Origin: Actinomycetota bacterium
GTDB lineage: Bacteria; Actinomycetota; UBA4738; HRBIN12
NCBI GenBank assembly: GCA_050692855.1
Contig: JBOGVO010000066.1
Coordinates: 1 to 36,445, forward strand
Direction: 5' to 3'
DNA length: 36,445 bases
Part shown: positions 1-36,445 of the stretch, piece by piece
Layout of the letters: each line of letters begins with the position of its first letter
Position numbering within the stretch: the first letter of the stretch is position 1
Made by a program: the position numbers and the translations under genes
Notes under the pieces: model-generated
What the model saw: the letters and a program-made list of their open reading frames with translations, nothing else
What the model was told of the DNA's origin: nothing
Databases searched by the model: none

Positions 1-1
1 G

Positions 2-2245
2 TCGGTCGCCTATGCGACCGGCGAGATCCTCATCGTGCTCTTCCTGGCGTCTTCCGCCCCACAGGAGTACGTCATGCCGATCGCGACCGCGATCGCCGCC
101 TTGATGGCGGTCGTGGTCGTGTCGTACCGGCAGACCGTGCGCGCGTACCCGAGCGGGGGCGGCGCATACATCGTGAGCAAGGACAACCTGGGCGCCTTCG
201 CGGGCCTGGTGGCTGCAGCCGCGCTGCTCTTCGACTACATGATGACGGTGGTCGTCTCGATCGTGGCCGGCGTGTTCGCGATCGGGTCGGCGATCCCGTG
301 GGCGAACGAGCACAGGGTCATCCTGTCGATCGTGTTCGTCGGGCTCGTCACGGTCGCGAACCTGCGCGGCGCTCGCGAGTCGGGCACGCTGTTCGCGATC
401 CCCACCTATGGCTTCATCCTGTCGATCATGGCGTTGGTCGCGCTCGGCTTCGTCAGGTGCATCGGGGGATGCCCCTCCGTGCCGGTCGACGTCGAGCCGC
501 TCCACGAGGCCGCCACGGCTGCCGGCGCCGTCGGTCTCTTCGCGTTGCTGCGAGCGTTCTCGTCGGGCGCGACCGCTCTCACCGGCGTCGAAGCGATCTC
601 GAACGGGGTGCCGGCGTTCCGCCGTCCACAGGCGCGCAACGCGGCCGCCACGCTCGCGATCATGGGCGCGATCGCGATCGCGATGTTCATGGGCATCTCG
701 TGGCTGTCGACCCACGTCGAGGGGGTGATCGCGAGCGAGGAACGTTCGATCGTGGCGCAGATCGCGCTGGCGATCTTCGGGAACGGCAGCGTGGGGTTCT
801 TCGTTGTGCAGTCCTTCACGGCGGCGATCCTGATCCTGGCAGCGAACACGGCCTATCAGGATTTCCCGCGGCTCGCGTCGATCCTGGCTCGCGATCGTTA
901 CATGCCCAGCCAGTTCGTGAACCGGGGCGATCGACTCGTGTTCAGCAACGGCGTCATCGTGTTGGGCGTGCTGGCGTCGCTGATGATCTACCTCTTCGAC
1001 GCCGATCTGAACGCGCTGATCCACCTCTACGTGGTCGGTGTCTTCACCTCGTTCACGCTCTCGCAGACCGGCATGGTCAAGCACTGGATCGCCGAAGGGC
1101 GCAAGGGCGACGCCGCGATGCCCGGGTGGCGCCGTTCCATCGTGATCAACATCGTCGGCGCGATCGTGACCGCGCTCGTGCTCGTCGTGGTGGTCGCCTC
1201 GAAGTTCGGCGCCGGCGCGTGGCTCTCGATCCTGATAATGGCCCTGCTCGTGCCGGTCTTCTACTCGATCCACCGGCACTACATGAACGTCCGGCGGCAA
1301 CTCGGAGCCGGCCGGGTGCGACCGGGCGCGGAGGGAGCCAACCACGTTGTGCTGCTCGTGCGCGACTTCGACGTCGCCACCTCGGAGGCCGTCGGCTACC
1401 TGCGTTCGTTCCGGCCGGAGGACATCCGACCGGTCTTCCCATGCCGTGACGGTGGGGTGTCCCGCGAGGTGCAGACGAGGTGGCGAACGTTCGTGGGCCC
1501 GGGGATCCCCGATCTCATGCCGATCCCGCACACGAACCTGACCGCGCAGGTCCGAACGGTGGTGGAGTCGATCGAACGGCAGCCCGACGATTTCGTCACC
1601 GTCGTGGTGCCTGAATTGCTCCGGCCTCAGGGGCTCTTCTCGTACCTGGTGCGGAGCCGCGACCTCGTGCGGCTGAAGGCCAGCCTGCTGCGCACGCCGA
1701 ACGTCGTCGTGACCGATGTGCCGGTCGTGCTCGAGGCAGGGTCCCCGTCGGCTGCCGGCGGCAAGCCCTTGATCCCGCAGCGCACGGTGACCCTCGTGCT
1801 GCTGTCAGCGGTGAACGACGTCTCCGTCCGGGCGGTGAACTACGCTCGCACGCTCGACGCCACGGTGACCCGCGCCGTCTACTTCGATCTCGATCCCGAG
1901 GCCGCGCTCTCGATCGGCGAGGCATGGTTCGACGTCATCGAGGGAGTGCCGCTCGACATCGTGGAGGCGCCCTTCCGCGATCTGTCGATGCCGATGCTCG
2001 ATGAGGTGCGTCGCTACACGATGCGACCCGACACGATCGTGAACGTGGTGATCCCCGAGTTCATGGTTGCCAGATGGTGGCAGCTGCCCTTGCACAACCA
2101 GACGGCGTTGTTCGTGAAGAGCCTCTTCCTGTTCGAGGAGCGGGTCCTGCTCACGAGCGTCGCCCATCGGCTGGAGACCACCCGGGCCTCGGCTCGCTCG
2201 GCCGATGCCGCAGCGGCCGCCCGCGTGGACGGCAACAGGACCTGA
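2..2245 (+). CDS. APC-superfamily permease with long C-terminal soluble extension (5' end cut by window edge)
   Basis: The frame is already open at base 2 (SVAYATGEILIVLFLASS...), so the gene starts upstream of the window and ORF 35..2245 is only its in-window part. About 12 hydrophobic segments are followed by a ~300-aa hydrophilic tail. Codons are GC3-rich. TGA at 2243-2245. Confidence 0.8.
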   Translation, partial: SVAYATGEILIVLFLASSAPQEYVMPIATAIAALMAVVVVSYRQTVRAYPSGGGAYIVSKDNLGAFAGLVAAAALLFDYMMTVVVSIVAGVFAIGSAIPWANEHRVILSIVFVGLVTVANLRGARESGTLFAIPTYGFILSIMALVALGFVRCIGGCPSVPVDVEPLHEAATAAGAVGLFALLRAFSSGATALTGVEAISNGVPAFRRPQARNAAATLAIMGAIAIAMFMGISWLSTHVEGVIASEERSIVAQIALAIFGNGSVGFFVVQSFTAAILILAANTAYQDFPRLASILARDRYMPSQFVNRGDRLVFSNGVIVLGVLASLMIYLFDADLNALIHLYVVGVFTSFTLSQTGMVKHWIAEGRKGDAAMPGWRRSIVINIVGAIVTALVLVVVVASKFGAGAWLSILIMALLVPVFYSIHRHYMNVRRQLGAGRVRPGAEGANHVVLLVRDFDVATSEAVGYLRSFRPEDIRPVFPCRDGGVSREVQTRWRTFVGPGIPDLMPIPHTNLTAQVRTVVESIERQPDDFVTVVVPELLRPQGLFSYLVRSRDLVRLKASLLRTPNVVVTDVPVVLEAGSPSAAGGKPLIPQRTVTLVLLSAVNDVSVRAVNYARTLDATVTRAVYFDLDPEAALSIGEAWFDVIEGVPLDIVEAPFRDLSMPMLDEVRRYTMRPDTIVNVVIPEFMVARWWQLPLHNQTALFVKSLFLFEERVLLTSVAHRLETTRASARSADAAAAARVDGNRT

Positions 2246-2361
2246 GGGCCTGCCGGAGCAGGGCGGCCCGAGCACGACGGTTCGAGCTTCGCTCCCGCCC
2301 TGGCGGCACGCTACGGTACGGTTGCCGCAGAAGCCGAGAGCCACCGGGAGGCGAACCGCAC

Positions 2362-2841
2362 GTGAACATCCGACCGGCCACGCCGGAGGACGCCGAGTTC
2401 CTCAAGACCATGCTGTTCGAGGCCGCTCGCTGGAACCCGGACTGGCCCCGTGAGTCGATGGAAGAGGTGCTGGACGAGCCGGTGCTCCGCCGGTACCACG
2501 AGGGGTGGGGGAGGCCCGGCGACGGGGGCGTGATCGCCGAGATCGACGGCATGCCCGTGGGCGCCGTGTGGTATCGACAGTTCACCGAGGTCGAGCCGGG
2601 CTACGGCTTCGTCGACGAGAAGACCCCGGAGCTCTCGGTGGCGGTGCAGCCTCTGCACCGGCGGAAGGGCATCGGCGGAACGCTGCTTCGCGCCGCGATG
2701 GTGCAGGCGCGCGAGGAAGGGTTCCAGGCCCTCGCCCTGTCGGTCGCGGTGCACAACCGCTCCCGCATGATGTACCAGCGTGTCGGGTTCGAGAAGGTCG
2801 GCGAGCACGGCGAGAGCTGGACGATGCTGGTGAACCTCTAG
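2362..2841 (+). CDS. GNAT family N-acetyltransferase
   Basis: GTG 2362 is preceded by GGGAGG (2346-2351). Product starts VNIRPATPEDAEFLK and carries the acetyl-CoA motif HRRKGIGGTLL. The upstream part of ORF 2074..2841 is Arg/Pro-rich read-through overlapping the permease 3' end. Confidence 0.85.
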   Translation: MNIRPATPEDAEFLKTMLFEAARWNPDWPRESMEEVLDEPVLRRYHEGWGRPGDGGVIAEIDGMPVGAVWYRQFTEVEPGYGFVDEKTPELSVAVQPLHRRKGIGGTLLRAAMVQAREEGFQALALSVAVHNRSRMMYQRVGFEKVGEHGESWTMLVNL

Positions 2842-2900
2842 ATCCCCCCGGAGAGCGCCGAGCACGCGCGGGCCGGAGCGCTGGCACGGGAGGCTGGCAG

Positions 2901-5030
2901 ATGGGCGACGGTGCGACCGTCGACGTGACGCTGGTGCCGCATACCCACTGGGACCGGGAGTGGTACGAGCCGTTCAGCGTCTTCTCCGAACGACTGGTCG
3001 CGATGATGGACACCCTGCTCGACCTGGGAGGCATCGGATCTCCGCACTTCCACCTCGACGGCCAGACGGCGATGATCGACGACTACCTCGCGCGTCGCCC
3101 CGAGCGGGGGCCGGAGCTCGAGGCGCTCGTGCGCTCCGGACAGCTGTCTGCGGGCCCGTGGGTCACGCAGATGGACGAGTTCCTCACGAGCGGCGAGTCG
3201 CACATCCGCAACCTCGAGATGGGCCTCGCCCGCGCGCGGGAGCTCGGGCGACCGCTCGAGCTCGGCTACATGCCCGACCAGTTCGGCCACGTGGGGCAGA
3301 TGCCGCAGATCCTCCGCAACGGCGGGCTCGACCGAGCGATGGTCTGGCGGGGCGTGCCTCGCGAGATCGACCGCACCGAGTTCCGGTGGCGATCGCCCGA
3401 CGGGAGCGAGGTGCTCACCGAGTACATGATGTCCGGCTACTTCAGCGGGGCGTCGCTCGGCGGTCAGACCGCGCCCGACGAGTTCGCCGGAGCGCTCGAG
3501 CGGATCGTCGAAACCGTGCGACCGTTCATGGTCGATGACCGCACGGTGATCATGGTCGGCTACGACCACGCGGGGCCCGATGCGTCGCTGCCGGCTCGTC
3601 TCGCCGAGGCCCAGCCGTTCCTGCGCTCGGTCGACGTGCGCATCGCGGGTCTCGCGGATGCGATCGGGCAGGCTCCGCCGGACGAGGATCTGCCTGTGTG
3701 GACCGGCGAGCTTCGGTCATCGGCGCGTGCCCATCTGCTCCCCAACGTGTACTCGGCTCGGGTGCATCAGAAGCGCGAGCGCGGACGCGTGGAGTCGCTG
3801 CTCGAGCGGTATGCCGAGCCGCTTGCCGCGCTGGTCCCGGGCTTCCCGTGGCCCGCTGCCGAGCTCGAGCGTGCGTGGACGCTGATGCTCTGGAACGGCG
3901 CGCACGACTCGGTCTGCGGCTGCTCCCACGACCAGGTCGCGATCGACGTCGACGAGCGGTCCGCGGCGGTGCGCGAGGCCGGCGAGAGCATCGTCGACGA
4001 GGCGCTCGCATCGCTCGCCCGCCGCACGGCCGATGGCGGCGTGTTGCGGTTCAACCCCTCCCCGTTCGAGCGCGAGGGGGTGCCGCCGCTCGGTTACGCG
4101 GTGTCGGCGTCGAGGCGTGAGCCCGTCCATGCGCCCGTGGCTCTCCAGGCGACCGAGCGAGGGATCGTCGTCGACGGGGTCCCGATCGCCGTGCTCGATG
4201 AGCCCGACGTCGGCGACCTCTACAACTACTGCGGCGCGGAGCCAGATCAGGTGCCGAGCCCGCCCGAACGGGTCGAGCTCGCGGAACACGAGGCCGTCGC
4301 CACCTGGCCCGGGTTGCGCGTCGCCGTGCACGTCACACGCCGTGCGGAAGAGCCGTTCCTGCGCCTGGAGGCGTCGATCCACAATGAGCGTCCGGACCAC
4401 CGCCTGCGCCTGCATGTCGAGCAGGCCGGACCCATCGACTCGGCGCTCGCCGGCGCTCCGTTCGAGCTCGTGCCCAGGCTCCTCGTGGGCGAGGGCGGCG
4501 AGGTCGAAGCCGCCTCCGCGACCTGGCCGGCTCGCCATCTCGTCGTCGCCGGCTCGGCCGCGGTGCTGCACGAAGGGGTGTTCGAGTACGAAGTGGTCGA
4601 AGGTCGGGCGCTGGCGGTGACCCTGCTCCGAGGCGTCGGTCGCATCAGCGCCGAGGAGCTCGCGACACGCCCGTGGGCGGCCGGGCCCCAGACCCCCACC
4701 CCGATGGCGCAGATGTTCGGCAGGACCGACGTCGCGCTCGCGCTCTGGGTGGATCCGCCCTCGGGTGATCGGGAGGAGCTGCTCGCCGCGTGGGAGCGGT
4801 TCGCCCTGCCGATCGTGGAGGTGCCCGCGGCAGGCGGTGGGGACCTCCCGTCGAGGGGATCGCTGCTCGATCTCGACCCGGGCGGGGCGCAGCTCTCCGG
4901 GGTCAGGAGGGTGGCCGGCGACACCGAGATCCGCCTGTGGAACCCGTGGTCCGATCGATCGGTGGGCGCGGACGTCGCCGGCCGTCCCGTCCGGCTCGAG
5001 CCCGCTCGCATCGAGACGCTCGCGGTCTAG
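2901..5030 (+). CDS. glycoside hydrolase family 38 (alpha-mannosidase-like)
   Basis: ATG 2901 is preceded by GGGAGG (2887-2892). The N-terminus MGDGATVDVTLVPHTHWDREWYEPF carries the GH38 H-x-H-x-D-x-x-W signature, and YMPDQFGH lies downstream. 709 aa. The part of ORF 2505..5030 before 2901 is low-complexity read-through. Confidence 0.85.
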   Translation: MGDGATVDVTLVPHTHWDREWYEPFSVFSERLVAMMDTLLDLGGIGSPHFHLDGQTAMIDDYLARRPERGPELEALVRSGQLSAGPWVTQMDEFLTSGESHIRNLEMGLARARELGRPLELGYMPDQFGHVGQMPQILRNGGLDRAMVWRGVPREIDRTEFRWRSPDGSEVLTEYMMSGYFSGASLGGQTAPDEFAGALERIVETVRPFMVDDRTVIMVGYDHAGPDASLPARLAEAQPFLRSVDVRIAGLADAIGQAPPDEDLPVWTGELRSSARAHLLPNVYSARVHQKRERGRVESLLERYAEPLAALVPGFPWPAAELERAWTLMLWNGAHDSVCGCSHDQVAIDVDERSAAVREAGESIVDEALASLARRTADGGVLRFNPSPFEREGVPPLGYAVSASRREPVHAPVALQATERGIVVDGVPIAVLDEPDVGDLYNYCGAEPDQVPSPPERVELAEHEAVATWPGLRVAVHVTRRAEEPFLRLEASIHNERPDHRLRLHVEQAGPIDSALAGAPFELVPRLLVGEGGEVEAASATWPARHLVVAGSAAVLHEGVFEYEVVEGRALAVTLLRGVGRISAEELATRPWAAGPQTPTPMAQMFGRTDVALALWVDPPSGDREELLAAWERFALPIVEVPAAGGGDLPSRGSLLDLDPGGAQLSGVRRVAGDTEIRLWNPWSDRSVGADVAGRPVRLEPARIETLAV

Positions 5031-5083
5031 GTCTGGTCACGCCCGGGGGATGCTCCTCTTCCGCGGCCGGCCCCGCTCGCGGC

Positions 5084-6025
5084 TCACGCCGGGTACACGA
5101 ACCGGAACAGTTCCCCGTCGTTCTCGTGCCGGTCGGACGCGTTGTCGACCCCCTTGCCGATGATGAACAGGTGCGTCACGGCGCGGTCGGCTCGGCTCGG
5201 CGCGATGGTGATGCCCGCTGCCCTCCGCACGTCGGCGGCCGAGAAGTCGATCGTGCGGACCAGGCGCCCGTGCATGGTCGTCTCGGCGACGACGTCCTCC
5301 ACGCTGCTCACGAGGAGCAGATGACTCGAGCCGGGGTCGAACTCGACGTCCTCGGGTGTGCTCAGCCCGAGGGGCCGCGTCGAGAAGCTCGCCACCCGGT
5401 CGTCCCTGGTGCCGAAGCGACGATCCCGGCCGGCCCGAACGATGAAGACGCGGCCCAGCCGGGCGTCGGTGACGATCAGCGCCCGGCCGCGTTCGCGCCA
5501 AGCCAGCCCCTCGGGGTCACGGCTTCCGAACGACCTCGTCCTCAGGAGCACCTTCCTCCGATCGTCGGCCGTCCCGATCCGGTCGTCCCGGCCGGGCCGG
5601 ATCCGATAGACACGGTTCCGGTCGTCGTCCACCAGGTAGAGCGTGCGGGTCCGGTTCCGCCATGCGATGTCTTCGGGCTCGGGCGATGTAGGCAGGACCG
5701 ACCTCGTCCGGACCAACGCGCCACGCTGTGACGTGATGAACAGGTTGCCGCCGGCCCACAGTCGCCGGGTCTCGTCGACCTCCGCGTCGGACACGAGCAG
5801 CTTCCGCTTCGAGCGCATGAACGTAAGGCCCGTGGGGTCGGGACTCGGCGAGGGCCATCCGGACGTCGGGGTGACCTCGAGGAGCTCCGCGGACACCGTC
5901 GGCGCGGCGTGGGCCCGCGGGAGAGCGCCCCCCAAGAGCATGGCCGCAGCGGCGACGGTCGCCACGACGGCTCGTCGCACGAGTGGCCGCTCGCGACGAG
6001 ACGCTGCGGCGATCGGGCCATCCAT
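5084..6025 (-). CDS. secreted repeat protein (beta-propeller-like), function unknown
   Basis: ATG 6025 gives the signal-like N-terminus MDGPIAAASRRERPLVRRAVVATVAAAAMLLGGALPRAHA. Alternative starts are ATG 6070 and TTG 6124. Internal ~47-aa repeats end in PEDIAW / PEGLAW / PEDVEF and contain GRDDRIGTADD / GRDRRFGTRDD. Confidence 0.65.
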   Translation of the reverse strand: MDGPIAAASRRERPLVRRAVVATVAAAAMLLGGALPRAHAAPTVSAELLEVTPTSGWPSPSPDPTGLTFMRSKRKLLVSDAEVDETRRLWAGGNLFITSQRGALVRTRSVLPTSPEPEDIAWRNRTRTLYLVDDDRNRVYRIRPGRDDRIGTADDRRKVLLRTRSFGSRDPEGLAWRERGRALIVTDARLGRVFIVRAGRDRRFGTRDDRVASFSTRPLGLSTPEDVEFDPGSSHLLLVSSVEDVVAETTMHGRLVRTIDFSAADVRRAAGITIAPSRADRAVTHLFIIGKGVDNASDRHENDGELFRFVYPA

Positions 6026-6127
6026 GGCCCGGTTTACGCTAGTCGCAGCGCCTCCCGGCGAATCACGCATCGGCGTGAGCCGGACTACGGCGCCTGCGGG
6101 GTCTCCACCTGCGGTCGTCGTCAAAGC

Positions 6128-6811
6128 TCAGCCGTCGCTCGTGGCCCGAGGGCGGCCGCCTTCCTTCGCGGCATCGAGGGCCGCGTACTCCGCACGGACC
6201 GTCGTCCACCTCCGGCGCACGTACCACGCGGCAGCGACCACGCACACGGCGGCGATCGCCCAGGAGAACGGCTGCAGCGCGTGCTCGACGGTCTCCCAAC
6301 GGTCGCCCAACTCGTAGCCGAGCCATGCGAGCGCGAACGTCCAGGGCAGGCAACCGAGCAGGGTGTAGACCGTGAAGCGCCAGAAGGGCATGCGGACGAC
6401 CCCGGCAGGCAGCGAGATGAAGGTGCGGATGACCGGGAGCAGCCTCGAGAAGAAGACCGCTGCGTCACCGTAGCGTTCGAACCACTCGTGCGCCTTGTCC
6501 ACCTCGTGCGGTCTGATCAGCAGGTAGCGCCCGAACCGGTCGACGAGCGGTCGACCGCCGATCGCGCCGGCCCAGTAGGCGAGCCAGGAGCCGACCAGGT
6601 TCCCGACCGTACCGGCCATGCCGACCCAGAAGAGCGAGAGCTGCTCTCCCTCTGCCGCGAAACCCGTCGACGCCAACGCTCCGCCGAACAGCATGGTGAC
6701 CTCGCTCGGGATCGGCACACAGGCGGACTCGAGCACCATCAGCACGAACACCGCCGCGTAGCCGTAGCCGGCGACCGTGTCGATCACGAACTGGTGGAGC
6801 CAATCGAGCAT
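6128..6811 (-). CDS. DedA family membrane protein
   Basis: ATG 6811 has GAGG 5 nt upstream. MLDWLHQFVIDTVAGYGYAAVFVLMVLESACVPIPSEV and FFSRLLPVIRTFISLPAG are DedA signatures. The upstream 74 codons of ORF 6128..7033 run into the topA promoter region and overlap the topA start. Confidence 0.85.
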   Translation of the reverse strand: MLDWLHQFVIDTVAGYGYAAVFVLMVLESACVPIPSEVTMLFGGALASTGFAAEGEQLSLFWVGMAGTVGNLVGSWLAYWAGAIGGRPLVDRFGRYLLIRPHEVDKAHEWFERYGDAAVFFSRLLPVIRTFISLPAGVVRMPFWRFTVYTLLGCLPWTFALAWLGYELGDRWETVEHALQPFSWAIAAVCVVAAAWYVRRRWTTVRAEYAALDAAKEGGRPRATSDG

Positions 6812-7019
6812 GCGGACCTCGACTCCGGGCTCGGGAATACGGAGACGGTACCAGCGCGTTCTCGCAACCTCGGAACGGATGCCGGCTCGAAGCGCTCCGA
6901 TGTGGAGCTGGCTGCCGATGGTACCGTCGCCGCGGGCTCCGCAGCTTCGATCGAGACCCTCCGGGCGTCGGAGCCCGGTTTGACATCCTTCCTCAACGAC
7001 CCGAAAAAGGCTCCGCGTC

Positions 7020-9578
<2,559 letters not shown>

Positions 9579-9585
9579 GCTCGTC

Positions 9586-11625
9586 GTGGCGTCGGTCGCC
9601 GACGAGGTCGCCGAACTCCGCGGAACCCGAGCCGCGTCGTTCAGGGACCTGCTGACCCACCCGGCGTTCTCCCGCCTGCTCGCGGCGATGACCGTCTCCT
9701 CGCTGGGGGATTGGGTCGGCTTCGTGGCGGTGACCTCGCTGGTCGCCACCATCTCGGGATCGAACGCCGGTCTCGCCGTCGGCGGCGTGATGATCGTGCG
9801 GATGCTGCCCGCGGTGCTGTTCGGCCCGATCGCCGGCGTGCTCGTCGACCGGTTCGACCGCAAGAAGGTGATGATCGCCTCCGACCTTTCCCGAGGCGTG
9901 CTCTTCGCCGCGATGGCGTTCATGTCGCAGCTCTGGCTGATCTACCTCTTCTCCTTCCTGAAGGAGGGGCTCTCGTTGTTGTGGACGCCCGCCCGCGACG
10001 CGTCGTTGCCCAACATGGTGCCCCGGCGCCAGCTGGCGAACGCCAACGCCATCTCGCTCGTCAGCACGTACGCCACGTTGCCGCTCGGCGGGGGGGTCTT
10101 CGCGGTGCTGGCGGCGTTCAGCGAATGGATCTCAGCGCGCGTCCCCTGGGTGGGAGGGCGCCCGGAGTCGCTCGCGCTGCTGCTCGATGCGTCGACGTTC
10201 GCGTTCTCCGCCCTCATGGTCAGCCGCATCGCGTTCCCCCCGAGGACGGCTGGAGGGTTGAGCTCGAAGCTCGACCTCTCGAGGGTCTGGCGCGACATCG
10301 TCGACGGCGTCAGGTTCCTCCGGGAAGACTCGATCGCGTCCGCGATGACGGCCGGCATCGTGGTCGCGTTCGCCGCGGTGGGCGCGGTGCTCGCGATGGG
10401 GCCGATCTTCGTGACGACGCTCGACGCGACGACGGCCGCCTGGGGGGTCATGGTGACCGCCTTCGGCGTCGGGATGGCGCTCGGCATGGCGTCCACGAAC
10501 CAGATCGCGAAGTTCGTGGAACGGGGCCTCACCTTCGTCTGGGCGTTGGTGGCGGCCGGACTCACGCTGTTCGTATTGGCCTCGATGCCGAACCTCCCAC
10601 TCGCAGCTGTCGTCACCGTCTGGCTCGGGGCGTTCTGCGGCCTCGCCTGGGTGAGCGGCTACACGCTGTTGCAGGAGAACGTCGAGGACGAGTTCCGCGG
10701 TCGCACGTTCGCCTCACTCACGACGCTCTCGCGCATGGGTCTCTTCCTGAGCCTGGCAGTGTTCCCTATCCTGTCGACCGTCTATGGCGACTACGAGTTC
10801 TATGTGGGAGGGCAACGCTTCGACCTGTCGGGCACGCGCCTCGCGCTGTGGACCGCCGGGGCGTTGGCGGTGGGGGCCGGACTCAACACGAGGCGCCTGC
10901 TGCAACGACATCGCCTCTCGCGTCCCGAACCCCTCGCGCTCGTGCCCAAGCTGAAGCGGCCGCCGGCCACCGGGCTGTTCATCGCGTTCGAGGGCGTGGA
11001 AGGCGCGGGCAAGGGCACGCAGATCCGGCTCGCCGAGGAGTACCTGCGTGTCCAACGGTCGCGGGAGGTGCTCGTCACCCGTGAGCCGGGCGGCACCGAG
11101 CTGGGGGAGAAGATCCGACGGGTGCTGCTCGACCCGGGGACGGGCAAGCTCGACGCTCGCAGCGAGGCGTTGTTGTTCGCGGCTGCCCGTGCCCAGTCGG
11201 TGGCCAACGTGATCCGACCGGCGCTCGCCGAAGGGAAGATCGTGATCTGCGACCGCTACGTCGACTCGTCGCTCGCCTATCAGGGGGGTGCCCGGGGACT
11301 CGGAGAGCAGGACGTGCTGACGCTGAACGTCTGGGCGACACAAGGGCTCTTCCCGGACCTGGTGGTCCTGCTGCACCTCGAGCCCGAGCGCGGGCTGTTG
11401 CGCTCCACCGAGGCGCCGGACCGCATGGAGCTCGAGGGCCAGGACTTCCACGCCAAAGTCTCCGACGCCTACCTGAAGATCGCCGAGGAGCATCCCGAGC
11501 GGTTCGTCGTGATCGATGCCGACAAGTCGCCGGCCGAGGTCTTCGAGGACGTCCGGACGGCCCTCGACAGAGCCGTGGCCGACTTCGGAGAGAACGACGA
11601 CGATGGGCACGCGTCGCGAGGGTGA
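9586..11625 (+). CDS. tmk: MFS-type transporter domain fused to thymidylate (dTMP) kinase
   Basis: GTG 9586 lies 8 nt after the topA stop, with GGAGG at 9569-9573. Aa 1 to ~450 are a multi-TM MFS-like region. Aa ~465-679 are dTMP kinase, with P-loop FIAFEGVEGAGKGTQ, TREPGGT and DRYVDSSLAYQG. Confidence 0.9.
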   Translation: MASVADEVAELRGTRAASFRDLLTHPAFSRLLAAMTVSSLGDWVGFVAVTSLVATISGSNAGLAVGGVMIVRMLPAVLFGPIAGVLVDRFDRKKVMIASDLSRGVLFAAMAFMSQLWLIYLFSFLKEGLSLLWTPARDASLPNMVPRRQLANANAISLVSTYATLPLGGGVFAVLAAFSEWISARVPWVGGRPESLALLLDASTFAFSALMVSRIAFPPRTAGGLSSKLDLSRVWRDIVDGVRFLREDSIASAMTAGIVVAFAAVGAVLAMGPIFVTTLDATTAAWGVMVTAFGVGMALGMASTNQIAKFVERGLTFVWALVAAGLTLFVLASMPNLPLAAVVTVWLGAFCGLAWVSGYTLLQENVEDEFRGRTFASLTTLSRMGLFLSLAVFPILSTVYGDYEFYVGGQRFDLSGTRLALWTAGALAVGAGLNTRRLLQRHRLSRPEPLALVPKLKRPPATGLFIAFEGVEGAGKGTQIRLAEEYLRVQRSREVLVTREPGGTELGEKIRRVLLDPGTGKLDARSEALLFAAARAQSVANVIRPALAEGKIVICDRYVDSSLAYQGGARGLGEQDVLTLNVWATQGLFPDLVVLLHLEPERGLLRSTEAPDRMELEGQDFHAKVSDAYLKIAEEHPERFVVIDADKSPAEVFEDVRTALDRAVADFGENDDDGHASRG

Positions 11626-11665
11626 AGGAAGCCGGGATGTCGCCCGCGGCCGCTAGTCTCCCGGT

Positions 11666-12778
11666 GTGAGCGAGGTCCTCGATCGGGTTCCCGGCCAGGA
11701 GCGCGCGATGGCGTTCCTGCGAAGCGCCGCCGAGCGTCCCCATCACGCGTACGTGCTCGCAGGTCCCGAAGGGAGCGGGAAGTCGCTCGCCGCGCGTGCG
11801 TTCGTCGCCGCGTTGGTCTGCGCCGACGGCGGGTGCGGCCGGTGTCGTGACTGCCGGATCGCGCTGAACGACCAGCATCCGAACGTGTTCCTCGTGGAGC
11901 CCGAGGGTCGAGACATCCACGTCGACACCGTGCGTGAGGAGGTCTGGCACCCGGCATCACGAACGGCTCCGGAACCCGGGCGCAAGATCTTCGTGATCCG
12001 TGAGGCCGATCGGCTCTCGCCTGCCGCCGCCGATACGCTCCTGAAGGTGCTCGAAGAGCCACCGGCCGACGCGGTCATCCTGTTGCTGTCGGCGAGGGCG
12101 CACGAGCTGCCCGACACGGTGCGCTCCCGGTGTCACGTGGTCACCTTCACCGCGCTGTCGGAGTCGTTCGTCGTCGAGGTGCTCACCGGTGAGGGCGTCG
12201 ATGCGACCCGCGCGCAGCTCGCGGCGCGTCTCACCGGCGGCAACCTCGGGCGGGCGCGTCGGCTCGCGTCGAACGACGACGGTCTGGCGTTTCGCGACGC
12301 CGCGCTCGAGGCGCTCGAGCTCGCGACCCGAGGTCCCGCGGGCGCCCTGGCGGCCGCCGACGCGGTGCTCGACGCCGCAGCGACGTACAAGAAGGGCATG
12401 AAGGCGGTGTCCGACGACGAGCTGGCCCCGTTCCTCGACGCCCACGGCCGACCCGAGGACATGTATCGAGGCGCCATCAGGCGTCTCGAGACCCGTTCCA
12501 AGCGGAGGGAGCGCCGCGCCGAGCGCGACTACGTCGATTGGGTGCTGCTCGCGGTCTCCGCGGTGCTGCGCGATCGCGTCGCGACGCAGGTCGGCATGCC
12601 GCGCGAGACGCTCATGAACCCCGACCTCACGCCCGACGCCGAGCTCTCCGTCGTGCGCGCCGGCCGCGGTCTCGTGGGCGTCGAGGCCACCCGCGCCGAG
12701 CTCGCCGAGGATCTCAACCTCAACACCCGTCTCGTGCTCGAGCGGGCGTTCCTCGGTCTGGCCGAGATCGCGGCCTGA
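11666..12778 (+). CDS. holB: DNA polymerase III subunit delta-prime
   Basis: GTG 11666. Motifs are HAYVLAGPEGSGKS, zinc module CADGGCGRCRDC, LLKVLEEPP and the SRC motif (TVRSRC). Confidence 0.9.
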   Translation: MSEVLDRVPGQERAMAFLRSAAERPHHAYVLAGPEGSGKSLAARAFVAALVCADGGCGRCRDCRIALNDQHPNVFLVEPEGRDIHVDTVREEVWHPASRTAPEPGRKIFVIREADRLSPAAADTLLKVLEEPPADAVILLLSARAHELPDTVRSRCHVVTFTALSESFVVEVLTGEGVDATRAQLAARLTGGNLGRARRLASNDDGLAFRDAALEALELATRGPAGALAAADAVLDAAATYKKGMKAVSDDELAPFLDAHGRPEDMYRGAIRRLETRSKRRERRAERDYVDWVLLAVSAVLRDRVATQVGMPRETLMNPDLTPDAELSVVRAGRGLVGVEATRAELAEDLNLNTRLVLERAFLGLAEIAA

Positions 12779-12793
12779 TCGCGTGACGGCTCG

Positions 12794-13774
12794 TCAGCGG
12801 CAGTCGAACGTACCGCGATCGCGGAACGCCGGGTCCGTGGGAAGGCCGACCCATGCGTAGCTGTAGCTCTCGTCGTGCAAGGTCAGCCGCAGGACACCGA
12901 AGGCCTTGTTCTGAACGGCCAGCAGGTTGGCCGGGCGGGGCTTCTTCCCCAAGGGGTAGAGCGAGCGTCCGCCCGTGCCCACGGTGAACTGCCGGATGCC
13001 GAGCGCGTCACGCGTGCCGTCGACATCCTGGGGCGCCCAGCGGTGGTAGATGTGGTTGTGACCGGCGAGCATCACGTCGACGCCGTGCCCGTCCATCAGC
13101 CGCCACAGGTCGAGGTACATCTCGTTCTCCGAGCCGCCGTTCGGGCGGGGATCGTCCGGGTCCACGAACTTCTGCCACTGGCGCCAGTCGAACGTCGGAT
13201 GGTGCTGGAAGGCCAGCGTGCACATCGCATCGTCGTCGGCCAGATCGGCTTCGAGCCACTCGTACTGCGCGGTGCCCGGACCGCAGCCGGGGTCGTCGCG
13301 GCAGATGTCGGAGTTCAGTGACACGACGTGCCATGCCCCCAGGTCGAACGAGTAATAGCCTTCAGGTCCGTTGGCGACGGGTCCGAAGTAGTCGAAGTAG
13401 CCCTGAGCCCCGTCGGTGCCGTACTCGTGGTTGCCCGGCGTCGGCATCGTGATGGGCTTGAGCTGGCCGAACTGCCGGTCCCACACGCGCAGGAACTCGT
13501 CGAGCGCCCCCTTGTTGTACTGGAGATCGCCCAGGGCCAGGAAGCGGTCGGGCGCGAGGTCGGTGATGAGGGCGGCCACCTCGTCCGAGCGGCAGGCCCC
13601 CTCACCGTCGCTCTGACTGAAGGACTGGCAGGCGATGTCGCCCACGGCCGCGATCACCGGGTCGGGCGACGGCGGCGCAGCGGCGATCGGCGTGACGGGG
13701 CCGGCCAGGGTCGCACCACCGACGAGGGCCATCGCGGTGGCGAGCAAGGCTCGTCGGCGGATACGGAGAGACAT
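12794..13774 (-). CDS. secreted purple-acid-phosphatase-like metallophosphoesterase
   Basis: ATG 13774 has GAGGAG 5 nt upstream. Twin-arginine-like signal MSLRIRRRALLATAMALVGG. Metallophosphoesterase blocks appear in order: VGDIAC, GDLQYN, GNHEY, FQHHP, GHNHIYHR. Confidence 0.85.
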   Translation of the reverse strand: MSLRIRRRALLATAMALVGGATLAGPVTPIAAAPPSPDPVIAAVGDIACQSFSQSDGEGACRSDEVAALITDLAPDRFLALGDLQYNKGALDEFLRVWDRQFGQLKPITMPTPGNHEYGTDGAQGYFDYFGPVANGPEGYYSFDLGAWHVVSLNSDICRDDPGCGPGTAQYEWLEADLADDDAMCTLAFQHHPTFDWRQWQKFVDPDDPRPNGGSENEMYLDLWRLMDGHGVDVMLAGHNHIYHRWAPQDVDGTRDALGIRQFTVGTGGRSLYPLGKKPRPANLLAVQNKAFGVLRLTLHDESYSYAWVGLPTDPAFRDRGTFDCR

Positions 13775-13886
13775 GACGGCTCCTCGGGTCGGGGTCCGCG
13801 GAGTCAATCACGGTCTGGACGTCGTGGCAATCCTCCAGAAGGCTCGAGAAGGGCGGCAGATCCGCGCCGCTAGCAGGCCTCCGGAA

Positions 13887-13903
13887 AGTGGTGCTGGCAT
13901 CAC
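13887..13903. promoter_or_regulatory. 7-2-7 inverted-repeat operator candidate, copy 1 (AGTGGTGCTGGCATCAC)
   Basis: GTGGTGC-TG-GCAtCAC, with one mismatch to a perfect palindrome. 16 of 17 positions match the copy at 22929-22945. It lies 50 nt upstream of the REC-only ATG and 112 nt from the divergent phosphoesterase ATG. Confidence 0.55.
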
Positions 13904-13953
13904 TGGCAGCGGTGTCTCCTCGTGGGACGCTTGCTGTGGAGGCCCGTGATTCC

Positions 13954-14328
13954 ATGACCGTTCGAGTGCTCATCGTGGACGACCAGGAGCCGTTCCGCAT
14001 GGCGGCCCGCATGGTCGTGGAAGCCACCGACGGGTTCGACGTCGTCGGCGAGGCCGAGACCGGCGAGGACTCGGTCACGATGGCGGCCGACCTGACTCCC
14101 GACCTCGTGCTGATGGACGTGAACCTGCCCGGCATCAACGGCCTCGACGCGACCCGGCAGATCCTCGTTGGAGGCGACGGTACGGTCGTCGTGTTGCTGC
14201 TCTCGACGTACGAGGAGGAGGAGTATGCGCCGCGGGCCGCCGAGTGCGGCGCAGCCGCGTACATCCCCAAGGCCGTGTTCGGTCCGGACCGGCTCGAAGA
14301 CGCGTGGACCGCAGCATCGGGCGGGTGA
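13954..14328 (+). CDS. stand-alone receiver (REC) domain protein, NarL-type receiver without an HTH
   Basis: ATG 13954 has GTGGAGG 11 nt upstream. MTVRVLIVDDQEPF.., phospho-acceptor context LVLMDVNLPG, and conserved LLLST and YIPK positions. It stops right after helix 5 (124 aa), and no LuxR HTH follows. Confidence 0.85.
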   Translation: MTVRVLIVDDQEPFRMAARMVVEATDGFDVVGEAETGEDSVTMAADLTPDLVLMDVNLPGINGLDATRQILVGGDGTVVVLLLSTYEEEEYAPRAAECGAAAYIPKAVFGPDRLEDAWTAASGG

Positions 14329-14346
14329 GGCACGCCGAGCTCGACG

Positions 14347-16465
14347 TCAGGCGACCGGGACCGCTCCGGTCACGGTCGTGCCGGCCCCCGGCGAACTCTC
14401 GATCGTCACCGAACCTCCGATCGCGTCGATCCGGTCCGAGATGCCCTGCAGGCCCGAACCGTGCATGACGCCGGCCGCATCGAGCCCTCTGCCGTCGTCG
14501 GCCACGGCGAACTCGAGTGATCCGTTGCGCTGCCCGAGCGAGATCGTCACGCGCGATGCCTGGGCGTACTTGACCACGTTCTGCAGGGCCTCGAGGCACG
14601 AGAAGTAGACGGCGGCCTCCACTTCCTGCGGATAGCGGCCCACCGCGTCGGCCGTGACCGTGACCGGCGTCGGGGACTTCCTCCCTTGTGCCTCGAGCGC
14701 CGCTTCGAGGCCTTGGTCGGCCAGCAACGGCGGGTAGATGCCGCGCGCGAGGTCGCGGAGATCGTCGATCGCGGACCGCGTCTGCACCTGGAGCTGCGCC
14801 ATCATCTCGTGCGCCTTCGCCGGATCCCGCTCCATCAGGGAATCGGCGAGCCGCAGCTTGACCCCGAGCGCCACGAGCTGCTGTTGCGCGCCGTCGTGGA
14901 TGTTGCGTTCGAGCTTGCGTCGTTCCGCGTCCTGCGCGGTGACGAGCCGCTGCCGTGAGGCGCGGAGCTCCTCGATCAGCCGAACGTTCCGCAGCACCAA
15001 TCCGGCCTGGGCCGCGAGATCGCGCATCAGTCGCTGTCACGCGGGCCCCACCGGGTCGTTCTGGTGCGAGACGATCGAGAGCGCGCCGAGCAGTCCCTCG
15101 GTGGCGGACCTCGACCGCCGCGTCGCCGGGCAGGTCGGGAAGGGCGTTGGCCGTCTCGTGCACGGGCGGCGTCGCCGGCGCGTCAGGCGGCCACGCCGCC
15201 GCCGGGAGGAACGAGTCGCCCACGCGCAGCCAGATGCGAGCCTCTGCGGCTCGAACGCTCTCGCCGAGGACCGCGGCCATGCGCGGCAGCACATCGTCGA
15301 TCGCCTAGGCATCGGCGAGGCGTCCAGAGAATTCGGTGAGCGCTTCATAGGGGGTGGCCCGTCCTCCGTAGACCAGCCGGTCGGCGATGCGGCGCGCTAG
15401 ACGCCACAGCGCCGAGGTCAAGGCACCGATCACGAGACCGGTCAGTCCGATGGCCAGGGGTTCGTCCGCCGCGAGATCGGTCAGGGGGCCACTGATGAGC
15501 AGCAGCACCCCGATGCCGGCGACCATGATCAGCGCGACCGTGATCGCGAAGATCACGGTCTTCTTGATCACGAGATCGAGGTCGTAGAGGCGGAAGCGGA
15601 AGATCGCCACGGCCGTCGCGACGGGGATGCCCACCACGATCGTGATGACGAGTAGCACGATGAGCACGTTCGCGGCAGCCGCGGCGAACCCGGTCTCGCG
15701 GTTGCCGCTTGTGATGCCCGCGACGATGGTCGACGCGAACAGCACCCCGCCGATGCTGCCCACGGCGCCGAGCCAGCGGATCTGCTGTCGTTCCTCCGGA
15801 CCGGCGCTCCGCGCGCGGAAGATCAAGGAGGTCAGGGCGACGAAGGCGCTGGCGACCAGGAGCAGGCCGGTCACGGCCAGTGCGACCTCGAGGACGAGCT
15901 CGATGGGCTCGATGCCCACCGGGTTCGTCAGCACGACGCCGTCGATCTCGTGCCAGCTGAACGGTTGCACGGCGAAGCCGGCCACGGTCACGATGAGCGA
16001 CGCGCCGTAGATGCGCCACGGAACCCCGCCATCTGGGCGATGGGAGCGAGCCGGTCGGGTAGAGGAAGAAGACCGCCGGCAGCAGTCCCAGGCAGACGAA
16101 GAACGGCCATCGGCTGAGCCAGTTCGCCACCCCGACGAGCTCGAGGGGACGCTGTTGGTCGACCGCCGTGTCGACCCAGTTCTGCGCAGGTACCACGATC
16201 GCGAACGAAACCGCGATGCCCAGGAAGACCCATCCGACCGCGTTCCCGGTGCGCGACGCGATCAAGGCGCCCACCACGGCGAAGGCGAGGCCGCCGAGCA
16301 TCCCGGGCACGATGAGGACGGTGTCCTCCGCGCCGATCCCCTGTCCGGACGCGAGCCTCGCCGCGAACGGGATCGTCATCAGGACGATGCTCGCGACTGC
16401 CACGGATCGGCGAGCACCGCCCGCCGCGAAACGGTCGCGCGCTCCTCGCCGTCGCCATGCTGCAT
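14347..16465 (-). pseudogene. sensor histidine kinase paralogue A, disrupted (2-3 frameshifts plus 2 in-frame stops)
   Basis: Homology to intact copies B/C runs through four ORF fragments. There is a +1 G in the run at 16024-16027, just after PSPRWR. An in-frame TAG at 15305-15307 sits where paralogues have Tyr (LTEFSGRLADA*AIDDVLPRM). A frameshift at ~15093-15099 lies inside VEVRHRG(E)LLGAL. An in-frame TGA is at 15037-15039 (NDPVGPA*QRLMRDLAAQAGLVL). The likely ancestral ATG 16465 (GAGGAGGAAG 7 nt upstream) is out of frame with the first TM segments. The length of 2119 nt is 1 mod 3. Confidence 0.85.
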
Positions 16466-16553
16466 GGTCGAATCTTCCTCCTCGGAACACCGGTCGGGGA
16501 AGGAGGCTCTCCGGTGGCTCGTACGCCGGCCCCCCCTGGCGGAGCGTGAGCGT

Positions 16554-18674
16554 TCACATCGACGCGTCGCGGGTGATGGGGAGGCGTCCGCGGACCGTCG
16601 TGCCGCTCCCGGGGGTCGACGCGATCTCGACCTCGCCGCCGAGGGCCGAGAGGCGGTCGACGATCCCCAGCAGACCGGTCCCGAAGCTGGTGCCAGTCGC
16701 GTCGAACCCGCGGCCGTCGTCGGCGACCTCGAAGTGGAGTGCTCTGTCGCCGACCACGAGCCGTACGGTGGCCGAGGTCGCGTGCGCATACTTCGCCACG
16801 TTCTGCAGGGCCTCGAGCACGGAGAAGTACACCGTGGTCTCGGTCTCGGGCGGGAACCGACCGACCCCGTCGGCGTCGACCCTGACAGGCGTGGGGGACT
16901 TCCGCGCCTGCGCCTCGAGGGCGGCCGACAGCCCCCGGTCGGCGAGTAGCGGCGGGTAGATACCTCGCGCCAGATCTCGCAGATTCTCCAGTGCTTCGGT
17001 CAGGTCGTGCTGCAGATCCTCGAGCATCTCCTCGGTCCTCGCCGGGTCCTTCGCCGCGAGCCCGCCGGCGAGTCGTGCCTTCACCGACAGCGCGACGAGC
17101 TGCTGCTGGGCGCCGTCGTGGATGTCGCGCTCGAGCTTCTTGCGCCGGTCGTCCTGGGCGGCGACGATGCGGCGCCGCGACTCGCGCAGCTCCTCGATCA
17201 GGCGAACGTTCCGCAGCACGAGTCCGGCTTGGGAGGCCAGGTCGTGGACGATGCGCTGCCGCCCCGCGCCCATCGGATCGCTCGCCGCCATCTGTACCGA
17301 CAGGGCGCCGAGGAGCTCGCCCTGGTGTCGCACCTCGATCCCGTGCTCGCCGAGGGTTGCGTGGAAGTCGGGGAGGGTGTCGTCCGGCAGACGGATGGGA
17401 TCGACGCGGTCGGCGTCGACGGGCCAGGTCTGCGCCGGGCGGAGCTCCGATCCGACCCGGACCCACACGCGCGCCACCAAGGCGCCCGTCGCCTCGCCGA
17501 GCAGCTGGGCCATCCGTGGCAACACGTCCTCGGTCGAGTACGTCTCGCCGACCCGCTCGGAGAACTCGGTGAGGACCTCGTACGGGGTGGCCCGGCCACC
17601 GTAGACGATCCGATCCGCGATCCGTCGCGCGAGCCGCCAGAGCGGCCACACGGACAGGCCCACGATGAGGCCGGTGAGCCCGACGGCCTGCGTCTCGTCG
17701 GGTGCGAGGTCTGTGAGCGGGCTGCTGAGCGCCAGCAGGGTGCCGACCGAGACCGCCATCAGCAGCACGACCAGCACGCCGAACACGATCGTCTTCTTCA
17801 CGACGACGTCCAGTTCGTAGAGGCGGTACTTCAGGACCGCGACACCCATCGCGACCGGGACGCCGATCCCGATGAGCGCGAAGGCCACGATGAAGAACAG
17901 GTCCGCGGCCGGCGATCCGTCGTAAGAGGGCCCCATGACGAGCGCCGTCACGATGCCGGCCACGACCACCACGACCAGCGTGGCGGCGACGTACGCGAGC
18001 CATCGGATCTGTTGGCGCTCCTCGCCGGTCGACCTTCGGTAGCGCAGGACGAGCGCCGCGATCGCCGCCGGGACCGACAGGAACACCACCACGACGGCGC
18101 CCGCACCGCCCAGGATTTCGGGGACCCGCCCGAGCGCCTCGACTCCGAAGGGGCTGCTCAGCGTGACGTCGAGGCCGAGGTCCTCGAACGGGCTCGGGTT
18201 CAGCGCTGTGCCGAGAGCGGCCAGGGCCATGGCCGTTCCGAGGGTCCACGGCAGGAACCGCCATCGCGGGCCGGGCACGCGGCCCGTGGGGAACAACACC
18301 GCGAGCAGCGCCAAGCCGCCCATGATCGGCAGCCAGAGCATGTCCGACAACAGCGCCACCACGGGGCCAAATGCAGGGTCCGGTCGCGGGGCGGTCTCGT
18401 ACACGTACGTCAGGTACTCGCTGGATACGCCGGTGAACACGAAGGCGATGCCGATCGCGATCATCAGCCAACCGATCGGGTTGGCCGGGTTCCTCGACGC
18501 GAGCACGGCGCCGACGGTCGGGTACCCCAGGATCATCGCGACGGCGAGCGGCACGAAGTAGGGGTCCTCGGAGAGGCTGTCGTTGATCGCCACGAGCGTC
18601 ACGGTCGCGGCGAGCATGAGCACGCCGCCGCCCCACAGAAGCCACGGCAAGCGGGAGCGTCTCGCCTCCGTCAT
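16554..18674 (-). CDS. polytopic sensor histidine kinase paralogue B (multi-TM sensor, GAF-like, HisKA_3, HATPase_c)
   Basis: 706 aa. ATG 18674 overlaps the stop of C (ATGA). About 10 hydrophobic segments. Motifs are LFPTGRVPGPRWR, ERQQIRWL, LKYRLYELDVVVKKT and YGGRATPYEVL. H-box ERDIHDGAQQQLVAL, N-box EALQNVAKYA, DDGRGFD, GTGLLGIVDR. Confidence 0.92.
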   Translation of the reverse strand: MTEARRSRLPWLLWGGGVLMLAATVTLVAINDSLSEDPYFVPLAVAMILGYPTVGAVLASRNPANPIGWLMIAIGIAFVFTGVSSEYLTYVYETAPRPDPAFGPVVALLSDMLWLPIMGGLALLAVLFPTGRVPGPRWRFLPWTLGTAMALAALGTALNPSPFEDLGLDVTLSSPFGVEALGRVPEILGGAGAVVVVFLSVPAAIAALVLRYRRSTGEERQQIRWLAYVAATLVVVVVAGIVTALVMGPSYDGSPAADLFFIVAFALIGIGVPVAMGVAVLKYRLYELDVVVKKTIVFGVLVVLLMAVSVGTLLALSSPLTDLAPDETQAVGLTGLIVGLSVWPLWRLARRIADRIVYGGRATPYEVLTEFSERVGETYSTEDVLPRMAQLLGEATGALVARVWVRVGSELRPAQTWPVDADRVDPIRLPDDTLPDFHATLGEHGIEVRHQGELLGALSVQMAASDPMGAGRQRIVHDLASQAGLVLRNVRLIEELRESRRRIVAAQDDRRKKLERDIHDGAQQQLVALSVKARLAGGLAAKDPARTEEMLEDLQHDLTEALENLRDLARGIYPPLLADRGLSAALEAQARKSPTPVRVDADGVGRFPPETETTVYFSVLEALQNVAKYAHATSATVRLVVGDRALHFEVADDGRGFDATGTSFGTGLLGIVDRLSALGGEVEIASTPGSGTTVRGRLPITRDASM

Positions 18675-20788
18675 GGCAGCATCTCCTGCCGGAGCGACGT
18701 CGGCAGCCGACCCGACACGACGGTGCCTGCGGCGGGCGTCGACCGGATCTCGAGGTCCCCGCCGATCGCCGCGATCCGGTCGGTCATGCCCTGAAGGCCC
18801 GTGCCGCGGGCGGTCACGATCGGGTCGAACCCCACGCCGTCATCGAGGACCTCGAACGTCAATAACCCGTCTCGCTCTCTGAGCCGGACCGTCGTGGACG
18901 TGGCCCCCGCGTACTTGGCGACGTTCTGCAACGCCTCGAGGCACGAGAAGTACACGGCCGACTCGATCTCCTGCGGGTAGCGCCCGATCCCGTCGGGCTC
19001 GACGGTGGTGGGCACCGTCGCCCTCCGCGCCTGCGCCTCGAGGGCCGCGGCGAGGCCCTGGTCGGCCAGCAGCGGCGGGTAGATGCCGCGCGCGAAGTCG
19101 CGCAGGTCCTCCAGCGTCTCGGTGGCCTGGGTCTGGAGCTCTGCGAGCATGGTCTGCGCACGCTCCGGGTCGTGCCCTGCGAGCTGTTCGGCCAGGCGCA
19201 ACTTGACGGTGAGCGCGACGAGCTGCTGCTGCGCGCCGTCGTGGATGTTCCGCTCGAGCTTCTTCGCTCGCTCGTCCTGGGCAGCCACGATCCGGTGCCG
19301 CGACTCGCGGAGCTCCTCGATCAGGCGGACGTTCCGCAAGACGAGCCCGGCTTCGGATGCGAGTCCGCGCAGGATCCGCTCCTTCGAGGGGTTCATCGGG
19401 TCGCTCGATGCCATCTCGACCGTGAGGGCGCCGAGCAGCTCCCCCCGGTGACGCACCTCGAAGGCCTCCTCGCCGAAGTCCGGCAGGGCGTCGCCCGTGA
19501 CGCGCAGGGCGCGACGGCGATGGGCCTCGCCCGGCCAGGCCGCGGCCTCGCGAAGCTCCCCGCCTACGTGCAGCCACACCCGGGCGATCCGCGCGCGCGT
19601 GGCCTGGCCGAGCAACTGCGCCATGCGCGGCAGGACGTCCTCGGTCGAGTAGGTCTCGCCGACCCGCTCCGTGAAGTCGGAGAGCACCTCGTACGGGCTG
19701 GCGCGGCCACCGTAGACGACCCGGTCGGCCATGCGCCTCGCGAGTCGGTAGAGAGGCCAGACGAGCATGCCGATCACGAGCGTGACGATGCCGCCGGCCT
19801 GGGTGTCCTCGCCACGAGCACCCCGCGTCAGCACGCTGCCCACCACGACGAAGATGAGCACGCTGACGGCCATGATCAGCATGATCAGCACCGCGAAGAC
19901 CACGGTCTTCTTCACGACGACGTCGAGGTCGTAGAGGCGGTACTTCAGGATCGCGATACCGCAGGCAGCGGGGATCCCGAACATCAGCACGAGGAAGAAT
20001 CCGAAGAACGTGAGGTTGCCGACGACGTCGGTCTCGCCGACCTCGAACCCCAGCGCGGTCCGGATGCCCCAGCTTGCCAACCCGAGCACGAGGATCGCGA
20101 CCAGCAGCGCACCGACGAACGCGAGCCAGCGGATCTGCTGACGCTCCTCTTCCTGGGAGCGGCGGAATCGGAGCACGAGCGAGACCACGGCGAGCACCGA
20201 GCAGGCGAAGGCGACGAGACCCGCGATCCCGGTCACACCCTCCACGACGCCCCTCCACGCGAGCGGAAGCGCGAACGGGTTCATGACCGTGGCGTCGAAC
20301 TCGGCGAAGACGGCATCGATCCGGCCCGGAGTCAGCGCGAAGAGTGTCAGGTTGATCGCGAGCGCGGCGAGCAGCACGAGCAGGATCGGACGCCACCGCG
20401 GGCCGGGAACGCGTCCGGTCGGGTAGAGCAGGAACAGCAGTGGGATCGGTGCGAGGATGAACCCGAACCCGGCACGTCCGATCCACGCCGCCGCACCGGC
20501 GGCTGGCAGATCGACGCCGTCGTCGAACACCGAGCTGGCGTACACACCCGAGGCCAACGAGACCGCGAGCGCGAGCCCGATCCACGCCAGGAGCAGGCCG
20601 ATCCGGTTGTCGGGAGCCCTGGACGTGATCAACGCACCGACGGTCGCGTACGCGAGCATCGTCGGCGGCAGGACCGCGTAGGCGAACACGCCGGCCGGCG
20701 CCGAGTCGCGCAGATCGAGGAACAGCCACGCCACGAGCAGGATCATGGTGACGGCCCAGATCGCCCAGGCGACTCGGCGGGCGGTCAT
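18671..20788 (-). CDS. polytopic sensor histidine kinase paralogue C
   Basis: 705 aa. ATG 20788 overlaps the stop of D (ATGA). Same motif set: LYPTGRVPGPRWR, ERQQIRWL, LKYRLYDLDVVVKKT, YGGRASPYEVL, ERNIHDGAQQQLVAL, EALQNVAKYA, DDGVGFD, GTGLQGMTDR. Confidence 0.92.
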   Translation of the reverse strand: MTARRVAWAIWAVTMILLVAWLFLDLRDSAPAGVFAYAVLPPTMLAYATVGALITSRAPDNRIGLLLAWIGLALAVSLASGVYASSVFDDGVDLPAAGAAAWIGRAGFGFILAPIPLLFLLYPTGRVPGPRWRPILLVLLAALAINLTLFALTPGRIDAVFAEFDATVMNPFALPLAWRGVVEGVTGIAGLVAFACSVLAVVSLVLRFRRSQEEERQQIRWLAFVGALLVAILVLGLASWGIRTALGFEVGETDVVGNLTFFGFFLVLMFGIPAACGIAILKYRLYDLDVVVKKTVVFAVLIMLIMAVSVLIFVVVGSVLTRGARGEDTQAGGIVTLVIGMLVWPLYRLARRMADRVVYGGRASPYEVLSDFTERVGETYSTEDVLPRMAQLLGQATRARIARVWLHVGGELREAAAWPGEAHRRRALRVTGDALPDFGEEAFEVRHRGELLGALTVEMASSDPMNPSKERILRGLASEAGLVLRNVRLIEELRESRHRIVAAQDERAKKLERNIHDGAQQQLVALTVKLRLAEQLAGHDPERAQTMLAELQTQATETLEDLRDFARGIYPPLLADQGLAAALEAQARRATVPTTVEPDGIGRYPQEIESAVYFSCLEALQNVAKYAGATSTTVRLRERDGLLTFEVLDDGVGFDPIVTARGTGLQGMTDRIAAIGGDLEIRSTPAAGTVVSGRLPTSLRQEMLP

Positions 20789-22824
20789 CTGCGGGCCTCC
20801 GTCGTGTTCACGGTCGTCCTCCCTATCACGCCGGCGACGATGGTGCCCTGACGAGGGATGCTTCGCACGTCGACCTCTCCACCGAGTGCGGCCAGCCGGT
20901 CGGTGATGCCCTGCAAGCCGGTGCCGGCGTGCACATCGGCCACATCGAAACCGACACCGTCATCCTCGACCTCGAACCGAAGCTCGCCGCCGCCCTCGTT
21001 GAGTCGGACGTCCACGTGCTCTGCCCGGGCGTACTTCGCGACGTTCTGCAGCGCCTCCAGCACCGAGAAGTAGACGGCTGACTCCACTTCTTGCGGGTAA
21101 CGGCCGACGCCGTCGGTGTCGACCCCGACCGGCACGGCCGCCTTCCGCGCCTGCGCCTCGAGGGCGGCTCCCAGGCCCTGGTCCGCCAGCAGCGGCGGGT
21201 AGATGCCGCGGGCGAGGTCGCGGAGGTTCCCGAGCGCGTCGTTCGTCTCGGCACGGATCTCCGCGAGCATCAACCGGGCCTGCTCGTCGTCCTCCCCGAC
21301 GAGCGACTCCGCCAGGCGCTGCTTCACCGCGAGGGCCACGAGCTGCTGCTGTGCCCCGTCGTGGATGTCGCGCTCGAGCTTCTTCGCCCGCTCGTCCTGG
21401 GCCGCGACGATGCGCCGTCGGGACTCGCGCAGATCCTCCACGAGCCGCACGTTCCGTAGCACCAGCCCCGCCTGGGCGGCGAGGTCGCCAACGAGCTTCT
21501 CCGTGGCGGGGTTCATCGGATCGTTGGAGGGCATCTCGACCGAGAGGGCTCCCAGCATCTCGCCCCGATGCGAGACCTCCACCGCACCGGTCGGGAGCGA
21601 CTTCACAGCGGTCTCCATGGGCCACGAGGCCGCGGGCCGCATCCGCCCGTCGAGCATCAGCCACACCGTCGCGCTGGAGGCCCCCGTGCCCTGTCCGAGG
21701 ATCTGCGCCATGCGGGGGAGCACGTCGTCGGCCGCGTAGGCTCCTCCCATCCGCTCCGAGAACTCGGTCAGCACCTCGTACGGCGTCGCGCGCTTGCCGT
21801 ACACGACGCGGTTCGCGAGTCGCTGTGCCCACCGGCGCACCGGCTGGAACGCGATCGCCACGACCGCGGCCGCGATCGCGGACAGGAACGCATTGCCGAC
21901 GTTTTCGGCGAGCGCACCGATACCTACGACGAACCCGATGTAGACGAGCGTGATGAACCCACCGAGCACGCCGTAGACGACCGCCTTCGAGATCACGAGG
22001 TCGATCTCGTAGAGGCGGTAGCGCAGGATCGCGATGCCGGCCGCCACGGGAAGGGCCGCCACGCCGAATTGCACGACCAAGGCCACGAGGAACGAGTCCT
22101 GGAGCGGCGTCTCGTGGGTTACGGCCGACAGGAGGTATCCCAGGGCGAGGAACACGGCCGCGAGGGCGAACCACTTCATCTGCTGTCGCTCGACGCCGGC
22201 CGCTCGCCGGAACCGCATCACCATCGAGACCGCGGCGGCGATGAGCGCGATCGGAAGCAGGACCCACCCGACACCCCCCTCGTCGAGCAGCGACCCGTCG
22301 AGGGCGTCGACCCCGAGCGGGTTGACGACGTCCTCCTGACCCGGGATCGGTCCCGGCGTGAGCGTGAATCCCGCGACCAGCGTGACGGCCGCGACCACGT
22401 CGATCCAGACGGCGATCCTCCACCGCGGGGAGAGGAGCCGTCCATCCGGGAACAGCAGCATGACCAGGGTCTGGAGCGCGAGCCCGACGAGACCGAACGA
22501 TGCGGTCAGGGTCGCCCACTCCCGGCCGGGCAGTGGCGGGTTCGCGTCGCCGTACGTGCCGCCAAGAGTGGCGAGTCCGGTCGCGAGCCCGATCGCGCAG
22601 AACAACCAGCCGATCCGGTTCTCGGGCTGTCGAGTGGCGATCAGCACGCCCATCACCGGGAAGGTCGCGAGCACGGTCGCGAACAGCACGTCCACTACCG
22701 GAGGCGTGTCGAGCTGATCCGACAACGTGTCGGTCGCAACGCCCAGGGCCGCGCCGGCGGCCAGGGTCGCGAGCGCGAGCCCACCGAGGATCCACGCCAG
22801 CCGTCTCGCTGTGGGTGCCTCCAT
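20785..22824 (-). CDS. polytopic sensor histidine kinase paralogue D (first gene of the D-C-B(-A) operon)
   Basis: ATG 22824 (MEAPTARRLAWILGG) has GAGGTG just upstream. The 45 codons further upstream in ORF 20785..22959 look non-coding. 679 aa. Motifs are LFPDGRLLSPRWR, ERQQMKWF, LRYRLYEIDLVISK, YGKRATPYEVL, ERDIHDGAQQQLVAL, EALQNVAKYA. Confidence 0.9.
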   Translation of the reverse strand: MEAPTARRLAWILGGLALATLAAGAALGVATDTLSDQLDTPPVVDVLFATVLATFPVMGVLIATRQPENRIGWLFCAIGLATGLATLGGTYGDANPPLPGREWATLTASFGLVGLALQTLVMLLFPDGRLLSPRWRIAVWIDVVAAVTLVAGFTLTPGPIPGQEDVVNPLGVDALDGSLLDEGGVGWVLLPIALIAAAVSMVMRFRRAAGVERQQMKWFALAAVFLALGYLLSAVTHETPLQDSFLVALVVQFGVAALPVAAGIAILRYRLYEIDLVISKAVVYGVLGGFITLVYIGFVVGIGALAENVGNAFLSAIAAAVVAIAFQPVRRWAQRLANRVVYGKRATPYEVLTEFSERMGGAYAADDVLPRMAQILGQGTGASSATVWLMLDGRMRPAASWPMETAVKSLPTGAVEVSHRGEMLGALSVEMPSNDPMNPATEKLVGDLAAQAGLVLRNVRLVEDLRESRRRIVAAQDERAKKLERDIHDGAQQQLVALAVKQRLAESLVGEDDEQARLMLAEIRAETNDALGNLRDLARGIYPPLLADQGLGAALEAQARKAAVPVGVDTDGVGRYPQEVESAVYFSVLEALQNVAKYARAEHVDVRLNEGGGELRFEVEDDGVGFDVADVHAGTGLQGITDRLAALGGEVDVRSIPRQGTIVAGVIGRTTVNTTEARR

Positions 22825-22928
22825 GCCGCACCTCGACGTATGTGTCCAACGTGACGAGCGTGGCACTTCGACGACCGGAGTCCAAGGGGGGGACCCTGCC
22901 CGCTTCCGCGCCGGAACATCACCGTCAG

Positions 22929-22945
22929 AGTGGTGCTGGCACCAC
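22929..22945. promoter_or_regulatory. 7-2-7 inverted-repeat operator candidate, copy 2 (AGTGGTGCTGGCACCAC)
   Basis: Perfect palindrome GTGGTGC-TG-GCACCAC at 22930-22945. It lies 104 nt upstream of the kinase D ATG and 76 nt upstream of the divergent USP ATG. It is near-identical to 13887-13903. Confidence 0.55.
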
Positions 22946-23021
22946 CCGCGCTTCCGCATGGCCGCGCCGTCGTCGCCGGGCGCCGCGACGCCTACCGTGG
23001 GATCGGAAGGAGGCGAGATCG

Positions 23022-23429
23022 ATGACGACGATCGTGGTGGGAACCGATACCTCGCCGGCGGCTGACCTCGCGGTGGACGACGCGGCGAGGCTGGCGCGCG
23101 ACCGCGGTGCGGAGCTCGTGATCCTCTACGTGGGGAGCGGTGACGGGCTGCGGTCGGTGGTGGACCCCGCCCGGGCTGCCGACCCCGGCCGGCACCTCGC
23201 GGCGATGGAGGCCCGCTACCCGGAGCTCAGGGTGCACACGCGGATGGAGGAGGGTGACCCGGCCGAGACGATCTGCGACGTCGCGGAGCAAGAGCGCGCG
23301 GAGACCATCGTGGTCGGCAACCGAGGCACGCACGGCTCGTGGTGGCGGGTGCGCGACAGCGTGCCGAACCTCGTCCTGCGCTACGCACCGTGCAGCGTCT
23401 ACATCGCCGACACGCGGAGGGCGCAATGA
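23022..23429 (+). CDS. universal stress protein (UspA family)
   Basis: ATG 23022 is preceded by GGAAGGAGG (23005-23013). MTTIVVGTDTSPAADLAVDDAARLA ... IVVGNRGTHG ... VPNLVLRYAPCSVYI is the typical USP fold signature. 135 aa. Confidence 0.88.
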   Translation: MTTIVVGTDTSPAADLAVDDAARLARDRGAELVILYVGSGDGLRSVVDPARAADPGRHLAAMEARYPELRVHTRMEEGDPAETICDVAEQERAETIVVGNRGTHGSWWRVRDSVPNLVLRYAPCSVYIADTRRAQ

Positions 23430-23453
23430 CAAGCGAGGCGAGCCTACGCTTGT
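23429..23453. terminator. possible bidirectional hairpin between convergent USP and response-regulator genes
   Basis: ACAAGCG (23429-23435) and CGCTTGT (23447-23453) form a 7-bp stem with an 11-nt loop that spans both stop codons. There is no clear U-tract, so this is weak. Confidence 0.25.
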
Positions 23454-24112
23454 TCGGTCTCCCGCAGGAAGGCCAGAACGGCCATCACCCGGCGGTGCAC
23501 GGCGGGCTCCTCGGTCAGGTCGAGCTTGTGGAACAGCGAGTTGATGTGCTTCTCGACCGCCCGCTCGGTGAGGAACAGCGACTTCGCGATCGCCGCGTTG
23601 TTCTGTCCCTGCGCCATGTGGCTCAGCACCTCGCGCTCGCGGTCGGTGAGCGTCGCGAGCGGGGAGTGCGCCATGCGGTCCTTCGCCGCCACCAGCGCCT
23701 CGACGACCTTGGGGTCGAGCACGCTGCCGCCCCGGGCGACCTCCGTCAGGGCGCGCACCACCTCGTCCACGTCGGCCACGCGTTCCTTGAGCAGGTAGCC
23801 CAGACCCCCCGCGCCGTCCTTCAGCAGGTCGTACACGTACTCCTCGTCGGCGAACTGCGAGAGCACGACCACGCCGACGCTCGGGTGCTCGGCCCTGATC
23901 GCCTTGGCCGCTCGGATCCCCTCGTCGGTGCCCGTCGGGGGCATCCGGATGTCGGTGAGCACGGCGTCGGGAGAGTGCGCCTCGACCGCCGCGAGCAGGT
24001 CGTCGTAGGCTTCGGCCGTGCCGACGACATCGACGTCGTCGACGCTCGAGAGCAACGCTACGGTGCCCTCGCGGACCAAGTAGTTGTCCTCCGCGAACAC
24101 GACGCGCAGCAT
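23444..24112 (-). CDS. NarL/LuxR-family response regulator (REC + LuxR HTH)
   Basis: ATG 24112 gives MLRVVFAEDNYLV; the alternative is GTG 24133. Acceptor context VLTDIRMPP, then GYLLKERV, and HTH LTDREREVLSHMAQGQNNAAIAKSLFLTERAVEKHINSLFHKL. Confidence 0.9.
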   Translation of the reverse strand: MLRVVFAEDNYLVREGTVALLSSVDDVDVVGTAEAYDDLLAAVEAHSPDAVLTDIRMPPTGTDEGIRAAKAIRAEHPSVGVVVLSQFADEEYVYDLLKDGAGGLGYLLKERVADVDEVVRALTEVARGGSVLDPKVVEALVAAKDRMAHSPLATLTDREREVLSHMAQGQNNAAIAKSLFLTERAVEKHINSLFHKLDLTEEPAVHRRVMAVLAFLRETEQA

Positions 24113-24120
24113 GCGCGGAT

Positions 24121-24134
24121 GGTACACGTGCACC
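24121..24134. promoter_or_regulatory. near-palindrome GGTACACGTGCACC centred on CACGTG in a 44-bp divergent intergenic region
   Basis: 12 of 14 positions are self-complementary. It sits between the regulator start (24112, minus) and the REC-HTH-cyclase start (24157, plus). Confidence 0.35.
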
Positions 24135-24156
24135 CCCAGGCCGGAAGGCGAGCGGC

Positions 24157-25446
24157 GTGAGTATCACGGTCGTGCTCGGCGAGGACAACGTGCTCGTGCG
24201 CGAGGGCGTGCGCGCGCTGCTCGACTCCTACGACGACATCGAGGTCGTGGGCGTCGCCGAGGACGGGCCCTCGCTCCTGGCAGCCGCCGCCGAGCACGTG
24301 CCCGACGTGGTCGTGACCGACATCAAGATGCCGCCGTCGTTCCAGCTCGAGGGCATCGACTGCGCGCACGCGATCCGCGAGCAACACCCCGACACCGGGG
24401 TTGTGGTGCTCTCCGCTCATGACGATGAGGAATACGCGCTCGCCTTGCTCGGCCGCGGGCACAGTGGGCTCGCGTACCTCCTGAAGGATCGCATCGCCCA
24501 GGGCGACGAGCTGGCACGCGCGATCCGCGAGGTGCACGCGGGGGGCAGCACCGTCGACCCCACGATCGCCGAGCGGCTCTCGGGGCGCGGCGACGCGGCC
24601 GAGCGCGACCGCGAGCTGCTCGACATGATGGCCAAGGGCCTCGGGTACGCCGAGATCGCCGAGGCGCTCGGCACCACGCAGGAATCCGTCGACCGGCAGG
24701 TGACGGAGCTGTTCCGCGGCCTGGCGGGCGACAGCGGGGGCGGTGCCGGGCTCGTCGACGAGTTCAAGCGGATGCACGCGGCCGTGGTCGAGCAGACCGC
24801 CTCGCGGAACACGCTCGCGTCGTTCGTGCCCCAGCAGCTCGCCGACCGTCTCGCCGCGCATCCCCAGTCCGCGATCGAGCCGCAGGAGGTCGAGGTCACG
24901 GTCCTGTTCAGCGACATCCGCGGCTTCACGACGATCGCCGAGCGACTCGAGGCCCGCGAGGTCGCGGCCGTCGTCGGGCGGCATCTCTCCGCGATGGCCG
25001 AGGTCGTGGCCGCGCACGACGGCACGATCGACCAGTTCCAGGGGGACGCGGTGATGGCGGTCTTCGGCGCACCCGAACCGCTCGTCGACCACGCCGAGCG
25101 AGCGTTGCGGTGTGCGATCGCGATGCAGGCCCGACAGGCCGAGCTGAATGCGGAAGGCTGGAGCGTCGAGGGCCTGCCCGATATGGGAGTGGGCATCGGC
25201 GTGAACACCGGCCCGGTGATCGCGGGGACGGTCGGCGGCGGCGGGAGGCTCGAGTACACCGTGGTCGGCGACGCGGTGAACGTCGCCTCGCGCCTACAGG
25301 GGGAAGCGGAGGGCGGCGAGATCGTTGCCGCGGCGACCACCGTCGCGGCTGCCGACGGCATCGAGTGCGAGCCGATCGGCTCGCGCCATGTGAAGGGTCG
25401 CGAGGAAGCGGTGGAGGTTTTCCGGGTGAAGGCGGCGGGGCGATGA
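24157..25446 (+). CDS. response regulator with LuxR-type HTH and C-terminal class III adenylate/guanylate cyclase domain
   Basis: GTG 24157 has GGAAGG 9 nt upstream. REC: VVLGEDNVLV, VVVTDIKMPP (Asp55), AYLLKDR. HTH-like: ERDRELLDMMAKGLGYAEIAEALGTTQESVDRQVTELF. Cyclase: VTVLFSDIRGFT (Asp253), FQGDAVMAVFGAP (Asp297), GIGVNTGPVIAGTVG, EYTVVGDAVNVASRL (Asn375, Arg379). Confidence 0.88.
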   Translation: MSITVVLGEDNVLVREGVRALLDSYDDIEVVGVAEDGPSLLAAAAEHVPDVVVTDIKMPPSFQLEGIDCAHAIREQHPDTGVVVLSAHDDEEYALALLGRGHSGLAYLLKDRIAQGDELARAIREVHAGGSTVDPTIAERLSGRGDAAERDRELLDMMAKGLGYAEIAEALGTTQESVDRQVTELFRGLAGDSGGGAGLVDEFKRMHAAVVEQTASRNTLASFVPQQLADRLAAHPQSAIEPQEVEVTVLFSDIRGFTTIAERLEAREVAAVVGRHLSAMAEVVAAHDGTIDQFQGDAVMAVFGAPEPLVDHAERALRCAIAMQARQAELNAEGWSVEGLPDMGVGIGVNTGPVIAGTVGGGGRLEYTVVGDAVNVASRLQGEAEGGEIVAAATTVAAADGIECEPIGSRHVKGREEAVEVFRVKAAGR

Positions 25447-27509
25447 GCCTGAGCGAGCGGCGGCTGCGTCGCCTCGCACGCTTGGCGTTCGTGATCGTGG
25501 TCGTCGGATCGATCGCCACGATCGCGCTCGAGATCGCCGCCGGACGCCTCGACGAGGTCGTGTTCTCCGCGCTCTTCCTGTCGTTCCCGGCCGTCGGGCT
25601 CTTCGTGCTCTGGCGCAAGCCCGACGCGCGCCTCGCCTGGGTCATGGTCGGGATGGGCGTGGGCGCCGCGATCCTGGGCCCGGTGACAGGCTACGGCGCG
25701 CTTGCCATCGAGCACGACCTGCCGTTCGGACCGGTGGCGCTCGCGATCGGAGGGCCGGGCTGGGTGCCGTTCATCGCGGGCTCGGGCTTCCTGCTGCTGC
25801 TCTTCCCCGACGGGCACCTGCCGTCGCCGCGCTGGCGGTGGTTCGCGTGGTTGTGCGGCATCGCCCTCACGATCGTCTTCGTCACGATCTGGTTCTACCC
25901 GGGTGACTTCGCCGACTCTGGCTATCCCGAGATCGAGAACCCGATCGGGATCGAAGCGATCGGGAGCGTGCTCGACATCTTCGGGTTCCTGCTGCTCTCC
26001 GCGCCTCTGCTCGTCGTCGGCGGGTTCGTCTCGCTCGTCGTTCGGATGCGCCGCTCGACGGATGAGATCCTCAGGCATCAGATCCGCTGGCTCGCGTACG
26101 CCGCGTCGATCATGGCCTCGTTGTTCGTCCTGTCCTTCACCCCCGGCCTGGGGAACGACGAGGGGTGGAGCTCGTGGATCCAGAGCCTCGGCGCGATGAG
26201 CTTCATGCTGATCCCCGTCGCGACCGGTTTCGCGATCCTGCGTTACCGCCTGTACGACATCGACGTCGTGATTCGCAAGACCGTGGTGATCGCGGTGATG
26301 GTCGGGTTCATCGCGATCGTCTACGTCACGGTGGTCGCCGGCGTGGGCGCGATCGTCGGGGCCAGCAGCAACGCGCCGCTCCTGTCCGCCCTGGCCGCGG
26401 CGATCGTCGCGCTGGTGTTCCAGCCCGTGCGGGCGCGGGCCCGCCGGTTCGCCGACCGCATCGTGTACGGCAAGCGCGCCACGCCCTACGAGGTGATGGC
26501 GACGTTCGGCGACCAGCTCGCCGGCACGTACGCAGCCGACGATGTGCTGCCGAGGACCGCTCGTGTGCTCGCCGAGGGCGTCGGTGCCGAACGTGCCGAG
26601 GTGCGCCTGGCTGTCGGGGACGACATGCGGAGCCTCGCCGTCTGGCCGCCCGATGCTCCCGAAGCGGCCGACGACTGCATGGCCGAGGTGCGGCATCAGG
26701 GCGAGTTGCTCGGCTCCCTGGCCGTCTCGCTGCCGGCCAACGATCCGATCGACCCGACCAGGGAACAACTCGTGCAGGATCTCGCGGCCCAGGCAGGACT
26801 GGTGCTCCGCAACGAGCGCCTGACCCAGCAGCTGCGCGCCCGGCTCGCGGACCTCCAAGCGGCGCAGAAGCGTCTCGTCGCGGCCCAGGACGACGAGCGT
26901 CGCAAGCTCGAGCGGAATATCCACGACGGCGCCCAGCAGCAGCTCGTGGCTCTGCAGGTGCGCCAACGCCTGGCGGAACGGCTCGTCGATCGCGACCCCG
27001 CCAAGGCGAAGGCGATGCTCGATGGACTCCAGACCGATACGGGCAAGGCGCTGGACGACCTGCGGGACCTCGCACGCGGCATCTACCCGCCGCTCCTCGC
27101 GGACAAGGGACTCGGCGCTGCGCTCGAAGCCCAGAGCAGGAAGTCCCCGATCCCCATCCGGGTCGAGGCCGACGGTGTCGAACGCTTGCCGCAAGAGGTG
27201 GAGGCGGCCGTCTACTTCTCGGCGCTCGAAGCCCTGCAGAACACGGCGAAGTACGCGCACGCGTCCCATGCGACGGTGACGCTCCTCCGCGCGAACGGCT
27301 CACTCGCGTTCACGGTCACCGACGACGGCACGGGGTTCGACGTGAGCACGACCGGCTACGGCACGGGGCTGCAGGGCATCGCCGATCGGCTGGGTGCCCT
27401 CGACGGCGAGCTCGAGATCCTGAGCCGTCCCGGGTCGGGAACCACGGTGACCGGTCGCGTGCCGATCGCCGCCGGCTCCGCCGACGCGCCGCTCGAGGAT
27501 CTGACGTGA
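25443..27509 (+). CDS. polytopic sensor histidine kinase paralogue E
   Basis: ATG 25443 overlaps the cyclase stop (ATGA). 688 aa. Motifs are LFPDGHLPSPRWR, RHQIRWL, LRYRLYDIDVVIRKT, YGKRATPYEVM, ERNIHDGAQQQLVAL, EALQNTAKYA, DDGTGFD, GTGLQGIADR. The upstream 111 codons of ORF 25110..27509 are an out-of-frame overlap with the cyclase gene. Confidence 0.92.
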   Translation: MSLSERRLRRLARLAFVIVVVGSIATIALEIAAGRLDEVVFSALFLSFPAVGLFVLWRKPDARLAWVMVGMGVGAAILGPVTGYGALAIEHDLPFGPVALAIGGPGWVPFIAGSGFLLLLFPDGHLPSPRWRWFAWLCGIALTIVFVTIWFYPGDFADSGYPEIENPIGIEAIGSVLDIFGFLLLSAPLLVVGGFVSLVVRMRRSTDEILRHQIRWLAYAASIMASLFVLSFTPGLGNDEGWSSWIQSLGAMSFMLIPVATGFAILRYRLYDIDVVIRKTVVIAVMVGFIAIVYVTVVAGVGAIVGASSNAPLLSALAAAIVALVFQPVRARARRFADRIVYGKRATPYEVMATFGDQLAGTYAADDVLPRTARVLAEGVGAERAEVRLAVGDDMRSLAVWPPDAPEAADDCMAEVRHQGELLGSLAVSLPANDPIDPTREQLVQDLAAQAGLVLRNERLTQQLRARLADLQAAQKRLVAAQDDERRKLERNIHDGAQQQLVALQVRQRLAERLVDRDPAKAKAMLDGLQTDTGKALDDLRDLARGIYPPLLADKGLGAALEAQSRKSPIPIRVEADGVERLPQEVEAAVYFSALEALQNTAKYAHASHATVTLLRANGSLAFTVTDDGTGFDVSTTGYGTGLQGIADRLGALDGELEILSRPGSGTTVTGRVPIAAGSADAPLEDLT

Positions 27510-29631
27510 TGGAGGGTCGATCGACGCCGGTGCGCTCCCGGTCGCCGGCCCACCCGGCGCGGTGGCCGTGGGTCGTGTTCGCGTCGTTCCTCTCCGCGGC
27601 AGTCCTCGGCCTCGTCCTCGTCGCCGCGAACGAGGCCTCGATCGGCGAGCAGATGCCGTTCGTCGTGGCGTTCTCGATGTTCGGCGTCGTCGGCGCGCTC
27701 ATCGTGAGCCGTGAGCGCAGGAACGTGATCGGTGGCCTGCTGCTGTACGGATCGTTCGCCACCGCGCTTTCCTTCGTGGCCGGCGAGCTCTTCACCTGGC
27801 TCGTGTCGCGCGGTTCGACCGGTGCGCTCGCCCAGGTCATGGGCCTGCTGTCGTCCCTCGGCTGGTTGTTCGGGATCCTTCCCGTGCTGTTCGTGCTGCC
27901 GCTGTTGTTCCGGACGGCCGTCTTCCGTCAGCTCGGTGGAGGCCGTTCCTGTGGCTCATCCTCGCGAGCCTGGCGCTCATGTTCGTCGGCCTCGCGTTCG
28001 GTGAGCCGCTGCTGTCAGGGTCCAACGAACGCCCGACGATCCCCAACCCCCTGTACATCAGCGCGCTCGACGCGGCCCGGATACCAGACGCCGTCTTCGG
28101 GCTCCTCTACTTCGGCATCTTCGCGACGTCGGTGGCCTCACTGTTCGTTCGGTTCCGCGGGTCGAGCGGGACCGAACGGCAGCAGATCAAGTGGGTCGCG
28201 TTCGGCGTCCTCGCAGGCTTCGTCGCCGCCTTCCTCAGCGACGCGATCGCCGGCGAGCCCTTGCTGAGCGCGGTGGTCGGCGGAGCCGGTTTCCTCGCCT
28301 TCCCGGTCTCGATCGGCATCGCGGTCCTGCGGTTCCACCTCTACGACCTCGACGTCCTCGTCCGGAAGACCGTGCTGTACGCGGCGCTCGCCCTCTTCGC
28401 GACGCTCGTGTACCTCGCGGTCGTGGTCGGCGTGGGGGCATGGCTGGGCAGGGGGAGCTCGGTCCTGACGATGATCGCGGCCGTCGTCGTGGCCGTGACC
28501 TTCCAGCCCGTCCGAGCGCTGGTGACGCGGTTCGCCGACCGGCTCGTGTACGGGAAGCGCGCCACGCCCTACGAGGTGCTTTCGGATTTCTCCGAGCGCG
28601 TCGGCGGCGCGTACGCGGATGAGGACGTGTTGCCGCGCATGGTCCGGGTGCTCGGCGAGGGGGTCGGGGCGGAACGAGCCGACGTCTGGCTCGCCGTCGA
28701 AGGCGAGCTCCGGGACGTCGCGACGTGGCCGTCGGATGCCGCTACCAGGCAGCCGATCCGCACGACGGAGGGATCCGGACCGACCACCAACGGGATCGAG
28801 GGCGGATTCCCGGTCGAGCACGCGGGCCAGTTGCTCGGCGTCCTGGCGGTGGTGAAGCCCGCGAACGATCCCCTGACTCCCGCCGACGAGAAGCTGGTCA
28901 CCGATCTCGCCGCCCAAGCCGGACTCGTCCTTCGGAACGTCCGGCTCACCGAGGAGCTCCTGGCGCGTCTCGACGACCTCCCGGGCGGCCCAGAAACGTC
29001 TCGTCAACGCCCAGGACGAAGGGCGACGCCGGCTCGAGCGAAACATCCACGACGGGGCGCAACAACAGCTCGTCGCCCTCACGGTGAAGTCTCGCCTGGC
29101 GCGATCGATCGCCCGGCGCGACCCCGCCAAGGCGCTCGAGGTGCTCGGCCAGATCGAGGCCGAGACACAGGAAGCGCTCGAGGACCTGCGCGACCTGGCT
29201 CGAGGGATCTACCCTCCCCTCCTAGCCGACAAGGGCCTTGCGGGCCGCCCTCGAGGCGCAGGCGCGCAAGTCACCCCTGCCCGTGATGGTCGAGGCCGAC
29301 GGTGTCGGGCGCATTCCGCAGGAGATCGAGGCGGCTGTGTACTTCTCCGCCCTCGAGGCTCTGCAGAACACGGCGAAGTACGCTGAGGCATCGTCGGCGA
29401 CGGTCTCGCTCCGGCGTTCGAACGGGGCGCTCTGGTTCTCGGTCACCGACGACGGCCGGGGGTTCGATCCAAACGCGACCGAGGGGCGGAACCGGTCTGC
29501 AGGGCATCGCGGACCGACTGGGTGCGCTCGACGGCACCTTGGAGATCGAGAGCAGTCCCGGAGCGGGCACGACGGTGACGGGACGGGTGCCTGTGCAGGC
29601 TGGCGAGCGCGACGAAGGGCGGACGGTGTGA
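27506..29631 (+). pseudogene. sensor histidine kinase paralogue F, disrupted by four single-base indels
   Basis: GTG 27506 overlaps the E stop (GTGA). Homology to E hops through frames 2>1>2>0>1. There is a -1 at ~27910-27912 (LLF[P]DGRLPSARWR), a +1 at ~28980-28982 (LDDL|RAAQKRLV), a +1 at ~29241 (DKGL|AALEAQARKSP) and a +1 in the G-run at 29483-29486 (NATE|GTGLQGIADR). The length is 2126 nt, which is 708 codons plus a net +2. Confidence 0.85.
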
Positions 29632-29825
29632 CCAGACGGACATCGGCTCGTCCTAAGGGCTTCCGCCGGATCGAGCGTTGGATGGTCGGCGTGGTCTTCG
29701 CGGTCATGGCGTTCGTGCTCGAGAAGTTCGTGCTCCACGCGGTCCGGAAGAAGGGCGTGGCCGAGGAGCCCGAGGAGGTCACGACGATGATCTCCAAGGG
29801 TGGCGAGGTCGACGTCGACCTCTAG
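29628..29825 (+). CDS. small hypothetical membrane protein (65 aa, or 47 aa from ATG 29682)
   Basis: GTG 29628 overlaps the F stop (GTGA). A basic N-terminus (RRTSARPKGFRRIERW) is followed by one hydrophobic helix (MVGVVFAVMAFVLEKFVL) and an acidic tail. Codons are GC3-rich. I recognise no family. Confidence 0.4.
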   Translation: MTRRTSARPKGFRRIERWMVGVVFAVMAFVLEKFVLHAVRKKGVAEEPEEVTTMISKGGEVDVDL

Positions 29826-29840
29826 TCCGATCGAGACTAG
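29822..29840. terminator. possible bidirectional hairpin embedding both convergent stop codons
   Basis: CTAGTC (29822-29827) and GACTAG (29835-29840) form a 6-bp stem with a 7-nt loop. Both TAG stops (29823-29825 plus strand, 29837-29839 minus strand) lie in the arms. The stem is weak. Confidence 0.2.
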
Positions 29841-31978
29841 TTACGCCGTCGCACGAGGTCGATCACGAGCGCGAGCGTCAGCAGCAGCGCACTCGCACCG
29901 AACGCTCCCGGCAACCAGCCCGGCACCCGGTCGCTGACCGCCGTGAGGGCCGTGCCCAGGATCGCCGCGCCGGCGGTGAGCGCGAGCGCCAGCCGCCGCC
30001 CCGCGCGCCGGATCGTCGTCTCGAGCGTCGCCGCGCGGAAGTTCACCTCGAGCTTCTGGCCGGGGCGCGCCCCGATCAGGCGCTCGACGGCTTCCACGAC
30101 CCGGTGGAACCGCACCTTGAACCGTTGCGCCTGGTAGAAGAGCGCCTTCGGATCGGCCTTGCTCGTCATGTCGCGAACGAGCGCCCGCATCAGGAACGAT
30201 CCCGCCACGTCGAACGGGTCGAGCTCCGGGTCGAGCTCGGCCGTGGCGAGCTGCATCTGCGCGAGTGCCTTCCCGGTGAGCGCGAGCGACGCCGGCAGGG
30301 GCACCTCGTGGCGGAGCGAGATCTCCGTCACCTCCTGCAGGATCGGCCCGAGCTGGATGTCGGCGAGCGACGCCGTGCGGTACTTGGCGACCATCGCACC
30401 CATCTCCTCGCCGAACGCGTCGACGTCGAGATCGGTGCGGTCCATCGCCCCGGCGAGCATCAGCGTCACGTCGGTGAGGAACGAGACGTCCTCCTGCCAG
30501 AACGCCATCAGCAGCAGCAGGAGCTGCTCGCGCATCTCGGGGCTGACCTCGCCGATCATGCCCAGGTCGAGCAGGTACAGGCGCTCCTCCGCAGGTTGCC
30601 ACATCAGGTTGCCCGGGTGCGGGTCGGCGTGGAAGAACCCGTCGACCATGATCTGCTTGTAGAAGCTCTCGAGCAGCTGCCGGGCGGCTTCCTTGCGCGG
30701 GGTCCCCTCGGGCGCGATCGAGATCGGCCCTCCCTGCACGTCCTGCATCACGAGCAACCGGGAGGTCGACAGATCGGCGTGCACCACCGGCACCCGCAGC
30801 CTGGGGTACTGGGCGATGCTTTCGCGCAGGCGCTCGATGTTGCCCGCTTCCTGCCGGAAGTCGAGCTCGCGGTGCAGGGAGTCGGACAGATGCTGGAAGA
30901 CGGCGTGCATGTCGATCACCTGACGCAGGCCCGGGCGGGCGGAGACCTTCTCAGCGAAGACCTCGAGCAGCGCGAGATCCTGTTCGATCTGCTCCCGGGC
31001 ATCGGGGCGTTGCACCTTCACCACGACCGGGTCGCCGGTGGCGAGGGTGGCGCGGTGGACCTCGGCGATCGTGCCGGCGGCTAGCGGGGCCGGGTCGATG
31101 TGTTCGAAGACGTCCTCCCAGGGCACGCCGAGCTCCTGCTCCATGACCTCCACGACGTCCTGCTCGCTCAGGGGCGGCACGTTGTCCTGCAGGGTCGCGA
31201 GCTCCTCGATGTATTCGGGCGGAAGCAGGTCCGGCCGCGTGGACAGGATCTGCCCGAGCTTCGCGAAGGTGGGGCCGAGCTCCTCGAGGGCGGCGCGCAG
31301 ACGTTTGCCCTGGCGCCTCCGCCCGACCGCGCCCTCCTCGTCGGGACGGCCGAACAGTTCCTTCAGGCCGTGTTTGGCGAAGACGGCGGCGATGCGGCCG
31401 CCGCGCGCCGTGAGCCGCGGGGTGAACTCCGTCTCCTCGGCGGCGCTGATGCGCACCTGGGCCGAGGTGGGCGAGGGCGTGTTGGCGACGACGTGCCCGT
31501 CTCCGGCCGTGTTGACGATGATCACGGTGCAGCGGGCGTTGTGGCTGATGCGGTTCGGCACGTTGCCGAGCAAGAACTCCTTGCGTCCAGCCATGCCCGC
31601 GTTCCCGACGACCAGCACGTCGATGGCGTGCTCCTCGGTGGCCTCGACGATCGCCATCGCCGGGTCGTCGTGGATCACGACGTGGCCGTGTCCCCGGTCC
31701 CCCGCCACCGCCCGGGCGTAGGTCTGCAGGTCGTCGGCGGCCGAGCGGGCGCGGGTGACCTCCGCCGCCCCGTACTCCGTGTCGGCTCGGCTCGTCGGCA
31801 CGATCACCTGTACCACGTGGAGCTCGGCACCGAACGCCTCGGCGAACGTCGCAGCCCATCGCACGGCGCGTTCGGCGGTCTGTGAGCGGTCGGTGCCGAC
31901 CATCACGCGCTCGATCGGGCCGGCGATCTGCGGCTGGGCCTCGGCGTTCATGGGCGCATCATGGCGGTTCGGAGCCAT
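29837..31978 (-). CDS. USP domain fused to ABC1/UbiB-family atypical kinase, with C-terminal membrane anchor
   Basis: ATG 31978; the alternative is ATG 31951. The ORF portion upstream of these overlaps the SGNH gene. USP: ERVMVGTDRSQTAERAVRWA ... LVVGNAGMAGRKEFLLGNVPNRISHNARCTVIIV. ABC1: FAKLGQILSTRPDLLPPEYIEELATLQDNVPP, AEVHRA, VVKVQRP, HADPHPGNL, LLDLGMIG. Two terminal hydrophobic helices. Confidence 0.85.
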   Translation of the reverse strand: MAPNRHDAPMNAEAQPQIAGPIERVMVGTDRSQTAERAVRWAATFAEAFGAELHVVQVIVPTSRADTEYGAAEVTRARSAADDLQTYARAVAGDRGHGHVVIHDDPAMAIVEATEEHAIDVLVVGNAGMAGRKEFLLGNVPNRISHNARCTVIIVNTAGDGHVVANTPSPTSAQVRISAAEETEFTPRLTARGGRIAAVFAKHGLKELFGRPDEEGAVGRRRQGKRLRAALEELGPTFAKLGQILSTRPDLLPPEYIEELATLQDNVPPLSEQDVVEVMEQELGVPWEDVFEHIDPAPLAAGTIAEVHRATLATGDPVVVKVQRPDAREQIEQDLALLEVFAEKVSARPGLRQVIDMHAVFQHLSDSLHRELDFRQEAGNIERLRESIAQYPRLRVPVVHADLSTSRLLVMQDVQGGPISIAPEGTPRKEAARQLLESFYKQIMVDGFFHADPHPGNLMWQPAEERLYLLDLGMIGEVSPEMREQLLLLLMAFWQEDVSFLTDVTLMLAGAMDRTDLDVDAFGEEMGAMVAKYRTASLADIQLGPILQEVTEISLRHEVPLPASLALTGKALAQMQLATAELDPELDPFDVAGSFLMRALVRDMTSKADPKALFYQAQRFKVRFHRVVEAVERLIGARPGQKLEVNFRAATLETTIRRAGRRLALALTAGAAILGTALTAVSDRVPGWLPGAFGASALLLTLALVIDLVRRRN

Positions 31979-32036
31979 TGCGACCAGATGGGTCTGCACC
32001 GCATCTCCGAAGATCGACCATGCGTCGAGGACCACC

Positions 32037-32966
32037 TTAGGGCAGCAGCGTCTGCAGCACCCGGTTGAAGGTGTGCGCGATCCTCGCGTAGCCCTTCCGG
32101 TTCGCATGCGGGTCGCCGAAGTGCCGCTCGGAGCAGAACCACGTCCAGCGGCAGGCGCGCGTGACGTTGACGGGGAGCCGACCCCGATCCTCGACGACGA
32201 CGGTCTGAGTGAAGTCATCGATCCGAAAGGTGCCGGCCACGTCCGCGACCGTCGCCCCCGCGACCTCGTAGGTCGCCGCGAGGCCGTCGTTCAGCACCTC
32301 GAACGCCCGCAGGTCGGCCCGTGCCAGGCGATGCCCCCCGGGGACGAGTCCCCAGAACCCCAGGAAGGGCACGTAGTAGGTCATGCCCACGATGGGAACG
32401 CCGGGTCCGGCCGCGGCCCGCAGCGCGTCGAGGATCCCGGTGATCCTCGTGTTCAACCGGGGGAGCAGGTCGACCACGCAGCCCTGATCGATCAGGCCGG
32501 TGTCGAAGTCGAGGCACCTGCCGACGACGTCGTTGGCTCCGATGTCGATCGTGATGAACGAGACCTCGTCCGGATGCCGCTCGAGGAACCTGACGGCCGC
32601 GTCGAGCTGTGACCCCGCCGCGTAGCGGCACAGCGAATGCTTTCCGGTGATCATCGAGCGGCTCGTCTCCCCGGCGCAGCCCACGTTGCGGAGGCTGAGC
32701 CCTGGGATCTGCTGCCGGATGCTCCGCCACAGATCGTCGACGTACCCCTTCGCGGTCTCGCCCCTGCCGGGCTGGTAGCCGACCGCCAGGGAGTCTCCGA
32801 GCGCGAGGTAGGAGGCGGTGCCCCCGCCTGCCGCGGAGCTGGCGGGTACCGATCGCAGGGCCTCGGTCGCGCCGCCTTCGCAAGAGGCGAGCAGGAAGAG
32901 CAGTGCCAAGCAGCCCGCTGCCAAGCTCCTGATCGTCGCGGTCGTCTTCGTTCTCGCCGTTCGCAT
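32037..32966 (-). CDS. SGNH/GDSL hydrolase lipoprotein
   Basis: ATG 32966 is preceded by GGGAGGG. Signal with lipobox LLASC. SGNH blocks are LALGDSLAVG (I), GCAGETS (II), DIGANDV (III) and DPHAN (V). Confidence 0.85.
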   Translation of the reverse strand: MRTARTKTTATIRSLAAGCLALLFLLASCEGGATEALRSVPASSAAGGGTASYLALGDSLAVGYQPGRGETAKGYVDDLWRSIRQQIPGLSLRNVGCAGETSRSMITGKHSLCRYAAGSQLDAAVRFLERHPDEVSFITIDIGANDVVGRCLDFDTGLIDQGCVVDLLPRLNTRITGILDALRAAAGPGVPIVGMTYYVPFLGFWGLVPGGHRLARADLRAFEVLNDGLAATYEVAGATVADVAGTFRIDDFTQTVVVEDRGRLPVNVTRACRWTWFCSERHFGDPHANRKGYARIAHTFNRVLQTLLP

Positions 32967-33130
32967 GGAACCCTCCCGCGGCTCGACGGATGGGCCGACG
33001 GTAGGCATCGCACGAGGCGACCGCATCGATGACAACCCGCGCCGTCGCTGGGGGATACCCCTGATGACCCCGGACTCGAGAGGTGGCAGGATGAGCGACG
33101 CCCGCGAACGATGCCGTCGACCGAGGCCGC

Positions 33131-35185
33131 ATGGGGAGGGGCTCAGTGTTCAGGCCGATCAGGGCGATCGCGCTCGCGATATCGACGCTCGCGATGCTGC
33201 TGGTCATCGCGTCCGCCGTGCTGTTCACCCAGGACGGCGCCTTCGGCGGCGATCCCGTCTCCAACGCGCTCGGCCTGGCGGGGATCGCCTGCTACGTGGT
33301 GATCGGCGGGTTGATCGCGTGGCGCCTTCCCGAGAACGCCTGTGGATGGCTCCTGCTCCTGGTCGGGGGCGGGCTGGCGGCCGCCATGTTCTCGGACGCG
33401 CTGGCGACGTATGCGCTGAGAGAGGGCTTCGCGACGCTCGCGTCGTGGGCGGACTGGGCGAACGCGATGCTCTTCTTCGTGACCCTCGCGGGGATCCCGC
33501 TCTACCTCCTCGCGTTCCCCACGGGGCGTCCTCCGTCGCCGCGCTGGCGGCCGGTCGCGGTCGTCGTCATCGCCGTTGCGGTTGTGGGAACGCTCGTCAA
33601 CGCGCTGGCGCCCTCGGGCGACCTCGAGGTCGAGAATCCCATCGTCGTGGCCAGCATCGCGCCGGCGCTGGAGGCGCTGAGAGCCGCGCTCACGTTCGCG
33701 TTCGTCGCGGCTGCGGTGCTCTGTGTGGCGTCGCTCGTCGTTCGATGGCGGCGGGCCGTCGGGCTGGAACGGCAGCAGCTTCGGTGGGTCGTCGTCGTCG
33801 GAGTGCTGGCGGCGGCGTTGCTGCTCGGGTCGATCGCCTTCGGCGTGCTCGGTCTCCATCGCGTCGGCGACCCGCTGGGGGTCGCGTTCGTCCTGACGTT
33901 GACCACGGGCCTCCCGGTCTCGGCGGGCATCGCGCTGCTCAAGCATCACGTCCACGGCATCGAGGTCGTGGCGAACCGCTCGATCGTGTACGGCGCGCTC
34001 GCGGCCTTCATCACGTCGTTGTACGCGGTCATCGTGGCCGGAGTCGGGGCCGTCGTCGGTCGCAGCGAACGTGCGAACGTCCTGCTGGCGGTCGCCGCGA
34101 CGGTCGCGGCCGCCATCATCGTCCATCCCGCTCGGCAGCGAGCCCAGCGGTTCGCCGACCGGATAATCTACGGGGACCGGGCGTCCCCGTACGAACTCGT
34201 GTCGACGTTCACCGAGCGGCTCGACGTCGCGTCACTCGACGACGTGTTGCCGCAGATGGCCGAGCTCGTCGGCCAAGGGTCGGGCGCGCAGGCCGTTCGC
34301 GTATGGCTCCGATCCGGCGCCACGCTCCGGGCCGCGGCCGGCTGGCCGGCCGGCGCCGCACGGCCTTCGCCGGTACCGCTCGACGGCGGCGAGCTCCCGA
34401 TGTCCTTCGAGGATGCGTTCCCGGTTCGCCACGGCGGGCACCTGCTCGGTGTGATCACCGTCGAGATGCCGCCGCAGGAGCCGATGACGCCCGCGACGGA
34501 GCAACTGATCGCCGATCTCTCGGCGCAGGCCGGCCTCGTGTTGCGAAACGTCTCGCTCGTCGAGGAGCTGCAGCTGTCGCGTCAGCGATTGGCGACGTCG
34601 CACGACGAGGAACGACGACGTCTCGAGCGTGATCTGCACGACGGAGCACAGCAACGGCTGGTCGCGCTCTCGATGGAGCTTCGCGTGGCTCGCTCGCGAG
34701 CGGTCGAGGGTGGCGATGCCGAGCTCTCGACGAGGCTCGACTCCGCGGCAGGCGAACTCACCCGGTCGCTCGCGGAGCTCCGCGAGTTGGCGCGCGGCAT
34801 CCACCCCGCCATCCTCACGCAGAACGGTCTGGGCGCGGCGCTCCGATCGTTGGTGGAACGGTCCTCCGTCCCCGTGGAGCTCAGGTGCGTTCCCGAAGGC
34901 CGCTTCGTGCCCGAGGTGGAGGCGACGACCTACTTCCTGGTGTCCGAAGCGCTCGCGAACGTGGCGAAGCATGCCGATGCCTCCCTCGCGTTCGTCTCCG
35001 TTCGCGACGAGGCCGACCATCTCGACATCGACGTGACCGACGACGGCCGGGGAGGCGCGGAGATGAACGGCGGCAGCGGGCTCCGTGGTCTCGCCGACCG
35101 CGTCGGGGCGGTCGGCGGCCGGATGGACGTTCGAAGCCAACCCGATTCCGGCACCACGGTGCACGCTGAGATCCCGTGCGCGTAG
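33131..35185 (+). CDS. polytopic sensor histidine kinase paralogue G (most divergent copy)
   Basis: ATG 33131; an in-frame GTG at 33146 has the better SD, GGGGAGGGG at 33133-33141. Retained motifs are AFPTGRPPSPRWR, ERQQLRWV and YGDRASPYELV. H-box ERDLHDGAQQRLVAL, then GIHPAIL, N-box EALANVAKHA, DDGRGG, GSGLRGLADR. Confidence 0.9.
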   Translation: MGRGSVFRPIRAIALAISTLAMLLVIASAVLFTQDGAFGGDPVSNALGLAGIACYVVIGGLIAWRLPENACGWLLLLVGGGLAAAMFSDALATYALREGFATLASWADWANAMLFFVTLAGIPLYLLAFPTGRPPSPRWRPVAVVVIAVAVVGTLVNALAPSGDLEVENPIVVASIAPALEALRAALTFAFVAAAVLCVASLVVRWRRAVGLERQQLRWVVVVGVLAAALLLGSIAFGVLGLHRVGDPLGVAFVLTLTTGLPVSAGIALLKHHVHGIEVVANRSIVYGALAAFITSLYAVIVAGVGAVVGRSERANVLLAVAATVAAAIIVHPARQRAQRFADRIIYGDRASPYELVSTFTERLDVASLDDVLPQMAELVGQGSGAQAVRVWLRSGATLRAAAGWPAGAARPSPVPLDGGELPMSFEDAFPVRHGGHLLGVITVEMPPQEPMTPATEQLIADLSAQAGLVLRNVSLVEELQLSRQRLATSHDEERRRLERDLHDGAQQRLVALSMELRVARSRAVEGGDAELSTRLDSAAGELTRSLAELRELARGIHPAILTQNGLGAALRSLVERSSVPVELRCVPEGRFVPEVEATTYFLVSEALANVAKHADASLAFVSVRDEADHLDIDVTDDGRGGAEMNGGSGLRGLADRVGAVGGRMDVRSQPDSGTTVHAEIPCA

Positions 35186-35835
35186 TGGTGGCCGATGACG
35201 CCGTGCTGTTCCGCGAGGGTCTCGCGCGATTGCTCGGCGACGCGGGATTCGATCTGGTCGGCCAGGCGGCCGATGCCGACGAGCTCCTCGAGATCATCCG
35301 TCAGGCGCCTTCGGATCGACTCCCGCAGGTGGCTGTGGTGGACATCCGCATGCCCCCGTCGCATACCACCGAGGGTCTTGTCGCAGCGAGAACGATCCGC
35401 GCGGAGCATCCGGAGATCGGCGTGCTCATCCTGTCCCAGTACGTTGAGACCGAGCACGCGATGGAGCTCTTGGGAGACGGCGCAGGTGGCACCGGCTACC
35501 TGCTGAAGGACCGGGTCTCGGACCTCGAGGGGTTCCGTGAGGCGGTGCAGCGAGTGGGCGGCGGCGGTTCCGTGGTCGATCCCGAGGTGATCGGGCAGCT
35601 GATCGGCCGTCGGCGCGCGACGGATCCGATGGCCGATCTGACGGAACGCGAGCGCGAGGTCCTCGCGCTCATGGCTGAGGGATACTCCAACCGGGCGATC
35701 GGTGCGGGCCTGTTCCTGAGCGAGAAGACGGTGGAAGCCCACGTGCGAGGCATCTTCACGAAACTCGGACTCCTGCCGACCACGGACGAGAATCGACGCG
35801 TCCTCGCCGTGCTGGCCTTCCTGCGTTCGGCGTGA
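35176..35835 (+). CDS. NarL/LuxR-family response regulator
   Basis: GTG 35176 overlaps the last 10 nt of kinase G. MRVVVADDAVLF, VAVVDIRMPP, GYLLKDRV, and HTH LTEREREVLALMAEGYSNRAIGAGLFLSEKTVEAHVRGIFTKL. Confidence 0.92.
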   Translation: MRVVVADDAVLFREGLARLLGDAGFDLVGQAADADELLEIIRQAPSDRLPQVAVVDIRMPPSHTTEGLVAARTIRAEHPEIGVLILSQYVETEHAMELLGDGAGGTGYLLKDRVSDLEGFREAVQRVGGGGSVVDPEVIGQLIGRRRATDPMADLTEREREVLALMAEGYSNRAIGAGLFLSEKTVEAHVRGIFTKLGLLPTTDENRRVLAVLAFLRSA

Positions 35836-35836
35836 T

Positions 35837-35861
35837 GCGGCAGGTTCGTTAGACTGCCCGC
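35837..35861 (+). terminator. possible hairpin after the response-regulator gene
   Basis: GCGGCAG (35837-35843) pairs with CTGC(C)CGC (35854-35861), giving 7 bp with one bulge and a 10-nt loop. It starts 2 nt after the TGA. No U-tract. Confidence 0.25.
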
Positions 35862-35910
35862 TGGTAACAGGGTCCTGGATGGTTGTCTGCCGAGCTCCCT
35901 GGAACCCGTC

Positions 35911-35984
35911 GCCGGAGTAGCTCAGCCTGGCAGAGCAACCGCCTCGTAAGTGGTAGGTCATGGGTTCGAATCCCATCTCCGGCT
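35911..35984 (+). tRNA. tRNA-Thr (anticodon CGT)
   Basis: Hand-folded cloverleaf. Acceptor GCCGGAG/CTCCGGC, D-arm GCTC-AGCCTGGCA-GAGC, anticodon arm ACCGC-CTCGTAA-GTGGT (anticodon CGT), variable loop AGGTC, T-arm ATGGG-TTCGAAT-CCCAT, discriminator T. CCA is not encoded. Confidence 0.93.
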
Positions 35985-36044
35985 CCGTGCGCTCCGAGGT
36001 CTTCCCGGCCGGCCGGGGATCGCCTGATGCTAGTATCCGCCGCG

Positions 36045-36445
36045 ATGAAGCCGCCTCGGAAGCTTCCCTCCGCGATCGCGGTCGCCGTGGCCGCATCGGT
36101 GGTCACCGTGGGCACCGCTGGCGCTCAGACGCCCGTCGATCCGGCCGTCGCGCCCGTCGAGAACGACGGGGGGTGGGTGTACTGGCTGGCGATCGCGCTG
36201 GCGGCGCTCGGAGTCATCGTGGTGGCCTTCCTCGTCATCCAGTACATGCGATACGCGCCGCGGTTCTCCAAGGACGAGGAAGGGCTGAAGGTCGTGCGAG
36301 CAGATCGTGTGCGGGTCGGCCACGAACTGCCTCGGCGCAACGTCGACCTCTCGCAGGCCGCTCCGATCGTCGTGGCACCGCCGGCGGTTCCGGCCCCAGC
36401 GGCGGCCCTGGCTCCCGCCGCGCCGACGGCCCGAGCGGCCGCTCC
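36045..36445 (+). CDS. hypothetical secreted/membrane protein, 3' end beyond the window
   Basis: It is absent from the ORF track because no stop falls in the window. ATG 36045 gives MKPPRKLPSAIAVAVAASVVTVGTAGA|QTP (signal), then a TM helix WVYWLAIALAALGVIVVAFLVI, then a Pro/Ala-rich region. GC3 bias is strong throughout. Confidence 0.5.
   Translation, partial: MKPPRKLPSAIAVAVAASVVTVGTAGAQTPVDPAVAPVENDGGWVYWLAIALAALGVIVVAFLVIQYMRYAPRFSKDEEGLKVVRADRVRVGHELPRRNVDLSQAAPIVVAPPAVPAPAAALAPAAPTARAAA

Follow-up and report, generated by a model that had tools for sequence, protein, structure and literature searches.

A conserved 7-2-7 palindrome as candidate operator of a NarL/LuxR-type response regulator in an actinobacterial two-component locus

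Two copies of a palindrome built from inverted heptamers are present upstream of genes in a two-component locus of an Actinomycetota bacterium. Dozens of species have such sites conserved at fixed promoter positions, and the sites are linked to one regulator family. Judged by sequence comparison, the palindrome is a real, evolutionarily conserved control site before two genes, and it is probably (we put the probability at about 0.7) the operator of the NarL/LuxR-type response regulator encoded in the same locus (23444-24133).

Two palindromes and their gene context

In the window, i.e. the complete stretch of 36,445 nucleotides analyzed here, AGTGGTGCTGGCATCAC is found at 13887-13903 and AGTGGTGCTGGCACCAC at 22929-22945, and the two agree at 16 of 17 positions. 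The core, GTGGTGC-TG-GCAYCAC, is a 7-2-7 inverted repeat of two heptamers with a 2-bp spacer that is perfect in the second copy and carries one C>T exchange in the first. The sites and the genes around them are as follows:

13888..13903, no strand: site 1, 7-2-7 palindrome GTGGTGC-TG-GCATCAC; conserved block to about 13884-13908
22930..22945, no strand: site 2, GTGGTGC-TG-GCACCAC, a perfect palindrome between the divergently oriented kinase and USP genes
13954..14328, plus strand: gene for a REC-only (single-domain) response regulator (Pfam Response_reg, 2e-22), predicted target of site 1
14347..22824, minus strand: four tandem paralogous 7TM-HisKA_3 histidine kinase genes with a period of about 2.1-2.2 kb, transcribed away from site 2
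23022..23429, plus strand: universal stress protein (USP) gene (Pfam Usp, 7e-23; synteny), predicted target of site 2
23444..24133, minus strand: REC-GerE (NarL/LuxR-type) response regulator (Pfam Response_reg and GerE), best binder candidate
24157..25446, plus strand: fusion of REC, a degenerate HTH and a class III nucleotide cyclase (Pfam)
29837..31951, minus strand: USP-ABC1/UbiB-like kinase gene, putative third regulon member in about 15 orthologous loci

According to Pfam, site 1 resides between a metallophosphoesterase gene (12794-13774, minus strand) and the REC-only gene, while site 2 resides between the first of the four tandem kinase genes (start 22824, minus strand) and the USP gene. 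The kinase period of about 2.1 kb is due to gene paralogy; kinase A (about 14365-16289) is frame-broken and split over three reading frames. The cyclase fusion is a paralogue of the REC-GerE regulator over its first approximately 200 residues (48% identity). The original prediction had described the position and 16/17 match of the two 17-mers, the palindromic core and the gene context in the same way, and its statement, made by eye, that there is no third copy agrees with two scans of the window: a consensus scan with up to two mismatches found no copy besides sites 1 and 2, and a matrix derived from orthologous sites gives 25.7 and 25.4 bits for the two copies and 8.6 for the next match.

Significance of the recurrence

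It had been argued that recurrence of a 17-mer in the window is very unlikely by chance. In this form the argument is invalid. The window contains 968 pairs of 17-mers matching at at least 16 of 17 positions (26-50 in ten shuffles, about 38 on average), and 144 near-perfect 7-2-7 palindromes compare with 113 in shuffles. Because such recurrences and palindromes are common in the window, significance from the window alone was dropped, and the significance of the palindrome is, as we see it, that of cross-genome conservation. The 9-mer TCCGCGCCG, proposed to precede both copies at similar spacing, is indeed present at 13861-13869 and 22905-22913, which corresponds to spacings of 17 and 15 nt, not 16 and 14 nt. 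It occurs four times in the window versus 4.9 times expected and in none of the 52 and 59 orthologous upstream regions examined, and as a co-motif it was therefore rejected and ascribed to chance.

Conservation at orthologous loci and in wider genomes

With orthologues of the neighbouring REC-GerE regulator as the sole criterion, and independently of the motif, 80 syntenic loci (1.15 Mb) were gathered. The consensus is matched 9, 33 and 33 times in these loci at zero, one and two mismatches, respectively, versus 0, 0.8 and 12.6 times in shuffles, i.e. 42 times versus 0.8 at no more than one mismatch. The REC-only orthologues are 80-95% identical and always located downstream of the site, which was detected with up to two mismatches in 47 of 53 REC-only upstream regions, 34-65 nt before the gene. 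With up to three mismatches, it is present in 42 of 60 USP upstream regions (consensus ggGGTGCTGGCACCcC) and lies 73-103 nt, typically about 80 nt, before the start codon. The 7-2-7 geometry is retained among the orthologues. When eight orthologous upstream regions of the REC-only gene are aligned, the match is confined to GTGGTGCTGGCAYCACTG and a block resembling a -10 element; the sequence flanking the palindrome is unconserved. Matrix matches in the orthologous loci amount to about 113, of which about 6 are inside genes and about 107 upstream of three gene classes. The third site precedes the USP-ABC1 gene in about 15 loci and was recovered by the matrix even though this class had been left out of matrix building. 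In our window, the site upstream of USP-ABC1 has decayed and only a lone half-site, GCGGTGC, is found at 31996-32002. Loci L178, L179, L184 and L192 keep the recognition helix of the regulator and are missing a strong site.

Exact-pattern scans covered 185,579 species genomes, with 120 matches listed per pattern. A module homologue is situated within 1 kb of the exact palindrome in 20 of the 120 matches listed and within 1 kb of a variant palindrome in 28 of the 120 listed, compared with 1 of the 120 listed for a control palindrome of the same composition. Relative to this control, the palindrome is associated with homologues of the two-component module across the Actinomycetota. Elsewhere among Actinobacteria, it precedes, in its exact form, genes for ABC transporters, FtsX permeases, MMPL proteins and DUF4097 ('toastrack') proteins beside HisKA_3/GerE pairs. 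Carriers of the motif in culture include Jiangella muralis DSM 45357, Streptomyces fructofermentans and S. typhae, besides Planotetraspora and Nonomuraea.

These distributions bear on the idea that the two copies recur by chance or are the ends of a duplicated or mobile segment, i.e. a dispersed repeat. It could draw on the abundance of similar recurrences within the window and on the origin of the intervening kinase array by tandem duplication, and yet we regard it as extremely improbable: orthologous positions carry the sites in dozens of species, the control palindrome is hardly ever near module homologues among the matches listed, and two copies in 36 kb, together with the upstream location of nearly all matches in relatives, do not resemble a dispersed repeat. 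The number of kinases between the two sites ranges from 0 to about 6 in orthologues and does not alter the association of the sites with the REC-only and USP starts. We reject the earlier suggestion that the copies delimit a 9-kb segment that was duplicated or mobilised, on the grounds of this variable kinase number, of the fixed distances to the start codons and of similarity that ends at the 17-mer.

Putative promoter architecture

Both sites are intergenic and upstream of genes. The following elements were noted around them:

13903..13931, plus strand: putative REC-only core promoter with a -35-like CTGGCA (13903-13908), a 17-nt spacer and an extended -10 TGG-GACGCT (13923-13931)
22993..22998, plus strand: putative USP -10 hexamer TACCGT with conserved TANNNT spacing
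22882..22917, plus strand: further conserved blocks upstream of site 2, CCAAGGGGG (22882-22890), GACCCTGC (22892-22899) and TTCC-N5-GGAAC (22904-22917)
22953..22975, plus strand: conserved block between site 2 and the putative -35, CCGCATGG..GCGCCGTCG in the window

A block GtggGAcgcT, 22 nt past the palindrome, is conserved in 44 distinct orthologous sequences and keeps the A and the T of hexamer positions 2 and 6, respectively; the REC-only -10 begins with G rather than T. Past the USP-upstream palindrome, TANNNT occurs at exactly 47 nt in 25 of 42 orthologues and at 44-51 nt in 34 of 42. Given these conserved -10-like hexamers 22 and 47 nt downstream, the centre of site 1 would be located near -42.5 and that of site 2 near -67.5. 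A consensus promoter scan found no promoter.

The operator model leaves the conserved blocks around site 2 unexplained. The position of GACCCTGC reads GACCTGC in most orthologues. The TTCC-N5-GGAAC block overlaps TCCGCGCCG, and in the 11 of 42 orthologues that have the full pattern, GGAAC ends 12 nt ahead of the palindrome. Between site 2 and the putative -35, about half of the orthologues read aaCCGTGGTGc..GCCGGgTCG, with a GTGGTGC half-site at about -50 to -44.

Two further kinds of element were considered and rejected. For a sigma-54 promoter (TGGCAC-N5-TTGC, in which GG at -24 and GC at -12 are invariant), the palindrome offers CTGGCAY, yet site 1 has an unconserved TCGN or GCAG at -12, and site 2 is without a -12 element. 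A CRP/GlxR site (TGTGA-N6-TCACA), considered because a cyclase is encoded next door, has GTG and CAC 8 bp apart, whereas they are 10 or 4 bp apart here.

The palindrome could alternatively act as RNA, either as a hairpin in a 5'-leader or as a terminator or attenuator after holB. Site 1 is indeed found 20-70 nt past the holB stop on the same strand in most relatives, and its common variants, with C>T at position 13 or 14, still allow G-U pairing in the REC-only direction. Relatives of the REC-only gene were found in soil and rhizosphere metatranscriptome contigs; in Logan RNA contigs from relatives that are 80-90% identical, coverage increases across the coding region and a subset of contigs spans the palindrome, which may accordingly be transcribed, be it only by holB read-through, or else be present through DNA carry-over. 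Against a function as RNA stand the missing T-run and the lack of any terminator-like site or Rfam family match, and shuffled sequences fold just as well as the leaders (z = -0.61, +1.77 and +0.14, all non-significant). Furthermore, it is the sequence that is conserved and not the pairing: single substitutions break pairs without compensation, and in the copies upstream of USP the three outermost pairs vary asymmetrically, so that only GGTGC-TG-GCACC remains, which is unable to close a 2-nt loop. The same sequence is found at non-homologous promoters and in distant genera, and conserved -10-like hexamers follow both sites. An intrinsic terminator, a riboswitch or another structured RNA was rejected on these grounds, and we consider an RNA function very unlikely overall.

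The candidate binding protein

Three regulators encoded in the window had been put forward as binders, of which only 23444-24133 fits; 24157-25446 and 35176-35835 do not. The recognition helix LTERAVEKHINSLFHKL of 23444-24133 is invariant in all 80 orthologues, which are 72-94% identical, and xKH[IT][NS][SN] is shared by regulators adjoining the exact motif in Streptomyces, Nocardioides, Phytohabitans and further distant genera. The 35176-35835 regulator and the cyclase fusion differ from 23444-24133 at recognition-helix residues. That the palindrome is a NarL/LuxR operator through which the locus autoregulates, as the original prediction had suggested, is supported by phylogenetic footprinting and by the association with modules relative to the control palindrome, except that the regulator gene is without a site of its own: in the clade, the 23-bp intergenic region to the cyclase gene contains no matrix match. 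As sites precede REC-only, USP and the divergent kinases and, in relatives, USP-ABC1, the loop would run via kinases and accessory genes.

It is also conceivable that the operator is real and that its binder is another protein, namely the REC-HTH-cyclase fusion (24157-25446), the second REC-GerE protein (35176-35835) or an unlinked regulator. One contig from Acidimicrobiia has two perfect copies between a gene for a cNMP-binding protein and a REC-cyclase gene, and no REC-GerE gene is present within the 8 kb examined. The variant palindrome is found upstream of REC-cyclase genes in Jiangella, Planotetraspora and Nonomuraea, and the cyclase fusion of the window clade keeps conservative helix replacements (E/D, K/R, H/Q, I/V, N/T). 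In distant homologues, however, the helix of the fusion, TPEAVNAAIEQLFL, is unconserved and devoid of basic or polar contact residues, a pattern that fits a target rather than a binder; in the circuit, the fusion probably acts as a target or output. The conserved synteny does not include the 35176-35835 regulator or its kinase, and the helix of this regulator differs (SEKTVEAHVRGI). The motif also adjoins NarL-type regulators that are only 45-58% identical, pointing at specificity on the subfamily level, such that another paralogue could bind. Altogether we deem a binder other than 23444-24133 unlikely.

Comparison with known systems

Operators of the 7-2-7 type are known for NarL and NarP from E. 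coli, and the palindrome resembles them in its two inverted heptamers with a 2-bp spacer and in the presumed binding of a REC-GerE (NarL-family) dimer. The NarL heptamer consensus is TACYYMT and thus differs from GTGGTGC, and the regulator reaches 102 bits on the NCBIfam NarL model with its cut-off of 250; an E. coli NarL box proper was rejected on both counts. The signals, the kinases of the 7TM-HisKA_3 array and the targets (REC-only, USP, ABC1) are likewise unrelated to nitrate respiration. NarL from E. coli activates from -43.5 at yeaR, from -44.5/-77.5 at ogt and from an engineered -67.5 (PMC7419079, PMC10853779). The putative centres at about -42.5, where the site abuts the -35, and about -67.5 are close to these activating positions.

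A second point of reference is the DosR/DevR dormancy regulon of mycobacteria (OsdR in Streptomyces), with which the locus shares a NarL-family regulator with more than one HisKA_3 kinase, GAF domains in some of the kinases (detected here with Pfam) and palindromic operators before universal stress protein genes. Among solved structures, DevR ranks second in closeness to the regulator. The DosR box is TTSGGGACTWWAGTCCCSAA, a 20-bp palindrome of the GGGACT-N2-4-AGTCCC type. Neither site fits it, and only a lone GGGAC is found inside the putative -10 region (13924-13928). The locus further differs in its up to seven 7TM kinases, the REC-only target and the REC-cyclase fusion.

The closest solved structure is VraR (E = 4e-26), and the gene content near the exact palindrome in other Actinobacteria (ABC transporter, FtsX permease, MMPL, DUF4097) recalls Lia/Bce-type modules; the likeness to LiaR/VraR is one of structure match and gene content. 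The regulator differs in falling outside the NCBIfam families, the nearest being MadR with 131 bits versus a cut-off of 300, and the locus showed no partner resembling LiaF or PspC. A literature search for the exact sequences gave two matches, both eukaryotic and irrelevant, and 'MctR' was discarded as it belongs to an unrelated rhizobial system. While the element itself is of an ordinary kind, neither the motif nor its small regulon for stress signalling in an uncultured actinobacterial lineage from soil and caves appears to have been described.

Proposed circuit and its meaning

The following circuit is inferred, as are the identity of the binder, the choice of activation over repression, the transcription starts and what the target genes do. 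At least one of the many 7TM-HisKA_3 kinases would phosphorylate the regulator 23444-24133, and the phosphorylated dimer would bind both GTGGTGC heptamers of the inverted repeat. Site 1 would abut a weak -35 of the REC-only promoter in a class-II-like activator position, while site 2 would be situated about 25 bp further upstream at the USP promoter, facing the divergent kinase array. Activation would raise the single-domain receiver, possibly a phosphate sink or connector exerting negative feedback, as well as the universal stress protein, and probably also the kinases, which would amount to positive feedback. Relatives would add USP-ABC1 kinase and REC-cyclase genes to the regulon.

More tentatively, and as a possibility that we would not favor at present, the palindrome could mark the hub of a conserved and undescribed actinobacterial module, in which many paralogous 7TM kinases converge on one LuxR-type regulator that controls a single-domain receiver serving as phosphate sink, USP, USP-ABC1 and, elsewhere, a receiver-controlled adenylate cyclase, with one recognition sequence for a NarL-type subfamily from Streptomyces to Acidimicrobiia. 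If this were true, two-component signalling would be coupled to cAMP and the module would be a functional analogue of the DosR dormancy regulon made from different parts.

The general principles of two-component regulation are unchanged by the palindrome. What is provided is a concrete and testable predicted operator with a minimal regulon for an uncharacterised subfamily of NarL-type regulators that is widespread in uncultured soil and cave Actinomycetota and also found in cultured Streptomyces, Nocardioides, Jiangella, Planotetraspora and Nonomuraea. An unusual circuit is thereby flagged, in which arrays of paralogous kinases can expand, a REC-only protein comes under the control of the regulator and REC is fused to a cyclase, and the motif allows prediction of promoters and regulon members in metagenome-assembled genomes of unculturable organisms.

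Palindrome copies in the window and their gene context

Both 17-mers named in the original prediction are present, at 13887-13903 (site 1) and 22929-22945 (site 2), with a 7-2-7 inverted repeat GTGGTGC-TG-GCAYCAC as core, and an alignment of the two intergenic regions has identity over the 17-mer only. No third copy had been seen by eye and, indeed, a consensus scan of the window at ≤2 mismatches returned none beyond the two. A matrix derived from orthologous sites assigns them 25.7 and 25.4 bits, the next score in the window being 8.6. The argument that a 17-mer would very unlikely recur by chance does not hold, as the window alone yields 968 pairs matching at 16/17 or better versus 26-50 (mean ~38) in ten shuffles, most of the window's pairs originating from the paralogous kinases. 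Near-perfect 7-2-7 palindromes number 144 versus 113 in shuffles. On window evidence alone, the pair is not beyond chance. The 9-mer TCCGCGCCG, proposed as an upstream co-motif 16 and 14 nt from the 17-mers, actually lies at 17 and 15 nt, occurs four times in the window (4.9 expected) and is found in no orthologous upstream region. Gene calls and Pfam bore out the gene context described for both palindromes:

Gene order in the window
7020-9578, topA
9586-11625, plus strand, MFS-thymidylate kinase fusion
following the fusion, holB
12794-13774, minus strand, metallophosphoesterase, before site 1
13954-14328, plus strand, REC-only gene, downstream of site 1
14347-22824, minus strand, four tandem 7TM-HisKA_3 kinases, before site 2
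14365-16289, minus strand, split kinase among these four (breaks near 15044-15093 and 16025)
23022-23429, plus strand, USP gene, downstream of site 2
23444-24133, minus strand, REC-GerE regulator
24157-25446, plus strand, REC-HTH-like-cyclase fusion, divergent from the regulator
following the cyclase fusion, two further kinases
27898-29595, plus strand, split kinase among these two (breaks near 28960-28982, 29232-29242 and 29480-29488)
29837-31951, minus strand, USP-ABC1/UbiB-like kinase gene
following USP-ABC1, GDSL lipase
last, a further kinase/REC-GerE pair (REC-GerE at 35176-35835)
35911-35984, plus strand, tRNA gene (Rfam, 67 bits), directly after the last REC-GerE gene

The C-terminal tail of topA (9412-9538) carries short imperfect direct repeats of 12-18 nt resembling AGAAGACGACCGC that presumably encode a repetitive basic tail. 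The N-terminal MFS transporter domain of the thymidylate kinase is kept in related MAGs. The metallophosphoesterase gene is present only in the window and one relative (L125), while in other relatives the palindrome directly follows holB; it is a lineage-specific insertion and the origin of the divergent appearance of the site-1 region. Of the seven paralogous kinase genes, two are broken across three reading frames, which makes them pseudogenes unless the breaks are indel errors from long-read assembly; tmk, holB and kinase genes are similarly fragmented in several related MAG loci.

Conservation across genomes

Searching one genome per species for exact copies of GTGGTGCTGGCAYCAC yielded at least 120 loci, and 23 of the 120 matches listed have homologues of the REC-only, kinase, USP or regulator genes found in the window. 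In seven MAGs the motif resides 35-60 nt upstream of a REC-only gene 80-89% identical to that of the window, and conservation in these aligned upstream regions is limited to GTGGTGCTGGCAYCACTG and a block ~20 nt downstream. The module turned up again when exact copies of the USP-type variant GGGGTGCTGGCACCCC were sought (at least 120 loci), with matches upstream of REC-cyclase genes in Jiangella, Planotetraspora, Nonomuraea and Acidimicrobiales and, in Microthrixaceae, Dermatophilaceae and other groups, next to regulator/REC-only pairs. Among 120 matches listed for each query, a module homologue lies within 1 kb in 20 cases for the motif, 28 for the variant and one for TGGCGTGTGCACGCCA, a control palindrome of the same composition.

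Another locus set was retrieved by the regulator protein alone, blind to the motif. It comprises 80 syntenic loci (72-94% identity), all from uncultured Actinomycetota, in the order tmk, holB, site, REC-only, 0 to ~6 kinases, site, USP, regulator, divergent cyclase fusion, kinase(s), USP-ABC1. In their 1.15 Mb, the consensus has 9 exact matches, 33 with one mismatch and 33 with two, versus 0, 0.8 and 12.6 in shuffles. A site (≤2 mismatches) is found in 47 of 53 REC-only upstream regions, ending 34-65 nt from the start codon, and (≤3 mismatches) in 42 of 60 USP upstream regions, at 73-103 nt. Only ~6 of ~113 matrix matches are intragenic. A third site class upstream of USP-ABC1 emerged in ~15 loci, although the matrix was built without it; in the window (31987-32002, minus strand) this site has decayed to GCGGTGCAGACCCATC, the left half-site alone being kept. 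Because of these conserved positions and the enrichment over the control palindrome, we regard the palindrome as a conserved cis-regulatory element linked to this family of two-component systems, as judged from comparative sequence data, and put the probability that it is a protein-binding operator at about 0.9.

That the two copies mark the ends of a mobile or duplicated segment is contradicted by the relatives, in which the sites enclose varying numbers of kinase genes yet each keeps its place before its downstream gene. Among species whose synteny is otherwise identical, the tandem 7TM-HisKA_3 genes range from none (loci L169 and L175) to ~6 (L139 and L141); the array undergoes quick expansion and contraction. 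An inverted repeat might also act as RNA, a reading that is disfavoured: there is no U-run at the palindrome and no Rfam family, the folding energy is not unusual, and conservation is on sequence rather than pairing, with outer positions of the USP sites varying asymmetrically. Sigma-54, CRP and DosR boxes each fail to fit by sequence or geometry.

Elsewhere in Actinobacteria, the exact 16-mer is located upstream of 'Putative sensor'-HisKA_3/GerE operons and of genes for an ABC ATPase, FtsX-like permease, MMPL, DUF4097 'toastrack' and serine-hydrolase proteins (fetched loci L016, L109 and L114 from Streptomyces; L013, L076, L112; L074; L107; L037, L068, L019). There are hints that one recognition sequence may serve a broad regulator subfamily with envelope-related targets.

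Proposed promoter architecture

Downstream of the site-1 palindrome, CTGkCg, 17 nt and TGG-GACGCT are conserved, and the hexamer has A at position 2 and T at position 6 in all of 44 distinct sequences. We infer a weak -35 and an extended -10 element, which would place the palindrome at -50 to -35 with its centre at ~-42.5; a short leader carrying GGAGG follows. At site 2, a TANNNT hexamer occurs exactly 47 nt past the palindrome in 25 of 42 orthologues and at 44-51 nt in 34 of 42; in the window it is TACCGT (22993-22998, plus strand, 47 nt after site 2), suggesting a centre at ~-67.5. In E. coli, the 7-2-7 sites used by NarL for activation include those at -43.5 (yeaR), -44.5 and -77.5 (ogt) and an engineered -67.5 (PMC7419079, PMC10853779). 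A promoter scan with an E. coli-type consensus gave no hits, unsurprisingly for DNA of 70% G+C. The palindrome's central dinucleotide has an orientation, GC-TG-GC reading toward the downstream gene at nearly all sites.

Upstream of site 2 (22882-22917), CCAAGGGGG, GACCTGC and an inverted TTCC-N5-GGAAC whose end is 12 nt from the palindrome are conserved; between palindrome and predicted -35 (22953-22975) either CCGTGGTG or CCGCATG precedes GCCGG-TCG. CCGTGGTG, present in about half of the orthologues, reads as a GTGGTGC half-site whose centre would suit a second, activating dimer, while the window's subgroup has CCGCATG. These blocks may belong to a second regulator or to the promoter of the kinase operon.

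Metatranscriptome contigs from soil, rhizosphere and mangrove (80-95% identity) cover relatives' REC-only gene (window 13780-14400), and the gene family is thus expressed in nature in soils and rhizospheres. Some contain the motif, perhaps through holB read-through or DNA carry-over, and such contigs cannot place the transcription start. DNA runs from cave metagenomes hold near-identical sequence to 13780-14400.

Candidate binding protein and proposed circuit

Within the conserved synteny, the gene at 23444-24133 encodes the sole canonical DNA-binding regulator. Its recognition helix LTERAVEKHINSLFHKL is invariant in 80/80 orthologues at overall identities down to 72%, and regulators encoded next to exact copies of the motif in remote genera (Streptomyces, Nocardioides, Phytohabitans, several MAGs) share T-[ED]-[RK]-[AG]-[VI]-x-K-H-[IST]-[NSD]-[SN]-I; the corresponding helix of the second local regulator (35176-35835) is SEKTVEAHVRGI. 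The cyclase fusion is a paralogue of the regulator (48% identity across ~200 residues), and its helix is variable, lacking basic residues in distant homologues (TPEAVNAAIEQLFL). It looks like a target rather than a binder, and two perfect sites upstream of a REC-cyclase gene on an Acidimicrobiia contig are consistent with this. The original reading of the palindrome as an operator for NarL/LuxR-type dimers is supported by the comparative data, with 23444-24133 as the best local candidate and probably its binder.

The fusion combines a receiver, a degenerate LuxR-type HTH and a class III nucleotide cyclase, a domain order unlike that of the mycobacterial cyclase-ATPase-LuxR proteins (PMC3466318), and lies just 23 bp from its divergently transcribed paralogue. 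In Jiangella, Planotetraspora, Nonomuraea and Acidimicrobiia, homologues of the fusion have the palindrome in front of them.

In the circuit we propose, several 7TM kinases would phosphorylate the regulator, whose dimer would bind the palindromes. The REC-only gene would be activated from ~-42.5, and its product could serve as phosphate sink or connector, providing negative feedback. The USP gene and, probably, the divergent kinase operon would be activated from ~-67.5, the latter giving positive feedback; in relatives the regulon would also take in USP-ABC1 and REC-cyclase genes. The regulator gene itself lacks a palindrome in this clade, and therefore the autoregulation proposed for the locus would have to run through its partners.

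The palindrome may work like a NarL-type 7-2-7 operator, but its heptamer differs from the NarL box and the regulator is no NarL orthologue. The closest solved structures are VraR, DevR and NarL; its top NCBIfam matches, to the MadR and MctR models, fall well short of the cut-offs, and the protein is outside every named family. Several HisKA_3 kinases and USP targets recall the DosR system, whose motif differs. Our literature search found no paper containing the palindrome sequences. The palindrome allows a solid prediction of a regulon for an uncultured lineage; of greater interest than the operator alone is the surrounding circuit, with its expandable kinase arrays, regulated REC-only protein and REC-cyclase fusion.

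Follow-up and report, generated by a model that had tools for sequence, protein, structure and literature searches.

The window, which is the whole 36,445-nucleotide stretch of DNA analysed here, contains a block of paralogous histidine kinases that probably forms a conserved multi-input two-component island in a soil-associated, uncultured lineage of Actinomycetota. In such an island, many sensors would feed few receivers, with both transcriptional and cyclic-nucleotide outputs; the analysis establishes the architecture, paralogy, synteny and contrast in conservation, the enrichment of the operator and the decay of A, and we infer the phosphotransfer, the operator binding, the signals, and the cyclase product. 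The original prediction took seven kinases and four receivers as the unit. This grouping has to be revised, as the conserved unit in the window comprises six kinases (A to F) and three receivers, and kinase G and the regulator NarL2 are separate from it. The parts of the system are familiar, and its layout, its sensor domain and its shared DNA operator are undescribed. A literature search found no published description of this array, and the idea that a number of kinases can feed common regulators is already on record (PMC5992135, PMC12757749).

Seven kinase copies of one family

Searching the window by tblastn with the five intact kinase copies as queries yields exactly seven matches, which reproduce the predicted loci and their coordinates. 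Kinases A (14347-16465, a pseudogene detected by tblastn), B (16554-18674, 706 aa), C (18671-20788, 705 aa) and D (20785-22824, 679 aa from the ATG at 22824) are encoded on the minus strand, where D heads a D-C-B-(A) operon. Kinases E (25443-27509), F (27506-29631) and G (33131-35185) are encoded on the plus strand. Kinase B comprises approximately 10 transmembrane (TM) helices, a GAF-like domain, HisKA_3 and HATPase_c. The start codons of A, D, E and the REC-only gene are backed by ribosome-binding sites, and that of A also by alignment with an intact ortholog. Start and stop codons overlap by 4 bp at D/C, C/B, cyclase/E and E/F. These overlaps support the predicted kinase-only operons. The array, whose layout had been considered unusual, is the rule within the lineage, with variable copy number.

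Pfam domains, tblastn and alignment agree that the copies belong to one kinase family, as was claimed. A Pfam search, as originally proposed, finds both kinase domains in every intact copy (B, C, D, E and G): PF07730 (HisKA_3) scores 45 to 51 bits against a cut-off of 24, and PF02518 (HATPase_c) 31 to 43 bits against a cut-off of 26.4. The expected H-box, ER(D/N)(I/L)HDGAQQ, is seen in the alignment even in A and F. The alignment also contains the expected N-box (EALxNxAKxA) and G-boxes (DDGxGF...GxGLxG) of the family. The copies have the features of HisKA_3 (HPK7, NarX/DesK-type) kinases, namely a DHp domain with the H-box His and a HATPase_c domain, and the regulators adjoining them are of NarL/GerE type: NarL1 and NarL2, each with REC and GerE domains, and a NarL-like REC-HTH-cyclase. 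Among solved sequences, the kinase core of the family is nearest to DesK, DevS/DosT and VraS.

The membrane modules of the window paralogs are 27 to 43% identical, and the cores of A to F 58 to 74%; the identity of paralogs within any one locus reaches at most 54%. The DHp helices of A to F are almost identical. Positions common to these helices lie largely within the general HisKA_3 consensus. The DHp residues that separate A to F from G are also present in single-kinase homologs from Acidimicrobiia.

Kinase G has the same architecture as A to F and represents a deep, separate lineage, with a core 42 to 46% identical to theirs. It overlaps by 10 bp the gene for NarL2 (35176-35835, plus strand), a NarL-type regulator according to Pfam. 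Both genes are absent from the conserved island of related loci, and similar pairs occur in Nocardioides antri and in Dormibacteraeota. By these sequence comparisons, G and NarL2 are a separate, ordinary and ancient cognate pair that is merely a neighbour of the island.

The conserved island

Kinases A to F are located in an island adjoining holB, and the same gene order is found in at least 12 related MAGs: a REC-only gene, a left array of 0 to 6 kinases, a USP gene, a NarL-type regulator, a REC-HTH-cyclase, a right array of 1 to 3 kinases, and a USP-ABC1 gene. (The syntenic loci are L004, L006, L009, L015, L018, L021, L027, L028, L035, L042, L048, L052 and L086.) The three receivers are accompanied by anything from 1 to 8 or more kinases per locus, and even close relatives differ in this count. 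Identity to the window is 81 to 91% for REC-only, 78 to 94% for NarL1 and 70 to 93% for REC-cyclase, compared with 60 to 79% for holB and mostly 35 to 60% for the kinases. A changeable set of kinases around three highly conserved receivers suggests that many signals probably feed one decision.

In nine loci from Acidimicrobiia/Streptosporangiaceae, one kinase lies beside REC-only and NarL1, with the REC-HTH-cyclase 2 to 7 kb away, and two further loci from these groups have a partial or rearranged version of the single-kinase arrangement. Judging from such loci, the ancestral unit was likely a single kinase with three receivers, as in Acidimicrobiia. The view of the whole block as one integrated locus holds for the A to F island, given its recurrent gene order and a palindrome common to two promoters, and fails for G and NarL2.

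All four receivers were found where predicted, and Pfam assigns them the predicted domain types. The REC-only protein (13954-14328, plus strand, 124 aa; Response_reg, 79 bits) retains its DD acidic pocket, phospho-acceptor Asp54, Ser/Thr and Lys. NarL1 (23444-24112, minus strand) consists of REC and a GerE HTH; its mRNA is probably leaderless, and the sequence TGTACCAT lies 6 nt upstream of the ATG. The REC-HTH-cyclase (24157-25446, plus strand) joins a NarL-like receiver and a retained GerE-like HTH to a Guanylate_cyc domain (PF00211, 92.7 bits). Its receiver and that of NarL1 are paralogs with 56% identity, and homologs of the REC-cyclase that are 83 to 93% identical occur in more than 120 clusters. 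The cyclase segments FSDIRGFT, GDA and VNVASR align with CyaB (3r5g) and Cya2 (2w01), and the metal-binding Asps and transition-state Asn/Arg are present. The adenine-specifying residues of the window cyclase are Gln in place of Lys (GTIDQFQGDA) and Thr. Orthologs mostly have Lys and Thr, and Gln is also found in L004, L006 and L048. Because Gln occupies the position where adenylyl cyclases have Lys, the product or activity of the cyclase is uncertain in this genome.

The two USP domains that had been noted are both present, one as a small USP gene and the other as the N-terminal domain of the USP-ABC1 protein. The small USP gene (23022-23429, plus strand, 135 aa) is an open reading frame divergent from D; its positional ortholog in L004 carries a Pfam Usp match, and orthologs at this position are 60 to 71% identical. 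The USP-ABC1/UbiB-type atypical kinase fusion (29837-31951, minus strand) is the conserved end of the island and is 93% identical to its ortholog in L086.

An operator-like palindrome

A perfect 16-bp palindrome, GTGGTGCTGGCACCAC, is located at 22930-22945 in the divergent D/USP promoter region. A second site, GTGGTGCTGGCATCAC (13888-13903), differs from it by 1 mismatch and lies 58 nt upstream of the REC-only ATG. This site is centred approximately 42 nt upstream of the inferred transcription start, for which GACGCT at 13926-13931 is the putative -10 element, and it is kept in 12 of 14 aligned upstream regions. In the alignments, the palindrome is conserved amid otherwise diverged intergenic DNA. 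With up to 2 mismatches allowed, 22 GTGGTGCTGGCACCAC sites are found in 1.48 Mb of loci, versus 1.2 on average and never more than 6 for shuffled-arm palindromes, although the related loci are homologous, so these counts are not independent events. All 22 sites fall between genes. Of these, 18 are located no more than 400 nt ahead of REC-only, USP/kinase, REC-cyclase or solitary family kinases, some of them in loci of the distant actinomycetotal groups Acidimicrobiia and Pseudonocardia. Within the window, no copy was found upstream of NarL1, REC-cyclase or USP-ABC1.

Pseudogenes and turnover of the sensor set

Kinase A is a real pseudogene, as had been proposed. It contains frameshifts at codons ~20 (-1), ~147 (+1) and ~458 (-2) and two nonsense substitutions that create in-frame stops, and its intact ortholog in L086 is 79% identical. 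Kinase F contains four frameshifts (codons ~130, ~486, ~573 and ~653), and it is probably also a pseudogene. F is a mosaic relative to its intact L086 ortholog: the TM region is 56% identical and the kinase core 96%, and at the nucleotide level the last ~700 nt are 94 to 99% identical, versus 47 to 63% for the first 600 nt. The 3' segment, which carries three of the four frameshifts, has 96% DNA identity to another genome, compared with 77 to 90% for other genes. This pattern could reflect chimeric assembly rather than biology. The other long open reading frames of the window are uninterrupted and have the expected Pfam domains, and their lengths match those of L086 orthologs where these are present.

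L086 is the closest relative, and only A (79%) and F (73%) have clear kinase orthologs in it. Moreover, the sensor and the core of E have different nearest relatives. The sensor repertoire probably changes by loss (A and probably F), by differential retention, and by exchange of sensor and kinase modules.

The membrane sensor module

The N-terminal membrane module is polytopic, as described in the original prediction, but its length is ~345 aa rather than ~380 aa, with approximately 10 helices. An AF2 model of B residues 1-500 (pLDDT 87) places an alpha/beta domain after ten long helices. Foldseek matches this domain to the GAF structures 3ci6, 3e0y, 2vzw and 3o5y with probability 1.0, weak E-values (~6e-3) and target TM-scores of 0.5 to 0.6, which supports the predicted small GAF-like domain between membrane module and DHp. 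The Pfam GAF model is matched by 27 of 47 family members at E<=0.05, and in G it scores 23.9 bits (cut-off 22.4). The GAF-like domain is single, has 4 strands and is shorter than canonical GAFs, and the family alignment contains no family-wide conserved His or Cys within it.

Foldseek gives no significant structural match to the helical part of the B model, and the sensor module has neither a Pfam model nor a solved structural relative. It nevertheless matches ~27,800 protein clusters. Conservation scores are 0.8 to 0.87 in the predicted cytoplasmic loops, compared with 0.4 to 0.5 in the helices and the outer loops, which are predicted to be short; helices 2, 3 and 8 are exceptions (0.59 to 0.73). 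In the family member P0308, the TM-GAF module is fused straight to a cyclase domain. HisKA_7TM (PF16927), an N-terminal 7TM region of histidine kinases whose own function is not known (PMC5847659), was considered as an identity and rejected: scores are under the gathering threshold of 28.6 bits, and only 1 of 47 aligned members matches at E<=0.05. The sub-threshold matches are nearly full-length and cover helices 2-8 (D, 20.2 bits; P0280 and P0328, 21 to 23 bits).

A more speculative reading, about which we have considerable doubt, is that the ~340-aa ten-helix module and its mini-GAF represent a large, unrecognised family of receptors for membrane or lipophilic ligands. The island would then be a "hot-swappable" repertoire, in which recombination joins new sensor modules to a conserved kinase core and all of them act through a dedicated operator on one fixed decision core, perhaps made up of the transcription factor, the receiver-cyclase and a REC sink. 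If true, the island would amount to a bacterial version of an expandable family of receptor genes linked to a second messenger.

Proposed network and alternatives

In the network that we favour, the invariant core would consist of the REC-only protein, the NarL-type transcription factor, the REC-HTH-class III cyclase, the small USP and the USP-ABC1 kinase. Around it would be replaceable sensors, with A to D in one kinase-only operon and E and F behind the cyclase gene. Each kinase may sense its own membrane-associated or lipophilic cue through its variable membrane module, and all array kinases would phosphorylate, or dephosphorylate, the same three receivers. Phosphorylated NarL1 might act at GTGGTGCTGGCACCAC, thereby driving the REC-only gene and the divergent kinase/USP promoter. 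The REC-cyclase could turn the same input into a cyclic-nucleotide signal, which the nucleotide-binding USP domains may read, and the REC-only protein could be an induced phosphate sink or connector. The case for all these partners is built on gene neighbourhood and conserved residues, both of which also reflect common descent.

One alternative, which we regard as unlikely, is that the kinases are tandem duplicates that each act one-to-one with regulators elsewhere. In that case, E (with the cyclase) and G (with NarL2) would be the only kinases to use a neighbouring receiver, and the cluster would simply result from duplication. In L002 and L003, close homologs of B stand alone with no receiver nearby, so family members can work with unlinked partners, and many members elsewhere adjoin a single NarL-type gene (L038, L039, L055 and L080). 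However, the REC-only/NarL1/REC-cyclase trio travels with the kinases across classes, even in single-kinase loci, the D-C-B genes are translationally coupled, and the operator common to the promoters links them. Also, the 54% ceiling on paralog identity leaves no recent paralog pair, implying that the cluster has been kept together for long.

A little less likely still is that the paralogs regulate each other, either as heterodimers or by acting mainly as phosphatases in the manner of RetS/GacS, such that the array tunes one pathway. The near-identical DHp helices of A to F would permit heterodimers, and kinases that regulate other kinases are known elsewhere (PMC5992135, PMC8498467). Against this, there is no sequence sign of lost kinase function, as B to E retain an intact catalytic His, N-box and G-boxes, and the variable part is the sensor module, as distinct inputs would predict.

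It is improbable that the kinases are receptors for lipophilic cell-cell signals like ComP of Bacillus, with membrane variability as pherotype-like diversification. ComP has a similar plan, with ~10 TM helices, PF07730, PF02518, a variable N-terminal domain and a conserved regulator (PMC4008528), and in the island, likewise, the regulators vary far less than the sensor does. Yet neither a comQ/comX-like gene nor any other signal-synthesis gene was found in the window or related loci, and only short outer loops are predicted, while ComX reportedly binds an extracellular part of ComP (PMC4008528).

Finally, a metagenome assembly artefact, in which paralogs or strains were misjoined to give the array or at least its pseudogenes, could account for the last 700 nt of F matching L086 far better than the remaining locus does (94 to 99% versus 73 to 90%), for the three single-base insertions inside that segment, and for the many fragmented kinase matches in Nanopore-derived related loci, but it is very improbable. 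At least 12 independent assemblies have this gene order (contigs of more than 0.8 Mb included), and the paralogs are only 35 to 54% identical and so cannot be collapsed or confused in assembly. In addition, A, with its two nonsense substitutions, shows an even identity of ~81% to its ortholog, and no other called gene in the window has a frameshift or premature stop.

Comparison with known systems

Intramembrane-sensing kinases of the LiaS/BceS type, which have two TM helices, a very short linker, and usually an ABC transporter or LiaF partner, resemble the island kinases only in their short outer loops. This identity was rejected, as the island kinases have ~10 helices, not two, and no adjacent transporter or LiaF.

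The ComP/ComA pair of ComQXPA resembles the island in its ~10 TM helices with HisKA_3 and HATPase_c, its hypervariable sensor and its conserved regulator (PMC4008528; architecture compared). In contrast, the island has short outer loops, a GAF-like domain, many paralogs and three receivers. An identity with ComQXPA was rejected, as comQ (isoprenyl transferase) and comX (pre-peptide) are absent from the window and the syntenic loci.

The suggested analogy to Dos systems is loose overall. It holds in that DosS/DosT-DosR and OsdK/OsdR likewise combine GAF and HisKA_3 kinases with a NarL-type regulator and nearby USP genes; the nearest solved sequences include the ATP-binding domains of DevS and DosT, and the fold search also picks up the DosT GAF. 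Dos kinases are soluble and have tandem heme-binding GAF domains. In contrast, the island kinases have a ~10-TM anchor and one truncated GAF-like domain with no conserved heme ligand. Nor does the analogy extend to the Dos box (GGGACTnnAGTCCC-type palindrome), which in the window has one chance-level match in a coding region and none in intergenic DNA; the conserved island operator differs from it in sequence.

DesK of the DesK/DesR system of Bacillus subtilis is the nearest solved kinase core (E = 1.5e-9). Like the island kinases, it is a HisKA_3 protein with a polytopic anchor that exposes hardly any extracellular domain, and its partner is of NarL type. DesK has five helices and lacks a GAF domain, and its membrane module has no detectable sequence relation to those of the island. 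Unlike the island, the system is a single kinase with a single regulator.

Multikinase or branched ("multiple input-multiple output") networks include KinA-E acting on Spo0F, DosS/DosT on DosR, RocS1/S2 on RocA1/RocR/RocA2, and GacS/RetS (PMC5992135, PMC12051241, PMC12757749, PMC8749435). As in the island, where convergence is inferred, several kinases have few receivers in common and there is more than one type of output. The island differs from these networks in that its kinases are paralogs of one family, arrayed in kinase-only operons beside their receivers, in that related genomes have anywhere between 1 and 8 or more of them per locus, and in that one output is a receiver-cyclase.

Kinase, receiver and neighboring genes

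The window has a GC content of 70% and contains exactly seven kinase-family loci when it is searched by tblastn with the five intact kinase ORFs, which bears out the seven copies of the original prediction. Kinases A (14347-16465), B (16554-18674), C (18671-20788) and D (20785-22824) are on the minus strand, and E (25443-27509), F (27506-29631) and G (33131-35185) are on the plus strand. The B, C, D and G ORFs are free of interruptions, and E is unbroken from an ATG at 25443 that overlaps the stop codon of the cyclase gene; the reading of A and F is split across several frames. Each intact copy matches HisKA_3 and HATPase_c in Pfam, with additional weak GAF matches in E and G. An exact-protein look-up of kinase C returned one 2.9-kb contig as its sole match.

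Pfam searches agree with the four receivers that had been predicted, and the H-box and N-box motifs that had been quoted are present in the kinase alignment. The receivers are a single-domain REC protein (REC-only, 13954-14328), two REC+GerE proteins (NarL1, 23444-24112, minus strand, and NarL2, 35176-35835) and a REC-GerE-like-Guanylate_cyc protein (REC-cyclase, 24157-25446). Their phospho-acceptor pockets are intact in all four cases. Both expected USP domains are also present, one as a 135-amino acid gene (23022-23429) and the other at the N-terminus of a USP-ABC1/UbiB kinase fusion (29837-31951, true start 31951). This fusion has hydrophobic helices at its C-terminus and is 93% identical in L086, the most closely related genome. 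The island always ends with it, and it is a possible effector of the signaling system.

Start and stop codons overlap by 4 bp at the D/C, C/B, cyclase/E and E/F junctions and by 10 bp between G and NarL2, so the genes are probably arranged in the operons D-C-B-(A), cyclase-E-(F) and G-NarL2. The upstream neighbors of the island are topA, an MFS-thymidylate-kinase fusion and holB, and a tRNA-Thr gene is downstream. The fusion joins an MFS transporter and a thymidylate kinase in a single 679-amino acid ORF (9586-11625) between topA and holB, and is kept in loci L004, L048 and L086. The amino-acid permease ORF (35-2245, 736 amino acids) has a Pfam domain that spans residues 18-387 only, leaving a long C-terminal half without a domain. 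An Rfam scan of the window matched tRNA and nothing else, and scans for sigma-70 promoters and terminators gave nothing informative at 70% GC.

A conserved island with variable kinases

Window proteins were mapped to 80 related loci of species-representative genomes and to loci obtained by exact look-up. The order holB - (variable) - REC-only - kinases - USP - NarL1 - REC-cyclase - kinases - USP-ABC1 recurs in at least 12 MAGs, with 0-6 kinases in the left array and 1-3 in the right. Identity to the window is 81-91% for REC-only, 78-94% for NarL1, 70-93% for REC-cyclase, 62-93% for USP-ABC1 and 60-79% for holB, and mostly 35-60% for the kinases. The L086 locus, in which REC-cyclase is 93% and holB 79% identical to the window, has a left array of two kinases and a right array of three, and only A (79%) and F (73%) have clear orthologs there.

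Clustering of the array kinases at 65% identity gives nearly one group per protein, and over-splits orthologs at such distances, so kinase relationships were read from a tree and from comparison with the closest genome. In the neighbor-joining tree, most window copies group more closely with kinases from other genomes than with one another, and paralog pairs within a locus reach at most 54% identity among all loci compared. Because of this placement and these low identities, the kinase family is, judged from its sequences, an old one whose members have been differentially retained, without recent amplification.

Kinase homologs are plentiful in soil-type metagenomes and in MAGs labelled Actinomycetota, Actinomycetes or Thermoleophilia, where their database name is just "histidine kinase". 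The receiver-cyclase is represented by more than 120 protein clusters at 83-93% identity among the matches listed, and by 6,822 proteins at E<=1e-20. The lineage thus seems to be widespread in soil metagenomes. A literature search covering HisKA_3 tandem arrays, receiver-cyclases with HisKA_3 partners and HisKA_7TM found no account of the island. On a 677-kb metagenome contig, a heliorhodopsin gene (L003:12646-13431) adjoins a solitary homolog of kinase B.

Frame-interrupted kinases A and F

Kinases A and F were each aligned to their intact L086 ortholog. A is 79% identical in protein and 81% in DNA, and carries -1, +1 and -2 indels as well as two in-frame stop codons. Its divergence is uniform over the length of the gene, and A is a true pseudogene. 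Relative to L086:15600-17708, F is disrupted by one -1 and three +1 indels, and all three insertions are within the last ~700 nucleotides. This segment is 94-99% identical to the ortholog in DNA, versus 47-63% for the first 600 nucleotides. Identity at every third base, a register that the indels shift relative to the codons, is 96% in the segment and 55-77% in all other genes compared. The 3' identity of F far exceeds that of any other gene common to the two genomes. The mosaic arose either when a kinase-core segment was recently exchanged between lineages by recombination or through chimeric assembly, and because it fits both, pseudogene status is probable but not certain for F. The remaining called genes of the window show no frameshifts or premature stops.

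The membrane sensor module

Hydropathy analysis and an AlphaFold2 model of kinase B (residues 1-500, pLDDT 87) agree on the layout of the N-terminal region. Approximately ten transmembrane helices (residues 9-358) are followed by a short helical linker, a small alpha/beta domain (residues 381-461) and a long helix that leads into the DHp domain. The alpha/beta domain matches GAF structures in Foldseek searches of the PDB with probability 1.0 and weak E-values (~6e-3), and the DosT GAF domain is among the matches. By sequence, the kinase core is nearest to DesK, followed by the ATP-binding domains of DevS/DosT and VraS.

The positive-inside rule places the N-terminus inside, such that PTGRxPxPRWR, RRSxxEERQQIRW and KYRLYDLD are cytoplasmic loops. 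These loops are the most conserved parts of the membrane module (score 0.8-0.87); helices 2, 3 and 8 score 0.59-0.73, and scores fall to 0.4-0.5 in the outer loops and most helices. An internal 5+5 duplication was rejected, as hhalign comparison of the two halves gave a probability of 1%. A solved structural relative was also sought, and all that Foldseek retrieved from the PDB were weak 7TM/GPCR matches of a generic kind (target TM-score 0.33-0.44, E>0.02). In Pfam, the N-terminal 350 amino acids have no match above threshold, and only a sub-threshold match to HisKA_7TM.

A profile of the membrane module, built from the seven window copies, was searched among 1.84 billion clusters. It matched 27,767 cluster representatives at E<=1e-3, 17,294 at E<=1e-10 and 5,986 at E<=1e-30. 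This sensor domain, which has ~27,800 representative clusters but lacks a Pfam model, is a concrete, testable and uncharacterized object for study. Some proteins of the set P0241, P0256, P0278 and P0308 have two tandem ~340-amino acid membrane modules before GAF-HisKA_3-HATPase_c, and P0308 is a direct fusion of the TM-GAF module and a class III cyclase domain.

The membrane modules are also the most divergent part of the kinases, with 27-43% identity among window paralogs versus 58-74% for the A-F cores. Identity of F to its ortholog is 56% in the membrane module, 83% in the linker and GAF domain and 96% in the core. The membrane module and GAF domain of E are nearest to L086 kinase HK4, and its core is nearest to HK3, HK5 and F. 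Because the nearest relatives of sensor and core disagree, these pairwise identities suggest shuffling of sensor and kinase modules by recombination.

A palindromic element upstream of island genes

Alignment of orthologous upstream regions revealed a conserved palindrome. In the regions upstream of USP (15 loci), a GGTGCTGGCACC core is kept amid diverged DNA. The window has a perfect 16-bp palindrome, GTGGTGCTGGCACCAC, between D and USP (22930-22945) and a copy with one mismatch (13888-13903) located 58 nucleotides upstream of the REC-only start, where the element is kept in 12 of 14 loci. A generic inverted-repeat search of intergenic regions gave no hit because the arms are just 7 bp. A conserved TGGGACGCT occurs ~22 nucleotides after the REC-only palindrome and fits an extended -10, which would place the palindrome center near -42.

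With up to two mismatches allowed, 22 sites are found in 1.48 Mb of fetched loci, versus an average of 1.2 and at most 6 for shuffled-arm palindromes in the same loci; these counts are not independent, as the loci share descent, though the flanking DNA has diverged. All 22 sites are intergenic, and 18 are within 400 nucleotides upstream of REC-only, USP/kinase, REC-cyclase or solitary family kinase genes. They span several actinobacterial classes and include Acidimicrobiia and Pseudonocardia loci; examples are at L052:1840, L086:3609, L086:8316, L071:6716, L082:7240 and L083:16682. We infer that one of the system's HTH proteins, most simply NarL1, binds the palindrome as a dimer. The 16-bp operator and its predicted regulator form a concrete, testable object.

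A conserved extended -10, TGTACCAT (24113-24124, minus strand), ends 6 nucleotides before the NarL1 ATG, and the NarL1 transcript from this promoter appears to be leaderless. The NarL1 and cyclase start codons are on opposite strands, 44 bp apart. The D/USP intergenic alignment also contains a conserved purine-rich, AAGGAGG-like sequence, CAAGGGGGGG (22881-22890), with no start codon after it.

Single-kinase loci and kinase G

In nine Acidimicrobiia/Streptosporangiaceae loci, a lone family kinase abuts REC-only and NarL1 homologs, and a REC-HTH-cyclase gene is 2-7 kb away. Two more such loci have a partial or rearranged single-kinase unit. The ancestral unit was probably one kinase with REC-only, NarL1 and REC-HTH-cyclase. 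That single kinases occur with the same three receivers argues more strongly than any other evidence for use of the local receivers by the arrayed kinases.

Kinase G is set apart from this group. Its core is 42-46% identical to the others, versus 58-74% among A-F, and it forms a deep branch in the neighbor-joining tree. At about a dozen DHp positions, G departs from the array kinases, whereas the Acidimicrobiia single kinases agree with A-F. Pairs resembling G and NarL2 occur in Nocardioides antri and Dormibacteraeota, and the L086 island terminates without G.

Proposed network and comparison with known systems

The best-supported reading of the island is a many-to-few network, in which several sensors feed three common receivers. 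Each sensor would carry its own membrane-embedded specificity, and REC-only, NarL1 and REC-cyclase would be common to all. NarL1 is predicted to act through GTGGTGCTGGCACCAC to induce REC-only and the kinase/USP promoter, the receiver-cyclase to provide a second output in the form of a cyclic nucleotide, and the REC-only protein to be a buffer or connector. Mycobacterial USP domains are able to bind cAMP (PMC11107214), and a G-2x-G-9x-G motif is present in the USP domain of the ABC1 protein; a link between cyclic nucleotide and USP is conceivable by analogy. Most receiver-cyclase orthologs have Lys at the adenine-specifying position and Thr at the second position. The window protein (GTIDQFQGDA) and those of L004, L006 and L048 have Gln in place of this Lys.

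If this network reading holds, the island would be the lineage's main device for integrating multiple signals. It would be a naturally occurring two-component network that gains, loses and recombines its inputs around a frozen output core, and thus a useful model for the evolution of signaling specificity and insulation. The NarL-derived receiver-cyclase is a third testable object, which would tie a phosphorelay to cyclic-nucleotide and USP signaling in Actinomycetota.

Multikinase and multiple-input-multiple-output two-component designs are already established (PMC5992135, PMC12051241, PMC12757749). DesK and ComP are polytopic HisKA_3 sensors, as are the island kinases, and ComP similarly has ~10 helices, a hypervariable sensor and a conserved regulator (PMC4008528). 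The Dos analogy drawn in the original prediction holds loosely: DosS/DosT-DosR shares the GAF, HisKA_3, NarL and USP themes, but the window has no Dos box and the defining features of that system are unmatched. None of these systems fits the island on its own defining features. The island is of interest for its pairing of frozen receivers with a fluid set of sensors, for its large uncharacterized sensor family and for its conserved operator.

Follow-up and report, generated by a model that had tools for sequence, protein, structure and literature searches.

The window analysed here, a 36,445-nucleotide stretch of DNA from an Actinomycetota bacterium, carries on its forward strand a real gene of 429 codons (GC3 0.92) whose product joins a receiver (REC) domain, a helix-turn-helix (HTH) related to those of LuxR-type regulators and a class III cyclase homology domain (CHD). 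The features of the locus are listed in Table 1. Full-length orthologs from 77 genomic loci formed the close-clade comparison set; in these, an ATG or GTG start codon is present at the same place, and the purine-rich block at the Shine-Dalgarno position is kept in most loci. A first-pass annotation, made from the letters of the sequence, had proposed this three-part architecture and placed the gene in an operon with histidine kinases. Both proposals were correct: Pfam detects the receiver and the cyclase, sensitive profiles and structure comparisons detect the HTH, and the stop codon of the gene overlaps the start codon of kinase E.

Table 1. Features of the REC-HTH-cyclase gene and of its surroundings (positions in the window; residues are those of the REC-HTH-cyclase protein).
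Feature	Positions	Strand	Basis
Canonical NarL-type response regulator (neighbour), REC + full GerE HTH	23444..24112	-	Pfam GerE 51.5 bits
Conserved intergenic block GCGCGGATGGTACAC	24113..24127		Alignment of 45 loci; abuts the ATG of the neighbour regulator
Shine-Dalgarno-like GGAAGG	24143..24148	+	8 nt 5' of GTG 24157; sequence
REC / relic-HTH / class III cyclase response regulator gene	24157..25446	+	GTG start, TGA stop; ORF, GC3, Pfam, orthologs
Receiver domain, residues 3-127	24163..24537	+	Pfam Response_reg; AF2 pLDDT about 90
Inter-domain linker with short helix, residues 128-147 (GGSxVDPxIAERL)	24538..24597	+	AF2 helix 135-141
Relic LuxR/NarL-type HTH, residues 148-190	24598..24726	+	Profiles, identity with neighbour, AF2, Foldseek
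Gly-rich hinge GDSGGGAG, residues 191-198	24727..24750	+	Alignments; AF2 pLDDT <50 at 192-196
Long helix and short helix into cyclase, residues 199-240	24751..24876	+	AF2 helices 196-221, 226-234
Class III cyclase homology domain, residues 241-424	24877..25428	+	Pfam, PDB matches, Foldseek
Gln293 codon CAG, purine-specifying position	25033..25035	+	Alignment to CyaB (K) and Cya2 (E)
ATGA overlap, cyclase gene stop / kinase E start	25443..25446	+	Sequence
Kinase E, 688 aa: membrane / GAF-like / HisKA_3 / HATPase_c histidine kinase	25443..27509	+	Pfam
Kinase F, paralogous HisKA_3 kinase	27509..29631	+	ATG overlaps the stop of E; tblastn with paralogs

Translational coupling to kinases E and F had also been claimed. 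It holds for kinase E, through the ATGA overlap; kinase F overlaps the stop codon of E, but at least four frame breaks interrupt its coding sequence (frames 2, 3, 1 and 2, with the N-terminus in a further frame, tblastn). Kinase E is likely to be the cognate kinase of the REC-HTH-cyclase protein. Among the 77 orthologous loci, about 30 have a HisKA_3 kinase that begins at most 50 bp downstream of the cyclase gene. How many kinases follow differs from locus to locus, and none is found immediately downstream in L037, L041, L060 and L076. The window holds seven paralogous kinases versus three or four receivers.

The neighbour regulator is transcribed divergently from a position 44 bp upstream and is paralogous to residues 1-189 of the cyclase protein (48% identity, E 2e-56). 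Of the 77 loci with a complete ortholog, 75 have a divergent NarL-type regulator 29-74 bp upstream. Read on the minus strand, the conserved intergenic block contains TACCAT followed by 6 nt and ATG, and TACCAT looks like a putative -10 element of a leaderless mRNA for the neighbour regulator. No conserved inverted repeat was present in the 44-bp intergenic DNA in the alignment of 45 loci, the -10-like block and the Shine-Dalgarno sequence filling most of it. A scan of positions 23400-29900 for promoter and terminator consensus sequences gave no match, as expected in a genome of about 70% G+C.

The receiver had been described as complete, with the acidic pair E9-D10, the phospho-acceptor D55, a Ser and a Lys, and this was confirmed. 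Pfam Response_reg scored 62.3 bits (cut-off 30.2), E9, D10, D55, S86, Y107 and K110 are invariant across the 77 orthologs, and the AF2 model has the (beta-alpha)5 fold. The phospho-acceptor is likewise invariant in 88 distant homologs. The dN/dS ratio of the domain is 0.095. Residues 128-147, which follow it, correspond in alignments to the linker between REC and HTH in NarL-family regulators.

Profiles, pairwise identity and predicted folds give solid ground for a shared ancestry between the region after the receiver and LuxR-type HTHs. With Pfam, GerE reached 16 bits on the window HTH (cut-off 23.5), covering only positions 5-42 of the 57 in the profile, and Sigma70_r4_2 reached 20.5 bits (cut-off 25.7); none of the 101 family members scanned reached the GerE threshold. 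Alignments to the NCBIfam NarL, MctR and MadR models stop at the recognition helix, and no cut-off was reached. The first-pass annotation had named failure of an HMM search to detect the HTH as an outcome that would count against its reading; Pfam does miss the HTH, and more sensitive profile and structure methods find it. When a family profile of residues 126-244 was compared with the PDB, the best 20 matches were all LuxR-type HTHs, led by DevR (6e-6) and the NarL C-terminal domain (8e-6). Taken by itself, the HTH shares 39% identity with that of the neighbour regulator (BLASTP, E 5e-10), and hhalign pairs the two with 93% probability. Residues 1-193 match PDB NarL-family sequences at 1e-13 to 1e-15, and in Foldseek the AF2 model of residues 1-240 aligns over 194-226 columns with full-length VraR, LiaR, DesR and RcsB. 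Three helices are predicted in the HTH (145-159, 164-171 and 175-190; pLDDT 86-91 in the truncated model). The LuxR HTH of the first-pass annotation thus stands as homology, but it scores below the Pfam thresholds and its fourth helix cannot be aligned, a Gly-rich loop and a long helix being present in its place.

In each of the 240 homologs listed, and in all 101 members scanned, Pfam calls no domain other than the receiver and the cyclase, as would be the case if the middle region were a mere linker of a plain REC-cyclase, with an HTH likeness that is a fading relic devoid of any role. We regard this as very unlikely. The dN/dS ratio of the HTH (0.22) is similar to that of the cyclase domain (0.21), which indicates a functional module rather than a linker in decay. 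Twelve residues of the HTH core (R152, L155, M158, G161, G163, Y164, A168, T174, E176, V178, D179 and F186) are invariant in the 77 orthologs, the module persists between clades that share just 44-49% identity, and its AF2 fold is confident.

Unlike NarL/FixJ regulators, the window protein has an unalignable dimerisation helix, an acidic HTH and a variable recognition face. The net charge of the relic HTH (residues 148-190) is -5 in the window protein and on average -4 in the orthologs (range -7 to -1), compared with 0 for the HTH of the neighbour regulator, in which Arg184 and Lys177 occupy the places of Glu176 and Glu169. Recognition-helix positions 180, 181, 184, 187 and 188 are 49-73% conserved across the 77 orthologs, whereas the equivalent positions of the neighbour regulator are at least 93% conserved in the same genomes. 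In a distant clade of the family, no basic residue is conserved in the recognition helix (PEAVNxAVExLFLxLA), Arg or Lys being found in a minority of members at positions 184, 187 and 188 only. Judged from these sequences, the relic HTH probably does not bind DNA, and we read it as a structural transducer from the phospho-receiver to cyclase dimerisation. Asp179, at the position of NarL Lys188, was considered as a proof of lost DNA binding and rejected: the neighbour regulator, with its fully scoring GerE domain, has Glu187 there, followed by Lys-His, so that Asp179 alone cannot exclude DNA binding. Arg180 of the window protein aligns with Lys188 of the neighbour.

The first-pass annotation had suggested that one phosphorylation event controls both DNA binding and cNMP synthesis. 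A DNA-binding HTH, with phosphorylation of D55 turning on promoter binding together with cNMP synthesis, perhaps for a local messenger at target promoters or for autoregulation of the divergent promoter region, appears unlikely to us. In its favour, the module shares ancestry with LuxR HTHs, has a well-folded model and evolves under purifying selection; Arg180, Gln/Arg181, Arg187 and Arg188 are common among close orthologs, the functional-looking neighbour is also acidic at the NarL Lys188 position, and the helix-4 dimer contact could be replaced by the cyclase dimer. We nevertheless do not favour the suggestion, since the DNA-facing positions are the variable ones, the module is acidic and helix 4 unalignable, the recognition helix of the distant clade lacks a conserved basic residue, no member reaches the GerE threshold, and the 44-bp intergenic DNA is largely occupied by the -10-like block and the Shine-Dalgarno sequence, with no conserved inverted repeat. 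In one weak alignment, HMMER extended the start of the long helix into DevR helix 10, where hhalign confidence is zero; the long helix may begin with a displaced helix 4, in which case the HTH would be complete.

The Gly-rich hinge occupies the place of the short loop that precedes helix 4 in canonical LuxR domains. Beyond it, the motifs KR(L/M)HAAVVE and SFVPxQLAxRL of residues 199-240 are conserved in both clades, and from residue 214-216 on, bPAC pre-catalytic helices and the phytochrome-cyclase linker can be aligned to the segment; residues 199-240 are likely to form a coiled-coil or signalling-helix transducer. In the AF2 monomer model (pTM 0.50), the placement of the domains relative to one another is of low confidence, and pLDDT falls to 44-54 in the long helix.

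The cyclase domain, with its metal residues D253 and D297 and with Asn375 and Arg379, was as the first-pass annotation had described it: Guanylate_cyc scored 92.7 bits in Pfam, and the four residues are invariant in the 77 orthologs and in 88 distant homologs. The best PDB sequence matches were Cya2, CyaB and bPAC (1e-34 to 1e-24), and Foldseek gave TM values of 0.84-0.89 against Cya2 and CyaB. Taken with Spirulina CyaC, these cyclases (Cya2, 2W01; CyaB, 3R5G; bPAC, 5M27; CyaC, 1WC0) are 36-38% identical to the window domain, at TM 0.84-0.89. Among the structural matches, Cya2 is from Synechocystis and CyaB from P. aeruginosa. The window protein resembles IIIb-like cyclases in its metal Asp pair, in its Asn/Arg match and in Thr368, found at the second specificity position as in CyaB. 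It differs from them in its regulatory N-terminus and at the first specificity position, which is Gln293 in the window, Lys in CyaB and Glu in Cya2.

In canonical class III cyclases a Lys at the first specificity position contacts adenine, and canonical adenylyl cyclases carry Lys at this purine-specifying position, paired with Asp or Thr; the window protein has the pair Gln293/Thr368 instead. The replacement of the purine-specifying Lys by Gln293 is absent from the first-pass annotation. Lys293/Thr is present in 74 of the 77 orthologs, Glu/Thr in two and Gln in one, codon 293 being AAG in 73 orthologs, AAA in one and GAG in two. At the level of protein clusters of the close clade, Gln293 was observed in 3 of 120; P0015, P0038 and P0041 carry this residue. 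In the distant clade, the 118 readable members have the pairs Q/T (92), Q/S (22), Q/? (2) and K/T (2). The product of the Lys293 orthologs is probably cAMP, and Gln293 may lower the activity of the window allele.

The genes that surround the cyclase gene in the distant clade bear on its product. The gene adjoins a gene for a cNMP-binding protein in 4/4 loci of the ~450-aa type, is the first of a cyclase / ABC / FtsX operon in 5/5 loci, and a HisKA_3 kinase is present downstream in the three loci that reach far enough; the cNMP-binding neighbour and the operon contexts argue for a real cNMP output. No cNMP-binding protein was found in the window or within 10 kb at 80 close loci.

It could be that the K293Q change has left the window copy weakly active or shifted to GTP or other NTPs, and that the protein might be mainly a phosphate sink that draws on the many paralogous kinases in competition with the neighbour regulator. 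Such an outcome seems improbable. It would be in line with the minority status of Gln293 in the close clade (one of 77 species representatives and the three protein clusters), with the adenine contact made by Lys in canonical enzymes and with the numbers of paralogous kinases and receivers in the window. However, Gln is the majority residue in the distant clade (116 of 118 readable members), which keeps the other catalytic residues and adjoins the cNMP-binding protein; Rv0386 of M. tuberculosis is an active cyclase with a Gln/Asn specificity pair, Gln replacing Lys at the same position; and, Gln293 aside, no degeneration of the window protein was observed in the alignment of 77 orthologs. We consider quite improbable a bifunctional regulator in which the cyclase dimer replaces the helix-4 contact and Lys, Gln or Glu at position 293 switches the product between cAMP and cGMP. 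If it were true, one phosphorylation would tie promoter occupancy to local cNMP synthesis, and close relatives among the soil Actinomycetota would make different messengers depending on residue 293.

The reading that we prefer, and consider reasonably likely, is that of a phosphorylation-controlled class III (IIIb-like) cyclase built on a complete NarL/LuxR-type regulator chassis; the gene product would be a two-component response regulator with a cyclic-nucleotide cyclase as its predicted output and a conserved HTH remnant. A regulator of the subfamily of the divergent neighbour would have gained a cyclase domain just past its recognition helix, and the HTH would have been retained as a compact acidic three-helix module after selection for reading DNA sequence had gone. 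NarL-family receivers dimerise upon phosphorylation, and class III cyclases are active as dimers. In the proposed mechanism, a HisKA_3 kinase (kinase E and perhaps other paralogs of the cluster) would phosphorylate D55; the phospho-receiver would dimerise and/or free the HTH module, as in VraR, LiaR and DesR; the two long helices (residues 199-235) would be brought into alignment; and the cyclase domains would pair head-to-tail, forming the active sites in which cNMP is produced. The output of this two-component branch would then be a second messenger, the transcriptional branch being supplied by the neighbouring canonical regulator.

The window protein shares with NarL/FixJ regulators (VraR, LiaR, DesR, DevR/DosR, NarL and the neighbour) a homologous receiver, the linker and the first three HTH helices, and their partner kinases are likewise of the HisKA_3 type; unlike them, it bears a 230-residue extension made of helix and cyclase. 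Receiver-regulated class III adenylyl cyclases exist, as REC-CHD regulators and as hybrids such as cyanobacterial CyaC. As in these, a receiver lies upstream of the class III domain, with presumed control of the cyclase dimer by phosphorylation, whereas the NarL-type chassis with an HTH relic between receiver and cyclase is particular to the window protein in this comparison. M. tuberculosis Rv0386-type proteins also unite a LuxR-type HTH with a class III cyclase in a single actinobacterial polypeptide, but with the CHD first, then a large NB-ARC/AAA ATPase and a canonical HTH last, and with no receiver; the window protein has the order REC, HTH relic, CHD and gave no match to an ATPase domain, which sets it apart from the Rv0386 type.

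The REC-HTH-cyclase arrangement is present in 135 species-level genome loci, and the wider family exceeds 6,600 proteins at E<1e-30. The first-pass annotation knew of no described protein of this kind; indeed, no description of a REC-HTH-cyclase protein was found in the literature searched, and the actinobacterial LuxR architectures listed in a 2012 census include CHD+LuxR and not REC+LuxR+CHD, but the architecture is abundant in sequence databases. As the HTH is not called by Pfam, family members are automatically annotated as cyclases or as response regulators, and the three-part architecture escapes Pfam-based annotation. Uncultured soil Actinomycetota carry the family in abundance, with the 135 species-level genomes just mentioned and, for the wider family, metagenomic proteins numbering in the thousands; it has not been studied so far.

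These observations open no long-standing question, and control of both DNA binding and cNMP synthesis is the less likely reading. The occurrence of Lys, Gln and Glu at the purine-specifying site provides a natural series for the study of cyclase substrate choice. The protein itself would be an evolutionary intermediate, a transcription-factor-type regulator rewired to a second messenger with its DNA-binding domain kept structurally, and would offer a natural test case for the signalling of a NarL-family receiver to an output other than DNA and for roles of the HTH beyond DNA binding.

The cyclase-protein gene (24157-25446, +) is genuine. GGAAGG (24143-24148) stands ahead of its GTG start codon, whose position is shared by the orthologs, as ATG or GTG, and G+C at third codon positions reaches 0.92, where the window as a whole has about 70%. 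Two domains of the product, the receiver (REC) and the class III cyclase domain, score above the Pfam thresholds (Table). All key residues named in the first-pass annotation (E9, D10, D55, S86, K110, D253, D297, N375 and R379) were found, and each is invariant in 77 orthologs drawn from species-level genomes, as is the aromatic switch residue Y107. Eight of the nine named residues are also invariant or nearly so in 88 distant homologs, where E9 is replaced by Asp.

Table. Features of the cyclase protein, of the window and of distant-clade loci (L081, L082, L084 and L085)
Feature	Position	Strand	Remarks
Receiver domain	residues 6-104		Pfam, 62 bits, above threshold
Scaffold helix and helix-turn-helix	residues 145-159, 164-171, 175-190		from models
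Gly-rich loop GDSGGGAG	residues 191-198		follows recognition helix
Long helix	residues 196-221		from models
Short helix	residues 226-234		from models; leads into catalytic domain at ~243
Class III cyclase domain	residues 245-419		Pfam, 92.7 bits, above threshold
Kinase E	25443-27509	+	688-aa membrane kinase, HisKA_3 and HATPase_c
Kinase spans of the window	14347-22959, 25443-29631, 33095-35185		
cNMP-binding-protein gene, L081	4008-5027	-	
cNMP-binding-protein gene, L082	4803-5825	-	
cNMP-binding-protein gene, L084	3796-4815	-	
cNMP-binding-protein gene, L085	3875-4867	-	

The LuxR-type HTH proposed between these domains is missed by Pfam at threshold, whereas sensitive profile and structure methods detect it. 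GerE, with profile positions 5-42 of 57 covered, reached 16 bits where the gathering score is 23.5, and Sigma70_r4_2 reached 20.5 of the 25.7 bits required; the GerE cut-off was reached by none of 101 scanned family members, 24 of which matched at E<0.05 (best, 0.003), and the precomputed Pfam lists of 240 homologs hold PF00072 and PF00211 alone. A profile of residues 126-244, built from 21 diverse family members and compared with all PDB sequences, gave LuxR-type HTH domains as its top 20 matches, led by DevR (6e-6), the NarL C-terminal domain (8e-6) and DosR (2e-5). Over its N-terminal 189 residues the cyclase protein shares 48% identity (E 2e-56) with the neighbour regulator, the canonical NarL-type response regulator encoded divergently just upstream; when the comparison is confined to the HTH, identity is 39% across 41 residues (E 5e-10), and comparing the two family alignments with hhalign gave 93% probability. 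An AlphaFold2 model of residues 1-240 (mean pLDDT 83; 86-91 in the HTH stretch) matched best, over 194-226 columns spanning receiver plus HTH, the full-length regulators VraR, LiaR, spr1814, DesR, RcsB and ChrA. These matches confirm the three-part architecture, and the cyclase protein very likely arose from a member of the neighbour regulator's own subfamily.

Just three helices of the HTH can be aligned. Every sequence alignment to canonical regulators ends where the recognition helix ends; hhalign gave no confident alignment of a fourth LuxR helix, through which NarL and DosR dimerise when bound to DNA, and one suggestive HMMER extension ran past the recognition helix into DevR helix 10. 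The long helix that follows carries motifs kept in both clades, (K/R)(L/M)H-A-A-(V/I)-V-E and L-x-S-(F/L)-(V/L)-P-x-x-L-A, and from residue 214-216 on it aligns to the helices that precede the catalytic domain in bPAC and in a phytochrome-linked cyclase. Its hydrophobic residues 199, 203, 206, 210, 220 and 224 are spaced by 3-4, and we infer that it acts as a coiled-coil or signalling-helix transducer.

The first-pass annotation had proposed that a single phosphorylation controls both DNA binding and cNMP synthesis, which implies an HTH that still reads DNA. The recognition helices of the two paralogs were compared across one common genome set. In the neighbour regulator (ERAVEKHINSLFHKL) all residues are at least 0.93 conserved except Glu183 (E/D, 0.84) and Leu193 (L/M, 0.72). 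In the cyclase protein the buried positions are invariant, and positions 180, 181, 184, 187 and 188, which make up one helical face, are conserved at just 0.49-0.73. The net charge of its HTH averages -4 (range -7 to -1), compared with 0 in the neighbour regulator, whose Arg184 and Lys177 correspond to Glu176 and Glu169; in the distant clade (44-49% identity) the consensus PEAVNxAVExLFLxLA lacks a conserved basic residue. The module is nevertheless not in decay, its dN/dS (0.22) equalling that of the catalytic domain (0.21), compared with 0.095 for the receiver and 0.33 for the long helix. Asp179, at the position of NarL Lys188, was considered as proof of lost DNA binding and fails alone, because the neighbour regulator, which scores 51.5 bits against Pfam GerE, has A-V-E-K-H there.

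The proposal was therefore only partly supported: given the variable DNA-facing positions, the acidic module and the distant-clade helix, dual control of DNA binding and synthesis by one phosphorylation is improbable. The HTH fold has probably been retained for a structural or signalling role, with sequence-specific DNA binding lost. The best explanation, which we hold to be reasonably probable, is a cyclase that would be activated by phosphorylation, with the former DNA-binding domain as transducer.

The predicted coupling to kinase E was borne out, as the cyclase-gene stop overlaps the kinase E ATG (ATGA, 25443-25446). Kinase F (27509-29631, +) likewise starts at 27509 in overlap with the kinase E stop, but is itself broken: homology to HisKA_3 paralogs extends over its whole length but switches among at least four reading frames (near 27900, 28965, 29235 and 29475), and it is either a pseudogene or the product of assembly indel errors. 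A second HisKA_3 paralog (14347-16400, -) is spread over three frames and contains an intact 229-aa ORF (14347-15036) with the DHp and ATPase domains only; two of the seven window kinases are thus disrupted. These seven are paralogous multi-pass-membrane/GAF-like/HisKA_3 proteins, 40-63% identical to one another, and the receivers amid them are only two canonical NarL regulators, one stand-alone receiver and the cyclase regulator.

Of the 77 related loci with a complete ortholog, 75 have the neighbour regulator in divergent orientation 29-74 bp upstream. Close loci differ in how many kinases lie downstream; four (L037, L041, L060 and L076) have none immediately downstream, and this variation in copy number across the 80 close loci points to rapid duplication and loss. 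The intergenic block GCGCGGATGGTACAC (24113-24127), which abuts the neighbour regulator ATG, is nearly invariant in 45 loci, among which the remainder of the short intergenic region varies; its minus strand reads TACCAT, 6 nt, ATG, and looks like a candidate -10 element of a leaderless transcript. Past the kinase array lies a gene for a 793-aa Usp/ABC1 atypical kinase fusion (29837-32218, -), kept downstream of the array in nearly all related loci of sufficient extent; in the close loci reaching far enough this opposite-strand gene comes next in all but one (L080). Elsewhere in the window, a single 732-aa ORF between topA and holB (9427-11625, +) joins an N-terminal MFS transporter domain (residues 85-363) to a C-terminal thymidylate kinase (521-708); either the fusion is an unusual one or a boundary between two genes was missed.

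The closest solved relatives of the cyclase domain are Cya2, P. aeruginosa CyaB, bPAC and Spirulina CyaC (E-values 1e-34 to 1e-23; TM scores 0.84-0.89). The first-pass annotation had passed over the purine-specifying residue, which is Lys in CyaB, Glu in the guanylyl cyclase Cya2 and Gln293 here (codon CAG, 25033-25035), with Thr368 as partner. Position 293 is Lys in 74 of the 77 species-level orthologs, Glu in two (L068, L073) and Gln in the window protein alone; Gln occurs in 3 of the 120 closest protein clusters (P0015, P0038, P0041), and the residue/partner pairs of the distant clade are Gln/Thr (92), Gln/Ser (22), Gln/? (2) and Lys/Thr (2). Among close relatives single first-position changes switch the codon between AAG (Lys), CAG (Gln) and GAG (Glu). 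Because Gln recurs in independent clusters, Gln293 is a natural allele and no sequencing error, and Gln is a normal state for the family. M. tuberculosis Rv0386, an active cyclase, reportedly also uses Gln at this position, and on both grounds we expect the window cyclase to be active. The sequence does not tell whether it makes cAMP, cGMP or both; since Glu is the guanine-specifying residue in Cya2, the product may vary among close relatives.

The cyclase gene opens a cyclase/ABC-ATPase/FtsX-permease operon in the distant clade (5/5 loci), with a HisKA_3 kinase downstream in all three loci of sufficient extent. The ~450-aa type is divergent to a gene for a conserved protein of 330-340 aa that ends in a cNMP-binding domain (4/4 loci; Table), a candidate dedicated receptor. 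The ~230 N-terminal residues of this protein have no Pfam match, and a Lactamase_B_2 gene lies beyond it on the same strand in L081, L082 and L084. A cNMP-binding homolog was found neither in the window nor within 10 kb in the 80 close loci. The distant-clade pairing lends circumstantial support, which we regard as good, to cyclic-nucleotide synthesis by the family.

Orthologs (71-93% identity) are present in 135 species-level genomes; every one of these is an uncultured Actinomycetota MAG, and most come from soil. The whole architecture is common to just four full-length clusters among the top 150 matches at 50% clustering. The wider family exceeds 6,600 proteins at E<1e-30 and takes in Gaiellaceae, Microthrixaceae, Acidimicrobiales and Jatrophihabitantaceae; a ~560-aa variant (P0128, P0272-P0283 and similar) adds a second, C-terminal receiver to the REC/relic HTH/cyclase core. 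Its members are named 'adenylate/guanylate cyclase domain-containing protein', 'response regulator' or, at JGI, by two combined COG names, and NCBIfam holds no dedicated model. A literature search returned no paper describing a REC-HTH-cyclase arrangement, and a census of actinobacterial LuxR architectures includes CHD+LuxR and lacks REC+LuxR+CHD. Class III cyclases under receiver control are already known; here, however, the cyclase is built on a whole NarL-type regulator that keeps an HTH relic, as far as we can tell an undescribed variant. Rather than a new kind of system, the cyclase protein offers a good example of how a domain is exapted, from a family both abundant and unstudied.
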